Source: Eledone cirrhosa (lineage: Eukaryota). Taken from it: a DNA stretch of 64,000 bases. How positions within the stretch are numbered: the stretch's first letter is position 1; every line of letters starts with the position of its first letter. Both the position numbers and the translations under genes were made by a program. Location of the stretch: the NCBI GenBank assembly GCA_964016885.1, contig OZ024752.1, positions 47,120,001 to 47,184,000 on the forward strand. The letters run 5' to 3'. Under the pieces are notes generated by a model that did not search any database, was not told the DNA's origin, and worked only from the letters and a program-made list of their open reading frames with translations. Positions 1-64,000 of this stretch are shown piece by piece.

Positions 1-1536
1 CTAAAGGTTATGATGGAAGGTTTTTATATATATACAATCTAAAATAACAAGTTTTTCTATCATTGAATCAGGGTAATTTTAAGCCGTTTGGTATCTAATA
101 GGTTAAAAATGGAAATTAAAAACCTTATTGATAGTTTATCATCATCATCATCACTTTATGTCCGTTTTCCATGCTGGTATGGGTTAGACAGATTGTCGTG
201 GTCCAACATCTAGTTCATAGGTTCCATATTTTGCAATGGTTACCATGGCAACATATCCTTCCAAAAATCAACCACTATACAGAGTGTACAAGGGACATGT
301 TATCATGGCATCTGCAGTACCACTTTCATATTTCAACCATTAGGTTAACATCCATTAATAAACACCACGGAAAGACTATTTTTAAATACACGTTATTGAA
401 AATTCCTTAACATGTTTATATATTTTGACATTTGTGAGCTGTACAACAATTATTCAATAACAAAAGATTACACAGAAGTAAAATACTGAAATATAAACAT
501 CTTGTATATAACCTAGAAATACAATAAGTTTACTGTGGAATTATTCAATGCTATCTAATTAACTGTTTGTTGTGCTAGCAACTGCATTGCAAATATTTTA
601 ATGAAGAAAATTATTATATATATTTATTATAATACTAAACATACATCTATTGCTGTCGTTGATCAACATAAACTATAGGGTTTTTCTTATGCAAATCAGT
701 GATTTATCAAAATGCAAGTTTCCCAGTTTGCGTGATGTATTCAGTAGTCTTGCTATGTATAGCAAACCAATTCTGGACTTCCAAATCTTAATACATTCAG
801 CACGGTTGCCATTATATAAAATATATTTGACTGTGTATGGAATTCTATATCAAACAATGCTTTACGAATGTATAATATATATATATATATGATAAATAGG
901 TGTTTTAATGCCAGATAAAGCAGGAGTCAACTGTTTGAACTTCATGATAGTATGGTCATATGAATGTGTAACATTAGTGTGCAAGAGAGAGACTGCACTA
1001 GGATGGATATATGATGCATATGAGGTCTGGTAGGATGACCTGGTGGGAGGCGAAGGACACGTCCATACCAATACCTGCATGCAGCTCTTTGTTGGAAGCA
1101 CGGTGGTATCATCTGATGTTCTCGATGGTCCCCAGGACTCAGCTCTCGAGTGTATATAATTACATTTAATTAAATTTATAACACTAATGATTCTTACAGG
1201 ACCATAGTTGCTTCCTTCTAAAATGATTTCCCTATGAAGGAAACAGAACAAATCCTGTAAAAGTCATTAATTCAATTCACACGTTGCACCTCAACTGCAC
1301 ACAGAAACCAACACCGCTGATAGACGAGGACATTGTCACCACTATACTGCATACACCCCCAACCTCAGTGTAGGAAAGCATACACTCCGGCCCACTTCAG
1401 CTTGATGAGCTAACTTCTCCACCACAACCTGTCTCTCTCACCCATCTATCTATGACTATCTCTATATAAATATATCTATGAAACAAGATAAACCACTATG
1501 TTAGAGAGCGAGTTTGTGCCAATATTTATATATATA

Positions 1537-1874
1537 TCATCATCATCATTTCATTTCATTTTATGTCCGCTTCTCCCTGCTTGCAAGGGTGGGACGGGAA
1601 CTGATTCTGGCTTGATTTCTACAGCTGGATGCCCTTCCTAACACCAACCTCATTTACAGTGACTGCTGGGTGCTTTTTTGCCGTGGCACCTCCACGACCA
1701 CTTTGCAGTGGAATGATAGGGACCCCAGTCCCTATCATCTCATTTCTACAGCTGAGTAAACTGGAGCAATGTGAAATAAAGTGTCTTGCTCAAGGAAACA
1801 ACACATCACCCGGTCTGAGAATTGAACTCACAACCTTTCGATTGTAAGGCCAATGCTCTAACCACTAAGCCATG
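1537..1874 (-). mobile_element. tRNA-derived CORE-type SINE with RTE tail
   Basis: A/B-box head, CORE-like tccttgagcaagacactt..ctccagtttactcagctgtagaaatg, RTE-like tail. Confidence 0.85.
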
Positions 1875-2433
1875 ATATATATATATATAGAGAGAGAAAT
1901 GGCTTCTACAGGACCAATGGTTTCTACATTTATACTCTATATATTGAGTACCTTACTTACTGTGGTTATCCCCGATTGAATCCAGGACACACACACATAT
2001 ATATATGAGGGTGTTAAAGTTTGCTTGAAGCATTGTGAAATATGTAAAATATGTAGTTTAGAAAGCCACAACAATGCAGATGGGAAATCTCGAGGTAGGA
2101 AGTGAGTGAGAAATAGGAGAAAAGTGAAAATTGAGAGAAACGAAAAAACGAAAACGAAACAAAGGTAGAAGGGTTACCGAAGTGGAGATTTAATCCCAAT
2201 ATTTCGGGCTGACGCCCATCAACGGGGGAAAAGTTCCAAAAGGGGGGGAACAGGCTAAGCCGGAGAAAGTTGTATTGTCGTTAAAACATATATATATATA
2301 TCAAAGGGTTTGAGTATTGACAATGTGTAAAACAAAACAAAAAAGAAGCCCAACATCAACTTTAATGTATGAATACAAAATTGTGTACAAAGATCGTATG
2401 TGTATGCTAGATGTGCACTACCATTGAAGTCAA

Positions 2434-2641
2434 TTAACCCTTTAGCATTTAAACTGGCTGTATCCGGAAAGAATTCTCTCACCACTCTCTATTGAAACTG
2501 GCTGTAATCAGCCACATATACTGATGTTAAGGTATTGTTCTCAAAGTAAATACTATCAACATCTCATATATTCGATAGAAGCCTTTACCACGAAAAATAC
2601 AATAGCATATATAGAGAGTAATGTAAATGCTAAAGGGTTAA
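2434..2641. mobile_element. piggyBac-like MITE (~205 bp), TTAA target site
   Basis: TTAA-CCCTTTAGCATTTA...TAAATGCTAAAGGG-TTAA. Confidence 0.85.
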
Positions 2642-3622
2642 GGAAGTTACTTCAAACGTAGACATCTAAGGAGACGCATTGATGAAAGTGAAAAGAATCA
2701 GTTTTATACAAATGTTTATAATTAATCATCATCATCATCACCGTTTTAGGTTCGTTTTCACACGCTGGTATAGGTTGTATGGGCTTGTCATGTTGAAACT
2801 AAACCGGTCAGATGGCCACGTCCTGCTCATACGATCCAATCTGACATGGTTTCTACGGTTCGATGCTAACCACTTTACAAGCCTATACAACCGGATACAT
2901 TTTATCCTATCACTGACACAACCACCTTACAGAGTGGGCCGGATGGGATTTATCATGGCAACGGTCTTGCCGCTTTTTTTAAATGTACTGGGTACATTTT
3001 AACGTGGGCCACTTAGCACTACCACAATTAACTTAAATATAAATCACTTAATCTTATTACCATGTAGCAGATAGCTTTTGTGGAAATATCCAAAGCGATG
3101 GAGAGAGAGAGAGCTGTGTGGTGATACAACCTATAACACGATTTATGGGAGGGTGTGGACTGTGTAGTAGAAAACGCAGGCTAAGCAATTTTCATAGTGT
3201 GATCAGAGCAAGGAAATATCCAAAACTAGGTTTGTCAGCACACCAGACTATAAGCTGAACATATATTTGGTAGAATGTGTAGAGTGGGATTTACGTATAA
3301 GCTAAACAACCTTAGGGCCCCCGAAGAAAACAAAAAAAACAAAAAAAAAAACGGTGTCTACGTTTCCAAAATATAAGATAAAAAAAAAAACTAAAATAAT
3401 GCAATAGTTTTAAACAGTTTTCTGCTTTAATATTGAACGTTTTGCAGCTTTTATAACATATAAAGGGCCCCATTATCTCAAATAGCTTAGGGCCTCATCA
3501 AATCTAAATCCGGCCCACATTGTAGTTTTTCAAGGGCGTTGAATATCCAAACACTGGCTCTGATAGTATATCATATTTAACGATGTCTAGTTCTTGTACT
3601 ATATATATATATATATATATAG

Positions 3623-3795
3623 AAGTAAGACCCCGACGGCTGAGCTCAAGCCGTTTCGACGGCTAATTCTCGTCGAAACGGCTTGAGCTCAGCCGTCGGG
3701 GTCTTACTTACTCCTATTACCCACTCTGCTACCCTAAGTATTGAGTACTTTGGTGCGTTATGGTCCACCTGGTTCCTTACCACTTTTCCCTCGCT
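3623..3795 (+). mobile_element. Penelope-like fold-back element in (TA)n, 39-bp perfect inverted repeat
   Basis: Arms 3623-3661 and 3671-3709; GAAA-cggct..agccg-TC half-hammerhead; downstream ACTC..GAGTAC motif; (TA)n on both sides. Confidence 0.55.
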
Positions 3796-3809
3796 ATATA
3801 TATATATAT

Positions 3810-3989
3810 AGTACATGTCTAGTTCTTGTACAATATATATATATATATATAGTACATGTCTAGTTCTTGTACTATATATATATATATATATAGTACATGT
3901 CTAGTTCTTGTACAATATATATATATATATAGTACATGTCTAGTTCTTGTACAATATATATATATATATATAGTACATGTCTAGTTCTT

Positions 3990-4028
<39 letters not shown>

Positions 4029-4097
4029 TATATATATATATATATATGTGTACTATATATATAAATAGTACATGTCTAGTTCTTGTACTATATATAT
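3810..4097. repeat. compound array: gtacatgtctagttcttgtac units separated by variable (TA)n
   Basis: ~6 copies plus a partial upstream copy at 3583. Confidence 0.9.
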
Positions 4098-5754
4098 AGT
4101 AGTAATAATAAATTTGAAGACTAAAATCAAAAGAGGGCTCGATAAGGATAAATATATATCAAATATATAAGAACCGTAGAGCAAATATATATACAGTATA
4201 TATATATAAAATGTATAGCAACTCCTTAATACAAATAACTTCACTGACCCCATTCCAAGAAATCGATGATTCTCTATCATTATCTTGTGGGTACATCAGT
4301 TCTAAATGTAACTGAGAATATTACAGACATGCAAAATTCTATCTAATATATCGATATTATCGATCAGTTGCTAGCTAACATAGTATTGAGAGAGAAGAAA
4401 GAGAAATATTTTAGTTGCCAACGATAAACATAAAGAGGAGCAGAGCAAGGTATGCTTTAAAAAAAAATCAAAAAAAATAATCCATAACATTTTATTAATT
4501 CGCCGCCGTAGAAATGTTGTTAATTATAATACATTTTAACAACGATCCTTGTGTATTTATGTTGCTATAATACGAACAGAGATCGAAGAGGGCATATAAT
4601 CAAAGACATTCCAGCTGTGACCATCCCGTCACTTTAGGTCTCATTCATTTATCCAATGTCCTTTGTTTATTTAATTAGATTTCCGCTGCTATTTCTAGCA
4701 GATCGAACGACCACATAGAGGCAGGCTCTCTCGTTTCTCTTGTTGGCTTCATATGCAGAGACGAGTTGGTGTTATAATAATAATAATTGTTTCTACTTTA
4801 GGCACAAGGCCTGCAAAATTACCCAACTGCATTACTGGTACTTTATTTTATCGACCCGATCCCCCCGTAAGGATGAAAAAGGCACAAAGTTAACCTCGGC
4901 GGGATTGATTTGAACTCAGAACGTAAAGGGCCACAACTCTATGCTGCAAAGCATGGGGTCTGACGCTCTACCGATGCCATCGTCGCCCCCCCCCCCCTTC
5001 CCACCCAAAAAAAAGACGAGATGTTCATGGTTGGAATGCCTTATATGTAGGTCCCTGTTTGTTTTGCCACCCGATTCCGTTAACAATGGTTAACTTCGCT
5101 TTTATTGTATCTAGGATTTCATTACCCCGAACTGATCCTTTCTCCTTTTTTTTTTTTTTTTTTTTATTAAACACTTGACTTTAAGCTGATTTGAGGGATA
5201 TTTGGCTGCTATTTCTTGCAATTCGACTGTTCACGTAGATGCCCCATCGTTTGTTTTGTGGGGTTGAATAACAATGGAAAACATTTGGAGGGAATACTGA
5301 GTCGTAGATAAGATCTTACATATATATATATATATATATATATTTTCATTTATATATATATATATATCTTCTTAATATTGGTAATATACCATAACAAAAT
5401 ACAACTTATATTAATATATTTTCTGGATAACTGTAAATATTTACGACATTAATCCCCTCTAAGGTTAACTTTGCCTCCTTTTATCCTTACGGGGGGGGGG
5501 GGATAAAATAAAGTACCAGTAATACACAGGGGAGTCTAATTGCTGGCCTTGTGCCAAAAGTAGAAACAATTATTATTATTTAAATAAAAACAATTGACAA
5601 AATAAACCCATAAACCTCAGATGATTATTTTTTTCTTATTTTATCATTGAATTTCCTAAGAGTTATTTAATTCCCATGTGGTTTTGTCATGGAATATTTA
5701 GATTGTAAGTTTTAGCTTGCACAAATTTATCAAGTTAGAACAATGCATACATAT

Positions 5755-5785
<31 letters not shown>

Positions 5786-5853
5786 CATAGACTCACGCAT
5801 ATATTTATTTATATATATATACATGTAGTAGGGAGTAAGAGAAGAAAAGGGGG

Positions 5854-5886
<33 letters not shown>

Positions 5887-5898
5887 CAAACAACAAAC

Positions 5899-6083
5899 CT
5901 TGTAACTCGTTTTCTATCTTTGGACCGAGATCGTTGTACTCTGCTGCTACTGTGATGCCGACTTATACTATGGATACGATCTCTGGACGCAGACCGCGAA
6001 CGTGACCTAGTGCGCCTTTTCTTATGTTTTGCACGATGTCTCGTCCTACTTGTCGATCTACTACGACTTCTTGATCGTCCCAT
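5899..6083 (-). CDS. ARGLU1: first coding exon of arginine- and glutamate-rich protein 1-like (RS-rich N-terminus); the rest lies left of the window
   Basis: MGRSRSRSRSTSRTRHRAKHKKRRTRSRSRS resembles human ARGLU1 MGRSRSRSSSRSKHTKSSKHNKKRSRSRSRS; donor AG|gtttgt. Other RS proteins cannot be excluded from one exon. Confidence 0.72.
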
Positions 6084-8529
6084 TTTTTTCTTAATTTTGT
6101 TTCCTTTAATAACGACGATTTTAAAATGTCTATTTGACACAAGAATTCAACCAGCTCCAAAACAGCGAAGCTCACCATAAGCAATATGGCGATGTCTTTA
6201 CTTTAATGTTGTCGTCTATTTGACATGCGCAGCTTTATGATGTTATCATCTTTTACACCCATAAATTATTTCTATGATCAACACACAGCATTTCTTTTAA
6301 CTAATCCTTTCGTTTTAAGACCCCAGATAACTTCCACTAATTTCCAACTGTCGAATACAATCGCTAATTATTAATGAAATTATTAGTGAAGAAAAGAAAC
6401 TGATAGTTACCTGATTTATATCTATATAATGAATTTAGAACGAATGAATTTATTATCAACAAAAATATATTACTAAAGATAGATGGAATATAAATGCAAA
6501 TATCATTAAAATAGAGAGATTTAATTAATTTAATTAATATTAAAGAAGATGAAATTTGAAACTACCCACAAAAATTAAAAAAACGATTAAAACTGATTTT
6601 AGCCAATAAAGAAATCATGAAATCATTATTAAAGAAAATGGGTAAAAAATATATTAAGGCATTTACGAAAATTACTGGAAGTTGTTGGTGATCTTAAAAC
6701 GAAGGATTACCAAAATCATTTGTGAAACTAAATGGTAAACCTTCCAGAAACAGCTATAATTTCAATAAGAATGAAATACGCTGAGTCAAAGATTATATTG
6801 ATTATCAATTAAGTGTTATTGTAGTTAACCCCCCCCCCCTTTTTTTTTAAAGTTCCCTTTTAATATGTATTTTTATTTGGAGGAATTAATTGTTTCTATA
6901 TTTATCCGGTTGTTAAAATTGTAATTTTCTGGAAATCGTGTACAAAAAAATAATAAAAAATGATTTTTTTATTTATTTAATCGGTCAAACTAACGACGAA
7001 ATAAAGTAACATTTAAACGAAATCGATACAGATACGCCCGTGGTTTAATTATTAAAACAGTTCATTATGAACAAATTGGTGTCTCTTTCACGCACAAATT
7101 ATATATAAGTAGAAACAATTATATATATATATATATATATATATTAGTCCATGACATTCAGATAATATATATATATCAAAATAGACGCTAAAATATATAT
7201 AAAGATATATAAATAGCCAGTGTGTACGAGCCACCCTTTGTTATAGTGTTCAACGTGTGAATGTACGTGGCTTAGTGGTTAAGATATAAGGTCACAAGTT
7301 CGATTCCCGACGACACGATGTGGTTTTTGAGCAGGACCAAATTTAATGGGGGACAATTGCACCGGGCCTTATGCATTGGTGGGGCCCGTAGCAATTTATT
7401 TGTGTCCTCAGCTGAGCTTTTTTGTTTTAGGATGGTTAGAATTTTTAAATCTAAAACCTGTAATAACTTTTCAGTTCCAATTACTTGTGCCAAGCTAACT
7501 TTGATATGTAAAATTGGGCGGTTTGCTGTGTATTCTTTTTTTTTTTGTGTATAAGGGGCCCCCAAAACCTGAAGTCCTCAATGCCCCAATGCCCCATCCA
7601 ACCCTACCTTTGATCACGATAATTTATTTCGACTTGCTTCAGTTTACTCAGCTGGTAAAGGTAAGTTGCCCTTGTAGTTGAAATGTGCAACCTTGTCGCA
7701 TACTGTGTCACTGAATCTCCCTGAGAATTACAGTAAGGATACATGATGGGCAGCAGAACCTGGGCTGGTAGCTGAACGAACTAAGATGGCATTAGAAAAG
7801 ATGTCACAGCATGTAGCATTGTGACATGCTCAGCCATTTGCATGTTAATTTCATGAACACCTTATCCCATTTATTCAAACAATTGAAAGATTTGTTTTGG
7901 GAACCAGCAGAAGGCCAACATACTCATACACAGTTCAGTTGTATTAAAGACATGACAATCTTATTGTTAGAGCCCCCGCCCCAATATAATGCACCCAGTA
8001 CACTCTGTAAAGTACTGGAATGTATGTAAGAAAAATGTGGCCTCAGTAGCTCCAAAGTACTGACTGGGTCTGTGGTGTTCGATAGAACCTTTGCTAACAG
8101 AGAAAATGGACGATCATGCCAAGATAAGTTAGATCAATCTCCATATAGAGAAAGCTAACCTAATGAAAACACCTTACATGGAAAAGAAAGGAAGTATTTA
8201 GCACTAAGACCTTTCATTTAACCCTTTAGTGTTTACATTACTCTATATATACTATTGTATTTTTGCAGTAAAGGCTTTATCTCACATAAATATCTCCCAT
8301 CATATTGAATCTATGAGATTTTGATATTTATTTTGAGAACAATACCTTAACACTAGTTTGAGCGTTACAGCCAGTTTCAACAGAAAGAGGTAGAGAATTC
8401 TGGCCGGTTTGAACATTAAAGGGCTAACATCAGTATTAGTGGCTAGTTATGGCCAGTTTGAACAGAAAGAGGTAAGACAATTCTGGCTGTATCCAGCCGG
8501 TTTGAATGCCAAAGGGTTAAACTTGACCA

Positions 8530-8932
8530 AAAGACTCAGTTTTCTTCCGTAGATGATCTCTTTGAAGAGAGGGCTTTCGTGTTGTCCACATAGTCAAGAT
8601 TTTCTAACTGGGAGAAGAGCATTCACTGGTCTTATGTGTTCTAATGCCTGATCCAGTCGGTGATAACTAGGGAGATGATACGGCCTTGTTGTGCACCAGA
8701 TTTCACTGAAAACCAACCAGAGAGTAGCTGCTCAATTTTAAATGGTTGTAAAACATACTTTATCAGGGTTGTGGTTTTCTCAGAGATTACATATGGCCTG
8801 AAAAATCTTCAAGAAGGTCTCCCTGTACAATTTCAAAACCCTTTCAAATTTCTGTTCCTCCGTGCATCAGTTACCTTTCGTGAATCCTGTTTGTTTTTCT
8901 CTCAGCTTCTTAATTGTCGGTTGAACAATTCT
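8530..8932 (-). mobile_element. decayed RTE-type reverse transcriptase fragment
   Basis: Broken frames: LREKQTGFTKG..., LSGWFSVKSGAQQG...LFSQLENLDYVD. Confidence 0.7.
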
Positions 8933-9957
8933 GATGGTGGTGGTGGTGATGGTGGTGGTGGTGGTGGTGAAGATGAAGGTGGTGAAGGTGGTGGTGGTGA
9001 AGTTGGTGAGATAATGGTGGTGAAGGTGGTGGTGGTGATGATGAAGATGATGATGGTGGTGGTGAAGATGATGGTGAAAGTGATGGTGGTGGTGACAGTA
9101 ATGATGAAGGTGTTGGTGGTGAAGATGATGGTGGTGGTGATAGTGAAGAAAGTGGCGGTGATGATGATGATGATGATAGTTCTAGAGTTATAGACCTTTT
9201 AAGAACATCAGTTAATAATGGTTTTGTAATATATTTGTATATTTTTCTCCTCATACAATATATATTTATCAATAATCTTATTGTGGGAATAACTTGATAT
9301 AGGAGATGGCATTTGGAAATATCACTCAACAAAACTAACAAATACTATAAATGTGATAGAACTAGTGTTGTTGTAGTGGTAGTAGTTGTAGTGGTGGTTG
9401 TGGTAGAAGTGGTGGTGGTAGTAGTGGTGATGGTAGTTGTAGTGGTGGTTGTGGTAGTAGTAGTGGTGGTAGTTGTAATGGTGGTGGTAGTAGTTGTAGT
9501 GTTGGTGGTAGTAGTATTGGTGGTGGTGGTGGTAATAGTTGTAATAGTGGTGGTATTAGTGGTTGTGGTAGTAGTGATGGTAGTAGTTGTAGTAGTGGTG
9601 GTAGTAGTTGTAGTAGTGGTGGTAATAGTTGTAGTAGTGGTGGTATTAGTGGTTGTGGTAGTAGTGGTGGTAGTAGTTGTAGTGGTGATAGTCGTATTGG
9701 TGGTGGTAGTGGTGGTGGTGGTGGTTGTGGTGGTAGTAGTGTTGGTGGCGGTAGTTATAGTGGTGTGGTGGTAGTAGTAGTAGCAGTGTTGGTGGTAGTA
9801 GTAGTAGCAGTGTTGGTGGTAGTAGTAGTAGTGGTGGTGGTAGAAGTGTTGGTGGTGGTAGTAGTATTAGTAGTAGTAGTAGTATTGGTAGTGGTGGTGA
9901 TGGTAGTAATAGTAGTGTTGATGATGGTAGTTGTAGTAGTGGTGGTAGTAGTAGTGA
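8933..9957. repeat. imperfect trinucleotide microsatellites (GGT/GAT)n and (GTA/GTG)n
   Basis: Tracts at 8933-9180 and 9365-9957. Confidence 0.95.
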
Positions 9958-10123
9958 TTCTTTTACTAGCTATCTTTCTTTTCTGCCAAACTCCTCCACA
10001 CACTTATTATTTGTTTTTTTCTTCCTTTTTTTGTTTATACCACGAATATTGATATAAATGTCAAATATTCTATACATTCAGTAGTATGTTATTTATATAT
10101 ATATTTATACGTTCAGTAGTGTC

Positions 10124-10186
<63 letters not shown>

Positions 10187-10198
10187 TATATACATTTA

Positions 10199-10250
<52 letters not shown>

Positions 10251-10363
10251 CATATATATATACATATATATATATACATATATATATACATATATATATA
10301 CATATATATATACATATATATATACATATATATATACATATATATATATACATATATATATAT

Positions 10364-10766
10364 ATAATATATAAGATCAAAAGATGGTTAAAAGAGTTCC
10401 ATGTATTTTATTATGCGCATTTCAAAAACAAATATCATCATGCAATAATATTTGTGTTTTCATCAGATAAAACAGGAAGACATGATATGAAGGTTAAAAA
10501 AACACTTGTGAATAGTGCAGTTTTAAATCAACATATCATAAAACTGCACTATTCACAAGTGTTTTTTAACCTTCATATCATGTCTTCCTATTTTATTATT
10601 GCATGATGATATTTGTTTTTGAAATGCGCATAATAAAATACATGGAACTCTTTTAACCATCTTTTGATCTTATATATTATTTATACTCCAGTCCTACAAA
10701 CTGTAGAGTGCTTCTTATCCGATATCTGCATTGCTTTATTGTACTACAATAAAACTCACCTCCTAC
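10364..10766. mobile_element. Penelope-like pLTR-derived fold-back element in (TA)n
   Basis: Inverted arms 10364-10525 and 10539-10680 with a 13-nt loop; contains a hammerhead; flanked by (TA)n. Confidence 0.65.
10402..10476 (-). ncRNA. minimal type-I hammerhead ribozyme motif (Penelope pLTR-like)
   Basis: tgttttat CTGATGA aaacacaaatat...atatttgttttt GAAA tgcgca TA| ataaaata; palindromic stem III ATGCGCAT. Confidence 0.75.
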
Positions 10767-10782
10767 ATATATATATATATAT

Positions 10783-11660
10783 AGATCCTGAACACTATAG
10801 ATCTTGCTTGCAGTCTGACCTGGACACAATGCAACAGTGGATCTCAAACTGGCAACTCAAGCTAGCTGTGGACAAGTGCACCACCATGCATTTTGGGAGT
10901 AAAAACCCAGCGTCCACATACTCCCTCCACAGCACTAATATCAAGAAGTCTTCCTGTGAACGTGACCTGGGCATTACGGTCAGCAGCGATTTGCGTTGGA
11001 CGAAGCACGTCTCTAAAATTGTCAAGAGGGCCGAGGGTGTCTTAGCATCACTCAGCAAGACCTTTGTCAGCCGCTCTCCAGATATCTATTTAAGGCTGTA
11101 TACAGCTATGGTGCGACCACACTTAGAATTTGCATCACCAGTCTGGAACCCCTATCTTGCTCAGGACATTGACCGCCTGGAAACTGTTCAGAGACGTGCA
11201 ACCAAGCGAATACCCTCCATCAGGCATCTACCATACTCTGAGCGCCTTGCTTCCCTGGGCATGGATTCATTGAAGCTCCGACGCCTGGCAACTGACTTGG
11301 TAAACACCCACAAAATTGTTAACCATGTTGCCAACAACAACCCTGAGTGCCTTTTCGATTTCCATGTGTCTAACACACGTGGACATGCCCACAAAGTAAG
11401 AAAACAGCACAGTTCCCATGACTTTCGGAAACATTTTTTCACGCTCAGAGTTGCTGAAGCATGGAACAAACTACCTGCATCAGTTGTTAGCTGTCGAGAC
11501 ACTGCATCCTTTAAGGCCTCCATGCTTCCCGAGATCCGCCAACACTACAGCTAACACATACAAACATGTACTTCCCTGGCATTTGTGTATTGTTCTATGT
11601 ACTATATTGACGAGTTGTAGTGCACCTGAGCACTTTACACAATAATTTCATTATTATTAT
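10783..11660 (+). mobile_element. CR1-clade LINE, 5'-truncated ORF2 C-terminus plus 3'UTR
   Basis: Stop-free ORF with [50 protein letters not shown]; (att)n tail; inserted in (TA)n. Confidence 0.92.
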
Positions 11661-11695
11661 ATATATATATATATATATATACATTCAGTAATATG

Positions 11696-11735
<40 letters not shown>

Positions 11736-12555
11736 TCAGTAATATGTAGTATATATATATCATCATCATCATCATCGTTTAACGTCTATCTTCCACGCTA
11801 GCATGGGTTTAGACGTGAATTGTCCCACGTGAGGCAAGATTGGTTGTCTTGCTTGTATAGGACTGCCTGGCGGGTTTTCTACGGCTGGATGCCCTTCCTA
11901 ACATATCTATACATTCAGTAGTATGTTATATATATATATATATATATATCTATACATTCAGTAGTATGTTATATATACTGGAAAATTATGAACGTCTGCA
12001 CCCACCAAAATGTTAGGAGCAATTTATTATTATTATTATTATTTTATCATGACTCATACTCTGTTCATTTTCCTGACATTTGTACATTATTCTATGTACT
12101 ATACATGCACCTTTGATGAGTTGTAGTGCATCTGAGCATTGTACACAATAATTTCATTATTATTTAATAGGCTGTATTTTTTTTACTTAATTGCCTTATC
12201 TACCCTTATCTACCCTTATCTACCCTACTATTCCATCACCAAGTCACTACTTGGATGGAGTCCTGCTCCAGCCACAGATCTCATCAGTGGCCTTCAGCAT
12301 ATTATCTCTTAGGAATTCCCATTGTCCCTCTCTATATTGTAAGTCTCTATACTGTCAAAAGTGCCAAGCTAGATAGTTCTGGAAAGCAGATGTACAAAGA
12401 TGATGATCATGATGATGATGAATTTAAAACCATAAAAACCATATTTTTTTTAGAAAAATTCAACGTTTTATTTGAGATAATATCAAGAAATTTATATTAA
12501 AAATACTACCCCTTCCCTGCAAAAAGCCACAGTGAAATAATGGAAGTAAATCTTT

Positions 12556-12669
12556 TTATGGTGGCATTGCTGGTGGCTGAGAACTGGCACAGCGAAAGCC
12601 TAAATTGGAAGCAGAGGAATCAGGGGTGTTCTCACTTCGTGCTGCACAGCGATATCTGTAGCAATAATC
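12556..12669 (-). CDS. SUMF1: SUMF1 exon 8 ([37 protein letters not shown])
   Basis: ttcag|; TAA at 12558-12556; AATAAA at 12472-12467. Confidence 0.95.
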
Positions 12670-15600
12670 CTGAAAAATTTATTGTTGAACAGAAGTATTC
12701 AATGATAAAGGGTTTTTTTTTTTTTAAAGGTATTAAAATAATGATTTCTACAAATAATAATAAAAATAATTGTTTCTACTTTTGGCACAAGGCCAGCAAT
12801 TATCCCAGTGCATTACTGGTACTTTATTTTATCGACCCCGTAAGGATGAAAGGCAAAGTTAACCTCGGTGGGATTTGAACTCAGACTGTAAAGGGCCGTA
12901 ACTCTGTGCTGCAAAGCATGGCGTTCGACCCTCTACCGATCCACCACCATGATTATATGAATAAAATAATAAACAGGAAAAGAGACAAAAAGGTTGGGAT
13001 TAAAATAATGAAAAAAAAAGATGTGAAAGTGGAAGGGAAGGACAAACTCTATACCATTAGCTGGGGCAGTATATCTTAGTTGTACCCCATGGACAAGATG
13101 GAGAAGCCAGTAAAATAATGAGTATACATACCTTATGACACAAAAAGGATCCTCCTTTCTTTACTTTGTTTGCCCCTTTAGAAGGCCCTTTCTAAAATAG
13201 GAAAACATAAATCATAAATAGAAATTGCAACACACAAGTCTAAGTTTTAACTCTAAAAAAAATCTCTTCAAATCTTGGGGATGTGTATATGATGTGGATC
13301 CTTACTTCTTTGATGCTAAATTCTGCCAGTTGCAGACTGCGCATCAACATGAGATATTTTTCTCCACAAAGTTCGATCACCAAGAGCAAAGATCATGTCC
13401 AGTCCATAAGTTGACATTATCAAGCCATTGTTTTGGCTGCCAACCTCTGCTTCTCTTACCAGCCAACTTTCCTTCCAGGAATATATAATACCTTTCAATC
13501 ACCAGCAGCCGAGTTTAAAGTGCAAAGCTTAAGTTCAGTCCATAAGTTGGCACTATCAAGCCATTGTTTTGGCTGCCAGCCTCTGTTTCTCTTACCAGCC
13601 AACCTTCCTTTCAGGCATAACCTACTCACACCATGAGTTGATCTTTTTATATGACCGTATAGCCTCTCTTAATGAGGTTGGGTGAAGTCTCTCTGAGTCT
13701 TGGTTGACAGCCCACCTAATGATGGTGTCACGATAAAAACACTGGTTTTTGTGTTACCTTACAAACACTCTCTTCCAACATGCCTTATGCCAGCATGAAA
13801 GAGTAGGCTCATAAAATTAACATGGAAAAGTCACTTCAAAGATCATTACTGCTGAACAGTAAACAAGTGGACCAGAGCTCTTAACCACTTTATCACCCAG
13901 TACACTATAAAGTGGTTGGTAACTGAACATAGATAATAACTGGTAGCAAGAATTCTTCAATCTTGCTGAGCACACAACAACCTCTTTAGTGTCGGTGTCA
14001 CAATACAATAAATTGCACCCAATACACTCTGTAAAGCATTAAAAAGAGTATTAAGCCATAGAAATTATGCCAAAATATAGAATATATAAGCAAGAGGTGG
14101 TCATCTTGTCTTGGATCATTGACCTGGCAAACTCATGCCAGGATGGAAAACGGATGGAAAATGATGATGATAATGAATCAAATAAGAATTCTTACTGGAT
14201 TTTTAGCGAAATCTCTGGTATGTTGTACATTCCACCAGTCTTGTGTCCATTCCCAAACATTACCAATTATATTTTTCAGTTTAAACTTGTTCTGTGTTGG
14301 AAAGGCATCAACCTGAAAGGAATGTGATATATAAATATTTATGGTAAAGAGGTAAGAAACTCTCAGGAAAGCTGAACAGCAGAAGGTCCTCAGAAAAGAA
14401 ACCCTGCTCAAGTGAGTGTTTCAGTCTTTACCTTCTGTTAGTTTTAATAAATGTTTACTTCAGTAAATATCTATGGTAAATGTTAATATTAGTTTTAATA
14501 AATGCTTAATTTAATAACCAAAAAAGACTGAATTATTAAAATACTACCATAAACATTTGTATGATTTTTTTTTTCTATCAGGCTAACAATGGGCTTCCAT
14601 CTAGAAAGTTCATCTCCAAGATGCAAGCCTGGGCAAAGTGTTTTGTAGACGATCAGCTGTCAACCATGCATACCAGTCTTACCTCTCTATGGTTTTCCGA
14701 GACTGACTGATGACAATAATAATAACATATTACTAAGAACACAAAACAAGACTTACAGGTGCTGTACCAACGAAACCATCATCTCCAGTATTTTTCACAG
14801 GGAACTCTCCATGCCAAATATTCATCCAATGTTTATTTTCTGGATTTTCTTTGTTACCCCAAGGAAATGTTCTAATTGTGAATAAAATTTTAATAATCTT
14901 TATCAATAAAAATATGAATTTTGAAGACCACGGCAATACAAAATGGACGAACAAGAAAATAAGACGAAGCAAGCAAGATGTTCTGTGTTACCTTTATTAT
15001 TTATCTATCCTGATATTTCGAGATAAAATCTCTTCTTCGGAGGGAAATAGCAAGGGACAAGTCTGGGTTTGGTGAACGATCAATATTTTAATATTTTAAT
15101 CAAAGAACTAGTAAAAATTGTATTGGTAAATATCTAAGATTGTTTTGGAAAAGGCAGTACAAAGAATGTTAGAAATAAAGGAGTGAAAACTTGAGTAAAA
15201 TTTTACAAACAAACCAAAACAAAACACTACACTCTTATCTTATATTTCATAATATTTCAAGCAACCCCGAAATATCATGAAATATAGGGTAAAAATGTTT
15301 TTTGTTTGTCTTACTTTACTCTCCTCTAATTTTCATTCCTGTATTTCTAACTTGCATTGTACCAGCTTTTCTCAAACATTCTTAACCTCATATTTCACAT
15401 TGTTTTATATAAACTATGTTGGTTTATATATACTCTAAAATGTTTAGTATGTCGGGCAGGTAATCAGTAATACGTAGTTACCTGGTTTGAAGTTTTATAA
15501 AACAGGAAAAAAACATCAGCTGTGACTATTATGACTAAACAAAGCAGATCAAAGGGATTATATTTTCCAAGCTGGATATAAATAGTCAATGCAAGAGTCA

Positions 15601-18600
15601 ACAGTCAGATACTTTATCAATCTCAATTATTTCACCATATTGATGGTCACATTCAGTGCCGGATTTAGGACAAACGAGGCTCTGTGCTAGTTAAGTTCTG
15701 AGGCCCTAAACATTTGAAAAATTCATCGTGAAAAATTTGGTGGGGGCAGATAGATGCCACCCCACCATCCCTAGCCAACAGGGCCATGTGCTTAAGCACA
15801 CCTAAGTTCAATGGTAATCTGGTGGGATTTGAATTCAGAACTTAAAGAGCCATGACTCCATAACTCTATGCTACGAAGAATGTTGTCTGATGCTCTACTG
15901 ACACTGCCAATCCATCATTGTGTACAGTGCTCAGGTGCACTACAACTCATCAAAGGTGCATGTAAAAGAAATAAAAAAAAGGAAAGACTAAAACTTACCT
16001 TTGTTTTAATCCCCCACGGCAAGCATGCTCCCATTCTGCTTCAGTAGGCAACCTTTTGCCAGCCCATTTACAATATTTTACAGCATCATTCCAAGAAACA
16101 TGGAGAACAGGATGGTTCATCCTAAAAATTATATACAAACACCAGTTAATATTTAGCTATTAGTAAAGGTGCACAGTCTAGTGGTTAGAGAGAGAGGGTC
16201 ATAGAAAGAGCGGTTGTATGACTGCTTTAACCCTTTAGCATTTAAACCAGCCATATCTGGCCAGAATTGTCTCACATCTTTCTGTTCAAACTGGCCGTAA
16301 CTAGCCACTCATACTGATGTTAAGGTCTTGTTTTCAAAGTAAATAATAACATCATCAAAATCTCATAGATTTGATGTGAATAATTATGTGAGATAAAGCC
16401 TTTACTGTGAAAATATAATAGTATATAATAGATGTCCCGCCTCCATACACAGGCACACATGTATTTCATGACTCGTACACTGTTCATTTTTCTGACATTT
16501 GTACATTATTCTATGTAATATACATGCAACCTTTGATGAATTGTAGTGCACCTGAGCACTGTACACAATAATTTCATCATTATTATTATTAGAAACATGG
16601 TAATTGTATACATTGAGAGAGATAGTTTATGAAAAAATCCCAATACTTTGTCAGAGATATTAAATATCAACTGAAGCCTCACAAGTAAAACAGTATGAAT
16701 GACACACTCAAATAATTCTAAGAGATTTAGGTAAACAACAAGTGTAACATCCTGAAGTTATTGATACCCTGGTAACATACAAGTTAAGTATTGAGGTCAA
16801 TTTAATTGACTATACCTTCCACCAAAACAGTCGTATTTGTGTGTATTTATGTATGTGTATGCTTGTATGTAAGTTTTTTGTGGAACGAGAAACTCCTAGT
16901 CTTCATTGAGAAGGTCACTCTGATATAAAACCTGTGACTTTGTTTGCATCCAATGATGTAGACCAGTTCTTCTTTTTGGGCAAATGCATTCGATAGTCAG
17001 AGAGTGGGATTGGTTCTGTGCAAAACCTTTCCTCACTTAAAAAATGCTTCAAGTACAGGCATCACTTGATATGTGACATTTTTGGTGATGCCTGGTATTG
17101 CTGGCCATAGGCAAGTCCCTAGCAGGAATAAAAAGCCACATCTGTGATGCTCATGTTTAAGTATCAATCGATTATTCAAAATTGAGTTGCAGCCATCATC
17201 ATCATCATGTGTGCATATATGCATATATGCATATATGCATATGTACAGGCAAACAGATTGTCATAGCTTGAGAGACAGACACAGAAAGATCGATAGAAAT
17301 ATTTAATTATGTAGAAACATGAAATATTCATAGCAGCATTAGGTTAAGATTTAAAGCCAGATACACACCTGTCTTTGATTGTAGAGTCATTACCTTCAGG
17401 TGTTCTCCAGAAAGCTCCATTAACAGACACCCACCAAGGAGCAGCCGTCACCTACAAACATTTTTTAAAATATATTTTCCATGGAAATTCAACACATAAA
17501 ATTAATCTTTATCACATCATCTACAAAACTTATACATTAGCTTTGTAATTTGTTTGAACAGAAAGAAGTGAGACAATTCTGGCTGGATATGAACAGCCGG
17601 TTTAAAATATGGTGACATTTGTAACAAATTGGTAGTTTTCGTTGTGTGTTGTACAGCAGGCAAATGTAAGCTTATTTTCCTGAATATGAATACATACAGT
17701 GAATGTGTATTGGTGCTGTTGAATAAAGCTATGTCATTGTGTGCCATTACAAAAATGTTTTTGTGGTTTCTGTTGAATGCAGTTGTGAAAACCTTGTATA
17801 TTGGTTGTATGTGGAAGGTTGACAGGAATAATCAAGCATAGTACAATCTACATAGGAGCATGTGTAGTTAGAAATAACAACAGGTAGGCCATTTATAGTT
17901 TGAAAAAAAAACCAGTCCTCATCATTGTTTTATATCCATTTTCCGTGCTGGCATAGACTGACCAGGTCATTATAGTCCGAGTCAGTTCATATTCCGAGTT
18001 ACTGCCTTTCTAGATAGGTCAGTAGAGCATGTCTAGCTCATACATTCTATTTTTGTCATGGTTTCTAAGACTGAATGACTTTCTTTACACCAACCACTTT
18101 ACAGTTTTTTTTAAAATTATTTTTTAAAGAAAGGAATAAACTTTATTTCAGAATACTCAAATATATTTCTAGGATGAAATTATATAAAAATAATAAAGAA
18201 TTTAATATTTAGTCAAACATAAAGATAAAGACTATAAATGCCATAGAAGAAAGGAAAGGGAGTGGGGGAAAGGATTGTTAGACAACGAAAGAAAGAAAGG
18301 GAGAAGGGGAGAGAGTGACAGATTCTACATCTAAGTAAGAGCTGTGTTTCGGCTATGCCCCACAGACAAAATAGCAGTTAGATTGTATGGGCTGCATTTT
18401 ATATTGACACCAGCCCTAAAGAGGTTGTTATGTCTTTGATGAGATTAAACAGACCTTATGCTGTCTTTGTTTAATTGCAATCCAGTTTACAGTGTACTGG
18501 ACACATTTTATCATGGCACCAGTACTAGGGAGGTTGGCACCACCCACTCCAAGGTAAATATGGCCAAGATGAAGAAAGAGGAAAGAAAATAATTGTAAGT

Positions 18601-21600
18601 ATGATAGGGGAAGAAGCTGAGTGGTAGGAGAGTAGAGGTGGGTGAGGAGAGGTAGGTAAAGGTGGGTGAGTAGAGATAGGCAGTGGTGGGTGAGTGGTAG
18701 GTGAGTAGAGGTGGGTGAGGAGAGATAGGTGGTGGTGGGTGAGTGGTAGGTGAGTAGAGATAGGTAGAGGTGAGTGAGTGGTAGGTGAGTAGAGGTGGAT
18801 GAGGAGAGGTAGGTGAAGGTGGGTGAGTGGTAGGTGAGTAGAGATAGGTAGAGGTGAGTGAGTGGTAGGAGAGTAGAGGTGGATGAGGAGAGGTAGGTGA
18901 AGGTGGGTGAGTGGTAGGTGAGTAGAGATAGGTAGAGGTGAGTGAGTGGTAGGAGAGTAGAGGTGGATGAGGAGAGGTAGGTGAAGGTGGGTGAGTGGTA
19001 GGTGAGTAGAGATAGGTAGAGGTGAGTGAGTGGTAGGAGAGTAGTGGTGGATGAGTAGAGATAGGTAGAGGTGAGTGAGTGGTAGGAGAGTAGAGGGGGA
19101 TGAGGAGTGGTAGGTGAGTAGAGATAGGTAGAGGTGAGTGAGTGGTAGGTGAGTAGAGGGGTGGGTTGAGGTGTAGTTATATAGTCCAACTGTGTTGGAC
19201 TGTACCTCAACGAATCCAAGACTGAGTATGTGAACAGATGCGCAAACAGCCCAAACTACCCCATCAGAACCCTTAAGCAGGTGGAAGATTACAAGTATCT
19301 TGGCTCATATATCTCCTCCTCCAAAAAAGATTTTCTAACCAGGAAGGGTATGGCATGGTCAGCGTGCAATGACATGCACGCCATATGGACATCTCAACTT
19401 ACCAACAAGCTAAAACTGGAAATATTCCAAGCAACCATTAAGCCCATATTACTTTATGGATCCGAAACTTGGACACTAACATCACAACTTGAGAGGAGAT
19501 TGGATGGCACATATACCCGCCTCTTAATGAGAGTGCAAAACCTATCCTGGAAACGACATCCCACCTTGTCTAAAATCTATGGCAAACTCCCTCGAGCCTC
19601 TGCCCTTCTAAAATCCCGGAGAGCTCAATTTGCTGGCCACTGTCACCGTGCCAGCAATGAAATCATATCCGCTCTCTTGCTCTGGAACCCTGACTCCAGC
19701 CTGACTAGGAGTAGGAAGCTGTCATTCCCTGACGTTATCTCTAGGGATACGGGAATCAGTAGACAGGACCTGGGGGCAGCGATGGGGGACAGGGGATTCT
19801 GGGGCTTGAGAGTGAGATCCATCATCTCGACAGTAGTCGACGAGTGATGATGATGTGAGTTATATAGTTGTAGGGAGATGATGATGATGACAATGATGGA
19901 GGAGGAAAAGGAGTTATTTTCAAAACAAGTTAACAATAAAACAGGACAGCTACTTACAGCTTGGGTGACATTCTTTAAAGTGGCTTCACTCAAGTAGTTT
20001 TCCATCACAAAAGAATTGCCAAATTTTTCTGCCTAAACAAAGAAAGAAATGATTGTTTCTACTTTTGGCACAAGGTCAGCAATTACCTAGTGTATTACTG
20101 GTACTTTATTTTATCGACCCCCGTAAGGATGAAAGGCAAAGTTAACCTCAGCGGGATTTGAACTCAGAATGGCAAGGGACGTAACTCAATGCGTCAAAGC
20201 ATGGCATCCGACCCTCTACCGATACTGCCAATCTACATATTTAAAGGTTAGCTTTGCTTTTCATCCTTAAAATAAAGTACCAGTCACGCATTGGGGTCGA
20301 TTTAATCGATTTTCCACTCCCCAAGAATTGCTGGCCTTGTGCCTAAAGTAGAAATCATTATTATTAGGGCAGTGGATTGACAGAATCGATAGAGCATCAG
20401 ACAACATACTTTGCAGCATAGAATTACGGCTCTTTACGTTCTCAGTTCAAATCCCACCGAGGTTAACTTTGCTTTTCATCCTTACAGGGTCGATAAAATA
20501 AAGTACCAGTAATACATTGGAGTCGACTTAATTGACTTTTCCCTCCCCAAATTGCTGGCCTTGTACCTAAAGTAAAAATCGTTGTTAATATTATTATTAT
20601 TTGGTAAGGGCGGTAGGCTGGCAGTATCGGTGGAGTCGGACGCCATGCTTTCCAGCATAGATATGTCCCTTTACGGTCTGAGTTTAAATAAAGTACCAGT
20701 CTTGCCAACAACAACCCTGAGTACCTTTCAGATTTCCATGTGTCTAACACACGTGGACATGCCCTCAAAGTCAGAAAACTACAGTTCCCATGACTTTCGG
20801 AAACATTTTTTCACGCTCAGAGTTGCTGAAGCATGGAACAAACTACCTGCATCGGTTGTTAGCTGTCGAGACACTGCATCCTTTAAGGCCTCCATGGAAC
20901 AAACTACCTGCCTCGGTTGTTAGCTGTCGAGACACTGCATCCTTTAAGGCCTCCATGGAACAAACTACCTGCCTCGGTTGTTAGCTGTCGAGACACTGCA
21001 TCCTTTAAGGCCTCCATGGAACAAACTACCTGCCTCGGTTGTTAGCTGTTGAGACACTGCATCCTTTAAGGCCTCCATGGAACAAACTACTTGCATCAGT
21101 TGTTAGCTGTCGAGACACTGCATCCTTTAAGGCCTCCATGGAACAAACTACCTGCCTCGGTTGTTAGCTGTCGAGACACTGCATCCTTTAAGGCCTCCAT
21201 GGAACAAACTACCTGCCTCGGTTGTTAGCTGTCGAGACACTGCATCCTTTAAGGCCTTCATGGAACAAACTACCTGCATCAGTTGTTAGCTGTCGAGACA
21301 CTGCATCCTTTAAAACCTCCATGGAACAAACTACCTGCCTCGGTTGTTAGCTGTCGAGACACTGCTTCCTTTAAAACCTCCATGGAACAAACTACCTGCC
21401 TCGGTTGTTAGCTGTCGAGACACTGCATCCTTTAAGGCCTCCATGGAACAAACTACCTGCATCGGTTGTTAGCTGTCGAGACACTGCATCCTTTAAGGCC
21501 TCCATGGAACAAACTACCTGCCTCGGTTGTTAGCTGTCGAGACACTGCATCCTTTAAGGCCTCCATGGAACAAACTACCTGCATCGGTTGTTAGCTGTCG

Positions 21601-24230
21601 AGACACTGCATCCTTTAAGGCCTCCATGGAACAAACTACCTGCCACGGTTGTTAGCTGTCGAGACACTGCAACCTTTAAGGCCTCCATGGAACAAACTAC
21701 CTGCCTCGGTTGTTAGCTGTCGAGACACTGCATCCTTTAAGGCCTCCATGGAACAAACTACCTGCCTCGGTTGTTACCTGTCGAGACACTGCATCCTTTA
21801 AGGCCTCCATGGAACAAACTACCTGCCTCGGTTGTTAGCTGTCGAGACACTGCAACCTTTAAGGCCTCCATGGAACAAACTACCTGCATCGGTTGTTAGC
21901 TGGCGAGACACTGCATCCTTTAAGGCCTCCATGGAACAAACTACCTGCCACGGTTGTTAGCTGTCGAGACACTGCATCCTTTAAGGCCTCCATGGAACAA
22001 ACTACCTGCCTCAGTTGTTAGCTGTCGAGACACTGCATCCTTTAAGGCCTCCATGGAACAAACTACCTGCCTCAGTTGTTAGCTGTCGAGACACTGCATC
22101 CTTTAAGGCCTCCATGGAACAAACTACCTGCATCAGTTGTTAGCTGTCGAGACACTGCATCCTTTAAAACCTCCATGGAACAAACTACCTGTATCAGTTG
22201 TTAGCTGTCGAGACACTGCTTCCTTTAAGGCCTCCATGCTTCCCGAGATTCGCCAACACTACACCTAATGTTCCCCCTTCATACACATACACACATGTAT
22301 ATCATGACTCATACGCTATTCACTTCCTTGACATTTGTGTATTATTCTATGTACTATACATGCACCTTTGACGAGTTGTAGTGCACCTGAGCACTGTACA
22401 CAATAATTTCATTATTATTATTTAATGTACTGAGTAATTGCTGGCCTTGTGCCAAAAGTAGAAAATTATTATTATTGGGTAAAGACTGAAGGCGTGGGGC
22501 TTAGTGGTTAGTGATTTTGGCTCACCGGATATGAATGGAAACACAAAGGAAAGTCTCTTTGGTTCCCATAACATTTACTTAGTCCTAATTGTGTCACAGA
22601 AGTAGAGATAACCATTGTCATTTTATTACCTATGATTATATTGAGTTTGATAATTCTATCACTTGTTCAAACTACTTCAGTTATTTTATCTATCCACTTC
22701 TCAGAATATAAAATATCTACCTCCCGTACCCCATTATAATTTCCTACTCAGAAAAGCTTATATTTATACTGTTTGCATGTGATAAGTTTTACTGAGGCAT
22801 TCCTCCATCTCACCTCTTAACCCTTTAGCATTTAAACCAGCTGTATAGTTGGTTGATGTTGTGAAGCTCAGTGGTTAAGGATCCAGAGCTTGCATTTGGA
22901 ACTGTTGACACGGAGGTTCCTACTCTTCGTAGGAGCAACGACCTTATTTAAAGGTCCTCCAAACAATTATCATCAAAATATCAGACATTTAAATCCGGGT
23001 CAGCTCCTATCTTAGTAACGTCATCGATACCCAGTGCAAATAAAGTTCTAGTCTTTGTCATATTTGGCAGCTCCTCGCCTTACTGAATTATCAGGTGATG
23101 CTCGTGAGGGTACTTAGCTATTCCAATACCTTAGTCTCGCTATCACTTGCATTTTCCGTTGTAGCGTGTAATTGAGAGTGCATGTCTTCTCCCGATTAAT
23201 TTCTATTCACCTGATTCTTTTGTGAATTATATCCGAGTTTTTAATAAGCAAACCTTTTTATTGTTGGGTCAGGGTAATGTTGGTGAGGCACGATACACAG
23301 TTATATCGTCTGACAATTTTAACATACTTCCAATATTGAGTTACCAAATCGATTCTTTTTTTATTCATGACCTCAATTTTCTCGATTAAATAAATTGTAG
23401 TCCAGTGCCGTATTTAAATATTACAGAAAAGAGCCTCAAAACCCAGACGGATCTCAAGAGATATAATACAATTTTCGTGAGATCTTACAAGTTTTTTTCA
23501 TAGCTTAAAACCTAATTAAGTCAACACCCAGTACTGCTGTAGAACCAATTAAATTCAAATAAAAAATAAAATTAATTCACTCTTCCCCAATCAGTGTGTT
23601 TTGATGAGCAGACCTATGTGTTTGATGAGCAGTGTGTTTTGATGAGCAGACCTATGTGTTTGATGAGCAAAGCAGTGTGTTTTGATGAGTTTGATGAGCA
23701 AACCTATGATCACCAGAATCTGTAATAATCTCGACGTTTTAATAAAATCGTTAGCTGCTATTTTTAGCAGGTTGAGCAACTACGTACATGTGCGTTGTTT
23801 ACACGTATATATAAACGTGTGTAGTTTGTAGGTGCAGTTTTTATTTTAAACAAATGTTATTTTTAAAAGATGTAAAGATGCGAAGCAACCTTTAGTTTCA
23901 GACACTGAAAACTTTTCGTTTAAAAAAAAAGGACCACTAAGATTAGATTTTACTTACAGAAAATATAGTAAAAATAACAATAAGTTTCCCTTAGTTTTAC
24001 TATCATGACATTTTTAGACGGAAATGTTTCTACTTTTGGTACAATGCCAGCGATTTTGAAGAGGAGGGGAAAGTCGATCACATTTAGCCCAGTGTGTGAC
24101 TGGTACTTTATTTTATCGACCCCTTAAGGATGGATGAAAGGCAAAGCTAACCTCGGTGGGATCTGAACTCAGAACGTAAAGGGCCGTAACTGTATACCAC
24201 AACAACGTATGTATGCATGTGAGTGTGTAA

Positions 24231-24264
<34 letters not shown>

Positions 24265-25616
24265 AGTGTAACGTCCAGTTACTGTAGGTTCACCAGAGTG
24301 AGTATTCGATGCCTAGTTTCCAGCATCCGGCTAGATCGATACAGATCGAACCTTGAGGTGATCAATAGCGAACACGCGCCACTACTCAATAACGTAAAGA
24401 AGACATAACATATCATTATTTTATTATTAAATATATAGAGAGATAGAGAGATAGATAGATAGATACAGGGTGTCCTCCAAAAATGTATACACACTTTTAT
24501 TAGAATGCTGTTGAAGTATGTATACATTTTTGGGGACACCCTATATATGGGTGTGCGTGCATGTGCGTACTTAAAGCGAAATTAAAGCAAGTGGAAAATA
24601 AATATTTGGGTTTTAAATAACCTCAAAACACTTAGTGCGTAATTGACGGAGCAGGCATGTCGCCTGAGTCGTATTGCTATTGTCCAATTTTTAAATGATT
24701 TTATTACAACCGCCCGTCGGATAAATTGTTTTGATATGTATAAACAACCAATTTTTAAAAATGTATGGAACGATGCCAATTTTGTATAAGCTAAAACAAT
24801 ATTTCTCTGCTACTTAATCTATTGATCTCACATGGAAGCATTAGTGTGAGTTGAAATCTAAATTGTAATATTACAATGAAGAAAGTTTGCCGGGTATTTT
24901 AACATCTCGGCTATTATATAGCATATTATTAATTCATAACTTATACCATCTCATGTCAGTTGTAAGATATCAGATGTTTAATGTCTTGCGGTTCCACCAA
25001 ACAGTATTGCATATACGCAATTATTTCCATAGTATCAAACAAAGACTTTATGAAAATGCATTTTAATATTTTAATAACAATTCACGAAAATTCATCATAA
25101 TTTCTTTACGAAATTAGACCCCTATAAGCAGCTCTGCACCGTGGCTATAACGCATCTGGTCCGGCCGCTTCTGCGACTGCATGCATTAATAAAATATTAT
25201 ATATTTACCTCAGTAATATAACCGGTAGCATTGACAAACTTTTCGAATTCTTCATTACTGACTTCATGAATATCCATATAAAACGACTTTATGTCTACTT
25301 CCCTCTCAGGACCTTCGCCATCAGCTACAAATATTGGTTTATCTGTACCCATTAAAAACTTCCCAGCTGGGATAAACGACATTTCGCCTGTGGGTGAGAA
25401 AGAACTCGGATTGTTTGCCTGTGCAGAATATTTACTGTCTTTTTCTGGAGGAGTTGTTTCTTGTTCACATTTATCACGACTGGTAGAACAGCCACAACTC
25501 TTTTCGGGAACATTTTTATTGTCACCATCTTCGGCAACATTTCCCTTTGTTCCATTAATTACCAAGCTGGCGATTGTAACTAAAATTACAAGTCTTGTAT
25601 GAAAACAATTAAACAT
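12556..25616 (-). CDS. SUMF1: Formylglycine-generating enzyme / sulfatase-modifying factor 1, complete 8-exon gene, 364 aa
   Basis: Exons 25616-25209, 20032-19958, 17451-17369, 16121-15999, 14871-14757, 14312-14196, 13191-13132 and 12669-12556 join in frame. Signal peptide, CGC motif, [27 protein letters not shown] and catalytic [21 protein letters not shown]...NLGFRC are all present. Confidence 0.97.
13132..13191 (-). CDS. SUMF1: SUMF1 exon 7 ([20 protein letters not shown])
   Basis: tttag|...|gtatgt. Confidence 0.95.
13290..13720 (-). mobile_element. decayed LINE C-terminal fragment, partly duplicated
   Basis: Two copies of [18 protein letters not shown]-like sequence. Confidence 0.55.
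14196..14312 (-). CDS. SUMF1: SUMF1 exon 6 (VDAFP...[11 protein letters not shown]...AKNP)
   Basis: ttcag|...|gtaaga. Confidence 0.95.
14757..14871 (-). CDS. SUMF1: SUMF1 exon 5 (TFPWGN...DDGFVGTAP)
   Basis: attag|...|gtaagt. Confidence 0.95.
15005..15050 (-). ncRNA. degenerate minimal hammerhead motif (core CCGAAGA)
   Basis: ctatttccct CCGAAGA a-gagat-ttt-atctc GAAA ta TC| aggatag. Confidence 0.45.
15999..16121 (-). CDS. SUMF1: SUMF1 exon 4 ([13 protein letters not shown]...[18 protein letters not shown])
   Basis: tttag|...|gtaagt. Confidence 0.95.
17369..17451 (-). CDS. SUMF1: SUMF1 exon 3 ([27 protein letters not shown])
   Basis: tgtag|...|gtgtgt. Confidence 0.94.
18620..19165. repeat. 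G/T-rich imperfect minisatellite
   Basis: Recurring gtaggtgagtagagataggtagaggtgagtgagtg. Confidence 0.9.
19186..19857 (+). mobile_element. RTE/RTE-X-like LINE, 5'-truncated, with 11-bp target-site duplication
   Basis: ORF ...[39 protein letters not shown]; (tga)n tail; TSD agttatatagt at 19175-19185 and 19858-19868. Confidence 0.9.
19958..20032 (-). CDS. SUMF1: SUMF1 exon 2 ([25 protein letters not shown])
   Basis: tttag|...|gtaagt. Confidence 0.94.
20700..22422 (+). mobile_element. CR1 LINE 3' fragment with internal tandem amplification
   Basis: Near-identical to 11327-11655 on either side of the 61-bp array. Confidence 0.9.
20832..22234 (+). repeat. 61-bp tandem repeat x23, derived from the CR1 3' end
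   Basis: Unit catggaacaaactacctgcctcggttgttagctgtcgagacactgcatcctttaaggcctc. Confidence 0.95.
24466..24543. mobile_element. Tc1/mariner-type MITE
   Basis: ta-CAGGGTGTCC.CCAAAAATGTATAC...GTATACATTTTTGGGGACACCCT-ata; a longer relative lies at 36720-36909. Confidence 0.7.
25209..25616 (-). CDS. SUMF1: SUMF1 exon 1 (signal peptide...VNATGYITE)
   Basis: ATG at 25616; donor gtaaat. Confidence 0.95.
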
Positions 25617-26867
25617 CTTAGTAAATAGTTAAAATGTAATCAAGAGTGTAGAATTTGAAGTGACTAGAAATGGTTTGTATTGCCAAAAGGAAAGTGATAC
25701 GGAATACATTGCGGCGAAAACCCTAACATTTTGGAATCGCCGGACATAAGGTAAATAAACAAACATGAGTTATCTCCCCGAAGTAAAAAAAATCTTGCGG
25801 AGCAGAGCTGAAAACTTGGTTTCCATTCTTAGTTACAACTGCTTTCACTCACATTGCTAATGCCGTGAACTTCCTTTTTGTTCTGAATTTTAATTCAGTG
25901 TTTGAACAAATTTACGATCTTTCGCAAAATATGGAACCCATGCCTATTGTTTACGCACAGTCCCTACTATTCTAATTTTAATAAGACATTAAGCGCTTCT
26001 TATAAACTATACAGCTTTAAATATTTGAGGGGTTTATTTTTCAGTTACAAAATCACATACTACTTGTACAAAGTTGCCCCTGTGTTTAGATTAAATGAGT
26101 TATTAACCAAGAAAATATAATTGAAATAACCATTAAGAGTGTCCATCATTTCTATTATATTTTTCGTAATTTGCTTGCATATAAACAAAAAGTGTTCCAA
26201 TAAATATTTACCTGCATTACTAAGCCCTTTCTGTAGTAAATCATCTCACAGACTCGTCCACATTGAAAAATGGTTGTGTTGTTGGCACGACAAAAAACAC
26301 CCAGTCCACACTGTAAGGTGGTTGCATAGCTGTCACGACAAAAAGAGCCCAGCCCAGACTGTAAAGTGGGCACGTAGGTGTCACATCAAAAAGCGCCTAG
26401 TACTCACTGTAAATGTGGTTGGCGTTAAGAAGGGCACTCTTATTTCGACTTCATCTAAAGGTGCAGTCAGCAAGGTTAGAGTTAACAATGGGTATAGTAA
26501 GGAATTTAACATATAAGTGTGGGTCAACCTTGGCTCTGTTCCCAGCCCTCCAGGAGTTTAAAATGCCTCCTACCTCTATGGCAATATTGAATGCTAGATA
26601 TACCCCACCTTTACTATACAACCCATACATGCATGGAAAACCAAACATATATATATATATATATGCCAGGAAGATGGATGTAAAATTATATATATATCTT
26701 TTTTTGCCTGACATATCTTTAGCAATTGGAAAGACCAATGAAAACATTGTTTCCTTGGTCTGATTTGACAAGCTCGACCCCACTCGTTAAGCGAATGAGG
26801 TCCAGGATCTTGTCGATGTACATCTTCATCATTTTACACCCATGTGATATATATATATATATATTGT

Positions 26868-27255
26868 GGAGGCACATGGCTTAGTGGTTAGAGCATTGGC
26901 CTTGCAATCGAAAGGTTGTGAGTTCAATTCTCAGACCGGGTGATGTTGTTTCCTTGAGCAAGACACTTTATTTCACATTGCTCCAGTTTACTCAGCTGTA
27001 GAAATGAGATGATAGGGACTGGGGTCCATATCATTCCACTATAAAGTGGTCGTGGAGGTGCCACAGCAAAAAAAAAGCACCCAGCCCACACTGTAAAGTG
27101 GACATGTAGGTGCCACGGCTAAAAAGCACCCAGCACTCACTGTAAATGAGGTTGGTGTTAGGAAGGGCAATCCAGCTGTAGAAATCAAGCCAGAATCAGT
27201 TCCCGTCCCACCCTTGCAAGCAGGGAAAAGCGGACGTAAAATGAAATGATGATGA
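26868..27255 (+). mobile_element. tRNA-derived CORE-type SINE, with an extra internal ~49-bp unit
   Basis: ggaggcacatggcttagtggttagagc...gagttcaattc head; same family as 1537-1874. Confidence 0.88.
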
Positions 27256-27952
27256 TATATATATGGTCCCATAACTCCTGATAGAGTCATAGCAATTTAA
27301 GCCTGGCAGAACCAGGATACAGCAGATTTATCCCAGAGAAAGATAGAAAGACAGAGAAGAAAATAAGAAAGAGATATAGTGGAAGAATCCATCCCAGTAC
27401 TAGACTGGTACTTTTTTATCGACCTCGAAAGGATGAAAGGCAAAGTTGACCTCGGCGGGATTTGAAGTCAGAGAGCAGAGAACCGGAACGAATACCATAA
27501 AGTATTCTATCCGACTGCCTTATATATATATATATCACATCTATGGCTGGATGTCCTTCCTATCACCAATCACTCTACAGTGTGGACTAGGTGCTTTTTA
27601 TAAAACTAGCACTGCCACTTTTTCTGTATATGAATTGGGTGCATCTTAACATGGTGCCGCTGGTAGTGTTACTTTAGAGTAGGAAAATGGACGTTAAATG
27701 ATGAATTTGATGATGCATGTGTGTGTATATGTCTGTTTATACCCTGTAACTTACCAGTTGGATAAAAATAAGTATAGTATTTAATAAAATAAGTACTGGG
27801 ATCAATATATTCAACAGCATAGCCACAGTCTAATGACTGAAACTAGTAAAAATAAATACAAGACTCAGATGGATTCGATGAATAGTCATTTTATTTTCAG
27901 AATGGTAAAATGGTTGACATCCAATGTTTTACATTTTCAAAAATATGCTGTC

Positions 27953-27966
27953 TTTATTTATTTATT
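27953..27966 (-). promoter_or_regulatory. candidate polyadenylation signals (overlapping AATAAA) for DCAF1
   Basis: Overlapping AATAAA hexamers on the minus strand ~240 nt after the stop, following a U-rich run. Confidence 0.45.
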
Positions 27967-27991
27967 TTCAATATATTTTAGTGAAGGTACC

Positions 27992-28030
<39 letters not shown>

Positions 28031-28206
28031 GTGTTTCTCAAAAGTTGTCAAACTGACAGATCAATAAAAGACCCATGTTGTAAAAAATATTTAAGTTGAC
28101 AACTTCAATTTTTGAGATTTCAATTAGAAATACAGAACCAAAATTTCCATTTGGCTATGTAAGAAGTTGAATGTTCCATTTTTTTTGTTTTTTCTGTTTC
28201 AAGTTA

Positions 28207-28349
28207 TCACAAGTCAGAAGAAAGTTCAAATAAGACATTGTCATCAAAATCGTTGTCATTTTCATTCATATCACTTTCATCACCAGAACCAAGTAAGTTA
28301 TCAACAATATCGTCATCATCATCATCATCATCGTCGTCGTCATCATCAT
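28207..28349 (-). CDS. DCAF1: DCAF1 last coding exon (DDDD...[12 protein letters not shown])
   Basis: tccag|; acidic; ends in TGA; resembles human DDIILSLNE. Confidence 0.88.
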
Positions 28350-31300
28350 CTGGAAAATAAAATACAAGTTAGAGTCAATAAGATGTAGTGGGGGTTACGG
28401 GAAGGAGTGGGTGGCCACATGGATTGGTCAGGTCGTGTTTTAACATTTACATTACTCTATATAGACTATCATATTTTCACAGTAAAGGTTTTATCTCACT
28501 TGATTATTTCATATATCGAATCTATGACATTTTGATATTTATTTGGAGTTCAAATCCCGCTGAGGTTAACTTTGCCTTTCATCCTTACGGGGGTCGATAA
28601 AATAAAGTACCAGTAATACACTGGGTAATTTCTGGCCTTGTGCCTAACGTAGAAACAATTATTTACTTTGAGAACAATACCTTAACATAAGTCTGAACGG
28701 CCAGTTCCAGTTGGTTTAGACAGAAAGAAGTGAAAGAATTCTGGCCGGATACGGCCGGTTTAAATGCTAAAGGGTTAAGTTAGTAGGCAGAGATGGGTAT
28801 TCATTAGCACAGCGAGTCACCAATCCTTAGTCCTTTAAATGTGCACTTTATCATTACTTTAGTACTACTACTGTTGTGACACCAGCACTATTACTTTACA
28901 GAGTGCACTGGGTGTTTTTTTTTTTTTATTTTAATTTTTTTTATTTTATTGTGGCACTAATACAGCAAGAACAATTAAAATACGAACCTTCTATATCACT
29001 TGATCCATCACCCAGGGCTGACACGTGGACAATGTCATCATCTTCATCATCATCGTCATCATCATCATCAATTCCTTCATCTTCGTCATCATCGTCATCA
29101 TCACCCTGAAGAAAAAAAAATGGAAGAAAAAATTTTAGTCTTCTAGCATCTCTAATCAAATTTGTTTACATTTCTCTATATTTACTATTGTAGTTTCACA
29201 GTAAAGGCTTTAGCTCACATAATTATCGAATCTATGAGATTTTGATGTAATTTATTTTGAGAACAATACCTTAACATCAGTATAAGTGGCCAGTTACGGC
29301 TGGTTTGAACAGAAAGAGGTGAGATAATTCTGGCTGGATACAGCCAGTTTAAATGCTAAAGGGTTAAAAAAAAATCGTTTTTCAGGGCCTCCAACACAAG
29401 TGGGAGGGATGAAAGTAGCCTCAAACAAGAAACAAGAAACCTGGCTTGAATGCCTGCAACATAGTAGATTCTGCTGAGGAGCCAAGAGTCGAGTAGTCGA
29501 GTTAAACAAGGTGACATTAAATCTACCACCCATGTAGGTTGCAGCAAGATTTGAACACAACCCAAAGAGCCAGAACAAATAAATACAACAAGACATTTCC
29601 CCTGATACTCTAAAAATACCACCAGTCTACCACCACAGACTAGTATTTTACTGACCTCAAAATGACAAAGTTGACTTTAGTGGGATTTAAATTCTGAGCA
29701 CAAAGAGTTTAACAGTGTCATAAAGAGAACCCCTGAAAGCATCATCATCATCATCGTCATCATTACTGTTTTATGTCTATTTTCTATGCCTGCATGAGAT
29801 AGACTTCTTATAGTTTTCTGACTGGATGACCTTCCTATACCACCAACTACTTTACAATGTGGACTGGGTGCCTTCTATCAGGCCACCAGCACTAGTGATG
29901 ATGTCAGGACTTTTAAGAGTCTTCTTTATCCTGTACCAACTTTAAATCAGAGCAACTGTTTTCCTAGAGGCACCACCTTCGCGACAGCTAATCCTGTACA
30001 ATCATATTCAGTGTGACTGCTCTCCTAGATGGGTTGCCTTCCCTGTAGCTTACAGAACCCACATTTACCCTGTACAGTTTACCTGTGTCTACGTCAATGT
30101 ATGTGTGAAATAAAGACCCCCTGTCATACAGAATAAAATATTATTCAAACTACTTACTTGATCATCATCATCATCTTTCAATTTGCCAATTTCATACAAT
30201 CTGCAGACATTTTCTTCAACATTTGTATCACCATATTGTTGAGTCTATAAAGAAAAAAATTCCAAAAGTTCTTTAAAATGGAAATAAAACCTTTGTAAAA
30301 AAAAACCAAACAATTGTCTTCTACATCATCATTTAACATCTATTTTTATTGCAATTGCTTAGTGTATCATCATTTAACATCTATTTTTATTGTAATTACT
30401 TCGTCTATCATCATTTAACATCTATTTTTATTGCAATTGCTTAGTGTATCATCATTTAACATCTATTTTTATTGTAATTACTTCGTCTATCATCATTTAA
30501 CATCTATTTTTATTGCAATTGCTTAGTGTATCATCATTTAACATCTATTTTTATTGTAATTACTTAGTGTATCATCATTTAACATCTATTTTTATTGTAA
30601 TTGCTTAGTGTATCAACTTCATCATTTAAAATCTGTTTTCCTTGCAAACAAGGGTTGGATGGGTTGTTACCAAGTCAGTATTTAATCAGGGCTACTGACC
30701 TCTAAGATGAGCCAGAGCCTCACAACCCTTTGTTTAGCAAGTTTTCTATGGAAGGACATTCAGCAGTAAAACATTGTCTCAAAAAGGACCCCTTATGAGT
30801 ATGAAACCTCTCATGGAGGCTTGCAAATGGTTGTTTTGTGTTATTTATTGAAATTGGTTTACAGTAGCATCATTGATAGCTGGTTTCTAGTTGGCCAATA
30901 ACTAGTTCTCTACATTTCTGGTGGTGAAATCAACAAGAGATTGCCAGTAACTTACTGCAATGTTAAGTTTGTTTGAAGAACACCAGTCAAACACACACAT
31001 ACAGATGTATATATTCTTGGATTAAACAAACTAATTGAGGTTCTTATACATTGCTGGTCACACTGCACTTCCATTCTTCCCTTGATTGTGCCCTTCTCTT
31101 CTATTATGAGCCAAGTCCTTGGTAGCCTATGGCACCTAAGAACATTTCAAAGCTTGATATGATTTTATAGTCTACAGTATTTCCTGTTACTGCTTCTCTC
31201 TTTTATCACTACCAACATACAAGTGTTGATAGTGACTCCCAACAAAACATTTTTTTTTTTTCACTTCCCCCATCCCTGGCACACATGTACAAGCATCATC

Positions 31301-34300
31301 ATCATCATCATCATTTCATTTTACGTCCACTTTTCCCTGCTTGCAAGGGTGGGACGGGAACCGATTCTGGCTTGATTTCTACAGCTGGATGCCCTTCCTA
31401 ACACCAACCTCATTTACAGTGAGTGCTGGGTGCTTTTTTGCCGTGGCACCTCCACGACCACTTTGCAGTGGAATGATATGGACTCCCAGTCCCTATCATC
31501 TCATTTCTACAGCTGAGTAAACTGGAGCAATGTGAAATAAAGTGTCTTGCTCAAGGAAACAACACATCACCCGGTCTGAGAATTGAACTCACAACCTTTC
31601 GATTGCAAGGCCAATGCTCTAACCACTAAGCCATGTGCCTCCTGTATAATAATTATATTGAAACCAATAACAACAACGATGATTTAAAAAAGTTTTACAA
31701 TGTAAAAAAAGAAATTCATCCCTTACTTCAACAACAGCGATATGATACTCTCGTGTATCTGCAGCAAGGTTACAAATGCTCCTTGATTTTACATCATATG
31801 TGGCTGCAAAAAGACAAAGTTTTATGTAAATAACTACTACAACAGTGGCTGCTTAACCCTTTAGCATTTAAACTGACCGTATTCGGCCAGCATTCTCTCA
31901 CCTCTTTCTGTTCAATTCGGCTGTAACTAGCCACTCATACTTATGTTAGGGTATTGTTCTCAAAATAAATAGCATCAAAATCTCAGATTCAATATTATAT
32001 TAGATGAAGTGTTTACTATGAAAATACAATATTACATATACAGTAATGTAAATGCTAAAGGGTTAATTATAAAGAAACAGAAACAGTCCATTTTACTTTA
32101 TGCTATCATCATCATTTCTATGTCCGTTTTTCCATGCTTGCATGGGTTGGACGGGTCCTTCTCAGCACGGCATCTCTCCACTAGTCGTGTTACTTCGTCA
32201 TCTCTGCCAGTCCTAACGATTTGAGGTCCGTTCTCACAACCTCTGCCAGGTCTTTCTCTATTATGTCTCCCTCCACTGGGATTTCCTGGCACTTATTCAG
32301 TCACATGCCCCCAGCCACATTCATATATAAACTCATATTTCTTATATAATAATGATAATAATGAAATTATTGTGTACAGTGCTCAGGTGCACTACAACTC
32401 ATCAAAGGTGCATGTATAGTACATAGAATAATGTACAAATGTCAGGAAAATGAACAGTGTACGAGATAACAATAACAATAATGAAATATTGTGTACAGTG
32501 CCCAGGTGCACCACAACTCATCAAAAAAGTGCATGTACAGTACATAGGGCAATGCACAAACATCAGTAAAATGAACAGTGCACGAGTCATGATACACACG
32601 TGTGCATATGTATGGAAGGGGTACATCAGGTGTAGTTTTGGCGTATTTCGGGAAGCATGAGTGACTTAAAGGATGCAGTGTCTCGGCAGCTAACAATTGA
32701 CGCAGGCAGTTTGTTCCATGCTTCAGCAACTCCGAGCGTGAAAAAATGTCTACGAAAGTCTTGTCAAACATATCCCAAGTAAAATGTATCAATTGTTCAT
32801 AACTCAACATTTACAAACATTTCCAACCCTCCTCTTAGTTCTTGCAAAGTATCTCTTGTTAAGTATTAACTGGCAAATGTCAGCAGAATGTGTGCACTCG
32901 GGGGTCATGACCTTGATGTGGCCCGGCCTCTTAGCGTGTAAAAAGTTAAGGACTGAAACACTTGTTAAAGGGCAAGGGGGTTTCTTCTTCTCCGAAGAAC
33001 TTCTGCTGTCCAGCTCTCGGATCAGTTGGAGACGGTTGCTTCTGACAGGACCTGCTCGAGGGAGTGTTTGAGAACTCTTCCCCACATGACCCTCTCAGGA
33101 ATAAGTGGGCGAAGAAGAAGAAGAGAAGGTTGCTGTTTATACGAAACATGGTAATGAAGGGGTTGAGGCTTATAAGGAAAGTGACTAGAAATGATACTCC
33201 ACTACCACCACCACCACAATTACACCATGTAGGTGTGATTGAGGATCTCTCTCTCTCTTTCTCTCACAGTCATCATCATCATCATCATTTTTATGTCCGT
33301 TCTTCCACGCTAGCATGGGTTAGATGGGTTGTCCTGTTGTGGGCAGTGTCCAGTCGGCTGACCTTGTCTTGCTCATATGGGAACTGATTCTGGCTTGATT
33401 TCCTAACACCAACCCCATTTACAGTGAGTGCTGGATGCTTTTTTTTTTGCCGTGGCACCTCCACGACCACTTTGCAGTGGAATGACATGGACCCCAGTCC
33501 CTATCATCTCATTTCTACAGCTGAGTAAACTGGAGCAATGTGAAATAAAGTGTCTTGCTCAAGGAAACAACACATCAGCCGGTCTGAGAATTGAACTCAC
33601 AACCTTTCCATTGCAAGGCCAATGCTCTAACCACTAAGCCATGTGGCTCCACAGTATATAGTCCAAATGTGTACAATAATATCCATAAACCAATAATCAG
33701 TTTACTTACATATACAGCTATAGTCTCGAGAATCAAATGTTCTGAAGGTTGAAGCATATATACTGTTGTACCGTTTGTCTCGCCGACGTTCATCTAACAT
33801 GTGTATTGCTGAAGGAGAAGACAGAAATAGCATTTATTAATACATGCTTCATTGTGGTCACAACAATCATGATAAAATGCACCCAGTCCACACTGCATCA
33901 ATGACACAGCCAATTCGCTGCCATATAAATAGAATTTATTAAAAGAGAAGTGTACTTACTGCCATAAATTATTTCATTTGTGTAGTTAAAATTCAGCTGA
34001 CATTGATCAAGACTGGGTACTGTATGAAGAAGTCGAAATGTTCTCATATCCCACTGAACAAATTTGTGTCAAGGAACAGATACTAAAATCAACATTACTA
34101 TTGTCAAAACATTAATATATCATTAATCCATTAATCAACACAACCTCCCTAGTGTTAGTGCCACACCATAAAATGTAACCAGTACCCTCTTTAATACATT
34201 AGCATTTAAACCGGCCACAATTCTCTCACCTTTCTGTTCAAACCAGCCGTAACTGGCTGCTCATATTGATGTGAAGGTATTGTTCTCAAAATAAATAAAA

Positions 34301-37300
34301 TCAAAATCTCATAGATTCGATATTATGTGAGGTAAAGACTTTACTGTGAAAATACAACAGTAAATAGAGAGTAGTGTAAATGGTAAAGGGTTGAAGTGGT
34401 TGGTGTTAGGAAGAGCATCGAGCTATAGAAACCATAGCAAACAAGGTTGAGGACCCTTCAGTCATCTACCTCATTAGCGCTGGTGCCAATATAAATACAC
34501 CTAGTATACTCTGTAAAGTTCTATAGCTATACTAGCTATAGAAACCACGTCAAACAAAGGTTTTAGAAGGACTCTTCAGGTGTGTCAAAGACATAGCGAC
34601 CAGCCAAGTGCTGGTGCCATGATAAAAAGCACCCAGTGCACTCTGTAAAGTGATTGGCATAACAAAGCACACCCAGTTGCGATATACATGCCAAAACCGA
34701 GATGTGATCAATGGCCTGATAAGAGGAAAGTAATGTTATGTATTGACTTGATCTGTAATAACCTGTCCAGATACGATGGAGTTCTAGTTTCCCTTTACCA
34801 GATTCCACACGCAAAACATTGTATCAGCCTTAGACTCCAGTCGAAGACACTTGCTCAAGATGTCACACAACTATATTTATACCTAGACAAATGAAATGTT
34901 ATCTTCATCTCTATACATATATTGTTCATTTAACATACATTCATTAAGCACGATACTAATAGGGTTTATCAAGAAACCTATAAAACATTTTAATGTGATA
35001 AAGAAAGGATACAACTTCTGAATTTATGATGATTTCCAATCCCATTGGGTGGAACAGGCCACTTATGGCAGCATTGAACTTATCAAATTTATGTACAGCT
35101 TTACCAACTCTGACATCCCATAATACTCCATCATTTAGCACCAAATCATCAGAGGGATCAAATGTGGCTCGGTTTGATGTGTAGTAGTTGGCCTTTTCTT
35201 GATCAAATATCTCCATAACTTGTTGACCTGTGTTGATGTCATAGATCTGAGAAGAAGAGGAGAAAATAAAGGTTAAATAAAAAAAAAAAACGCATTTGGT
35301 AAACTGATGTCTGTAGCCCAATCTGGCAACCTTGTCACACTGCTCAACCTTTTAGCATTTAAACCAGCTCTAGCTGCCCAGAATTCTCTCACCTGTTTCT
35401 GTTCAAACCAGCTATAACTGGCTACTCATACTTACGTTAAGGTGTATTTCTTGAAATAAATAATATCAAAATCTTATAGATTCGATATTATGTGAAATGA
35501 AGTGTTTACCATGAAAATACAATAGTAAAAAAAGGGTTAAAGATGGATAATATTGCTACATTGTCAAGCAATAAAGACACTTGCTCCAAAACCTCACAGC
35601 AGGATCGAATCCAGAACCACATGATTGCAAAGTGAACTTAACCACTTAGCCAGAATGCTGACATGACTGACCTTCTACAACTTGGATATGAAAGATCTGT
35701 GTGTTTGGGGTTACCTCTACAATTAACCCTTTAGCATTTAAACTGACCATATCCAGCCACTCATACTTACGAGTGGCTGGATATGGTCAATACTCTATAT
35801 TTACTATTGTAATTTTGCAATAAAGGCTTTATCTGAGATAATATTGAATCTATGAGAATTTGATGTTTTTATTTTGAGAACAAAACCGTAACATCAATAT
35901 GAGTGACCAGTTATGGCTGGTTTGAACAAAAAGAGTTGAGAGAATTCTGGCCAGATAAGACCGGTTTAAATACTAAAGGATTAATGTATTATTCTCAAAA
36001 TAAATAATATCAAAATCTCATGCATTCAATATTATGTGAAATAAAGCCTTTACCATGAAACTGCAATAGTAAATATAGAATAATGTAAATACTAAAGGGT
36101 TAAGAAAATCCAGCTGTAGTTTGTGTGTTTGGAGGTGAACAAAATACAAAACCTGTATACACATACACTCACAAATATATACTTACATAAGCTTTCTCTT
36201 CTCGCGTTCCAATAAGTTTATCCTGCACTTTTTTACTAAATTCCATATAATTGTCTTCAGGGAAATTTTTCCTGCAAATAGAGAATGAGATATTATTTAA
36301 CTCTTTTGTTACCAAAACATCTCAGACCTTCTTAGATTCTAAGGTGTTTATATTTATCTTATCATAATTTTATGTACAAACCTTTATTAAGTTATGCCCC
36401 AAATACCAAATTAAGTTAGTTATATTACTAAACCCCTCCATATTCTTGATTGTTTTCAAAATTATTTGAGGTGATAGGCAGAGTCTTTCATTAGAAATAT
36501 GGTAACAAAATACAAAACGCTTTAAAAGCATAATTCTATTAAAGCTAATATTTTTTTTTATCAGTCAATCAGGGGAAAGAGTAGTACGGTAACCCTTTTC
36601 CAAGACTTCCAACCTGATGGGAGAGAAGAAAGCAGAAACCTGGGTCCAAATGTCTGAAACAAAGCAGCGTCTACTAAGGGGACTCAAATACCAGGCGAAG
36701 GGGTTAAACTGTATATAAACAGGGTGTCTCCAAAAAATGTATACACACTTCGATTACTTGTACAGGCAATATTTATCAGAATGCACAGCTTTTCCCCAAA
36801 ATAAAATGATCTACAGACATAATTTGAATAATACATATAAAACAGAATTTATTTTAATACATTTTTTTAAAGATTTTTTTCTGTATACATTTTTTGGGGA
36901 CATTCTGTATATACAGAACATATAAGCAACAAACTACTTACTGGTTTTCAAGTCTGTCTAAACTTTTCCACAAAGAAGAAAGAGGTGTACCCCAGGATGC
37001 TGAAGTAACCAAGAGGTTACCATCCTATTAATTAAAAATTTATATTAATACATAAAACAAAAGTAAAATTAGAAAATTAGAAAAACAAAGATGTTTTGCT
37101 AGAAGGGAAAGCGGACATTAACCCCTTTGTTACCAACCAGGCCAAAACTGGCTCTGGATCTATGAAATAAAATTACCCATTTTAAAAGGTTTCCAATTTA
37201 AATTAAAATCTTCCAACATCATTTGATATAAGAACCTTATATGAACGACATTACATTTGTAAGATAGTCTGTGTGATGATCTCTGGCCAAAACCAGCTAA

Positions 37301-38072
37301 ATGTCACAGTAGAGAAGATCAGATGACAGTAAAATATGGTCTATAGGTCAGGTTATATAACTTTATATACTTATAAAAACGTTTCAAAAAATATAATGGT
37401 TTCTTATATAGGCACAGGACCAGCAATTTTTGGGGGAGGGGAAAGTCAAATCGACCCCAGTGCATGATTGGTACTTTATTTTATCGACCCCCGTAAGGAT
37501 GAAAGGCAAAGTTAACCTCGGCAGGATTTGAACTCAGATCATAAAGGGCCGTAACTCTATGCTGTAAAGCATGGCATCCGAGCCTCTACCGATTCTGCCA
37601 ATCCACCTTTCAAAAAATATAATGAAAGTTGAGCTGCTTAGTAAATGAACGAAATAGTAAATGTTTAGTAAATGAAAAATACCTTATAATAAGTTACTAT
37701 CTTAGTAATTAATACTTTTAGTAAATCCCTCAAAATTCTTCATTAATTAATTAAAATTGAGTGTATTTCTGTAGAGATATGTAATTATAATAGGGGAACT
37801 TACCTTTGTCTGCCGGCAGTTTGTGATAGGAGATGAGTGACAGTTATAACTTCGGCCCTCCTGTAAATTGATATAGTTTCATAATAATTGAGAAAATATC
37901 GATATGAAGGGAACTTCAGAGGTATAAACCTCTTGAGAGTAAGAATTAGGCAAGATGTGAAGTATATGTTCTATTAAATATAGGTGTTAAGAAGTAGAAA
38001 GGACTTCATGTGAATTTATATTTCAAAAAATCCCACAGGAATAACATTTTTGAATGGATAAGAAAATCGTTT

Positions 38073-38119
<47 letters not shown>

Positions 38120-41100
38120 TATTTGAGAGAGTGTGTGAACATGTAAGAAGGTAAGAGAGATGCAGCCCCTAGTCTATCTGAGAGGTCAGTAGCTCTGATC
38201 AAGTACTGACCTGGTCTGTGATGACCCCATCAAGCTCTTACTATCAGAGAGAGAAAGAGAGACAGTACTCTTAAACCAGAATAAAAAAAAAAGAGTAGAA
38301 AAGAGAAACTTACCTCACCAGTCTGAATATTAACAGGCTTTAAATCACCGGAATATGTACCCAGAAGAAGAAAATTACTGGAAGACTGGAAGAAAATAAA
38401 AAGTTGAATATATTTCAATTATGTTCCTAAATTATTCACTGAAGTTGAATAAACTTAAGATATTTAGTTTTTTAAAAAAGAAAAGTCATTAAAGTAGGTC
38501 CACCACTGATTTTCTGGTAACTGACAGTCTACCACCCTTTTTTAACCCCTTCGATACTAAACTGGCTCTGATTCTACAATACAAAACTTGTTTGTTTAAA
38601 AGTATTTATATTTATCTAAAATACCTATCATAATTCTATATGGAAACTCTTGTTAAGTTAATCTATTTAAATTCTTAAATATTTTCAAAATGACAGAGCT
38701 AAAGAAAAGTAACTACATCAGGCACACTGCAAATATTTTGGCCACTGATGGTCAAGCACATCTTTTGATCAGGACAGAAATATGGGCAGAGGCTTCTTTT
38801 GTTATTGCTTCAGTAATAAAGTCAGGTGTTTGAGACTCATTTATTTTGAAATATGGCATAAAAAAAGTACATTATTCTATGTACTATATATGCACTTTGA
38901 TGAGTTGTAGTGCACCTGAGCACAGTACAAAATAAAGAAAGCATTATTATTATTATTATTATTAAAAGGTATTAAAACCAAAGAACTTACAATAAATGTA
39001 CAAGAAGAATAACCATCTTCGTCTGGATCACGGAATGTGCGAATAGGTTTGAATCTGAAGATAACCAAAAAAAAATGTAAAATTCACTGTTGAGTTTAAA
39101 GAAAGCGGGAACAATTCTCAGTTACGTTAATTGGAAGGAAATGTAAGCTTGGATTGTTAACACAGTAAATGGAATATAGAAAATACAGGGTATTATACAG
39201 GTAAATTAAACACTAAATGATTCAGATTTTGATTTAAAATACAGGTAAAATTCCGTTATAATGAATAACAAATTTTTCAGAATAAAATTGTTTTCAATCC
39301 CCAAGGTGATAACAAACAAACACTCAATTTGTTTCAGTTGATCTCGTTATAAAGAATTTTTTGTTACAATTTTTTTAATAGCCCATGGATTTTGTTATAA
39401 CGGAATTTCACTGTATATATCAATTCCCATCTCACCCTTGCAAGCAGGGAAAAGCGGATATATGATGATGATGATGATATATATATATATATATATAATA
39501 TATATATGCCTGTGCAATATTTTGTTTTGGGGAATTCAATACCAATAATTAATGATATACATTGTACAAGAATATATATATACATGAATAAATACATTAC
39601 TTCAAGTAGTATTAAAGGTGTATCTAAGTTTCAAGTGAAAATTGTACCATACCTGCTGTAAACATATTTTTTGTGACATTTAAATCCATCAATACCACCA
39701 AATTTAGGAGAAATCTGTAAAAATAAACCAAAAAACAAACATTACGGTGTATATTCTTGACATAATTCTCGGAGATTCAGCACGAAACAGTGTATAACAA
39801 GCCTGGCCTTTAAATTACAGGTGCACACCATCTTGTATGACAGAGTACCTCGTTCTTTTATATGGTGATCTTTAAGGAAATTAGGTGTAAAAGAGTAGCT
39901 TGTGAGAGCAGTCCAAGCCATGTCAGTAAAGTGAGAGTAGGGAGTGAGTTCATCAGGTAGGAGTTCATCAGGGTTTGGTTCTTAGCCCACTGTTATTCAC
40001 CATAATTCTCCAGGCCATAACAGAAGAGTTTAAGACTGGAAATTCTCTGTGCAGATGGTCCTTATAGCTGAATCCATAAAAGAACTAGAGAATAAGTTCC
40101 GACTATGGAAACAATTTGGAATCAAAAAGTCTGAATAGCCAAAACTAAAGTGCTAGTAAGTAGGAAAGAAAATAGGACCCTGATTCCTTTAGAGAAGTGG
40201 CCCTGCTCAATGTGTAGAAAAGGAGTAGGGATAAACTGTATAAGATGTACACTATGTAAATCTTGGGTACACAAGAGATGTAGTGGGATAATAGACTAAC
40301 AGGAAGGGAAGACTTTGTATGTAAAAGTTGCAAGTAAGTTTGAATATTCAATACATACCATAGCTCTATTAACTCTCGCTGTTATACAAGTAGGAGCAAA
40401 TCTACTTCCTCGAGGATCTGGACACTTATGTGGACTGAAAATGAAAAAACAATCATTTCGGTTGTTTTAAATAATTCAAATAAGACGATAGAAAACAAAA
40501 TGCACGGTGTGATTATTTTGTTGCAATTAATCATTATAAAGATATGGTATTTTGCAGATACAGCAATTGAGAGGTATTTAATAATATATCTAACTTTATT
40601 ATGTGCCCCCAGGGAATCCTTTGATTAAAATGAAATATACTTATCCAAGTACCCTGGGCAATATAGTTTCAGAATATATATGGTTATGGGGGGGGTCTAT
40701 CTCCAAAACCATAGAAGGAATTTGTGAACAAACAGACAGGAACTACAACTTTATATATATAGATATCTGGTGTTTCAAGCATAACTGAACCTTTAACATT
40801 TGGTACTATATACAGGGTATATCATAAGGGCTATATTTTTTTTAACAAATGACCATCGTCTACAAATTTATATATAGATAAACATCTCCGTATTATAGAA
40901 ACAGGGATAGTTTCAGTTGGTGTGCTAGGTACTAGGTGTGTTTTATTGTGGCACCAGTACTACAACTTTACAGAGTGTACTAGGTGTGTTTTATTGTGGC
41001 ACCAGTACTACAACTTTACAGAGTGTATTAGGTGTGTTTTATTGTGGCACCAGTACTACAACTTTACAGAGTGTATTAGGTGTGTTTTATTGTGGCACCA

Positions 41101-44100
41101 GTACTACAACTTTACAGAGTGTACTAGGTGTGTTTTATTGTGGCACCAGTACTACAACTTTACTTTACAGAGTGTACTAGGTGTGTTTTATTGTGGCACC
41201 CAGTACTACAACTTTACAGAGTGTACTAGGTGTGTTTTATTGTGGCACCAGTACTACAACTTTACAGAGTGTATTAGGTGTGTTTTATTGTGGCACCAGT
41301 ACTACAACTTTACAGAGTGTACTAGGTGTGTTTTATTGTGGCACCCAGTACTACAACTTTACTTTACAGAGTGTACTAGGTGTGTTTTATTGTGGCACCA
41401 GTACTACAACTTTACTTTACAGAGTGTACTAGGTGTGTTTTATTGTGGCACCAGTACTACAACTTTACAGAGTGTACTAGGTGTGTTTTATTGTGGCACC
41501 CAGTACTACAACTTTACAGAGTGTACTAGGTGTGTTTTATTGTGGCACCAGTACTACAACTTTACAGAGTGTACTAGGTGTGTTTTATTGTGGCACCCAG
41601 TACTACAACTTTACAGAGTGTATTAGGTGTGTTTTATTGTGGCACCAGTACTACAACTTTACAGAGTGTACTAGGTGTGTTTTATTGTGGCACCAGTACT
41701 ACAACTTTACAAAAAAAAAAAAAAAAATGAATATTTGTCATATTTGTCAAAAAAACTTACGTGAAGAGTGACATTGGAGGACATGTGACCATGGGGTTCT
41801 TACAGAGGGCATGTTGTTTCCTGAGATATTCTGTAACAATGCCATCCAATGTTACTTCATTATCAGAATGGTGTTTGTGGATCATATTTTTCATGATAGT
41901 CATGTCTTCTAGTCGTTCTTTTGTAAACTGTGACCTTGCACTGACTGCCTGGTTAGCCTAAATAGGAACAAGGAGGGGAATTATTTGCAACGGCAAGAGA
42001 CAGGAAAAGATGGAGAGTGTTGGTTTCTATGTCCTAGACACCCGACCAACGGATGTGAGGATGGGATGAGGCTGCGGTTAGGGCTTAAATCTGAAAAGAA
42101 ATTATTCCATGGATGGAAAAAAAAAAAATCTAAACGTTATCATTTAATGTCTACTTTTTTCATGCTCGCATGGGTTGTCGCAGACCGTGTTAGTACTTAA
42201 TCAGAGCTATTGACCTCTCAGACAGGCCAGCAGCCAGCATCTCATTAATCAGAGCTATTGACCTCTCAGACAGGCCAGCAGCCAGCATCTCATTAATCAG
42301 AGCTATTGACCTCTCAGACAGGCCAGCAGCCAGCATCTCATTAATCAGAGCTATTGACCTCTCAGACAGGTCAGCAGCCAGCATCTCATTAATCAGAGCT
42401 ATTGACCTCTCAGACAGGCCAGCAGCCAGCATCTCACATATGTTCCAGCACTTAATGGAGTGCATTGTGTGCATTGTACCGAGACACTGGTACTAGGGAG
42501 GTTGCCATGTCCATGACATAACTGAAGGGTTCTCTCAACTCTTTGTTTCGCAAATTTTCTACAACTGGATGGGTGCCCTTCTTAATGTCAAACCCCTTAC
42601 AGAATGTACTGGGTCCCCCAAACACTGGAGAGGCTGGCATATCTGTGATGTCACCTGAAAGTCCTCTCAACCCTTTTGGCATGATTTCTACTGTTGGATG
42701 TGCTAGCCGACCCCAATCACTTTACAGAGTGTACCAGGTGTGTTTTATTGCAGCACCAGTTCTACAACTTTACAGAGTGTACCAGGTGTGTTTTATTGCA
42801 GCACCAGTTCTACAACTTTACAGAGTGTACCAGGTGTGTTTTATTGCAGCACCAGTACTACAACTTTACAGAGTGCACTAACTTCGGCAAAATTTGAACT
42901 CGGAGTACACAATTGAAATATGAAGGAAGACAAAATATAAAAATAAAAGAGTTTTACTTTGATTGTGGGAGCTGAAGCAATAACCGGAGACGCAGCTGAG
43001 TGACGATTGAGGGAGAACTTTACAGGACCTAAAGTGCCATTAGAGTTTAAGATACTGGCACTAGGGGAATGTGATAATAAAGATGGTGTTTGGTTAGAAT
43101 TGTGACTGGTTGGTAATGGACTTAGTTGACGTGACTGTAAATAGAAGGAAATAGAAATAAACATGTCAGGTTTTTATGATATATGCATTTTAAAACCCTT
43201 TTCACACCAACCCAGAAAATGTTTACCTGCAATTAGAGAAACTAACCCAGTAGATGTTTACCTGTAATTACACATACTAACCCAGTAGATGTTTACCTGT
43301 AATTACACATACTAACCCAGTAAATGTTTACCTGTAATTACACATACTAACCCAGTAAATGTTTACCTGTAATTACACAAACTAACCCAGTAGATGTTTA
43401 CCTGTAATTACACATACTAACCCAGTAAATGTTTACCTGTAATTACACAAACTAACCCAGTAGATGTTTACCTGTAATTACACATACTAACCCAGTAAAT
43501 GTTTACCTGTAATTACACAAACTAACCCAGTAGATGTTTACCTGTAATTACACATACTAACCCAGTAAATGTTTACCTGTAATTACACATACTAACCCAG
43601 TAAATGTTTCCCTGTAATTACACATAGTAACCCAGTAGATGTTTACCTGTAATTACACAAACTAACCCAGTAAATGTTTACCTGTAATTAGAGAAACTAA
43701 CCCAGTAGATGTTTACCTGTAATTACACATACTAACCCAGTAGATGTTTACCTGTAATTACACAAACTAACCCAGTAGATGTTTACCTGTAATTACACAA
43801 ACTAACCCAGATGTTCACCAGCTAACCTTGGTGGGATTTGAACTTAGAACGTAAAGGGCTGTAACTCTATGCAGCAAAGCATTGTGTCCAATGTTCTGCC
43901 GATTCTGCCAATCCACCGCCCTAATAAAAATGTTTCTGCTTTTAGCACAAGGCCAGAAATTACCCCAGTGCATTACTGGTACTTTATTTTATAATAATAA
44001 TAATTGTTTCTACTTTTGGCACAAGGCCAGCGATTACCCAGTACATTACTGGTACTTTATTTTATCGACCCCGTAAGGATGAAAGGCAAAGTTAACCTCA

Positions 44101-44198
44101 ACGGGATTTGAACTCAGACCGTAAAGGGACGTAACTATGCTGGAAAGCATGGCGTCTGACTCTCTACCGATACTGCCAATCCACCGCCCTTTTATTTT

Positions 44199-44233
<35 letters not shown>

Positions 44234-47200
44234 TCTTACAGCTTTTGGTGTGGCCATAATAGGGTTAATCAGTGGGTTTGTTGGATGGACTGGTGGAATG
44301 GACATATTACATGGTAAGTTGGCCTCTGCCTGGAGTGCTGTTGCAGCACTGACACAACCTGAAATATAATATACAATATAATCACAGACACTTTCAATGA
44401 CCAGCAGTCAAGAGATGAATCAACTAAATGTCAAACTCATGAACTAACCAGCTGCTCATAATGATGTTAAGGTATTGTTCTCAAAGCATTAACCCTTTAG
44501 CATTCACATTACTTTATTATATACTATTGCATTTTTGTGGTAAGGCTTTATTTTACATAATTATCTCACATAATATCGAATCTATGAGATTTGATGATAT
44601 TTATTTTGAGAACAATACCTTAACATAAGTATGAGTGGCCAGTTTTGGCCAGTTTGAACAGAAAGAGGTGAGAGAATTCTGGCCGGATATGGCCGGTTTA
44701 AATAATTGTTTCTACTTTTGGCACAAGGCCAGCAATTAACCAGTACATTACTGGTACTTTATTTTATCGATCCGGTAAGGATGAAAGGCAAAGCTAACCT
44801 CAGCGAGATTTGAACTCAGACCGCAAAAGGGACGTAACTCTATGCTAGAAAGCATGGCATCCAAGCCTCTACCGATACTGCCAATTCACCGTCCCGCTCT
44901 CAAAATAAATAATATCAAAATCTCATAGATTTCGATATTATATGAGATAAAGCTAGGCATCTCTAACAAAATACACCCCCGTCCCACCACCCCCACCGCC
45001 CCTTTCAATGTAAAGTTATGTTGGTGCCACAACATCCAGGCCGAAACAAATGAGGCCGTGTAGGTGTCACGACAAAAAACACACAGTCCACGCTGTAATG
45101 TGGTCATGTAGGCAACACGGTAAAAGGCTCCCAGTCCACACTGTAAATGTGGTTGATGTTAGGAAGGGCATCCAGACGTAGAAAACCCGCCAGACAGTTC
45201 TATGCGAGAAATGACAACCACTCTTGCCCCAAGTGGGAAAACTCCCGTCCAAACCCATGCAAGCGTGGAACAGGGATGTTAAACGATGATGATGATGGAA
45301 GCCATTACCACCAAAATACAACAGTAAATATAGAGTAATGTAAATGCTAAAGGATTAAATAACCCCTAGTGCATTACTGGTACTTTATTTTATCGACTCC
45401 ATAAGGATGAAAGACAAAACTAACCATGGCAGGATTTAAACTCAGAATGTAAAGGGCTCTAACTACATACCGCACAGCATGTTGTCCAATACTCTACCGA
45501 TTCTGCCAACCTACCGTCCAATGCTCTACCGATTCTGCCAACCTACAGTCCTATTCACCACCTAACAATAACAAAAGAATGTCACAGGGAGTACATATAC
45601 TAACCTTCCGACATCAGGTATTCATGAATTAAATGAAATAATTCTCTTTTCTGGAAAGTAATTTTCGTCTGAGCAACAATATCAGCCTAAAAAAGAAAAC
45701 GAAAATAAATTTTTTTTAACACTAACCTATACAATACTATCTCTGGTTCTATTACACAAATCCACCAATTTTAAAGGGTTCCTATTTATATTAAAATCTT
45801 CCAACATCTTCCTTGCAAGTAGAGAAAAGCGGACGTAAAATGATGATGATGATGATTTTAATATATGAACCTTTTATTAAATTGTGTTATACTGTCTTAA
45901 TCATGAAATAATAATAGTGATCCTTCAAATCATTTCATTAATTAATTGTATTTCATTGTTCATCCAGTCCAAACTAATGAGGCCGTGTAGGTGTCATGAC
46001 AAAAAAACAGTCTACACTGTAATGTGGCCGTGTAGGTAACACGGTAAGAAGGCTCCCAGTCCACACTGTAAATGTGGTTGGTGTTAGGAAGGGCATCCAG
46101 CCGTAGAAAACCTGCCAGATAGTCCTATACGAGCGAGACACGGTCACCCGACCAATCTTGCCTTAAGTGGGACAATTCCCGTCTAACCCATGCTAACGTG
46201 GAAGATAGACGTTAAATGATGATGATGATGATAAATAAATTGCTAGATGGTCATTTTGGTGCCACGATAAAATGTACTTAGTCTACACCCTAGCATGGTT
46301 GGTGCTAGGAAGGGCAACCAGACGTAGAAACCAAGCCAAAATACAGATCTGTATGAGCAAGATGTAGTCACCTGGCCTGAATTGTTTCCTAATGCCACAA
46401 CTTGTCTAACCCATTCAAGCATGGAAAATGGACGTTGAAAGATGTTGATGATTATGATGATGATAATGGGCCCATGGAAAAGTTTTTTTTTTTTTTTTCC
46501 ATATTATGGAGGCACATGGCTTAGTGGTTAGAGCATTGGCCTTGCAATCGAAAGGTTGTGAGTTCAATTCTCAGACCGGGTGATGTGTTGTTTCCTTGAG
46601 CAAGACACTTTATTTCACATTGCTCCAGTTTACTCAGCTGTAGAAATGAGATGATAGGGACTGGGGTCCCTATCATTCCACTGCAAAGTGGTCGTGGAGG
46701 TGCCACGGCAAAAAGAAAGCACCCAGCACTCACTGTAAATGAGGTTGGTGTTAGGAAGGGCATCCAGCTGTAGAAATCAAGCCAGAATCAGTTCCCGTCC
46801 CACCCTTGCAAGCAGGGAAAAGTGGACGTAAAATGAAATGATGATGATGAATGATGATGATGATGATGTTATTCCTTGACTTGATATAAAACCAAACACA
46901 CACACATATACAGACACATTTACTTTTGAAAGATGAAACCAAAAACCACATTTTTTAATTACCTTCCTAATGTCTTGAAGAGAAGCTTCAATATTTGCAT
47001 TATGGTGTTTTCCTGACACACGTTCTATCAATTCATTGGAATACTTGCAGAATTTTACATGTGCTTGTCGCTTATCTTGAAGGACAGGTTCTTTCATAAG
47101 TTCTGTATATAAAGAAAATCAATGTCCAATTGAAAAATAATTATAAGTCTTTGTATTTCTATTATCTAATTATAACATATTTGTGATAATCTCTGGACTC

Positions 47201-50200
47201 GTTAACACTCTTGTTACAACATTTCTAATAAAAAACACTACCTGTGATTTTCAATTAATTTTGAAAATAATCAAGAATTTGGAGTGATTTATTAAAAAAA
47301 ACTTTTTCATTATTAATCAAAATTTAAAAAATAAACAGCTTTGTATCAAAGAACCTGGAGTGGTTTCAGGTAGTTTGCTGTCAAAAGGGTTCAGAGTTTT
47401 ATGATAGCTACAAACAGTGACTTAATGATTTTGAATAAAATTAGCATAGAAGGATTTTAGATAAACATAAACCCTTTAAAACAAACAGTTTTAGGCAGTT
47501 TCAGGCAGATTTATATGAAAAGGGTTTAACCTATGAATTGTCACAAATATTTGCTGATTCTGAAGTGATTGAAATATTGGTTAGAAATAATGATATACTC
47601 ACGTTGTAATAAACCATTATTGAATAAAGGAAGTTTCCCAATGATTTGCCGAACCGTTTCTGACCGAGACAGACCAACAAGAGCCTAAGAAACCAAAGAC
47701 AATCTTAGTTAAGAAATATTCGCATTTAATATTTTTATAAAAAACACCATATTATATTTAACCCTTTAGCATTTACATTACTCTATATATACTTTTGTAT
47801 TTTCACTGTAAAAGCTTCACCTTGATATTATTCATTTTGAGAACAATACCGTAACATCAGTATGAGTGGCCAGTTATGGTCAGTTTGAACAGAAAGAAGT
47901 GAGAGAATTCTGGCTGGATATGGCCAGTTTAAATGCTAAAGGGTTAATTACTAATTTGTTTTCTTTCTACCATTTTGGACTTTAGGATCTAAAAATTATT
48001 TATCAATATTTTTCAGGAAGAAAATACAACATAAAACTTGAGTTTTCAAAAAAAAATAATCACAACTCGATAACAAGGAACATGTAATGTGTTCTTCACC
48101 GTTAGGGAGAAGACCTTTGTAGGCAACTGATCTAACAGCTTCCTGAACTTCTTCCACTCAATTCTTACTTTACTCAAGACACTGTTTGTCAACTGAGATG
48201 TTATATGTTCAGAAAAATTGTTCGTGAACTGAAGTTCGACTGTATTTCAAAGGCATGAGAGAAAATAGAATACAAAACTTTGTAGAGAGGATTAATATGT
48301 AGAAAACCTTGTGTCTTACTTTACACGCTAAAGCACGAATATTATCAGCTTCACTAATGGGAGTTTTCTGAGATAACAGCTTCAGAAGAACCTACAAAAC
48401 AATACAGACAATAATAAACACAATTCAAATAACAACAATAACTGTCTAACAATAGGTAATTTTTAAATACACCCACAGACCTGCCAACCCTCTAAAAACC
48501 TAAACGGGGAACACCATGAAAAACAGTACCCCAAAACCGGGAGAAATGATGCAAAATGGAGAGATTTTACATAATGAAAGCTATCTCCATTTTCACAAGA
48601 GAATGAAGGCACCTCTGCCCCAAAGGCTATTGCAAATCTCCCCGTTGGACAGGGAGAGTTGACAAGTGTGTAGCCTGTGCAGTGGGTGATGGCAGGGCAT
48701 CCAGCCACAGAATATATGCCATAAGGGTTGAGAGGTTTCTTCAGGCATGACACAATAATGCTCTTCTTAATGCCAACCACTTTGTAGAATGTTCTGGATG
48801 TATTTTATCATGGCACTGCCAATTTAGAGTCTATTGTGACACTAACACTTTACAGAATGTACTGGGTGCATATGACTGTGGCACAAATAGTACCATTTTA
48901 TAGTGGCACCAGCATTGCTATTTTACAGTGTGTACTTGATACATTTTATCATGACACCAACACTAGAAAGGTTGTCATGTACAAAACTGAAGAGACCTCT
49001 CATAAAATTAAAAAATTATCCCCAGTATCTAAATAAGAATAATAAAAAGATAAAACTCACCATAATGCCATTGTTTCCTCGAATTCCATCCCACATTTTA
49101 CCCAAGACATCTTCTCCAACCTTCCAATTAATCCTCTTTTTAGAACCAGATCCTTTAAATCGGCCAACACCACCACCAAGCTGTAAAAAAAAAAAAGGGT
49201 GCATTGCTGTCAAATATATATACATATTTAGAAGAACATTTTACTAAACAAAGTTTCTTTATCTTATATCACAAAGAAGAATTCATTGAGAGTTACTGTG
49301 TTTATCCAGTTGAAAATAGGTACACCATATCCTTGCATGCTGTACGAGGCAACTAAAAAGGCACAAGAAAGGATAAAACACTGCTCCAAAGTTGTCATGT
49401 AGGAATCACGACAAAAAGCAGCCAGCCCACACTGTAAATGTGGTTGTGTAGGTGTTATGATAAAAAACACCCAGCACACACTGTAAATGTGGTTGTGTAG
49501 GTGTCATGACAAAAAGCACCCAGCACACACTGTAAATGTGGTTGTGTAGGTGTCATGACAAAAAGCACCCAGCACACACTGTAAATGTGGTTGTGTAGGT
49601 GTCATGACAAAAAGCACCCAGCACACACTGTAAATGTGGTTGTGTAGGTGTCATGACAAAAAGCACCAAGCACACACTGTAAATGTGGTTGGCATTAAGG
49701 AAGATCATCCAGCCATAGAAATATAGCCAGAAAAAGTTCTGTATGAGCAAGACACAGTCACCTGACTTGACTTACCTCAAACAGGACAACCTGTCTAACT
49801 CATGCTAGTGTGAAAAATGGACGTTAAATGATGATGATGACAACATGCTAACTTGTCAAACTGTTACTCTATACACAACTTTACATATATCAGTAGGTAT
49901 CATATACTTTTACATTTAATTCTACAAGACTTTATAGAAAGAGAACAAGGTTTTGACAATTCTTAATAGCAGATGTCAACAGTTTGTCATATGTAATTAA
50001 AATATTACACCTACCCTTTCCATTGGTCCCCAGACACAATTTATGATGACATTCAAAGCAGATTTTTGTACCTCAGGGTCTTGAACGGTTTTACCTTCAG
50101 CTAAACCAATCATTATGCTGAAAAAAAAAAACCGAATATATATTTACATATATATATATATATATAGATAGATACATGACTAACTTCAGCTTTAGCAAGG

Positions 50201-53200
50201 AAAAATATTCATAAAATGTATGTACAGTATCTGCCTACCAAATTCCACTCACATGGCATTAATCAGTTCAAGGCTATAGTAGAAGACACTTGCAAAAGGT
50301 GCTGCATTGTAGGAGACTCCGAAACAGCATGGCTTGTAAAGCAAACCTCTTAAGCACAAGGAAAAGGAAATATTTGGGGATTTAGAATAAAAAGTATTGA
50401 GATATTTGAAATAGTAATTTTTCAATGTTACTAACTTGATAGCAGAGGCTGTAAACTCCAAGCCTACTGGGAGGGGTTCAAGCATAGCCAGTTGGCATTG
50501 AGGCATAATGGTACAGACTGCTAAGACATCCATTGCACTACATAAAGTTTCTGACCTACAAAAAAACAACATTGCTTTAGCATGAAAAACAATACAACAT
50601 ACAAAAGCACTTTCAAATTTCAAGATTTAATAAAAATTATTTTACAGTAATAGATTATTTCTTAATCCTTTTGATATTAAACCACCTGAAACCACCTCTC
50701 GGTTTGTTTTATAATGTTTATATTTAACTAAAAACTAGCCATCATAAGTTCATTTAAGAAACTTTATTAAGTTATGTTTCAAAGTCCTTATAAATTCTTG
50801 AGTAATTTTAAAATAATTTGAAACTCATAAGAAATATGCTAACAAAAAGATAAACTGGTACTTAACAGGATCTAGTCTAGAATAGGTACACATCCCTGTG
50901 TCCCACAAGAAGTGACTAAAAAGGTATCCAGCTGTAAAATATTGCCTCAAAAAGTTCCATCCAACCCATGCTAGTATGGAAAAGTTGAAAACTCTACAGA
51001 GTTTTCTACAGCTTCATGCCCTGACAACCACCAACCACCTTACACTTTTCTACAGCTTGATGTCCTTACAACCACCAACCATCTTACACTTTTCTACAGC
51101 TTGATGTCCTTACAACCACCAACCATCTTATACTTTTCTACAGCTTGATGTCCTTACAACCACCAACCACCCTTATAATCACCAACCACCTTACACTTTT
51201 CTACAGCTTGATGTCCTTACAACCACCAACCACCCTTACACTTTTCTACAGCTTGATGTCCTTACAACCACCAACCATCTTATACTTTTTTACAGCTTGA
51301 TGTCCTTACAACCACCAACCACCCTTATATTCACCAACCACCTTACACTTTTCTACAGCTTGATGTCCTTACAACCACCAACCACCCTTACACTTTTCTA
51401 CAGCTTGATGTCCTTACAACCACCAACCACCCTTACACTTTTCTACAGCTTGATGTCCTTACAACCACCAACCACCTTACACTTTTCTACAGCTTGATGT
51501 CCTTACAACCACCAACCACCCTTACACTTTTCTACAGCTTGATGTCCTTACAACCACCAACCATCTTACACTTTTCTACAGCTTGATGTCCTTACAACCA
51601 CCAACCACCTTACACTTTTCTACAGCTTGATGTCCTTACAACCACCAACCACCCTTACACTTTTCTACAGCTTGATGTCCTTACAACCACCAACCATCTT
51701 ACACTTTTCTACAGCTTGATGTCCTTACAACCACCAACCACCCTTTCACTTTTCTACAGCTTGATGTCCTTACAACCACCAACCACTTCACAGGCATGAC
51801 TGTCACACAGTCACATTTCTGTCTTATCAAATAGGCTTAGTAAAAAGACAAAAGAGAAAAGAAGTGGCAGAGGAGGAATAAAACTTACTTGCTGGGATAA
51901 TTGTTCCAGTTTTGTGCAATAGCTAACAGCTGAATCACTAAGCTTATGCCACCAAGCTGCTTGAATTGAGCAACAGGACGCCAGACCATACGGACAGGCA
52001 TTAGATCAAGTAACATTTCAATGTTTTCTTGCACCACTTCAAATGTCAACTTTAATGCCTGAAACAGAAATTTAAAACTAAAGAAATTAAGACACAATTC
52101 TAAAATAATTGTAATTAATACAATGGCAAAAAACACATAAAAATAGAAACAAATAATTACTACGATGAAGATGAACACTTTTGTGACAATATTTCTAAAC
52201 ATTTCATATTTGCTTTCTACCCCATCTTGCTCATATGTGGCATGGTCTCTATGGCTGGATCATCGTCATTTCATTTTAAGTCCGCTTTCTCCCTGCTTGC
52301 AAGGGTGGGACGGGAACTGATGCTGGCTTGATTTCTACAGCTGGATGCCCTTCCTAACACCAACCTCATTTACAGTGAGTGCTGGGTGCTTTTTTGCCGT
52401 GGCACCTCCACGACCACTTTGCAGTGGAATGATAGGGACCCCAGTCCCTATCATCTCATTTCTACAGCTGAGTCAACTGGAGCAATGTGAAATAAAGTGT
52501 CTTGCTCAAGGAAACAACACATCACCCGGTCTGAGAATTGAACTCACAACCTTTCAATTGCAAGGCCAATGCTCTAACCACTAAGCCATGTGCCTCCATG
52601 GATGCCCTTCCTAACACCAAGCACCTTACAGTGTCTACTGGATCATTTTTTTCTTGGCACCACAACTTTATAGTGTACTGGGTGCATTTTTTTCTTGGCA
52701 CCACCACAGCTTTACAGAGTGTACTGGGTGCATTTTTTTCTTGGCACCACCACAGCTTTACAGAGTGTACTGGATGCATTTTTTCTCGGCACCACCACTA
52801 CAACTTTACAGAGTGTACTGGGTACATTTTTTGAGGCACCCACACAACCACTTTACAGAATCCAGCAACCCTAGAGAAGTCGTCACATGCTAGGCCAGAC
52901 TGACATGTCCTCTCAACCCCTACACTGTCTTCATTTGATCATTTGCTCTCCAATCTGTTGCACCCAGTTTCTCACCATGTTCACTTTTAGTGCCACAGTG
53001 ATTCAGGTTTTGTGTATTATGGTATATCACCAATCTGCTCGGTCCCGTATCAAATTGACAAAGCATGTGTTGTTTCCTTGAGCAAGACACTTTATTTCAC
53101 ATTGCTTCAGTTTACTCAGCTGTAGAAATGAGATGATAGGGACTGGGGTCCATATCATTCCACTGCAAAGTGGTTGTGGTGGTGCCACAGCAAAAAAGCA

Positions 53201-53676
53201 CCCAGCCCTCACTGTAAATGCATCCAGCTGTAGAAATCAAGCCAGAATCAGTTCCCGTCCCCACCCTTGCAAGAAGGGAAAAGCGGACGTAAAATGAAAA
53301 TGAATGAAAATGAAATTAGAGCATAATTAGCCTTGGTATTTGTTTCGGTAAACGTAAATATAGACATGGATATGACCACATACACATTATATATAAATAT
53401 ATATGTATATATACATGACAGACTTCTACAGTTTCTGCCTACGTGAGTGTGTGCATGTAATAATTCTGGACATTTGAATGCATCATTATCATCATTTAAC
53501 CCTTTGCATTTGAACCAGCCATATCCGGCCAGAATTCTCTAACCTCTCTCTGTTCAAACTGGCCATAACCGGTTGCTCATACTGATGTTAAGGCATTGTT
53601 CTCAAAATAAATAATATCAAAATCACAAAGATTCAATATTATGTGAGGTAAAGCCTTTACCATGAAAATATAATAG

Positions 53677-53707
<31 letters not shown>

Positions 53708-56700
53708 TAATGTAAATGCTAAAGGGTTAACACCCATTTTTCCTGATAGTAAAGGTCGGTCAGATTGTCACAGAAGATACAGTCTATCAGGCTTCTACAG
53801 TTTCTGCCTGCCAAATTTCACTCATAAGGAATTGGTCAATCTAAGGTTATAGTAAAAGACACCCAAGGTGCTGCATAGTGGAACTGGATCTGAAACCATA
53901 CAGCTGGGAACTGAACTCCTTAACCACACAACCATGCCTGAACTAATGATAATAGTTCTAAAAATAACATACCTTGTTTGCAGGCATTTCAGTAACAGGA
54001 GAGCCATTCTCGTTACGCAGGTGAGATCGCCTTATTTCATCTGCATGTAGAATCAAATGAGCTTCCATATATTTCTTAAAAGCAATACAAACATAACGAG
54101 CTATCTGTCGCATTGTATAGAGCTTGTTCTCCATCGGTTGTTCAACTGATGCATCAAAATATAAAATTGGAAGTGTGCTCACCTTTCAGAAAAAAATAGA
54201 AAGTAGGAATAAAGAAATTATACATGGCAAACATTTATAGAAAAAAATAAGCTGAGTGTTTACTCTTCTTCTTTGTCCACTGGTTTTTTTTACACTTTTG
54301 TTACCATATTTCTAATGGAAGACAATGGCCAGTGGCACCCTAGGGAGCCTAGGATTCTCAAATATTGAGCCCCGCAAGGTGGAGTGGCTGTCACTGGCCA
54401 TTGTCCGCGGGAATGTTTTTGCGGTCTTGTCTACGGGACGCAGCCCTTCTGCCCCCATGCCCAAAACCCAATCACCCCTCCCCTCTCTTCTGCGGCACTA
54501 GAGTTCTTGCCATCTCCTCACCTTCCTGTCTTTTTTTCGTTTTTTTCTCTTCCTTTTTATTATTATTATTATGGTGGATTGGCAGTATCGGTAGAGGGTC
54601 GGACGCCATGCTTTCCAGCATAGTTACGTCCCTTTGCGGTCTGAGTTCAAATCTCGCTGAGGTTAACTTTGCCTTTCATCCTTACGGGGTCGATAAAATA
54701 AAGTACCAGTAATGCACTGGGTAATTGCTGGCCTTGTGCCTAAAGTAGAAACAATTATTGTAAGTACCAGTAATACACTGGGTATTTGCTGGCCTTGTGC
54801 CTATATAAGAAACCATTATTATTGTAAGTAATACCCTAAATGAAATAATAGTTTCACTTTCTGAAAATAATCCTGAATTTTAAAGGATTTAGTGGCGCAA
54901 CTAATTTTCTCATTTATCAAAGTGTGTGGAACATAAGTTAAAGATACTGACGCGCTAATACCTCGGCCAATTCCCTGCTTTAAGTTACATCCATAAACAC
55001 AACGGTTAACTCACCACATTAATTAAACGCCGGAGCCCATCTTTCTGATCAAATAAGTCGAGAATGATCCGGAAAGCAAACGCATGATCCAAAAATATAG
55101 CAGCATGGCAACGACTAGACTCGTGTGAACACTCAAGTAACCACAACACATAGCTGAAACAGAAAGATCAAAAGGATAAAGAAATTCAAAATATGCCAAC
55201 AGCATTATTTCAACATCATTTTATGTTAAGGTGGCGAATTGGTAGCGTCATTAGAACATCGAATAGAATGCTTTGCGGCATTCGTTCTGGCTTATGATCA
55301 TAAGACTAACACCCGAACCACTAGGCCACACAGATTAGACAGGGATTACATAGCCTATTCCACTCAGACTAATTATCCAATATCTGCTTGTATGGTAGGA
55401 ACACGTCTAAAGCTCAAATCAGATTGTTTCTGTTCCCTTCTTGCACTTTTTTTTCCATTTAATTTACCTCCATATTTCTTATAAACTGTCAAAACTAGAA
55501 TGCAAGCAAACAAGATATACTCCCTGGATATTTAGGAGGACAAAGTCTCCTGACCAGTCAAGGAATTAAATCCATAAAATTGTGAGCCCAACACCTTTAC
55601 AACTTGGCCATGAGCCTTTACTACCTTGTATAGTGGAACAACATAATATATGTACCTTGTATAGTGGAACATCACACCACAACATCAGAATATAATATGT
55701 ACAGTAGAACATCACAATATAGCTTACAAAGAGCAGCACAACGAAAGAAAACTTATGATGATGATGATGTCAGTCTAGGTAATAATCTAAAGAAATGACC
55801 TAGCTTGGTTAAAGAAATCTCATCTATTTAAAGTTACCTTGGACTCTAAACACTGTCATTAATTGTTATGCCTATAAAACCAATCACAAAATAATGCCAT
55901 AGATTATTTGCTATACACACTGCAATAAATACAATCAAATATGAAGATTCTATTTGTCTCTGTTGATGTCAAACACTTACTTTACAAGTTCCGACAGAAC
56001 ATGTTCAGGGAGTAAGCAGACCTGAAAATAGATGAAAACATAATTAAAAACAATCTAGTTTAACCCTTTAGCATTTACATTACTCTATATATACTATTGT
56101 TTTCACGGTAAAGGCTTTACCTCACATAATGTTGAAGCTACAAGATGTTGATGTTATTTATTTTGAGAACAATACCATAACATCAATATGAGCAGCTGGT
56201 TATAGATAGTTTGAACAGAAAGAGGTGAGAGAATTCTGGCTGGATACAGTTGGTATAAAAGCTAAAGGGTTAAAAAAGAAGTTAAGCTGTTAAGTCTGTC
56301 CCAAGAAACAGAGTACAAGACTCCCTCTATCACAGGATTAACACTCAACTACTCCTGATGATACTAATTTTCAGCTGAGTATACTGAAGCAATGTGAAAT
56401 GGAATGATTTGATTAACACAACACATCACCCAGTCTATATATACTGTATAAATAAAATGTGTGCCCCTATTTAACATTCTTCATCCATCTACAACAATAA
56501 GTGAGAAATGTTGGGGATATGAGTTTTATTAAGTAAACTAAGTTTCAGTATAAATATATTGAGAAATAGAACATATGTAAACAAATAGCTCACACTTATG
56601 TAGGTTTAGCTGATCCCCTACATAGTTTTCTTGGATGTTTTAATAATAGGGGCTCCAGTGCCACCATGAAAAGCATAATGAAATGTTGATTGTGAATCCA

Positions 56701-58990
56701 ACACCCTAACCACTAGGTCACGTATCTTAACCAATGCTGTAAAATAAAACTATGATGTTAGATCAGACCTAAGAATGTTAGACTCACAGATGAATGTCTG
56801 GGAAAAGGCTGTATTGCCTATATATAAAATTTATTCCAGTACACAAAAATAGACAAGATCATAACTACATAACAATTGTTACGATAAAAAAAAGAAGTTG
56901 TAGTACCCTTTCCATTGTCTCTTCAAAGTAGGAAAGATAGTATATACAAAGAGAAACTCCAGTAGCAGCAATGGAAGGTCGGTGAACTTCTAAAAGACGC
57001 TGAACACCATCTGAATTTAAAAATTTGGTTGCAAACTTTTTATGGCAGATCAAAGTTGCAAGGTACTGAAAGAGAAGAAAACAAAGTAAATTGAATTCAA
57101 TTGAATTGAAATCTCTCTCTCTCTCTCTCTCTCTTACACACACAATATATATATAATTATCATCAGTTTTCCCTGTAAGCATGAGTTAAACATATACAAA
57201 ATCATGGGCAAAGGTGGTGAGAGCTGACCTCAGATCGTTGAAGCTAACGGAGGAGATGACGAAGGTCCGTGACAAGTGGAGAGATGCTGTGCTGTCCTTG
57301 CAAGCAGGGAAAAGCGGACGTATGATGATGATGACATATATAAGACCCAAAACAGATCATATGAGTTAACTGTCATAACATGACAACCCGTCTAACCTAT
57401 GCAAGCACGAAAACAGACATTAATTAAATGATGATGACATATAATCATTTCAGATATAGAGTAATTTTTTTCAGATATAAAAGTAATTTTTGCAGCTTTG
57501 TTTATTTATATTTCTAAACTTCTCAGATTGGAGACACACTTTAAAAAAATTAATTTTCATGACTCATTAAGTTACATTAGTGACAGAAAACTAAATAAAT
57601 TGATGAATAATCAATTAAATATATCATGTCATCTCAAATATACTTCATATACAAATATTGAGAAAAAAATTGATCAGATTTCAATCAGTAATAATAATAA
57701 TAAAATAACTTACTTTGAGAGCCTCAAATGCAAGACGAATATCCTTGTTCTCTCTCAAGTTGATGTAATGCATAATGAGGTCTATTGCTCTGTATTGTAT
57801 CGCAAGTCCTAGCAACTGCAAAACAGAAATGTATAGAGTTAAATATATATTAACAACAAAACAGAGAGGCTTTTCATACATTTAACATTGCATCATAAAC
57901 ATTAAATTTTTCAAAACAACTTTTAAATGACTTTTCTTTTCAGAAAATATATCTAATGTAAATGAGATTGATCTGGAGTATCGAGACTAATAATATGGAG
58001 TTTCATTACTAGTGATTAGTCACTATATTGATTTATCATAATCAATCATAAAAGAATGAGATGTTTAAGCATGAAACTTTGTCTTTTGTTTTCATTGTTC
58101 AATATATATATATATATATATCACAGATTTGATGTGATTTTTATTGTGTTAACACTGGTCTGAGGATCAGGCAGTCTTGGAGTCTGGTCTGGGGGTGCCA
58201 ACCCACATCACGAGCCAGCTGCTTAAGAAACATTTGTAACCAGGATTGAGCAATAAATCTCCTATGTAACACCTCCACTTTCTTCTTCTATATATATATA
58301 TATATCCTGATGTCTTCCAAAAGTAACGGTCGCATTTTGAAAGGGTACGTCAATGTTTATTTATAAAACTGGTATATATTGTATTTTGTCTGATGAAGGC
58401 ACACCATAATTTAACTTGGTATCCTTGAAATATGTATAATGAAATAAATATGGTTTTATAAATATAGTTTCCATTTGTTAATATCGTATATCTACTCCAA
58501 ATACTTGTCGAGTGCTTTATATCAGTTATAAAAATATTTACTTGTTGTATCCCAACAATTTAAATAGAACTTTTGCATATATATATATATATATATAAAA
58601 TATTAAAAAAATAATGAATAAAACAATGAAACAGTTCCTTATATTAAACAAAAAAAGTTCATTATTTCTGAAGACGGCATATATATGTGTTTGGTATGTA
58701 TATTTAATTTTGTATAATTTTGTACATAGATCTGTTGAATATGCATGCCAATTCTAACACATATATATATCCTAGAAACGATCGTTAAATAATGAACTTT
58801 TTTTGTTTAATATAAGGAACTGTTTCATTGTTTTATTCATTATTTTTTTAATATTTTATCTTGACTCTGTATTCCGTTTATCTTTCACCGAAAGTGATTT
58901 TTCATTGCATCTCTTCTTTCCATGATATCCGGATTACATTGAGTTCTTCATACGGATTGGACACTACCGTAAACTCTTGGTAGATTTATC

Positions 58991-59055
<65 letters not shown>

Positions 59056-62000
59056 CTCTGTAGCACGTTTAGAATACACAACGGAATCTGATGTGATGAA
59101 AGCCTACTATAAAAACAAGAACTCCCATCCCAGATCCCGGAATTATTACTTCTGGACTACATGGAGTTCTAACAATGTTATTGGCCCTACCACAGATATA
59201 TATATATATATATAAGCAAGTATTGCACCAAGGAAAATATTAACGTCGGCGTGAAGGAGATTAAGAATCAATTTGCTTTAACATATGTTTCTTTGTCTAT
59301 TATAATTGTCTACATATGTTGACTACAATATATATTGTTCAATCATATGCAATACTTAATTATTTATTACACTTCATCAGCAAGCCTATAATAGTGGAAA
59401 TGCCTATTCACTATGCAGTAGAATTCAGCAACGGAATTTTCGTTTATACTTGAATATAAGCCAAGGATTATGTGACCCCACAAAAAAAAATCAATGGTAA
59501 AAAGAAGTCACACAATGAAAGTGAACAGAAAACAACTTGGTTGTGAAGTGAACAACTAACCACACAGCCATATCTGCAACTATAACATATATACATATGA
59601 ACAATAAAATAATATGAAGTCAAGAAAAGTGGTTTAGAAATTTATTTACCTCTTGGTATTCTCCCATTGGTATGAGATAGTGTAAAATAAGTCTTTGTTT
59701 CATGGAAGCACTCATAGGATCCATACAATAAGAACCAATAACATAGGACATCATTTCAGACCAGCTACTGTTACTAGATTCTGAAGAGAAATAACAAAAA
59801 AAAAAAAAAAATCAACATTTTTATGTAAGAACCTTAACCCTTTAGCATTTACATTACTCTATATATACTATTGTACTTTCACAGTAAAAGTTTACCTTCC
59901 ATAGTTATCTCAAATAATAATGCTTCTATGAGATTTTGATATTTTTTATTCTAAGAACAATACCTTAATATCAGTTACAGCCGTGTTAAACAAAGTGGTG
60001 AGAGAATTCTGGCCAGATATGGCCAGTTTAAATGCTACAGTGTTAACCATTTGGCCATGCTTGCATCCACACCATTAGCTGCAGTTTAACAAAATGGCAC
60101 ATTAAAATCGAAGACTGCCCATAGTTAAAAAACAAACAAACTATTACTTCCAGCCAAAACATAAGCAAACAATTCTTAGCTAAGGTTTGTATGATGTTCC
60201 TACTTCTAAACATATTTCCTTTATTTAATCCCATAGCTGCCAACAAATAGCCAAATTATCTTTAAAACAAAATATTTACCTTCTTTTTGGGGGCAAAACT
60301 CTCGTCGGGTAGTAACAGCATTAGATGAATCGTAACTAAAATATGTCGGTGATAAAGATAATTTCAAAGATGGTTTTTTAATGCCATCGTTAGCTTCAGA
60401 AGAATTTTCACATATTCGCAGTTTTTTTTCTTGTATCTCTGATTTGGAAATGGTAAATGTATTTTTTCTTTTATTATCAGAAGGTGTTACAGTAGTAGAT
60501 GTAGAAGAATTAGATGGTGTAGTTTTAGGGGTACAAGGAATAGATGTAAGATTGGGCACATTAGAAGTAGTGTCTTCATCATTTGTTTTAGCAAACATAT
60601 GGAAGTGAGATTTTTCCTTGGTGCTGTTATCACTAGCTTTCTGTTTTTCAGTGGTATCTACAAGAGGTTCTTTGGATGATTCAGATCTTAGTTTGTGCAA
60701 TTTATTTAACAGCTGGGCAACCTGAAATAAAATAAAATAAATATATAAGTAATAAACTAATACAACCAATCTAATTTGTTTAGCAAATAACTTGATCTAA
60801 GACTGTGTTGAAACTAGGAAGAATTAGATGTACTGCCATACTTTAAAACAGGATAAGTTGGAGAATCTTGTTTTCTTTGTATGTTCTATTTTTGGCATAG
60901 TGTTTCTATGGTTGGATGCCCTTCCTAATACCATTTTAGAAAATGCATTGGATGTTTTTAATAGTGGCATCAATATTACTGAGATGACAGGGTGCTTTTT
61001 ATTTTAGCACCAACACTACTAATTTACAGAGTCTACTAGGTTTTCTTTAATGTGGCACCAGCACTAGTAAGGTTGTTATGTCATTTGAAAAATAATTCTG
61101 AAGGAATAAAATCAACCAGAAGGTAACATTCTTAGATTATTCCAGAATTACATTATTAGCTAAAGAATTTAAACCAAAGGCTAATTTCTTATGATGAAAT
61201 TGAAAATAAAATTATTTAATAAAATATTCAATTATTCAAAACAGTATTTCCTAAATTAAATTATAAACACTTGTATTAAAGCTATGTAGTTTATATGAAA
61301 TATTGGGTCAGGATTGTTTTATGAAACCCAATACAATGCAAGTTAGAAATACAAGAATGAAAACTAAAAGTAAGACAAACAAAACAACACTTTACACTTT
61401 TACCTTATATTTCATAATATTTTGGTGTGATGAGCTTACCATCATCATACTTCATTCCCTTCTTTTGAAAAAGGGGGTCATAAGCCTGAAATAATAGGTA
61501 AAAAATGTGAAATATTGTTTTGTTTGTCTTACTTTACTCTAGTTTTCCTTCTTGTCTTGTACTGTATTAGCTTTCCCAAAATTAATCCCAATTGTATTGA
61601 AAAAAAAAAAAAAAAAATACCAAGACAGCGTTTTCATCCTTAAAATTTGAAGCAACGTCTTGTAATTCCATTGCTAGTGCTAACAATCCTACAGCATAGT
61701 AGCATAAAGGATCTTCATCTGTTGAAGCCCACTGGAAGAGGCGAGTCACAAGGCCTTCCTAGATAGACAGAAAAGAAAATTCAATAAAAAATAATTCTGT
61801 AAGAGATCTATGAGTTTCTTACAAATATACGATTTATTATGAAGTAGTAATGGGAAATTATAATTTTTTCTATTATATGAACTATTCTATATAAATGTAG
61901 TAATACTTTTGATTGGTGTAAACTAAGTGAGAACCTAAGAGTCGCTTCACTTCTCCCTTTCTTCACTACACAACTCCCCAAGCTCATTTCATCCTCTACA

Positions 62001-63821
62001 AGTGAGAAGGTGAATCTGGTGTAGCATGGCATGTCACCAGTCAATTCAATCCTGCATCATCTTTATGAGGTTTGATTACATGAGGCCAGCTTCTACCACA
62101 TCATCCCAAGCTTTCCAAGATCTTCCTTTTTCTATCTTCGAGTGCCCTGCACTTCTTTATGCAGCTGTCAACCTCCATATGCATGATGTCCTTTCCTGCA
62201 CACTGCACCTGACTCCTCTTATACCCAGTTTCTCTCTCAGTTAATTGATATTTCGTATTCATGTATACTTCTATTACACATCTATCAGAGAATGCATGCC
62301 CCATTTCTTTCCAATCTTCATAGGATCTCTGCACACAAAGCCCAAGTCACAATTCCATGCAGCATTGCCTTTCACACACAAGCATCATAGAATCTGCCTT
62401 TCACATTGAGGGGAAAAAAACAAAACAAATCATTCTCACTCTAGCTACTACTGTATTTTCAGAACACCTACCTCCACTACTAATTTGGTCACCCAGATAA
62501 TAAAACCTGCCATCTATACCTAGAGAGCCCTTTGAGCATTTGATAGAACTTGTTTCATGTGAGTTCATGTTGCTTATTGCTCCTTGTACATCTGAAACAT
62601 ACAAAGTCTATGTTCTTTGCTAGCCTTGGTACATAGACTTGAATTTCTACCTATTTCCTCCTCATCATCACCGTTTTACATCCATTTTCCACACTAGCAT
62701 GGGTTAGACAGGTTCATATATCCATTAATCCTAGTTATATGGTATACCAATCCTGGACTTCGAAAATCAATACGTTCAACTCTATTGCCATCATGAATCA
62801 ATAACAGAGTAAAGAATTCATAATTATGCTTTTTATATCTAAAGGATTAAATACATAATATAGAAATTCAAATGTATTGCTGTAAAATTATTTCTATGTG
62901 TTTAAACTTTCACATTCTATAAGGTTTCAAACAAAAATAATAACCAAATGAGGCAAGCATGCTCCGTTGGATGTGCAGTGTAAATGTGCGTGAACGACCC
63001 AGCATAAATGTGTTCAGAGAGAAACTGTGTCTGAGAGGGATAGAATGTAGTGTACAGGAGAGGAGACTGAGGTGGTATGGACATGTGATGCGCATGGAGG
63101 ATGACCGATGGGTGAAGAAGTGCCAGGAAATGCCAGTTGAAGGAAGACGTGGTAGAGGTAGACCATGAAAAACATGGGCGGAGGTGGTGAGAACAGACCT
63201 CAGATCATTGAAGCTCACGGTGGAGATGACGAGGGACCGTGACGAGTGGAGAGATGCTGTGCTGAATAAGACCCGTCCCACCCTTGCAAGCAGGGAAAAG
63301 CGGACGTAAAATGATGATGATGATGATGATGAAATAAAAACTCTAAAATGAATTGAAAAAAATTGTAATTTTACCGTTCCTTGGAAGACATCAGAAGTCT
63401 CCAATCCATTGATGATATCCAACAATAAACGACAAGCTGCTATATGTATATCCTTTTTTTCCCAACCACCCTCCATTATGTAGGTGCCAATCTGAAAAAT
63501 ATAGGTAAAATCATTATAGAAACAGTGATAATCCCTGAAGATGTCACAGAAAGGTGTGATGAAAGAACATTGAGAAATTATATATATTTATATTTTTAAC
63601 TGTTAGTCAATCAATGATAAAGATTGATTGCCAAATAAACTATTTATGGAAATATAAAAAAAATATACTGAAGTGAAAACCAAACGGTGAATGTGTTTTA
63701 CTATTTTTGGCAATATTCATTAATATATAAAAATATATATTACTTACTTTACTCATAAAAGCCTCATTAATAAAAAGAGCTTTCATTAAGTGACCTAATG
63801 TACAATTAGGATTGGCAATAC
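28207..63821 (-). CDS. DCAF1: DDB1- and CUL4-associated factor 1 (VprBP), 5'-partial multi-exon gene (35 coding exons in window, ~1427 codons)
   Basis: All exons are bounded by GT/AG with consistent phases. The joined translation matches remembered human DCAF1 throughout: [43 protein letters not shown], LisH region, [22 protein letters not shown]40 [20 protein letters not shown], acidic C-tail. Stop TGA at 28209-28207. Confidence 0.96.
28988..29105 (-). CDS. DCAF1: DCAF1 exon, acidic tail ([11 protein letters not shown]...GSSDIE)
   Basis: ttcag|...|gttcgt; 118 nt. Confidence 0.85.
30158..30244 (-). CDS. DCAF1: DCAF1 exon ([29 protein letters not shown])
   Basis: tatag|...|gtaagt; CRLYE motif. 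Confidence 0.92.
30324..30615. repeat. 41-bp tandem repeat x~7
   Basis: atcatcatttaacatctatttttattgcaattgcttagtgt. Confidence 0.92.
31294..31642 (-). mobile_element. tRNA-derived CORE-type SINE
   Basis: Near-identical to other copies. Confidence 0.88.
31727..31803 (-). CDS. DCAF1: DCAF1 exon ([25 protein letters not shown])
   Basis: tgcag|...|gtaagg; 77 nt. Confidence 0.91.
31853..32066. mobile_element. piggyBac-like MITE
   Basis: Intact TIRs and TTAA TSD. Confidence 0.87.
32350..32760 (-). mobile_element. CR1 LINE 3' end fragments (two 3'UTR tails)
   Basis: Reverse complement of the 11420-11655-type sequence. Further tails at 12045-12165, 15918-15962, 16432-16590 and 38872-38930. Confidence 0.85.
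33271..33650 (-). mobile_element. tRNA-derived CORE-type SINE with variant tail
   Basis: Head and CORE shared with other copies. Confidence 0.85.
33710..33808 (-). CDS. DCAF1: DCAF1 exon ([10 protein letters not shown]...[14 protein letters not shown])
   Basis: ttcag|...|gtaagt; 99 nt. Confidence 0.91.
33960..34053 (-). CDS. DCAF1: DCAF1 exon ([31 protein letters not shown])
   Basis: ttcag|...|gtaagt; 94 nt. Confidence 0.94.
34054..35012 (-). other. U12-type (minor spliceosome) GT-AG intron of DCAF1
   Basis: Donor GTATCCTTT; branch site TTCCTTGAC at 34076-34068, ~15 nt before CAG, with no long polypyrimidine tract. Confidence 0.9.
35013..35246 (-). CDS. DCAF1: DCAF1 exon (IYDINTG...[20 protein letters not shown]...IINSEV), WD40
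   Basis: ctcag|...|gtatccttt (U12-type donor); 234 nt. Confidence 0.95.
36187..36271 (-). CDS. DCAF1: DCAF1 exon ([28 protein letters not shown])
   Basis: tgcag|...|gtaagt; 85 nt. Confidence 0.92.
36942..37024 (-). CDS. DCAF1: DCAF1 exon ([27 protein letters not shown])
   Basis: aatag|...|gtaagt; 83 nt. Confidence 0.92.
37804..37860 (-). CDS. DCAF1: DCAF1 exon ([19 protein letters not shown])
   Basis: tacag|...|gtaagt; 57 nt. Confidence 0.91.
38314..38385 (-). CDS. DCAF1: DCAF1 exon ([24 protein letters not shown]), WD40
   Basis: tccag|...|gtaagt; 72 nt. Confidence 0.92.
38991..39054 (-). CDS. DCAF1: DCAF1 exon ([21 protein letters not shown])
   Basis: ttcag|...|gtaagt; 64 nt. Confidence 0.92.
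39240..39415. mobile_element. pogo/Tigger-like MITE
   Basis: tacaggtaaaattccgttataa...ttataacggaatttcactgta, with TA flanks. Confidence 0.65.
39653..39714 (-). CDS. DCAF1: DCAF1 exon ([20 protein letters not shown])
   Basis: tacag|...|gtatgg; 62 nt. Confidence 0.91.
39860..40330 (+). mobile_element. decayed RTE reverse transcriptase fragment
   Basis: [46 protein letters not shown]. Confidence 0.75.
40359..40434 (-). CDS. DCAF1: DCAF1 exon ([25 protein letters not shown])
   Basis: ttcag|...|gtatgt; 76 nt. Confidence 0.91.
40927..41710. repeat. 48-bp tandem repeat x~16, related to a SINE internal unit
   Basis: gtactaggtgtgttttattgtggcaccagtactacaactttacagagt; short related arrays at 42720-42880 and 52630-52860. 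Confidence 0.93.
41761..41957 (-). CDS. DCAF1: DCAF1 exon (ANQAVS...[30 protein letters not shown])
   Basis: tttag|...|gtaagt; 197 nt. Confidence 0.93.
42197..42436. repeat. 48-bp tandem repeat x5
   Basis: ttaatcagagctattgacctctcagacaggccagcagccagcatctca. Confidence 0.93.
42958..43134 (-). CDS. DCAF1: DCAF1 exon (SRQLSPLP...SAPTIK), low-complexity linker
   Basis: tacag|...|gtaaaa; 177 nt, phase 0-0. Confidence 0.85.
43218..43812. repeat. 35-bp tandem repeat x~17
   Basis: actaacccagtagatgtttacctgtaattacacat. Confidence 0.94.
44240..44358 (-). CDS. DCAF1: DCAF1 exon ([15 protein letters not shown]...MATPKA)
   Basis: ttcag|...|gtaaga; 119 nt. Confidence 0.9.
45605..45686 (-). CDS. DCAF1: DCAF1 exon ([27 protein letters not shown]), LisH start
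   Basis: tttag|...|gttagt; 82 nt. Confidence 0.92.
46508..46868 (+). mobile_element. tRNA-derived CORE-type SINE
   Basis: Full-length copy. Confidence 0.88.
46963..47102 (-). CDS. DCAF1: DCAF1 exon ([11 protein letters not shown]...SLQDIRK)
   Basis: tacag|...|gtaatt; 140 nt. Confidence 0.94.
47603..47684 (-). CDS. DCAF1: DCAF1 exon ([27 protein letters not shown])
   Basis: cttag|...|gtgagt; 82 nt. Confidence 0.93.
47758..47947. mobile_element. piggyBac-like MITE (opposite orientation)
   Basis: Intact TIRs and TTAA TSD. Confidence 0.87.
48320..48391 (-). CDS. DCAF1: DCAF1 exon ([24 protein letters not shown])
   Basis: tgtag|...|gtaaga; 72 nt. Confidence 0.93.
49061..49180 (-). CDS. DCAF1: DCAF1 exon (LGGGVGRF...[13 protein letters not shown])
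   Basis: tacag|...|gtgagt; 120 nt. Confidence 0.92.
49390..49690. repeat. 49-bp tandem repeat x~6, SINE-internal unit
   Basis: cagcacacactgtaaatgtggttgtgtaggtgtcatgacaaaaagcacc. Confidence 0.9.
50015..50117 (-). CDS. DCAF1: DCAF1 exon (IMIGLAEG...[18 protein letters not shown])
   Basis: ttcag|...|gtaggt; 103 nt. Confidence 0.92.
50436..50555 (-). CDS. DCAF1: DCAF1 exon ([15 protein letters not shown]...TASAI)
   Basis: tgtag|...|gttagt; 120 nt. Confidence 0.88.
51002..51790. repeat. 44-45-bp tandem repeat x~17
   Basis: ttttctacagcttgatgtccttacaaccaccaaccaccttacac. Confidence 0.93.
51889..52058 (-). CDS. DCAF1: DCAF1 exon (ALKLTFE...AQNWNNYPS)
   Basis: ttcag|...|gtaagt; 170 nt. Confidence 0.92.
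52259..52597 (-). mobile_element. tRNA-derived CORE-type SINE
   Basis: Full-length copy; an inverted 5'-truncated partner lies at 53066-53312 (+). Confidence 0.88.
53496..53730. mobile_element. piggyBac-like MITE
   Basis: TIRs and TTAA TSD. Confidence 0.85.
53973..54182 (-). CDS. DCAF1: DCAF1 exon (VSTLPIL...KKYMEAHL...MPANK)
   Basis: gaaag|...|gtatgt; 210 nt. Confidence 0.9.
54572..54760 (+). mobile_element. tRNA-derived SINE with Meta-like central domain (representative copy)
   Basis: ggtggattggcagtatcggtagag..gttcaaatc head; gaggttaactttgcctttcatccttacggggtcgataaaataaagtaccag; (att)n tail. Other copies at ~4775-4990, 12755-12950, 20050-20700 (several), 24022-24200, 28545-28660, 37395-37610, 43820-44190, 44702-44897, 45365-45550. 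Confidence 0.8.
55015..55153 (-). CDS. DCAF1: DCAF1 exon ([10 protein letters not shown]...DGLRRLINV)
   Basis: ttcag|...|gtgagt; 139 nt. Confidence 0.93.
55981..56021 (-). CDS. DCAF1: DCAF1 small exon ([13 protein letters not shown])
   Basis: ttcag|...|gtaagt; 41 nt. Confidence 0.9.
56060..56273. mobile_element. piggyBac-like MITE
   Basis: TIRs and TTAA TSD. Further copies or fragments at 8218-8520, 16227-16430, 28438-28778, 29160-29367, 34197-34394, 35345-35540, 35723-36103, 44489-44703, 59834-60046. Confidence 0.85.
56907..57065 (-). CDS. DCAF1: DCAF1 exon ([12 protein letters not shown]...YFEETMER)
   Basis: ttcag|...|gtacta; 159 nt. Confidence 0.93.
57714..57815 (-). CDS. DCAF1: DCAF1 exon (LLGLAIQY...LAFEALK)
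   Basis: tgcag|...|gtaagt; 102 nt. Confidence 0.93.
58382..58446 (+). ncRNA. minimal type-I hammerhead ribozyme motif
   Basis: tattttgt CTGATGA aggcacacca...tggtatcctt GAAA tatgta TA| atgaaata. Confidence 0.72.
58595..58859 (+). ncRNA. hammerhead ribozyme motif closed by a perfect 73-bp stem I
   Basis: Stem I 58595-58667/58787-58859; CTGAAGA at 58668; long stem II; GAAA at 58775; palindromic stem III ACGATCGT; GUU triplet. Confidence 0.72.
59275..59385 (-). ncRNA. hammerhead-like motif, partly decayed
   Basis: gcttg CTGATGA...long imperfect stem II...GAAA catatg TT| aaagc; palindromic ACATATGT. Confidence 0.55.
59650..59780 (-). CDS. DCAF1: DCAF1 exon ([10 protein letters not shown]...PMGEYQE)
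   Basis: ttcag|...|gtaaat; 131 nt. Confidence 0.93.
60280..60721 (-). CDS. DCAF1: DCAF1 exon ([11 protein letters not shown]...FCPQKE), Ser/Thr-rich divergent region
   Basis: ttcag|...|gtaaat; 442 nt open, phase fits the next exon. Confidence 0.88.
61621..61758 (-). CDS. DCAF1: DCAF1 exon ([11 protein letters not shown]...NFKDENAVL)
   Basis: tctag|...|gtattt; 138 nt. Confidence 0.92.
62030..62620 (-). mobile_element. decayed RTE LINE fragment
   Basis: [22 protein letters not shown]; KKCRALEDR. Confidence 0.7.
62945..63331 (+). mobile_element. RTE LINE 3' fragment
   Basis: [33 protein letters not shown]; (atg)n tail. A shorter copy lies at 57195-57335. Confidence 0.9.
63375..63491 (-). CDS. 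DCAF1: DCAF1 exon (IGTYIMEGG...[22 protein letters not shown])
   Basis: ttcag|...|gtaaaa; 117 nt, phase 0-0. Confidence 0.93.
63748..63821 (-). CDS. DCAF1: DCAF1 exon ([24 protein letters not shown])
   Basis: ctcag|...|gtaagt; similar to human ADPECMLGHLLRILFKNDDFMN. Confidence 0.9.
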
Positions 63822-63918
63822 CTGAGGAGAAAAAATATTAAATATTTTTATAAAACATTTACAGTTTTAAGAATTAAATTTAAAACTCTTTCAAAAATTC
63901 TGAGTTTTTTTAATTGCC

Positions 63919-63949
<31 letters not shown>

Positions 63950-64000
63950 TATAATATATTCCTTTAACCCTTTTATTACCAACCAGGCCAAAACTGGCCC

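Follow-up and report, generated by a model that had tools for sequence, protein, structure and literature searches.

Two families of piggyBac-like MITEs lie mostly just upstream of 3′ splice sites in a window of the Eledone cirrhosa genome

The window analysed here, a stretch of 64,000 nucleotides of Eledone cirrhosa DNA, carries two genes on its minus strand. DCAF1/VprBP (28207..63821) is present with 35 coding exons and 34 introns of 151–1914 bp, its 5′ end lying beyond position 64000, and SUMF1 (12556..25616; 8 exons) encodes the formylglycine-generating enzyme and has its closest relatives in Argonauta hians and Octopus sinensis. Gene models built from the sequence run without internal stops over 1428 codons for DCAF1 and 365 codons for SUMF1, and predict GT-AG borders for all 41 bounded introns. 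A homologue was also searched for an RS-rich ORF at 5910–6083, and none was found. A preliminary description of this DNA had proposed that TTAA-targeting, piggyBac-like MITEs sit repeatedly just upstream of 3′ splice sites, and all 19 of the acceptors that it named coincide with AG acceptors of these predicted in-frame models.

The elements belong to two non-coding, TTAA-flanked and CCCTTT-ended MITE families, referred to as A (~215 bp) and B (~200 bp), for which 23 and 12 matches, respectively, were obtained in the window. Alignment of 12 family A copies revealed the short, non-coding, TIR-bounded, multi-copy elements of uniform length that define MITEs. TTAA was retained at both ends of the copies at 2434, 31853, 47758, 56060, 8218, 35723 and 53496, as expected from the target-site duplication of the piggyBac superfamily (PBLE), and one A copy was nested within another at an internal TTAA (35981). 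A perfect 14-bp TIR starting with CCCTTT was found in three of the six family A copies checked and was shortened by decay in the other three; the ends of family B, with CCCTTT or near variants, had decayed further than those of A. According to the excerpted text of Bouallegue et al. 2017 (PMC5381638), PBLEs are flanked by TTAA and have TIRs of typically 14 ± 2 bp with the motif C[CAT][CAT][TGA][TAG][TGA], which the TTAA flanks, the TIR (within the 12–19 bp range) and the CCCTTT start of A and B fit, supporting their earlier designation as piggyBac-like. They differ from PBLEs in that the copies, at 190–215 bp, are without transposase and far too short for a DDD transposase ORF. The A and B elements thus behave as non-autonomous rather than autonomous PBLEs. 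Membership in Kolobok, which also uses TTAA, was rejected because A and B termini begin with CCC, and Kolobok termini start with purines. Introner membership was likewise rejected, as the elements lie inside GT-AG introns and at least 25 nt from the acceptor.

Elements were located with HMMs, for which many of the previously described copies served as seeds and hence match by construction; the same segments were recovered by self-BLAST blind to exons, and the HMMs yielded 0 matches in five shuffled windows and one reversed window. Among the 19 elements that had been placed near acceptors, 18 proved to be family A or B matches. The remaining one, a supposed family B copy at 43190, gave no match and marks the point where a 35-bp minisatellite begins. 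Three of the listed ends (17551, 44445 and 54290) belong to decayed fragments without a TTAA end. No match was obtained when the elements were searched against Rfam, and the two families may already be catalogued in repeat libraries.

Upstream of acceptors, family A is represented by the elements at 16227..16427 (+; 105 nt from the acceptor at 16122, with a LINE-type fragment replacing the distal end), 17551..17606 (−; a fragment, 99 nt from 17452), 28439..28778 (−; 89 nt from 28350, with a younger SINE-like repeat inside at 28546–28663), 29163..29367 (−; 57 nt from 29106), 31853..32066 (+; full-length with TTAA at both ends and a 14-bp TIR, 49 nt from 31804), 34192..34393 (+; 138 nt from 34054), 35346..35540 (+; 99 nt from 35247), 47758..47947 (−; full-length, 73 nt from 47685), 56060..56273 (−; full-length, 38 nt from 56022) and 59834..60045 (−; 53 nt from 59781). 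To these is added a compound element at 44445..45357 (+; 86 nt from 44359), in which one A copy survives in three pieces (44445–44486, 44887–44953 and 45297–45357), broken up by a second A copy (44489–44703) and SINE-like repeats; the piece at 45297 was considered as an independent insertion and rejected, being the tail of the 44445 element. Family B elements in the same position are found at 36297..36510 (+; 25 nt from 36272), 37118..37254 (+; partial, 93 nt from 37025), 38542..38694 (+; partial, 156 nt from 38386), 47202..47393 (−; 99 nt from 47103), 50662..50850 (+; 106 nt from 50556) and 54290..54327 (−; a terminal fragment, 107 nt from 54183), together with a partial copy at 45714..45813 (+; 27 nt from 45687) that had been overlooked and a family B end at 63964..64000 (+; 142 nt from 63822), whose intron is unbounded and which was kept outside the statistics.

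The four copies previously noted elsewhere do exist: a family A element with a nested A copy at an internal TTAA (35723..36103, +; with the acceptor 476 nt away and the donor 83 nt away), a full-length A copy at 53496..53730 (+; with the acceptor 1437 nt away and the donor 242 nt away) and, outside bounded introns, a full-length A copy at 2434..2641 (+) and an A copy with a second A starting from its internal TTAA position (8218..8520, −). They are not the only ones, as we also found a 30-bp piece of a family A terminus far inside intron 1 of SUMF1 (22817..22846, +), a second B copy adjoining that at 47202 and lying 74 nt from the donor (47408..47528, −), a B end at the window edge outside bounded introns (1..106, −), two weak B-like matches near donors (37689 and 54859; E ~3e-4) and, at 15132 and 61291, a further palindromic family (C) in two copies.

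The main count comprised the 22 outermost insertions in the 41 bounded introns of the two genes in this one window, with the elements at 63964, 2434, 8218 and 1–106, the nested A-in-A copies, the two weak B-like matches and family C outside it, and with a cut-off of 160 nt that was chosen post hoc. In line with the original proposal, 18 of these 22 insertions, from both families, started 25–156 nt from an acceptor (centre 91 nt, SD 35 nt), and two ended within 160 nt of a donor, so that 18 of the 41 introns (44%) contained an acceptor-proximal element and 23 did not. When MITEs were collapsed, 19 of 22 fell near the acceptor, where the TTAA sites available in those introns predict 11.6 (p 1.4e-4); removal of all recognised repeats raised the expectation to 13.5 (p 0.002; p 0.004 under relaxed masking), and threshold-free testing gave p 0.002–0.004. 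The bias is one-sided in the window, since the 18 introns with a single insertion had it near the acceptor in 16 cases and near the donor in none (p 5e-5, or 7e-4 with repeats removed and 9e-4 under relaxed masking). It is also independent of local A+T, which we rejected as a cause because the flanks of used and unused sites are equal (0.64 vs 0.65; p 0.4–0.9). Exon length, exon G+C and intron length were likewise rejected as predictors of which introns bear a MITE (p 0.2–0.9). Use of TTAA sites amounted to 0/10 at 0–24 nt from the acceptor, 6/25 at 25–60 nt, 10/35 at 61–110 nt and 3/21 at 111–160 nt, falling to 1/39 at 161–300 nt and 2/176 beyond 300 nt, with 1/47 in the donor flank; the last 25 nt before acceptors are empty of insertions.

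Part of this pattern follows from the distribution of the target itself. The preliminary description had named background TTAA density as one comparison to be made, and unused TTAA is indeed ~2x denser on the acceptor side, which explains part, although not all, of the bias (11.6–13.5 of the 22 insertions expected). Chance acting together with this density and with ascertainment in a single gene cluster would gain from the post hoc cut-off and from the harshest tests, in which significance was marginal: copies with an intact proximal TTAA were near the acceptor in 11 of 14 cases (p 0.03–0.09; threshold-free 0.11), and flank-against-flank tests gave p 0.02–0.14. It would also gain from an annotation-free motif test, which gave 9 vs 2 (p 0.03) and 6 vs 1 (p 0.06). 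Adding the weak B-like matches and family C under the TTAA null gave p 0.005 with MITEs removed and 0.025 with repeats removed. However, most nulls were rejected at p <0.005, the elements were detected blind to exons, and the effect was seen in two genes and two families, making chance a quite unlikely explanation.

Other repeats in the same introns provided a control. Only 4 of 43 non-MITE repeat segments were near acceptors, compared with 14 of 43 near donors, and a rank test separated them from the MITEs (p 1.6e-4 raw, 1e-3 collapsed); repeat families of similar divergence showed no acceptor bias. In MITE-free introns, other repeats lay at a median of 72 nt from the donor vs 208 nt from the acceptor (n 16, p 0.039), and no repeats were found between a MITE and its acceptor (0/21 vs 2.7 expected, P 0.04). 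Together, the donor-leaning repeats and the empty gap between MITE and acceptor indicate that polarised later growth of introns is real in the window.

Such growth might by itself place MITEs near acceptors, if they had entered ordinary TTAA sites in introns of a few hundred bases that subsequently expanded at their donor end through retro-element insertions, some of them now unrecognisable, which were purged near acceptors and left the old MITEs at the acceptor end. This is consistent not only with the repeat distribution above and the denser acceptor-side TTAA, but also with the younger repeats nested in A and B copies (28546–28663, 44701–44890, 45033–45287 and 45814), with intron interiors whose G+C of 0.36–0.39 is repeat-like compared with 0.24–0.31 at the edges, and with unrecognised repeats hidden in seemingly unique DNA (multi-copy contigs at ~40056–40327 and 40607–40766). 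On the other hand, the bias persisted when recognised repeats were removed or masking was relaxed (p 0.001–0.004), and marginally so when interiors were ignored (per-intron p 0.02–0.03), and control families of equal divergence were not acceptor-proximal. Six of the eight MITE-bearing introns with at least 500 nt of non-repeat DNA still have an element within 140 nt of the acceptor. A weak further argument comes from the bin 29532–30197, situated between the MITE at 29163 and the donor: it had low summed depth and a single contig, of another organism, unlike a young high-copy repeat. We regard polarised growth as the main rival explanation, possible but not probable as a source of the whole pattern, and it may account for part of it.

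No empty pre-insertion site was found over 28200–48150 in the contigs of four sequencing runs, which were mostly repeat-derived. The summed depth of family A, which does not equal copy number, was of the order of 1e5–1e6 in runs X1 and X5, where pieces present in single copy had 10–20, and 20–440 in runs X6 and X7, hinting that two of the four sequenced organisms carry the family in great abundance. A pattern scan for further loci yielded 0 in viral contigs, and its sole match in a metagenome contig (L001) was rejected as chance, since it falls in coding-like sequence that is unrelated and gave no BLAST match to the window.

Two of the mechanisms offered earlier fared poorly. Targeting to branch-point-like TTAA is not supported: none of the 10 TTAA sites at 0–24 nt from an acceptor carries an insertion, five MITE-bearing introns have a skipped TTAAC or TTAAT at 20–26 nt, and sense-strand TTAAY is seen in just two of the 11 proximal ends that are intact, 93 and 99 nt from the acceptor. 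Retention for a function, in which MITEs would be kept to aid splicing (through a branch point or hairpin) or to supply dsRNA for A-to-I editing, could draw on the heavy RNA editing of cephalopods, on a family A copy that folded into a terminal RNA stem (z −4.25) and on potential base-pairing between oppositely oriented copies of adjacent introns. Yet both orientations occur near acceptors (5 and 6 for A, 6 and 2 for B), the copies are decaying, with truncations, interruptions and an identity to the consensus of 80–93%, and a family B copy folded like its shuffles (z −0.65). Moreover, neither a fixed orientation nor exon complementarity, the marks of an exapted splicing or editing element, was found, the latter being limited to chance matches of 14–16 nt (E 0.046 or worse); the proximal end creates a branch motif in no more than the two cases above, and 23 of 41 introns do without such an element. 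Functional retention is thus very unlikely, and on present evidence the pattern has no bearing on RNA editing.

The reading to which we lean, with a confidence just short of even, is that the MITEs were inserted, in piggyBac fashion, where DNA is accessible ahead of exons and that selection emptied the last 25 nt. A piggyBac-type transposase acting in trans would insert MITEs at TTAA sites in the germline, preferring the nucleosome-poor DNA directly ahead of exons; this preference is likely the reason for their concentration 25–160 nt upstream of acceptors. Insertions in the last 25 nt would be removed by selection on splicing, and the surviving copies would be neutral passengers that decay and gather younger repeats. 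On this reading, the transposase would be of piggyBac type, nucleosomes would be positioned on octopus exons and leave a depleted zone towards the acceptor, and the bias would date from insertion rather than from later events. In the excerpted literature, piggyBac in human T cells prefers linker DNA (PMC4786924), computed nucleosome occupancy at human acceptors is lowest directly upstream (PMC2875036) and Introner MITEs favour linkers (PMC9860276), although the minimum of the predicted human occupancy lies at ~25 nt, compared with octopod insertions centred on 91 nt. A plain exon nucleosome with linkers on both sides would not alone yield a one-sided pattern. Linker targeting upstream of exon nucleosomes, as originally suggested, is plausible, and within one window it is inseparable from donor-side intron growth.

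Alternatively, the transposase might be actively tethered, through a splicing-coupled factor or chromatin mark such as the 3′ splice-site machinery, paused polymerase or exon histone marks, and so be guided upstream of acceptors. The strict one-sidedness relative to transcription in single-insertion introns (16 vs 0) and the narrow scatter of distances to the acceptor (SD 35 nt) would fit a directional cue, but passive accessibility predicts much the same pattern, and we consider tethering, by any of these candidates, unlikely.

The type of element is ordinary; its position is unusual. Transposons are normally scarce beside exons. In Octopus vulgaris, piggyBac occurs and has been active in recent times (PMC13282606, in excerpt), and the known preference of piggyBac is for TSSs, open chromatin and linkers, with no acceptor-side peak of the kind seen here described in the excerpted texts (PMC4786924, PMC7337890). 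In mammals, the available part of Zhang, Romanish and Mager 2011 (PMC3088655) reports depletion of DNA transposons within 50–100 bp of exons, which resembles the empty bases nearest the octopod acceptors, fitting selection on splicing, and the avoidance of acceptors by octopod non-MITE repeats, but contrasts with the enrichment of TTAA-MITEs 25–160 nt upstream. The Introners of Gozashti et al. 2022 (PMC9860276), as excerpted, are likewise non-autonomous DNA elements whose position is tied to nucleosome linkers and gene structure; they enter exons and become introns, whereas the octopod elements are contained within old introns, to which they contribute no splice site. Similarly, the excerpted account of HIV-1 (PMC4647561) links integration to splicing architecture, with LEDGF/p75 guiding it into highly spliced genes, but this is retroviral, acts at the level of the gene and has a known tether, compared with a one-sided zone of ~130 nt next to the exon. 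No report of the acceptor-side pattern was found in the literature covered, including that on cephalopod repeats and mostly outside subscription journals.

If the pattern were genome-wide, it would constitute a very large natural data set on the site choice of a DNA transposase in germline chromatin, its one-sided signal at 3′ splice sites would make the link between nucleosomes and splicing testable in an animal poor in chromatin data, and it could aid in locating exons in repeat-rich octopus genomes. Should polarised growth be the true cause, octopus introns would have grown from the donor side, a smaller rule but likewise unreported. It is conceivable, if rather doubtful, that a cue coupled to transcription or splicing directs the piggyBac-type transposases of octopods to the acceptor side of exons and that MITEs mark many 3′ splice sites genome-wide; in that case, a DNA transposon would read exon–intron architecture directionally, and its copies would map, as fossils, the chromatin that surrounded exons in the germline.

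The window is intron-rich, animal-type DNA. Mollusc DCAF1/VprBP proteins matched exon 35013-35246 (minus strand) at 68-76%, and ORF 25206-25628 matched SUMF1 (formylglycine-generating enzyme), with Argonauta hians and Octopus sinensis as best matches, indicating an octopod source. Using tblastn with these proteins and inspection of exon boundaries, we modelled 35 DCAF1 and 8 SUMF1 exons with no internal stops and with GT-AG ends in all 41 bounded introns, the splice-site positions being predicted from protein homology and reading frame. All 19 acceptors (3′ splice sites) named in the preliminary description were present in these models. The DCAF1 acidic tail has (GAT)n-like runs spread across its final two exons (28207-28349 and 28988-29105), at which the less common donor GTTCGT is found. 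A minus-strand ORF at 5910-6083, RS-rich and with a donor-like site at its end, is presumably similar to the beginning of ARGLU1; homologue and Pfam searches with it gave no match.

Self-BLAST (blind to exons) revealed 99 interspersed repeat segments in the window. Family A elements have an aligned length of ~215 bp, are bounded by TTAA on either side and carry TIRs of 14 bp starting CCCTTT, near-full-length copies being 80-93% identical to the window consensus, and family B elements (~200 bp) have similar ends but are older and more strongly decayed. Profile searches yielded 23 family A and 12 family B matches in the window; shuffled and reversed versions of it gave no match. Both families fit non-autonomous piggyBac-type elements, matching the features given in PMC5381638, and no transposase was found in them. 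From 7-20% divergence and a rate of 0.0036 substitutions per site per million years (quoted in PMC13282606), family A would be, very roughly, 20-55 million years old. Nesting of A in A (35723-36103, 8218-8520 and 44445-45357; at an internal TTAA position in the first two only) suggests self-targeting or local hopping. The acceptor-proximal pattern proposed in the preliminary description was confirmed in the window, except that its family B copy at 43190 was rejected, being a minisatellite with a 35-bp unit (43190-43950); a copy at 45714, 27 nt from an acceptor, had been overlooked, and a few additional copies lie elsewhere. Scans of viral and metagenomic contigs for further loci yielded no genuine match.

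Counting only outermost insertions in the 41 bounded introns (n = 22), 18 started 25-156 nt from the acceptor and two ended within 160 nt of the donor (5′ splice site). With the MITEs collapsed, 19 of 22 fell within 160 nt of an acceptor, compared with 7.1 expected under uniform placement and 11.6 at random TTAA sites of the same intron (p = 1.4e-4); this TTAA-based expectation was 13.5 (p = 0.002) after removing all recognised repeats and 13.9 (p = 0.004) under relaxed masking. Among single-insertion introns (n = 18), 16 insertions were acceptor-near and none donor-near (p = 5e-5; after masking, 7e-4 and 9e-4). Because the 160-nt cut-off was post hoc, we also tested mean relative position (0.26 vs 0.42, p = 0.002; 0.29 vs 0.43, p = 0.004) and cut-offs of 100-250 nt (p = 0.0008-0.06). 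Occupied TTAA sites numbered 19/81 at 25-160 nt from the acceptor, 3/215 farther away, 0/10 in the final 24 nt and 1/47 in donor flanks, and local A+T did not differ between occupied and unoccupied sites. Other repeat segments (n = 43), serving as control, were acceptor-near in 4 cases and donor-near in 14 (p = 1.6e-4), and the MITE was the repeat nearest the acceptor in 13 of 15 introns containing both. The acceptor-side bias in this one window is real and statistically supported.

Part of the enrichment, which the preliminary description had set against the commonness of TTAA, is explained by background density, since unoccupied TTAA is ~2x denser 25-125 nt upstream of acceptors than downstream of donors; the excess beyond same-intron TTAA remains (p = 1.4e-4 to 0.004). 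Support was weaker for copies with an intact proximal TTAA (n = 14; p = 0.03-0.09, threshold-free 0.11), for acceptor versus donor flanks only (per intron p = 0.02-0.03, pooled p = 0.02-0.14), for an annotation-independent motif count (9 vs 2, p = 0.03), and upon inclusion of two weak donor-side matches and family C (p = 0.005-0.025). The latter is a palindromic family of ~270-300 bp that self-matches on both strands (15132-15399 and 61291-61589); of its two copies, one lies at 260 nt from an acceptor and the other at 31 nt from a donor.

The remaining repeats have a polarity of their own. Among DCAF1 and SUMF1 introns (12670-63747), 16 lacked a near-acceptor MITE; in these the median distance to the first repeat was 72 nt on the donor side versus 208 nt on the acceptor side (p = 0.039). 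None of the remaining repeats separated a MITE from its acceptor (0/21; 2.7 expected). This is in line with the main rival explanation, in which the MITEs entered ancestral introns while these were short and the introns later grew on the donor side; we consider it possible but less likely than the preferred reading below. Several A and B copies are interrupted by SINE-like and LINE-like repeats, which must therefore be younger. A young SINE-like family (~320-360 bp; 1560-1880, 31320-31635, 46515-46832, 52275-52590), with 97-98% mutual identity and flanking (CAT)n and (TA)n runs, was active recently. LINE-like ORF remnants lie at 10637-11554 (the only one with an RVT_1 match, weak at E 3.6e-4), 19185-19847 and 62910-63587, and a tandem array of ~25 61-bp units, 96-98% alike (20710-22350), derives from a LINE-like 3′ segment also found at 11409-11524. 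Further intronic minisatellites occupy 40915-41750 (48-bp unit, also dispersed), 51000-51800 (44-45 bp), 18577-19200 (35/14 bp) and 30284-30656 (41 bp). Aligning contigs to the window revealed that part of the DNA counted as unique is repetitive: 40056-40327 and 40607-40766, single-copy in the window, are multi-copy in contigs and represent repeat families that the window alone does not reveal. Given the contrary tests, the polarised repeats and this hidden repetitive DNA, the size of the bias depends on the share of intron interior younger than the MITEs.

Branch-point targeting, suggested earlier, fails, as TTAA at branch-point distance is left unoccupied; among the 11 intact proximal ends, TTAAY occurs at just two, which lie >90 nt from the acceptor. 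The suggested splicing or editing role is likewise unsupported, orientations being mixed, copies decaying and complementarity to exons absent; upon RNA folding, only family A of the two had a strong stem. We tentatively prefer, at somewhat under even chances, the reading that piggyBac-type insertion favours accessible DNA, here a zone ahead of exons that may have been open in the octopus germline at the time of insertion. piggyBac is described as preferring linkers (PMC4786924) and human acceptors as having a predicted nucleosome occupancy minimum immediately upstream (PMC2875036); this preference must also account for the 160-nt reach and one-sidedness of the zone. Active tethering to splicing-coupled factors, the boldest version, appears improbable, LEDGF and HIV-1 providing a precedent at gene level (PMC4647561).

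The MITE type is ordinary and already known; the oddity is its intron position. The pattern is opposite to that of mammalian exons, within 50-100 bp of which DNA transposons are depleted (PMC3088655), and families A and B differ from Introners, which turn into introns (PMC9860276). We found no report of acceptor-side enrichment in the open-access literature, including that on cephalopod repeats; the O. vulgaris repeat annotation includes piggyBac and MITE families, and the accessible parts of it and its supplement contain no analysis of position within introns (PMC13282606). The donor-leaning non-MITE repeats hint that octopus introns may, as a rule, grow on the donor side. For this window, both the tentatively favoured insertion preference and the less probable polarised intron growth stand, and the two can act together.

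Follow-up and report, generated by a model that had tools for sequence, protein, structure and literature searches.

The window considered here, that is, the whole 64,000-nucleotide stretch of DNA that was analyzed, carries exons of DCAF1 on its minus strand. Three of these match the human protein, i.e., exon 59656-59778 (residues 300-340), exon 56868-57065 (residues 377-431), and an exon at approximately 34959-35250 (residues 1200-1282). A short exon at approximately 57718-57815 yielded no PDB match when taken alone, its likely DCAF1 identity coming instead from exon order. Adjoining the latter is an intron, 57816-59649 (minus strand), with splice-site text of GT at 59649 and AG at 57816, and roughly 780-790 nt from either of these splice sites lies a hairpin that contains, on the plus strand, a hammerhead at 58668. 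The hammerhead thus is antisense to DCAF1. Found elsewhere in the window are exons of an FGE-sulfatase (SUMF1-like) gene (14178-25628, minus strand; Pfam match at 25200-25628), an Arg/Ser-rich coding stretch (5886-6146, minus strand), and an array of more than 20 copies of a 61-bp tandem unit (20781-22240). The 61-bp sequence originated from a LINE-like RT fragment, namely from its 3' end, with the start of the array matching 11409-11524 at 99%.

The intronic element is larger than first annotated, extending on to 58993, and as a 399-nt unit (58595-58993) it consists, in order, of (AT)n, a short inverted arm, the hammerhead, a long arm, a 134-nt tail, and then (AT)n again. The left (AT)n tract, 58577-58597, is a 21-nt AT run which overlaps the short arm's first 3 bases, placing that arm's outer end no more than 3 nt from the end of the run, and which likely was the insertion target. 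The short inverted arm, 58595-58667 (minus orientation), is a reverse-complement copy of 58787-58859, and native family sequence within it is limited to 58658-58667. Those latter positions are the 5' strand of the native stem I, pairing over 10 bp with 58787-58796 (-8.2 kcal/mol as a DNA duplex) and serving as pivot or microhomology. Next, all on the plus strand, are the core box CUGAAGA plus an extra nucleotide, C (58668-58675), corresponding to the CUGANGAH of PMC4209133; a very long stem II (58676-58774), with a GG/CC base, an AU-rich helix, and an unpaired UA before GAAA; and then GAAA, a minimal helix III with palindromic loop, and a GUU triplet (58775-58786), including a 10-nt palindrome at 58777-58786 and with cleavage predicted after 58786. 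The portion of the long arm that is common to the short arm, 58787-58859, ends at what apparently is a family terminus, and 58859 may also have been the first reverse-transcription start site. A one-sided tail, 58860-58993, belongs to the same repeat family, as seen in contig matches, and it is followed by a 60-nt AT run (58994-59053). The first-pass annotation had missed this tail, the flanking (AT)n tracts, the fact that the ribozyme is antisense to the gene, and also that the layout is both common and published.

What that annotation did describe, a perfect 73-bp inverted repeat enclosing CTGAAGA, a stem II of about 100 nt, and GAAA-CGATCG-TT, is indeed what is present across the 265 bases of 58595-58859, with the named interior at 58668-58786. 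That is, 58595-58667 matches the reverse complement of 58787-58859 at 73 of 73 bases; the match extends at neither end, and on the plus strand a spacer of 119 nt separates the two arms. Within that spacer are CTGAAGA (58668-58674), an imperfect 100-nt hairpin (58675-58774; -36.4 kcal/mol folded alone), and GAAA-CGATCG-TT (58775-58786). Relative to shuffled sequences the fold has a z of -22.7 on the plus strand and of -19.0 on the minus strand, with none of 100 shuffles per strand folding equally well. The inverted repeat and its hammerhead-like interior are real, with chance ruled out. With a hammerhead descriptor that requires a palindromic helix III, two sites are found in the window and none in any of 60 Markov-shuffled windows, while a looser scan of the window finds four (58160, 58390, and 58668 on the plus strand, 10466 on the minus). 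An Rfam search of the window found no family at gathering score, hammerhead models are not among the 13 matches at up to E=10 for 56000-61000, and the exact 26-letter core pattern has no match among metagenome contigs.

The hammerhead itself can be compared with the minimal consensus for Penelope-like retroelements (PLEs) provided in PMC4209133, that is, CUGANGAH G...C GAAAN, a palindrome, and then NU H. Here 58668-58676 reads CUGAAGA-C-G, i.e., CUGANGA plus the extra nucleotide H before G10.1, and further along is GAAAC-GAUC-GU-U, corresponding to GAAAN, a palindromic loop 3, and NU-H. The helix III palindrome is predicted to form an 8-bp self-dimer at -10.0 kcal/mol, and a core-closing helix I is present, of 10 bp natively and 73 bp in the copy at 58595-58993. 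The G10.1-C11.1 pair does not stand directly beside GAAA, since UA intervenes between CC and GAAA, though GG/CC can pair. Contigs of four organisms (A-D), drawn from 4 of 24 listed sequencing runs, were aligned to the window at 80% likeness, and one from organism B, compared with 58705-58785, displays no substitutions, two gaps, and the same UA, so this UA is a family trait rather than decay of the 58668 copy. Because the C that follows CUGAAGA matches the extra nucleotide of the consensus (PMC4209133), stem II does not open with a C:A pair; the mismatch previously ascribed to that pair is instead a misregistration, with the C being the conserved extra nucleotide of CUGANGAH. What does depart from consensus is the UA that intervenes between CC and GAAA, together with the very long stem II. 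Position 58786 is A in other copies, giving a GUA triplet (52 X1 contigs, and approximately one-third of depth in X1, X4, and X7), with no variants found in 58668-58675 among the 40 listed of 89 variants. A fold in which the core is open is predicted to lie 2.2-2.3 kcal/mol above the minimum fold, with the minimum fold pairing the core boxes, and a single minimal hammerhead motif did not cleave in the experiments described in PMC4209133. The consensus match nevertheless supports, UA departure aside, the earlier identification of a Penelope-type hammerhead, here of minimal PLE architecture.

In terms of contig depth, which is a sum over contigs and not a copy number, organism A displays depths of only 2-12 over the unique intron sequence of 57832-57963 versus 10^5-10^6 over 58316-58579 and 58624-58990. 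The sequence 58624-58990 belongs to a multi-copy family. That family continues beyond the 3' arm, as seen with an organism B contig matching 58830-58990 without differences and an organism C contig matching 58759-58950 with one difference. At least two organism B contigs, among the 24 listed of 428 loose ends, align from 58658 on and possess 31 other letters upstream. Because these contigs diverge upstream of 58658, the native stem I is about 10 bp in length, with the 5' arm's remaining 63 bp an add-on. Comparison with other copies, as the first-pass annotation had proposed, therefore finds the 5' arm to be an added copy rather than upstream sequence native to the family. A blastn search of 58000-59500 found no second copy of the 58668 subfamily within the window.

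These same contigs bear on the idea that the long stem I is instead intrinsic and selected, i.e., that the unit is a fold-back DNA transposon, a rod-like RNA, or a tandem retrozyme with an upstream hammerhead. The repeats indeed are perfect and terminal-looking, and a plus-strand hammerhead at 58390 stands 278 nt upstream, a spacing described in PMC7229834 as typical of retrozyme monomers. The family, however, extends a further 134 nt beyond the 3' arm, and the 5' arm is missing from other copies, which largely refutes an intrinsic stem and as well sets aside a MITE or fold-back DNA transposon. In addition, the 58390 and 58668 units align poorly, possess different helix III palindromes, and have (AT)n between them. 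An intrinsic long stem I is the least credible of the origins considered.

The unit at 58390 is one of two further plus-strand hammerhead stubs in the same intron (58122-58576), with cores at 58160 and 58390, both of them repeat families and both bounded by (AT)n. All three cores, 58160, 58390, and 58668, are antisense to DCAF1. The units are dissimilar and split by (AT)n, which is not the head-to-tail tandem of a retrozyme. A joining of the 58390 and 58668 units into one element with a linker was considered as well and dropped, its basis having been a 4-letter overlap between two loose ends from different organisms. To the other side, 59054-59195 is a 142-nt, tail-like, (AT)n-bounded piece with an ACTCT motif at its start and a short reading-frame likeness to 58860 onwards.

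Could the inverted arm be an assembly or library chimera? Among the 32 listed of 8405 contig pieces, none spans the locus-specific junctions of 58595-58993, and coverage of 58580-58623 is 0.56, 0, and 0 in organisms B, C, and D, respectively. That coverage hole proves nothing, however, as identical arms are placed on one arm only and the AT repeat is skipped. Against a chimera, too, are the occurrence of the layout at three sites, with tails, in a manner matching published biology, and similar head-to-head joints in independent contigs of organism A. A chimera consequently is to be viewed as very improbable.

The outer end of the short arm corresponds to 58859, and contigs of organisms B and D end at exactly that position. 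Depth in organism B over three bins around it goes from 179 to 101 to 44, an approximately fourfold drop that fits a step at 58859/58860. With organism A the equivalent depths of 468k, 389k, and 163k, followed by 604k, are only a partial fall. Position 58859 apparently is a fixed family terminus. Counter to this, there is no depth step in organism D (233, 205, and then 310), the organism C contig runs through 58859, and the branch at that position could come also from copies of the 58595-58993 locus itself. Joints between arms were seen as well: among the 15 joints listed, seven connect arm to arm, and the X1 contigs that hold these seven have depths of 5-14. Being mirrored, these represent other head-to-head copies, ones that pivot at 58793-58811.

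Two further fold-backs with this layout are found in the window. Of 27 perfect inverted repeats of at least 20 bp and with arms within 500 nt, the three longest are 87, 73, and 39 bp; left out are inverted pieces of 42, 38, and 26 bp (2-kb limit) that belong to two copies of a dispersed repeat, 52323-53245, and are a different thing. The longest, 10364-10766, has perfect 87-bp arms (10364-10450 and 10594-10680), an inner hairpin (10474-10589), and (AT)n to both sides. On the minus strand, at 10466, its CUGAUGA...GAAAUGCGCAUA core is intact, while its plus-strand copy lacks the core box, and it pivots on an upstream hairpin whose loop is at 10526-10538. The shortest, 3623-3794, stands between (AT)n runs with perfect 39-bp arms and pivots in stem II (3662-3670); its hammerhead is truncated and GC-rich, with a longer helix III and a GUC triplet. 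This unit aligns poorly with the other two, such that homology is not established, and it adjoins a tandem array, 3795-4100, that is built on an inverted 25-bp unit. Each of the three repeats begins within 1-3 nt of an (AT)n run, each includes a hammerhead or the 3' half of one, and each has a one-sided tail to the next (AT)n, of 85 nt (3623-3794), 86 nt (10364-10766), and 134 nt (58595-58993). In all three, too, ACTC[CT] starts 0-4 nt past the arm's outer end, the joint chance of which is 2e-4 for a fixed motif and 0.001-0.006 in post-hoc nulls (20,000 draws), the motif having been chosen post hoc with n=3. The same motif follows 58491, a position 85 nt before the end of the 58390 unit, and 47 X1 contigs of that unit's hammerhead family end in (AT)n at 58491.

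A polymerase template switch leaves perfect arms and a 10-bp seed. If an ordinary stub had inserted first, and a DNA polymerase engaged in host replication or repair had later switched template on the 10-bp quasi-palindrome that stem I provides, such that an inverted copy replaced the upstream sequence, arms and a seed such as these would be expected, and no orthologous locus is readable that would speak to this, the unique intron sequence being barely covered in organisms B, C, and D. Left of the arm, though, no native upstream sequence remains, with (AT)n instead directly adjoining; the outer end of the arm matches the family terminus; and the one-sided-tail layout is seen with all three long repeats in the window. 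A switch of this sort is quite improbable, if less so than a chimera. Fold-back in the course of integration is the best reading, and to this extent the earlier interpretation stands. Recency was overstated, as zero differences between arms bound divergence only to below approximately 4% (<4.0% over 73 bp or <4.6% over 63 bp, as 95% bounds). Near-identity to contigs of three other organisms would fit, at the level of sequence, a young family.

The unit likely is the 3' stub of a PLE, based on its architecture: an inverted, 5'-truncated copy adjoins the 5' end with a palindrome at the junction. Protein searches with the tail frame, a short and hydrophobic query, gave no link to a PLE reverse transcriptase, which counts against a PLE stub: one search returned three candidates, none of them scored, and another, against 1.84 billion representatives, returned no matches. 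Pfam, as applied to 13 hand-picked ORFs of the window, found no PLE ORF and only a weak RVT_1 (10637-11551) plus the FGE-sulfatase domain.

How then might the arm have arisen? Taken as a whole, the locus is best viewed as one copy of a multi-copy hammerhead repeat within (AT)n of a DCAF1 intron, likely a PLE 3' stub, whose inverted arm would have been generated by two-ended priming; confidence in this combined reading is about evenly balanced. By this account 58595-58993 would have integrated into an (AT)n tract of the intron, with both of the cut target ends priming reverse transcription, and doing so at two fixed start sites, 58859 and 58993. The cDNAs from these two sites would end in complementary strands of stem I and so could anneal over 10 bp (-8.2 kcal/mol), and fill-in from those annealed ends would give exactly the sequence of 58595-58993.

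The first-pass annotation had proposed instead a snap-back PLE intermediate, which retains the fold-back at integration while differing in its priming. A cDNA primed at 58993 would reach stem I, its 3' end would fold onto its own complement and copy 63 bases, and there would follow a cutting of the hairpin at 58859, or its joining there to the left (AT)n end, in which the element's endonuclease may have acted. Snap-back is a tentative but serious second candidate. The pivot is exactly on the native 10-bp stem, and the minimum-energy DNA fold of the cDNA pairs its 3' end at stem I with an ensemble probability of 0.32-0.51, although the centroid fold is without that 3' pairing. For a cDNA that ends at 58658 the probability of pairing at stem I is about 0.4-0.5, which makes snap-back feasible. 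The other two fold-backs of the window pivot on hairpins as well, i.e., on stem II at 3662-3670 and on the loop at 10526-10538. Self-priming from junction palindromes has been put forward, as a hypothesis, in PMC3846280, and PMC8557442 ascribes the one-sided tail to endonuclease resolution. Snap-back nevertheless requires an extra, site-specific step to halt the arm at an apparently fixed terminus, and the seven other head-to-head joints pivot variously within 58793-58811, i.e., outside of the native stem I. Two-ended priming is ranked above snap-back because the arm's outer end recurs at the family terminus, with an end at such an apparently fixed position slightly easier to explain if both target strands prime. 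Even so, the finished products of twin priming and of snap-back are identical in sequence, and the 134-nt tail is far longer than is published for PLEs, which counts against a PLE stub. Within the portion of the literature covered, no published model was found that explains PLE inversions by twin priming or second-strand synthesis, or that does so via hammerhead stem I.

A further step would be to give the hammerhead a role in PLE integration, with inverted pLTRs explained by twin priming. Hints in this direction are that the arm ends where cleavage is predicted, an outcome that the geometry of stem I imposes in any case, and that the seven other joints pivot 6-24 nt downstream of the cleavage site, possibly with bias as to which were listed. 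In the window's other two fold-backs, by contrast, the pivot lies upstream of the cleavage site, and PAc did not require hammerhead cleavage in the in vitro work of PMC11167929. Such a role for the hammerhead seems unlikely.

With regard to the host gene, since the DCAF1 exons are on the minus strand, so too is the pre-mRNA, and the 73-bp stem consequently is transcribed while the hammerhead core is not. Indeed, no CUGANGA box was found in the minus-strand DCAF1 pre-mRNA at the element. The host assignment that was first made is borne out by these exons, whereas the ribozyme that had been placed within that setting is antisense to it, leaving the pre-mRNA without a core. The long dsRNA stem that had been suggested for this pre-mRNA is in turn predicted here, with a mean pair probability of 0.98 in a 900-nt context and with 68 of 73 pairs above 0.9. 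The copy at 58595-58993 itself is likely inert, its core being antisense to the host gene, single, and with a non-consensus stem II junction, and its sole effect likely would be that 73-bp stem. Penelope copies in lizard are described in PMC5625713 as heavily A-to-I edited; stubs such as this one are ready-made intronic dsRNA stems, and editing here, given lizard, would be expected rather than surprising. Separately, a young dispersed repeat with identity of up to 98-100% is present in both orientations (1571-1870, 31332-31642, 33340-33657, 46501-46850, 52287-52599, and 53065-53245), and an inverted pair of these, 540 nt apart within the DCAF1 gene, could also form dsRNA.

Taken singly, the locus is of small importance; PLE-type integration is known to leave such by-products, here within an animal genome rich in repeats. 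Considered together, however, such stubs are fossil reaction products, and the arm ends and pivots of thousands of copies could serve to separate snap-back from two-ended priming, as well as show whether the hammerhead acts in PLE integration. In PMC8557442 the inversion mechanism is named among the steps of the PLE cycle yet to be defined, and what value remains in 58595-58993 is as one data point on how those inversions form.

Among known systems, the insertion units of EN+ PLEs (Craig et al. 2021, PMC8557442; Arkhipova et al. 2013, PMC3846280), e.g., Pen2a_Av, are among those close to the unit in layout. As described in these sources they share with it a head-to-head inverted 5' copy that falls short of the direct copy by the length of a one-sided tail, and also a junction palindrome, a hammerhead in the repeat, and, as seems likely here, an AT-rich or microsatellite target; for EN+ PLEs generally, PMC8557442 describes an inverted 5'-truncated copy, a 30-40-bp one-sided tail, and a bias toward microsatellites. 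The tail here instead is 134 nt (85-86 nt in its neighbors). Unlike those units, too, no ORF is linked, no distinct target-site duplication is readable inside the (AT)n that flanks both sides, and the pivot is on hammerhead stem I, hence the single core in 58595-58993.

Poseidon of Anolis (PAc; Frangieh et al. 2024, PMC11167929) is likened to the unit by layout and not by sequence. Its protein, as reported there, cuts and extends both target strands in vitro, at AT-rich targets, and two internal start sites, or termini, bound a tail downstream of the hammerhead; the formation of inverted copies lies outside of the tests which that report describes.

The metazoan minimal type I PLE hammerheads of Cervera and de la Peña (2014, PMC4209133) share with the 58668 hammerhead CUGANGAH, a G at 10.1, and GAAAN-palindrome-NUH. 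A GUU triplet is common to it and to the mollusc motifs listed there, most are single dispersed copies, as is the case here, and opposite-strand pairs of minimal hammerheads are described as well. Differences are a stem II of 100 nt versus 7-8 bp in the Schistosoma families, the UA between C11.1 and G12, and a stem I of 10 bp natively or 73 bp in the 58595 copy, hence with no loop 1. Non-LTR retrozymes (Cervera and de la Peña 2020, PMC7229834; bioRxiv 10.64898/2026.07.22.740005) likewise are described as small non-coding repeats with type I hammerheads and as likely PLE-derived. Retrozymes are head-to-tail tandem, though, while 58595-58993 is not, its neighbors being different subfamilies that are split from it by (AT)n. 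By analogy with these systems, then, the unit would seem to behave as a PLE stub whose tail is longer and whose core is a variant one, the type of layout being already published.

Follow-up and report, generated by a model that had tools for sequence, protein, structure and literature searches.

Probable Ends of Hydra-Type Penelope-Like Elements, with Hammerhead Motifs, Stacked in TA Runs of a DCAF1 Intron in Eledone cirrhosa

An intron of DCAF1 in Eledone cirrhosa houses a cluster of short modules set between TA runs, several of them with the layout of a hammerhead ribozyme. Are these modules families in their own right or pieces of larger elements, and how did they come to lie together? We addressed this for a window of 64 kb (the whole stretch of DNA analyzed). 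Sequence comparison makes it very probable that the cluster consists of five end-pieces stacked in TA runs, four of them 3′ ends of Penelope-like elements (PLEs) with Hydra motifs and the fifth likely another.

The gene was identified as E. cirrhosa DCAF1 (minus strand) because another of its exons matches human DCAF1 (E 3.5e-9), and the intron limits were taken from the exon edges (GT-AG). The location inside a DCAF1 intron, claimed in an earlier note on this DNA, is thus borne out. Every module is a dispersed repeat, found again genome-wide, and the parts are as follows.

57816..59649, minus strand: DCAF1 intron housing the cluster, 1,834 bp, of which about 1,485 bp is element pieces and TA runs
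57963..58110, plus strand: left part of F5, the oldest element, with a decayed hammerhead core; 70-81% identity to the upstream part in 6/6 F5 loci compared
58122..58287, plus strand: F6 end-piece; GIY-YIG end upstream in loci L139, L213, and L221
58304..58578, plus strand: F1 pseudo-LTR (pLTR) and tail, 98-100% identity to other copies; pLTR end at about 58494
58595..58667, minus strand: inverted 5′ arm of the F2 insertion, 73 nt, reverse complement of 58787-58859 (100% complementary)
58661..58995, plus strand: F2 pLTR and 136-nt tail; pLTR end at 58859; the tail precedes an intact ORF in locus L130
58994..59053, no strand: (TA)30, read from the sequence, the longest of five TA runs between modules
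Near 58103-58121, 58289-58305, 58577-58596, and 59196-59214, no strand: the other TA runs between modules, read from the sequence
59052..59197, plus strand: tail of F5 and likely right half of the element begun at 57963-58110; 79-92% identity to other copies
59212..59447, minus strand: F3 end-piece; end of a GIY-YIG ORF upstream in loci L046, L057, and L075

We infer that both F5 pieces belong to one copy; left part and tail are linked by a short TA-rich run in three other loci (L106, L114, and L116). A 39-mer of the F2 tail has 3,837 exact matches genome-wide, tail copies of F1 and F2 having been sought by exact pattern matching and not by similarity search; the exact F3 pattern occurs in only 5 places because the F3 family is old. 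No Penelope ORF is visible in the 64-kb window, as had been noted before (tblastn with the intact F2-family ORF, no match), and Pfam on 7 translated pieces returned a weak GIY-YIG match (E 0.011, under the curated cutoff) and one spurious low-complexity match. Contig runs (n = 4) over 58100-58990 made the repeats visible, with starts, ends, and strand not resolvable.

The hammerhead motifs were located with a motif descriptor (F6, F1, and F2) and from the sequence (F3).

58155-58243, plus strand: F6; stem I 58155-58159 with 58239-58243, CUGAGGA at 58160, 60-nt stem-loop II, GAAA at 58227, stem III ACAUUUGU, predicted cut after 58238
58390, plus strand: F1 core; stem III AUAUGUAU, predicted cut after 58438
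58668, plus strand: F2 core CUGAAGA; stem III ACGAUCGU, predicted cut after 58786
59380-59374, minus strand: F3 core CUGAUGA; stem III ACAUAUGU at 59288-59281, predicted cut after 59280

The earlier note had described the F1, F2, and F3 layouts, and these are real, with stem III sequences and predicted cut sites as it gave them; it had overlooked the fourth, in F6, which falls just left of the range it covered, and the decayed fifth element. For its second motif (58595-58859) the core and predicted cut hold and the 73-bp stem I does not, the native stem being 10 bp. That 73-bp helix was rejected as an RNA feature: its arms were duplicated at insertion, so their joint change is not covariation, and the native upstream sequence differs. 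The inverted arm was joined via stem I complementarity. The window copies carry further changes: in F6, G>A at 58225 weakens stem II; stem-loop II of F2 is 100 nt, against 116 in the native copy at L092, and F2 has no canonical 10.1-11.1 pair. A descriptor with no palindrome requirement matched the 64-kb window 4 times (58160, 58390, and 58668 on the plus strand, 10466 on the minus strand) against 0.225 per shuffled window (40 shuffles). Both hammerhead scans of the window missed the minus-strand F3 motif because this copy has G where its family has T, a G.A mismatch at the first stem I pair (2.1-1.1). The model search suggested at the outset did not recover the motifs; an Rfam scan of 56000-62000 gave no hammerhead at E≤1 and 7 chance matches, mostly on TA repeats.

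The motifs have the type I core (CUGANGA, GAAA, and UH) and three helices backed by covariation. Across 15 sequences hand-picked to span related families, 14/20 pairs change on both sides and 96.6% of cells pair, a level reached in 0/500 shuffles; slid controls were 34-53% paired. The stem covariation whose absence would have spoken against the first reading is thus present between related families, and not within near-identical copies of one family. The lowest-energy predicted folds differ from the active fold, which costs 2-12 kcal/mol. With stem III an 8-nt, loopless, self-complementary helix, the hammerheads are predicted to cut only as dimers, and the palindromes first noticed here fit such cleavage. 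Dimeric variants of PLE hammerheads were reportedly described in a 2017 paper. A published set of type I hammerheads, with loads of 2,000-9,000, likewise combines the type I layout and a palindromic stem III with predicted dimer activity; most of its copies are solo and come from truncated elements, pairs on opposite strands lie 100-700 bp apart, and each genome has many families. Unlike in that set, G10.1-C11.1 is not conserved here (A-U, G-U, U-A, or mismatch), and the load here is far higher, at about 170,000 such cores above control, or roughly one per 17 kb genome-wide. In the accessible part of PMC7229834, 120,000 retrozyme copies are given for the axolotl. A literature search, with most subscription papers outside its reach, found no report of this hammerhead load or of the fixed 5′ end described below.

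What the modules belong to is seen in their long copies. Those of F1, F2, F3, and F6 carry the endonuclease end of an ORF upstream of the hammerhead, and the tails of F1 and F2 are the start of the 5′ UTR; in long F1 copies an ORF lies both upstream and downstream, and the window piece begins at the fixed 5′ site of its family (58304). The F2 ORF in L130 is intact (809 amino acids; RWR at 36, DKT at 114, YRDD, CxCx5C, YIG, CxxC, and CxH). The same motif set, DKT and RWR included, occurs in F1, whereas recovered F3 sequence holds CxCx5C, YVG, CxxC, and CxH, and F6 holds YVG, CxxC, and CxH. A single ORF with RT and C-terminal GIY-YIG and no N-terminal endonuclease is found whole in F2 (L130) and piecewise in F1 and F3; from F6 only its endonuclease end was recovered. 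DKT (for DKG) and an RWK-type motif, RWR being a conservative variant of RWK, were found in F1 and F2, the families whose N termini were recovered; neither was seen in F3 or F6, for which the recovered sequence lacks the N terminus. The linker reads CxCx5C (for Cx2-5CxxC) in F1 (CNCRNKSNC), F2 (CNCRNKANC), and F3 (CNCRNPSNC); a pattern check found no Cx2-5CxxC in the F2 ORF, and CxC is apparently missing in the one F6 copy read (L221). CxxC and CxH surround the conserved endonuclease E and N in all four (F1, CDLC/CRH; F2, CRLC/CNH; F3, CELC/CKH; F6, CRLC/CMH). For F5, no ORF was found in 3 10-kb loci (0/3) or in 11 short loci (0/11).

The Penelope pLTR origin first proposed is therefore upheld for F1, F2, F3, and F6, whose modules do flank GIY-YIG/RT ORFs, and the proposal of several nonautonomous families gives way to ends of ORF-bearing elements. 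In weaker form it survives, in that many short copies resemble, by their sequence, full copies of the initial 200-350 nt of the element RNA. Assignment to the Hydra clade is made here on protein motifs, and the hammerhead in the pLTR and insertion in (TA)n agree with it. Accessible parts of the Hydra clade description (Craig et al. 2021, PMC8557442) report hammerheads and (TA)n targets, including in Hydra-1_Obim of Octopus bimaculoides, and its section 11 lists features shared with the motif set of F1, F2, F3, and F6. Alike are RT with C-terminal GIY-YIG, DKT, RW[KR], the CxCx5C linker, CxxC/CxH around E and N, a hammerhead near the 3′ end, (TA)n targets, an inverted 5′ arm, and a one-sided tail. 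In File S2 of that paper, as far as accessible, the base at the cut position is usually U or A and no hammerhead matches the families here; its Hydra entries have a stem III of 9-10 nt with a 1- to 3-nt loop (here an 8-nt loopless palindrome) and stem-loop II of about 10-25 nt (here 30-116). The same source gives tails of 30-40 nt (here 82-145) and "<3 kb" for most Hydra elements (here about 4 kb for F1 and 6 kb for F2), and the 3′ UTRs here, about 1.5 kb in F1 and 3.1-3.5 kb in F2, also differ from that clade.

Could the modules instead be independent nonautonomous families, similar to retrozymes or SINEs, spread as hammerhead-cleaved or circular RNAs with a borrowed Penelope RT? Many short copies do have fixed ends, animal retrozymes derive from PLE pLTRs according to the available part of a preprint (bioRxiv 10.64898/2026.07.22.740005), and transcripts of solo pLTRs could extend into the flanking TA and be recopied. 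Against this, the same sequences run on into ORFs in copies 94-99% identical to the short ones, 0/30 end at the cut, and head-to-head junctions vary from copy to copy, so these are not copies of one master. Nor is there a tandem unit in the cluster: the tandem retrozyme-like arrays once envisaged would need head-to-tail repeats of a whole hammerhead unit, and none occurs in the cluster or in the F1 and F2 loci examined, the single F1 tandem seen (C11, unit of about 103 bp) lacking both GAAA and a cut site. Non-LTR retrozymes, as far as PMC7229834 and the same preprint are accessible, also carry a type I hammerhead, in a short unit that is AT-rich and akin to a PLE pLTR, but form head-to-tail arrays without an ORF, whereas the pieces here are solo or head to head and continue into ORFs. 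We regard independent families as very unlikely.

As ends of Hydra-type PLEs, the pieces would owe their stacking to the target. TA repeats directly follow 25/30 F2 copies, in keeping with the repeated insertion at TA repeats that was first suggested, and in 19/30 an inverted arm begins where the pLTR ends. The boundary with (TA)n coincides with the tail end for direct arms and with the pLTR end for inverted ones. We infer that the GIY-YIG endonuclease cuts both strands of TA runs and that RT begins at two fixed internal RNA sites, by analogy with a Poseidon element in vitro. For that element, Poseidon PAc, the accessible text (Frangieh et al. 2024, PMC11167929) has two internal RT starts defining the tail and both strands cut and extended. 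It shares an AT-rich target and uncleaved RNA as the dominant template; it belongs to another clade, and its tail lies in the ORF, whereas the tail here lies in the 5′ UTR. That text was found to mention neither a fixed 5′ end of genomic copies nor an extra G in them. Each insertion would leave TA on either side and thereby offer new targets. The first to arrive was probably F5; its internal TA run would then have taken in F6, F1, and F2, three modules that probably still lie there, and its terminal run would have taken in F3.

Hydra elements with hammerheads and (TA)n targets are already known; the extra point here is the fixed 5′ end, often with an extra G. Many short copies stop at one fixed point, 135-153 nt before the cut. 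For F2 this is an A 7 nt before CUGA: the stops of 13/30 direct arms fall between −143 and −138, no direct arm stops at the cut, and copies starting at the hammerhead cut were therefore rejected (0/30), while 3/30 junctions fall within the palindrome of stem III, 6-11 nt before the cut. In F1 the hot spot is less sharp (4/30 direct arms at −135 to −137, 11/30 inverted arms at −127 to −136). Head-to-head F2 junctions genome-wide number 922 with a 4- to 16-nt gap versus 269 with 17-46 nt. A nonnative G before −142 occurs at 311 places versus 33 one base further in; with CAG contexts removed, the extra G (210) is no commoner than native C at that place (201). The F1, F2, and F3 sites all read YYA(+1)TY. 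A splice acceptor was rejected, native F1, F2, and F3 having no AG before the site, and a constant start-to-cut distance holds only loosely (135, 142, and 153 nt, and by eye about 115 nt for the element at 10412-10466).

The fixed site and the frequent extra G suggest, at the level of sequence, that the template is uncleaved, capped RNA, and the fixed point is likely the start of the element RNA. RT would mostly take uncleaved RNA as its template and likely run off at the capped 5′ end of that RNA, which would lie 135-153 nt before the cut. We lean toward the fuller reading that short copies are strong-stop products, in which Hydra RT would prime a terminally redundant RNA at two fixed positions within its 5′ copy, read through the uncleaved hammerhead, run off the cap, and copy the cap as an extra G. 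For this step alone, the fixed end could instead come from an RT stall, stem I fold-back, or cutting of AT-rich DNA during resolution. The F2 site does lie within stem I, on its 5′ arm, a place easily joined by microhomology, junctions fall in stem I in the window copy and 14/19 other loci (a query-biased sample), and G is not above native C. Yet in F1 and F3 the site precedes the core by about 85 and 50 nt and is not in core-proximal stem I, all three share YYA(+1)TY, G is rare one base further in, and the commonest F2 form has both arms spanning the whole core, which stem I fold-back would not give. We hold a stall, fold-back, or cut to be possible but doubtful.

A transcription start at the fixed site would resemble the Drosophila virilis Penelope promoter, where, according to the accessible part of Schostak et al. 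(2008, PMC2377424), transcription begins at an initiator within the pLTR; unlike there, no intron or downstream promoter element was recognized by eye here, and the start here is a putative one. If strong-stop copying is right, about 1,000 head-to-head F2 junctions map the transcription start to the base, the origin of solo pLTRs is explained, and the ribozyme is bypassed during insertion, all in a genome with some 170,000 cores in which the loopless palindromic stem III would be a family-specific dimer code. The role of the hammerhead in Penelope elements and the regeneration of pLTRs are open questions in the literature, so far as it is accessible, and the fixed 5′ end is a base-exact prediction bearing on both. 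F2 combines an intact protein with a sharp TA target and is usable for an in vitro system.

As a locus the cluster matters little, being nested transposon debris in an intron, ordinary in kind; as a sample of the genome it points to Hydra-type families that are young, with one intact ORF and copies 98-100% alike, and to a very large load of hammerheads. Within DCAF1 the pieces are probably inert passengers, given that the three cores still intact run antisense to the pre-mRNA and the only sense core, in F3, is damaged. That the F3 hammerhead or the 73-bp hairpin was co-opted to act on DCAF1 pre-mRNA processing is extremely unlikely: F3 starts some 200 nt away from the 5′ splice site, and the perfect hairpin would form in the intron RNA, but this F3 copy lacks the first stem I pair and needs a partner RNA, such cores are common throughout the genome, and the copy is about 10% diverged, as are other decaying copies.

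About 1,485 bp of one 1,834-bp DCAF1 intron (57816-59649, minus strand) in this 3.0-Gb genome is a cluster of end-pieces from five families, F1, F2, F3, F5, and F6, Penelope-like in all but F5, which is probably so too. The host is probably an octopod, judging from one partial homolog named Octopus sinensis, an octopus-like SINE in the flank, and the Hydra element published for Octopus. The feature is real, and the earlier note named the right superfamily; the three hammerhead layouts described there (58382-58446 and 58595-58859, plus strand; 59275-59385, minus strand) were found in place. Families and additional matches to a hammerhead descriptor were as follows.

58122-58287, F6, 91-95% alike across the whole module
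58155-58243, fourth hammerhead motif (descriptor match), overlooked in the earlier note
58304-58578, F1, copies 98-100% alike
58595-58995, F2
59052-59197, F5 tail, 79-92% alike
59212-59447, minus strand, F3, 85-92% alike
10412-10466, minus strand, further descriptor match, far from the cluster

The descriptor, which made no demand for a palindromic stem III, gave 4 matches in the window versus 0.225 per shuffle. Its failure on the minus-strand (F3) motif is explained by a G.A mismatch in this copy at the first stem I pair, a place occupied by T in the other 19 loci shown. In the middle motif, the 73-bp stem is not native but an inverted arm made at insertion; native stem I was 10 bp in 14/14 longer copies. 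The match at 10412-10466 belongs to a further hammerhead family (stem III AUGCGCAU; core 10466, minus strand), very common among genome-wide pattern matches, in a head-to-head insertion abutting a long TA run at 10330-10700.

In three F5 loci, sequence matching 57963-58110 was followed by a short TA-rich run and then the tail (the stretch after the pseudo-LTR, pLTR). The simplest reading, with the order of insertions taken from position and divergence, makes F5 a single old insertion whose internal TA run was split by F6, F1, and F2, with F3 in the terminal run. Different families were also stacked at single TA runs at other loci (L025, L043, L159, and L173). Exact tail matches genome-wide numbered 264 for the F1 38-mer and 3,837 for the F2 39-mer (control, 0).

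The pieces are, as placed by motifs, ends of Hydra-type autonomous elements (probably so for F5) and not retrozymes; in other copies F1, F2, F3, and F6 continue from RT or endonuclease ORFs. Long F1 copies contained the whole RT and endonuclease, with frameshifts. Locus L130 (contig G000:C18) held an uninterrupted 809-aa Hydra-type F2 ORF (L130:3328-5757, minus strand) with RWR, DKT, YRDD, CxCx5C, YIG, CxxC, and CxH. It has 81 relatives in the database, 32-48% identical, and the F2 family is probably recently active. The ORF end upstream of F3 carried CNCRNPSNC, YVG, CELC, and CKH, and an endonuclease end preceded F6 in L139, L213, and L221. The linker of the F6 parent appears to be without the CxC of the CxCx5C motif (one copy read, L221). 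No ORF was found for F5 in the loci examined; it was put with these elements because of its likeness to F2, with which it shares stem III and the 3' arm in L107. PMC8557442 describes Hydra-clade protein features shared, by motif, with the ORFs found here, insertion into (TA)n and hammerheads in nearly all families of the clade, and one family in Octopus bimaculoides. In F2 and F1 the tail forms the beginning of the 5' UTR, and the F2 3' UTR (3.1-3.5 kb; L062:690-4135 and L131-L133) consists largely of degenerate TA, CA, and TG repeats; the element therefore carries its own target sequence. This kind of element is already published; the families, loopless stem III, long stem II arms, and load are new detail.

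Insertion ends of F2 were read at the first 30 of the 3,837 tail places, chosen without regard to the 5' end. Relative to the predicted cut, direct arms stopped at +205 to +209 in 30/30, with TA repeats directly abutting in 25/30, and an inverted arm began at the pLTR end (+66 or +73) in 19/30. These arm ends match findings for a Poseidon element in PMC11167929: the RT starts at two internal sites, both strands are extended, and the template is predominantly uncleaved RNA. The 5' ends were non-random: 13 stopped at -143 to -138 (a smooth truncation rate would give 0.2), 1 at -135, and 9 further in, while 7 continued upstream (L157, interrupted upstream by a SINE, was scored among these; divergent copies were read by eye). 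None of the 30 ended at the cut, and 3 fell 6-11 nt before it. Head-to-head F2 junctions genome-wide had gaps of 4-16 nt (922) or 17-46 nt (269); many in the wider class share the same end base and carry filler. The F2 copy of the window would be a direct arm ending at this fixed site, annealed via stem I to the other arm. At L157, the SINE lies at the fixed site, and a ~17-nt duplication includes the start of the hammerhead core.

F3 stopped at -154 to -147 in 7/23 distinct other loci, and the F1 hot spot was broader (direct arms at -135 to -137 in 4/30, inverted arms at -127 to -136 in 11/30, with two clusters counted more than once); the F1 copy of the window begins at its fixed site. A ~103-bp F1 fragment beginning there, without the second half of the hammerhead, occurs in five copies (four head-to-tail, one inverted) at G000:C11:45258438-45258951. 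All three fixed sites read YYA(+1)TY, resembling an initiator consensus. Penelope transcription starts within its pLTR, according to PMC2377424. A non-native G preceded the F2 site at 311 places versus 33 one base further in; with CAG contexts removed it was level with native C (210 and 201), so a cap signal is only suggestive. No report of a fixed 5' end was found in the literature searched.

Among descriptor matches in 670 kb of loci, 13/15 types of stem III plus cut base were fully or nearly self-complementary; the other two were single matches, at about chance level. Further families had self-complementary stems III ACUAAUUAGU, ACCACUGGU, ACACGUGU, ACAAUUGU, and AUGAUCAU (L057, minus strand, 69; L024, plus, 1109; L134, plus, 2386; L141, plus, 5175; and the genome-wide pattern list). 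Across 15 sequences chosen by hand to span short-stem families, both sides changed in 14/20 pairs, with compensatory changes in all three helices, and 96.6% of cells paired (slid controls, 34-53%), scores of this type being inflated by kinship. In folding predictions, no stem III alone formed a hairpin, and duplexes reached -2.2 to -10.5 kcal/mol, in agreement with the dimer model put forward in PMC4209133, which found low activity in vitro. Counting against activity, the active fold lay 2-12 kcal/mol above the predicted minimum, and F2 has no canonical 10.1-11.1 pair.

The short-stem core pattern matched 197,705 times genome-wide (reversed control, 36,699), 113,257 of them with an ATRYRYAT stem III (control, 288), and the F2-type long-stem pattern a further 12,698 times (control, 11). 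The total, with other long-stem classes uncounted, is ~170,000 cores above control, or one per 17 kb.

DCAF1 lies on the minus strand, and F5, F6, F1, and F2 are antisense to its pre-mRNA. Only F3 is sense, in a damaged copy that would also need a partner; the effect of the cluster on DCAF1 is most likely neutral. The pre-mRNA would contain a perfect 73-bp hairpin (58595-58859), a possible target of RNA editing. Other DCAF1 introns contain pieces of the C-terminal region of an unrelated, LINE-like RT (62100-62500 and 62917-63204). The window also holds minisatellite arrays at 20832-22238 (period, 61), 40929-41711 (48), 43209-43810 (35), and 51002-51786 (44), some of which look assembled from parts of a common dispersed repeat.
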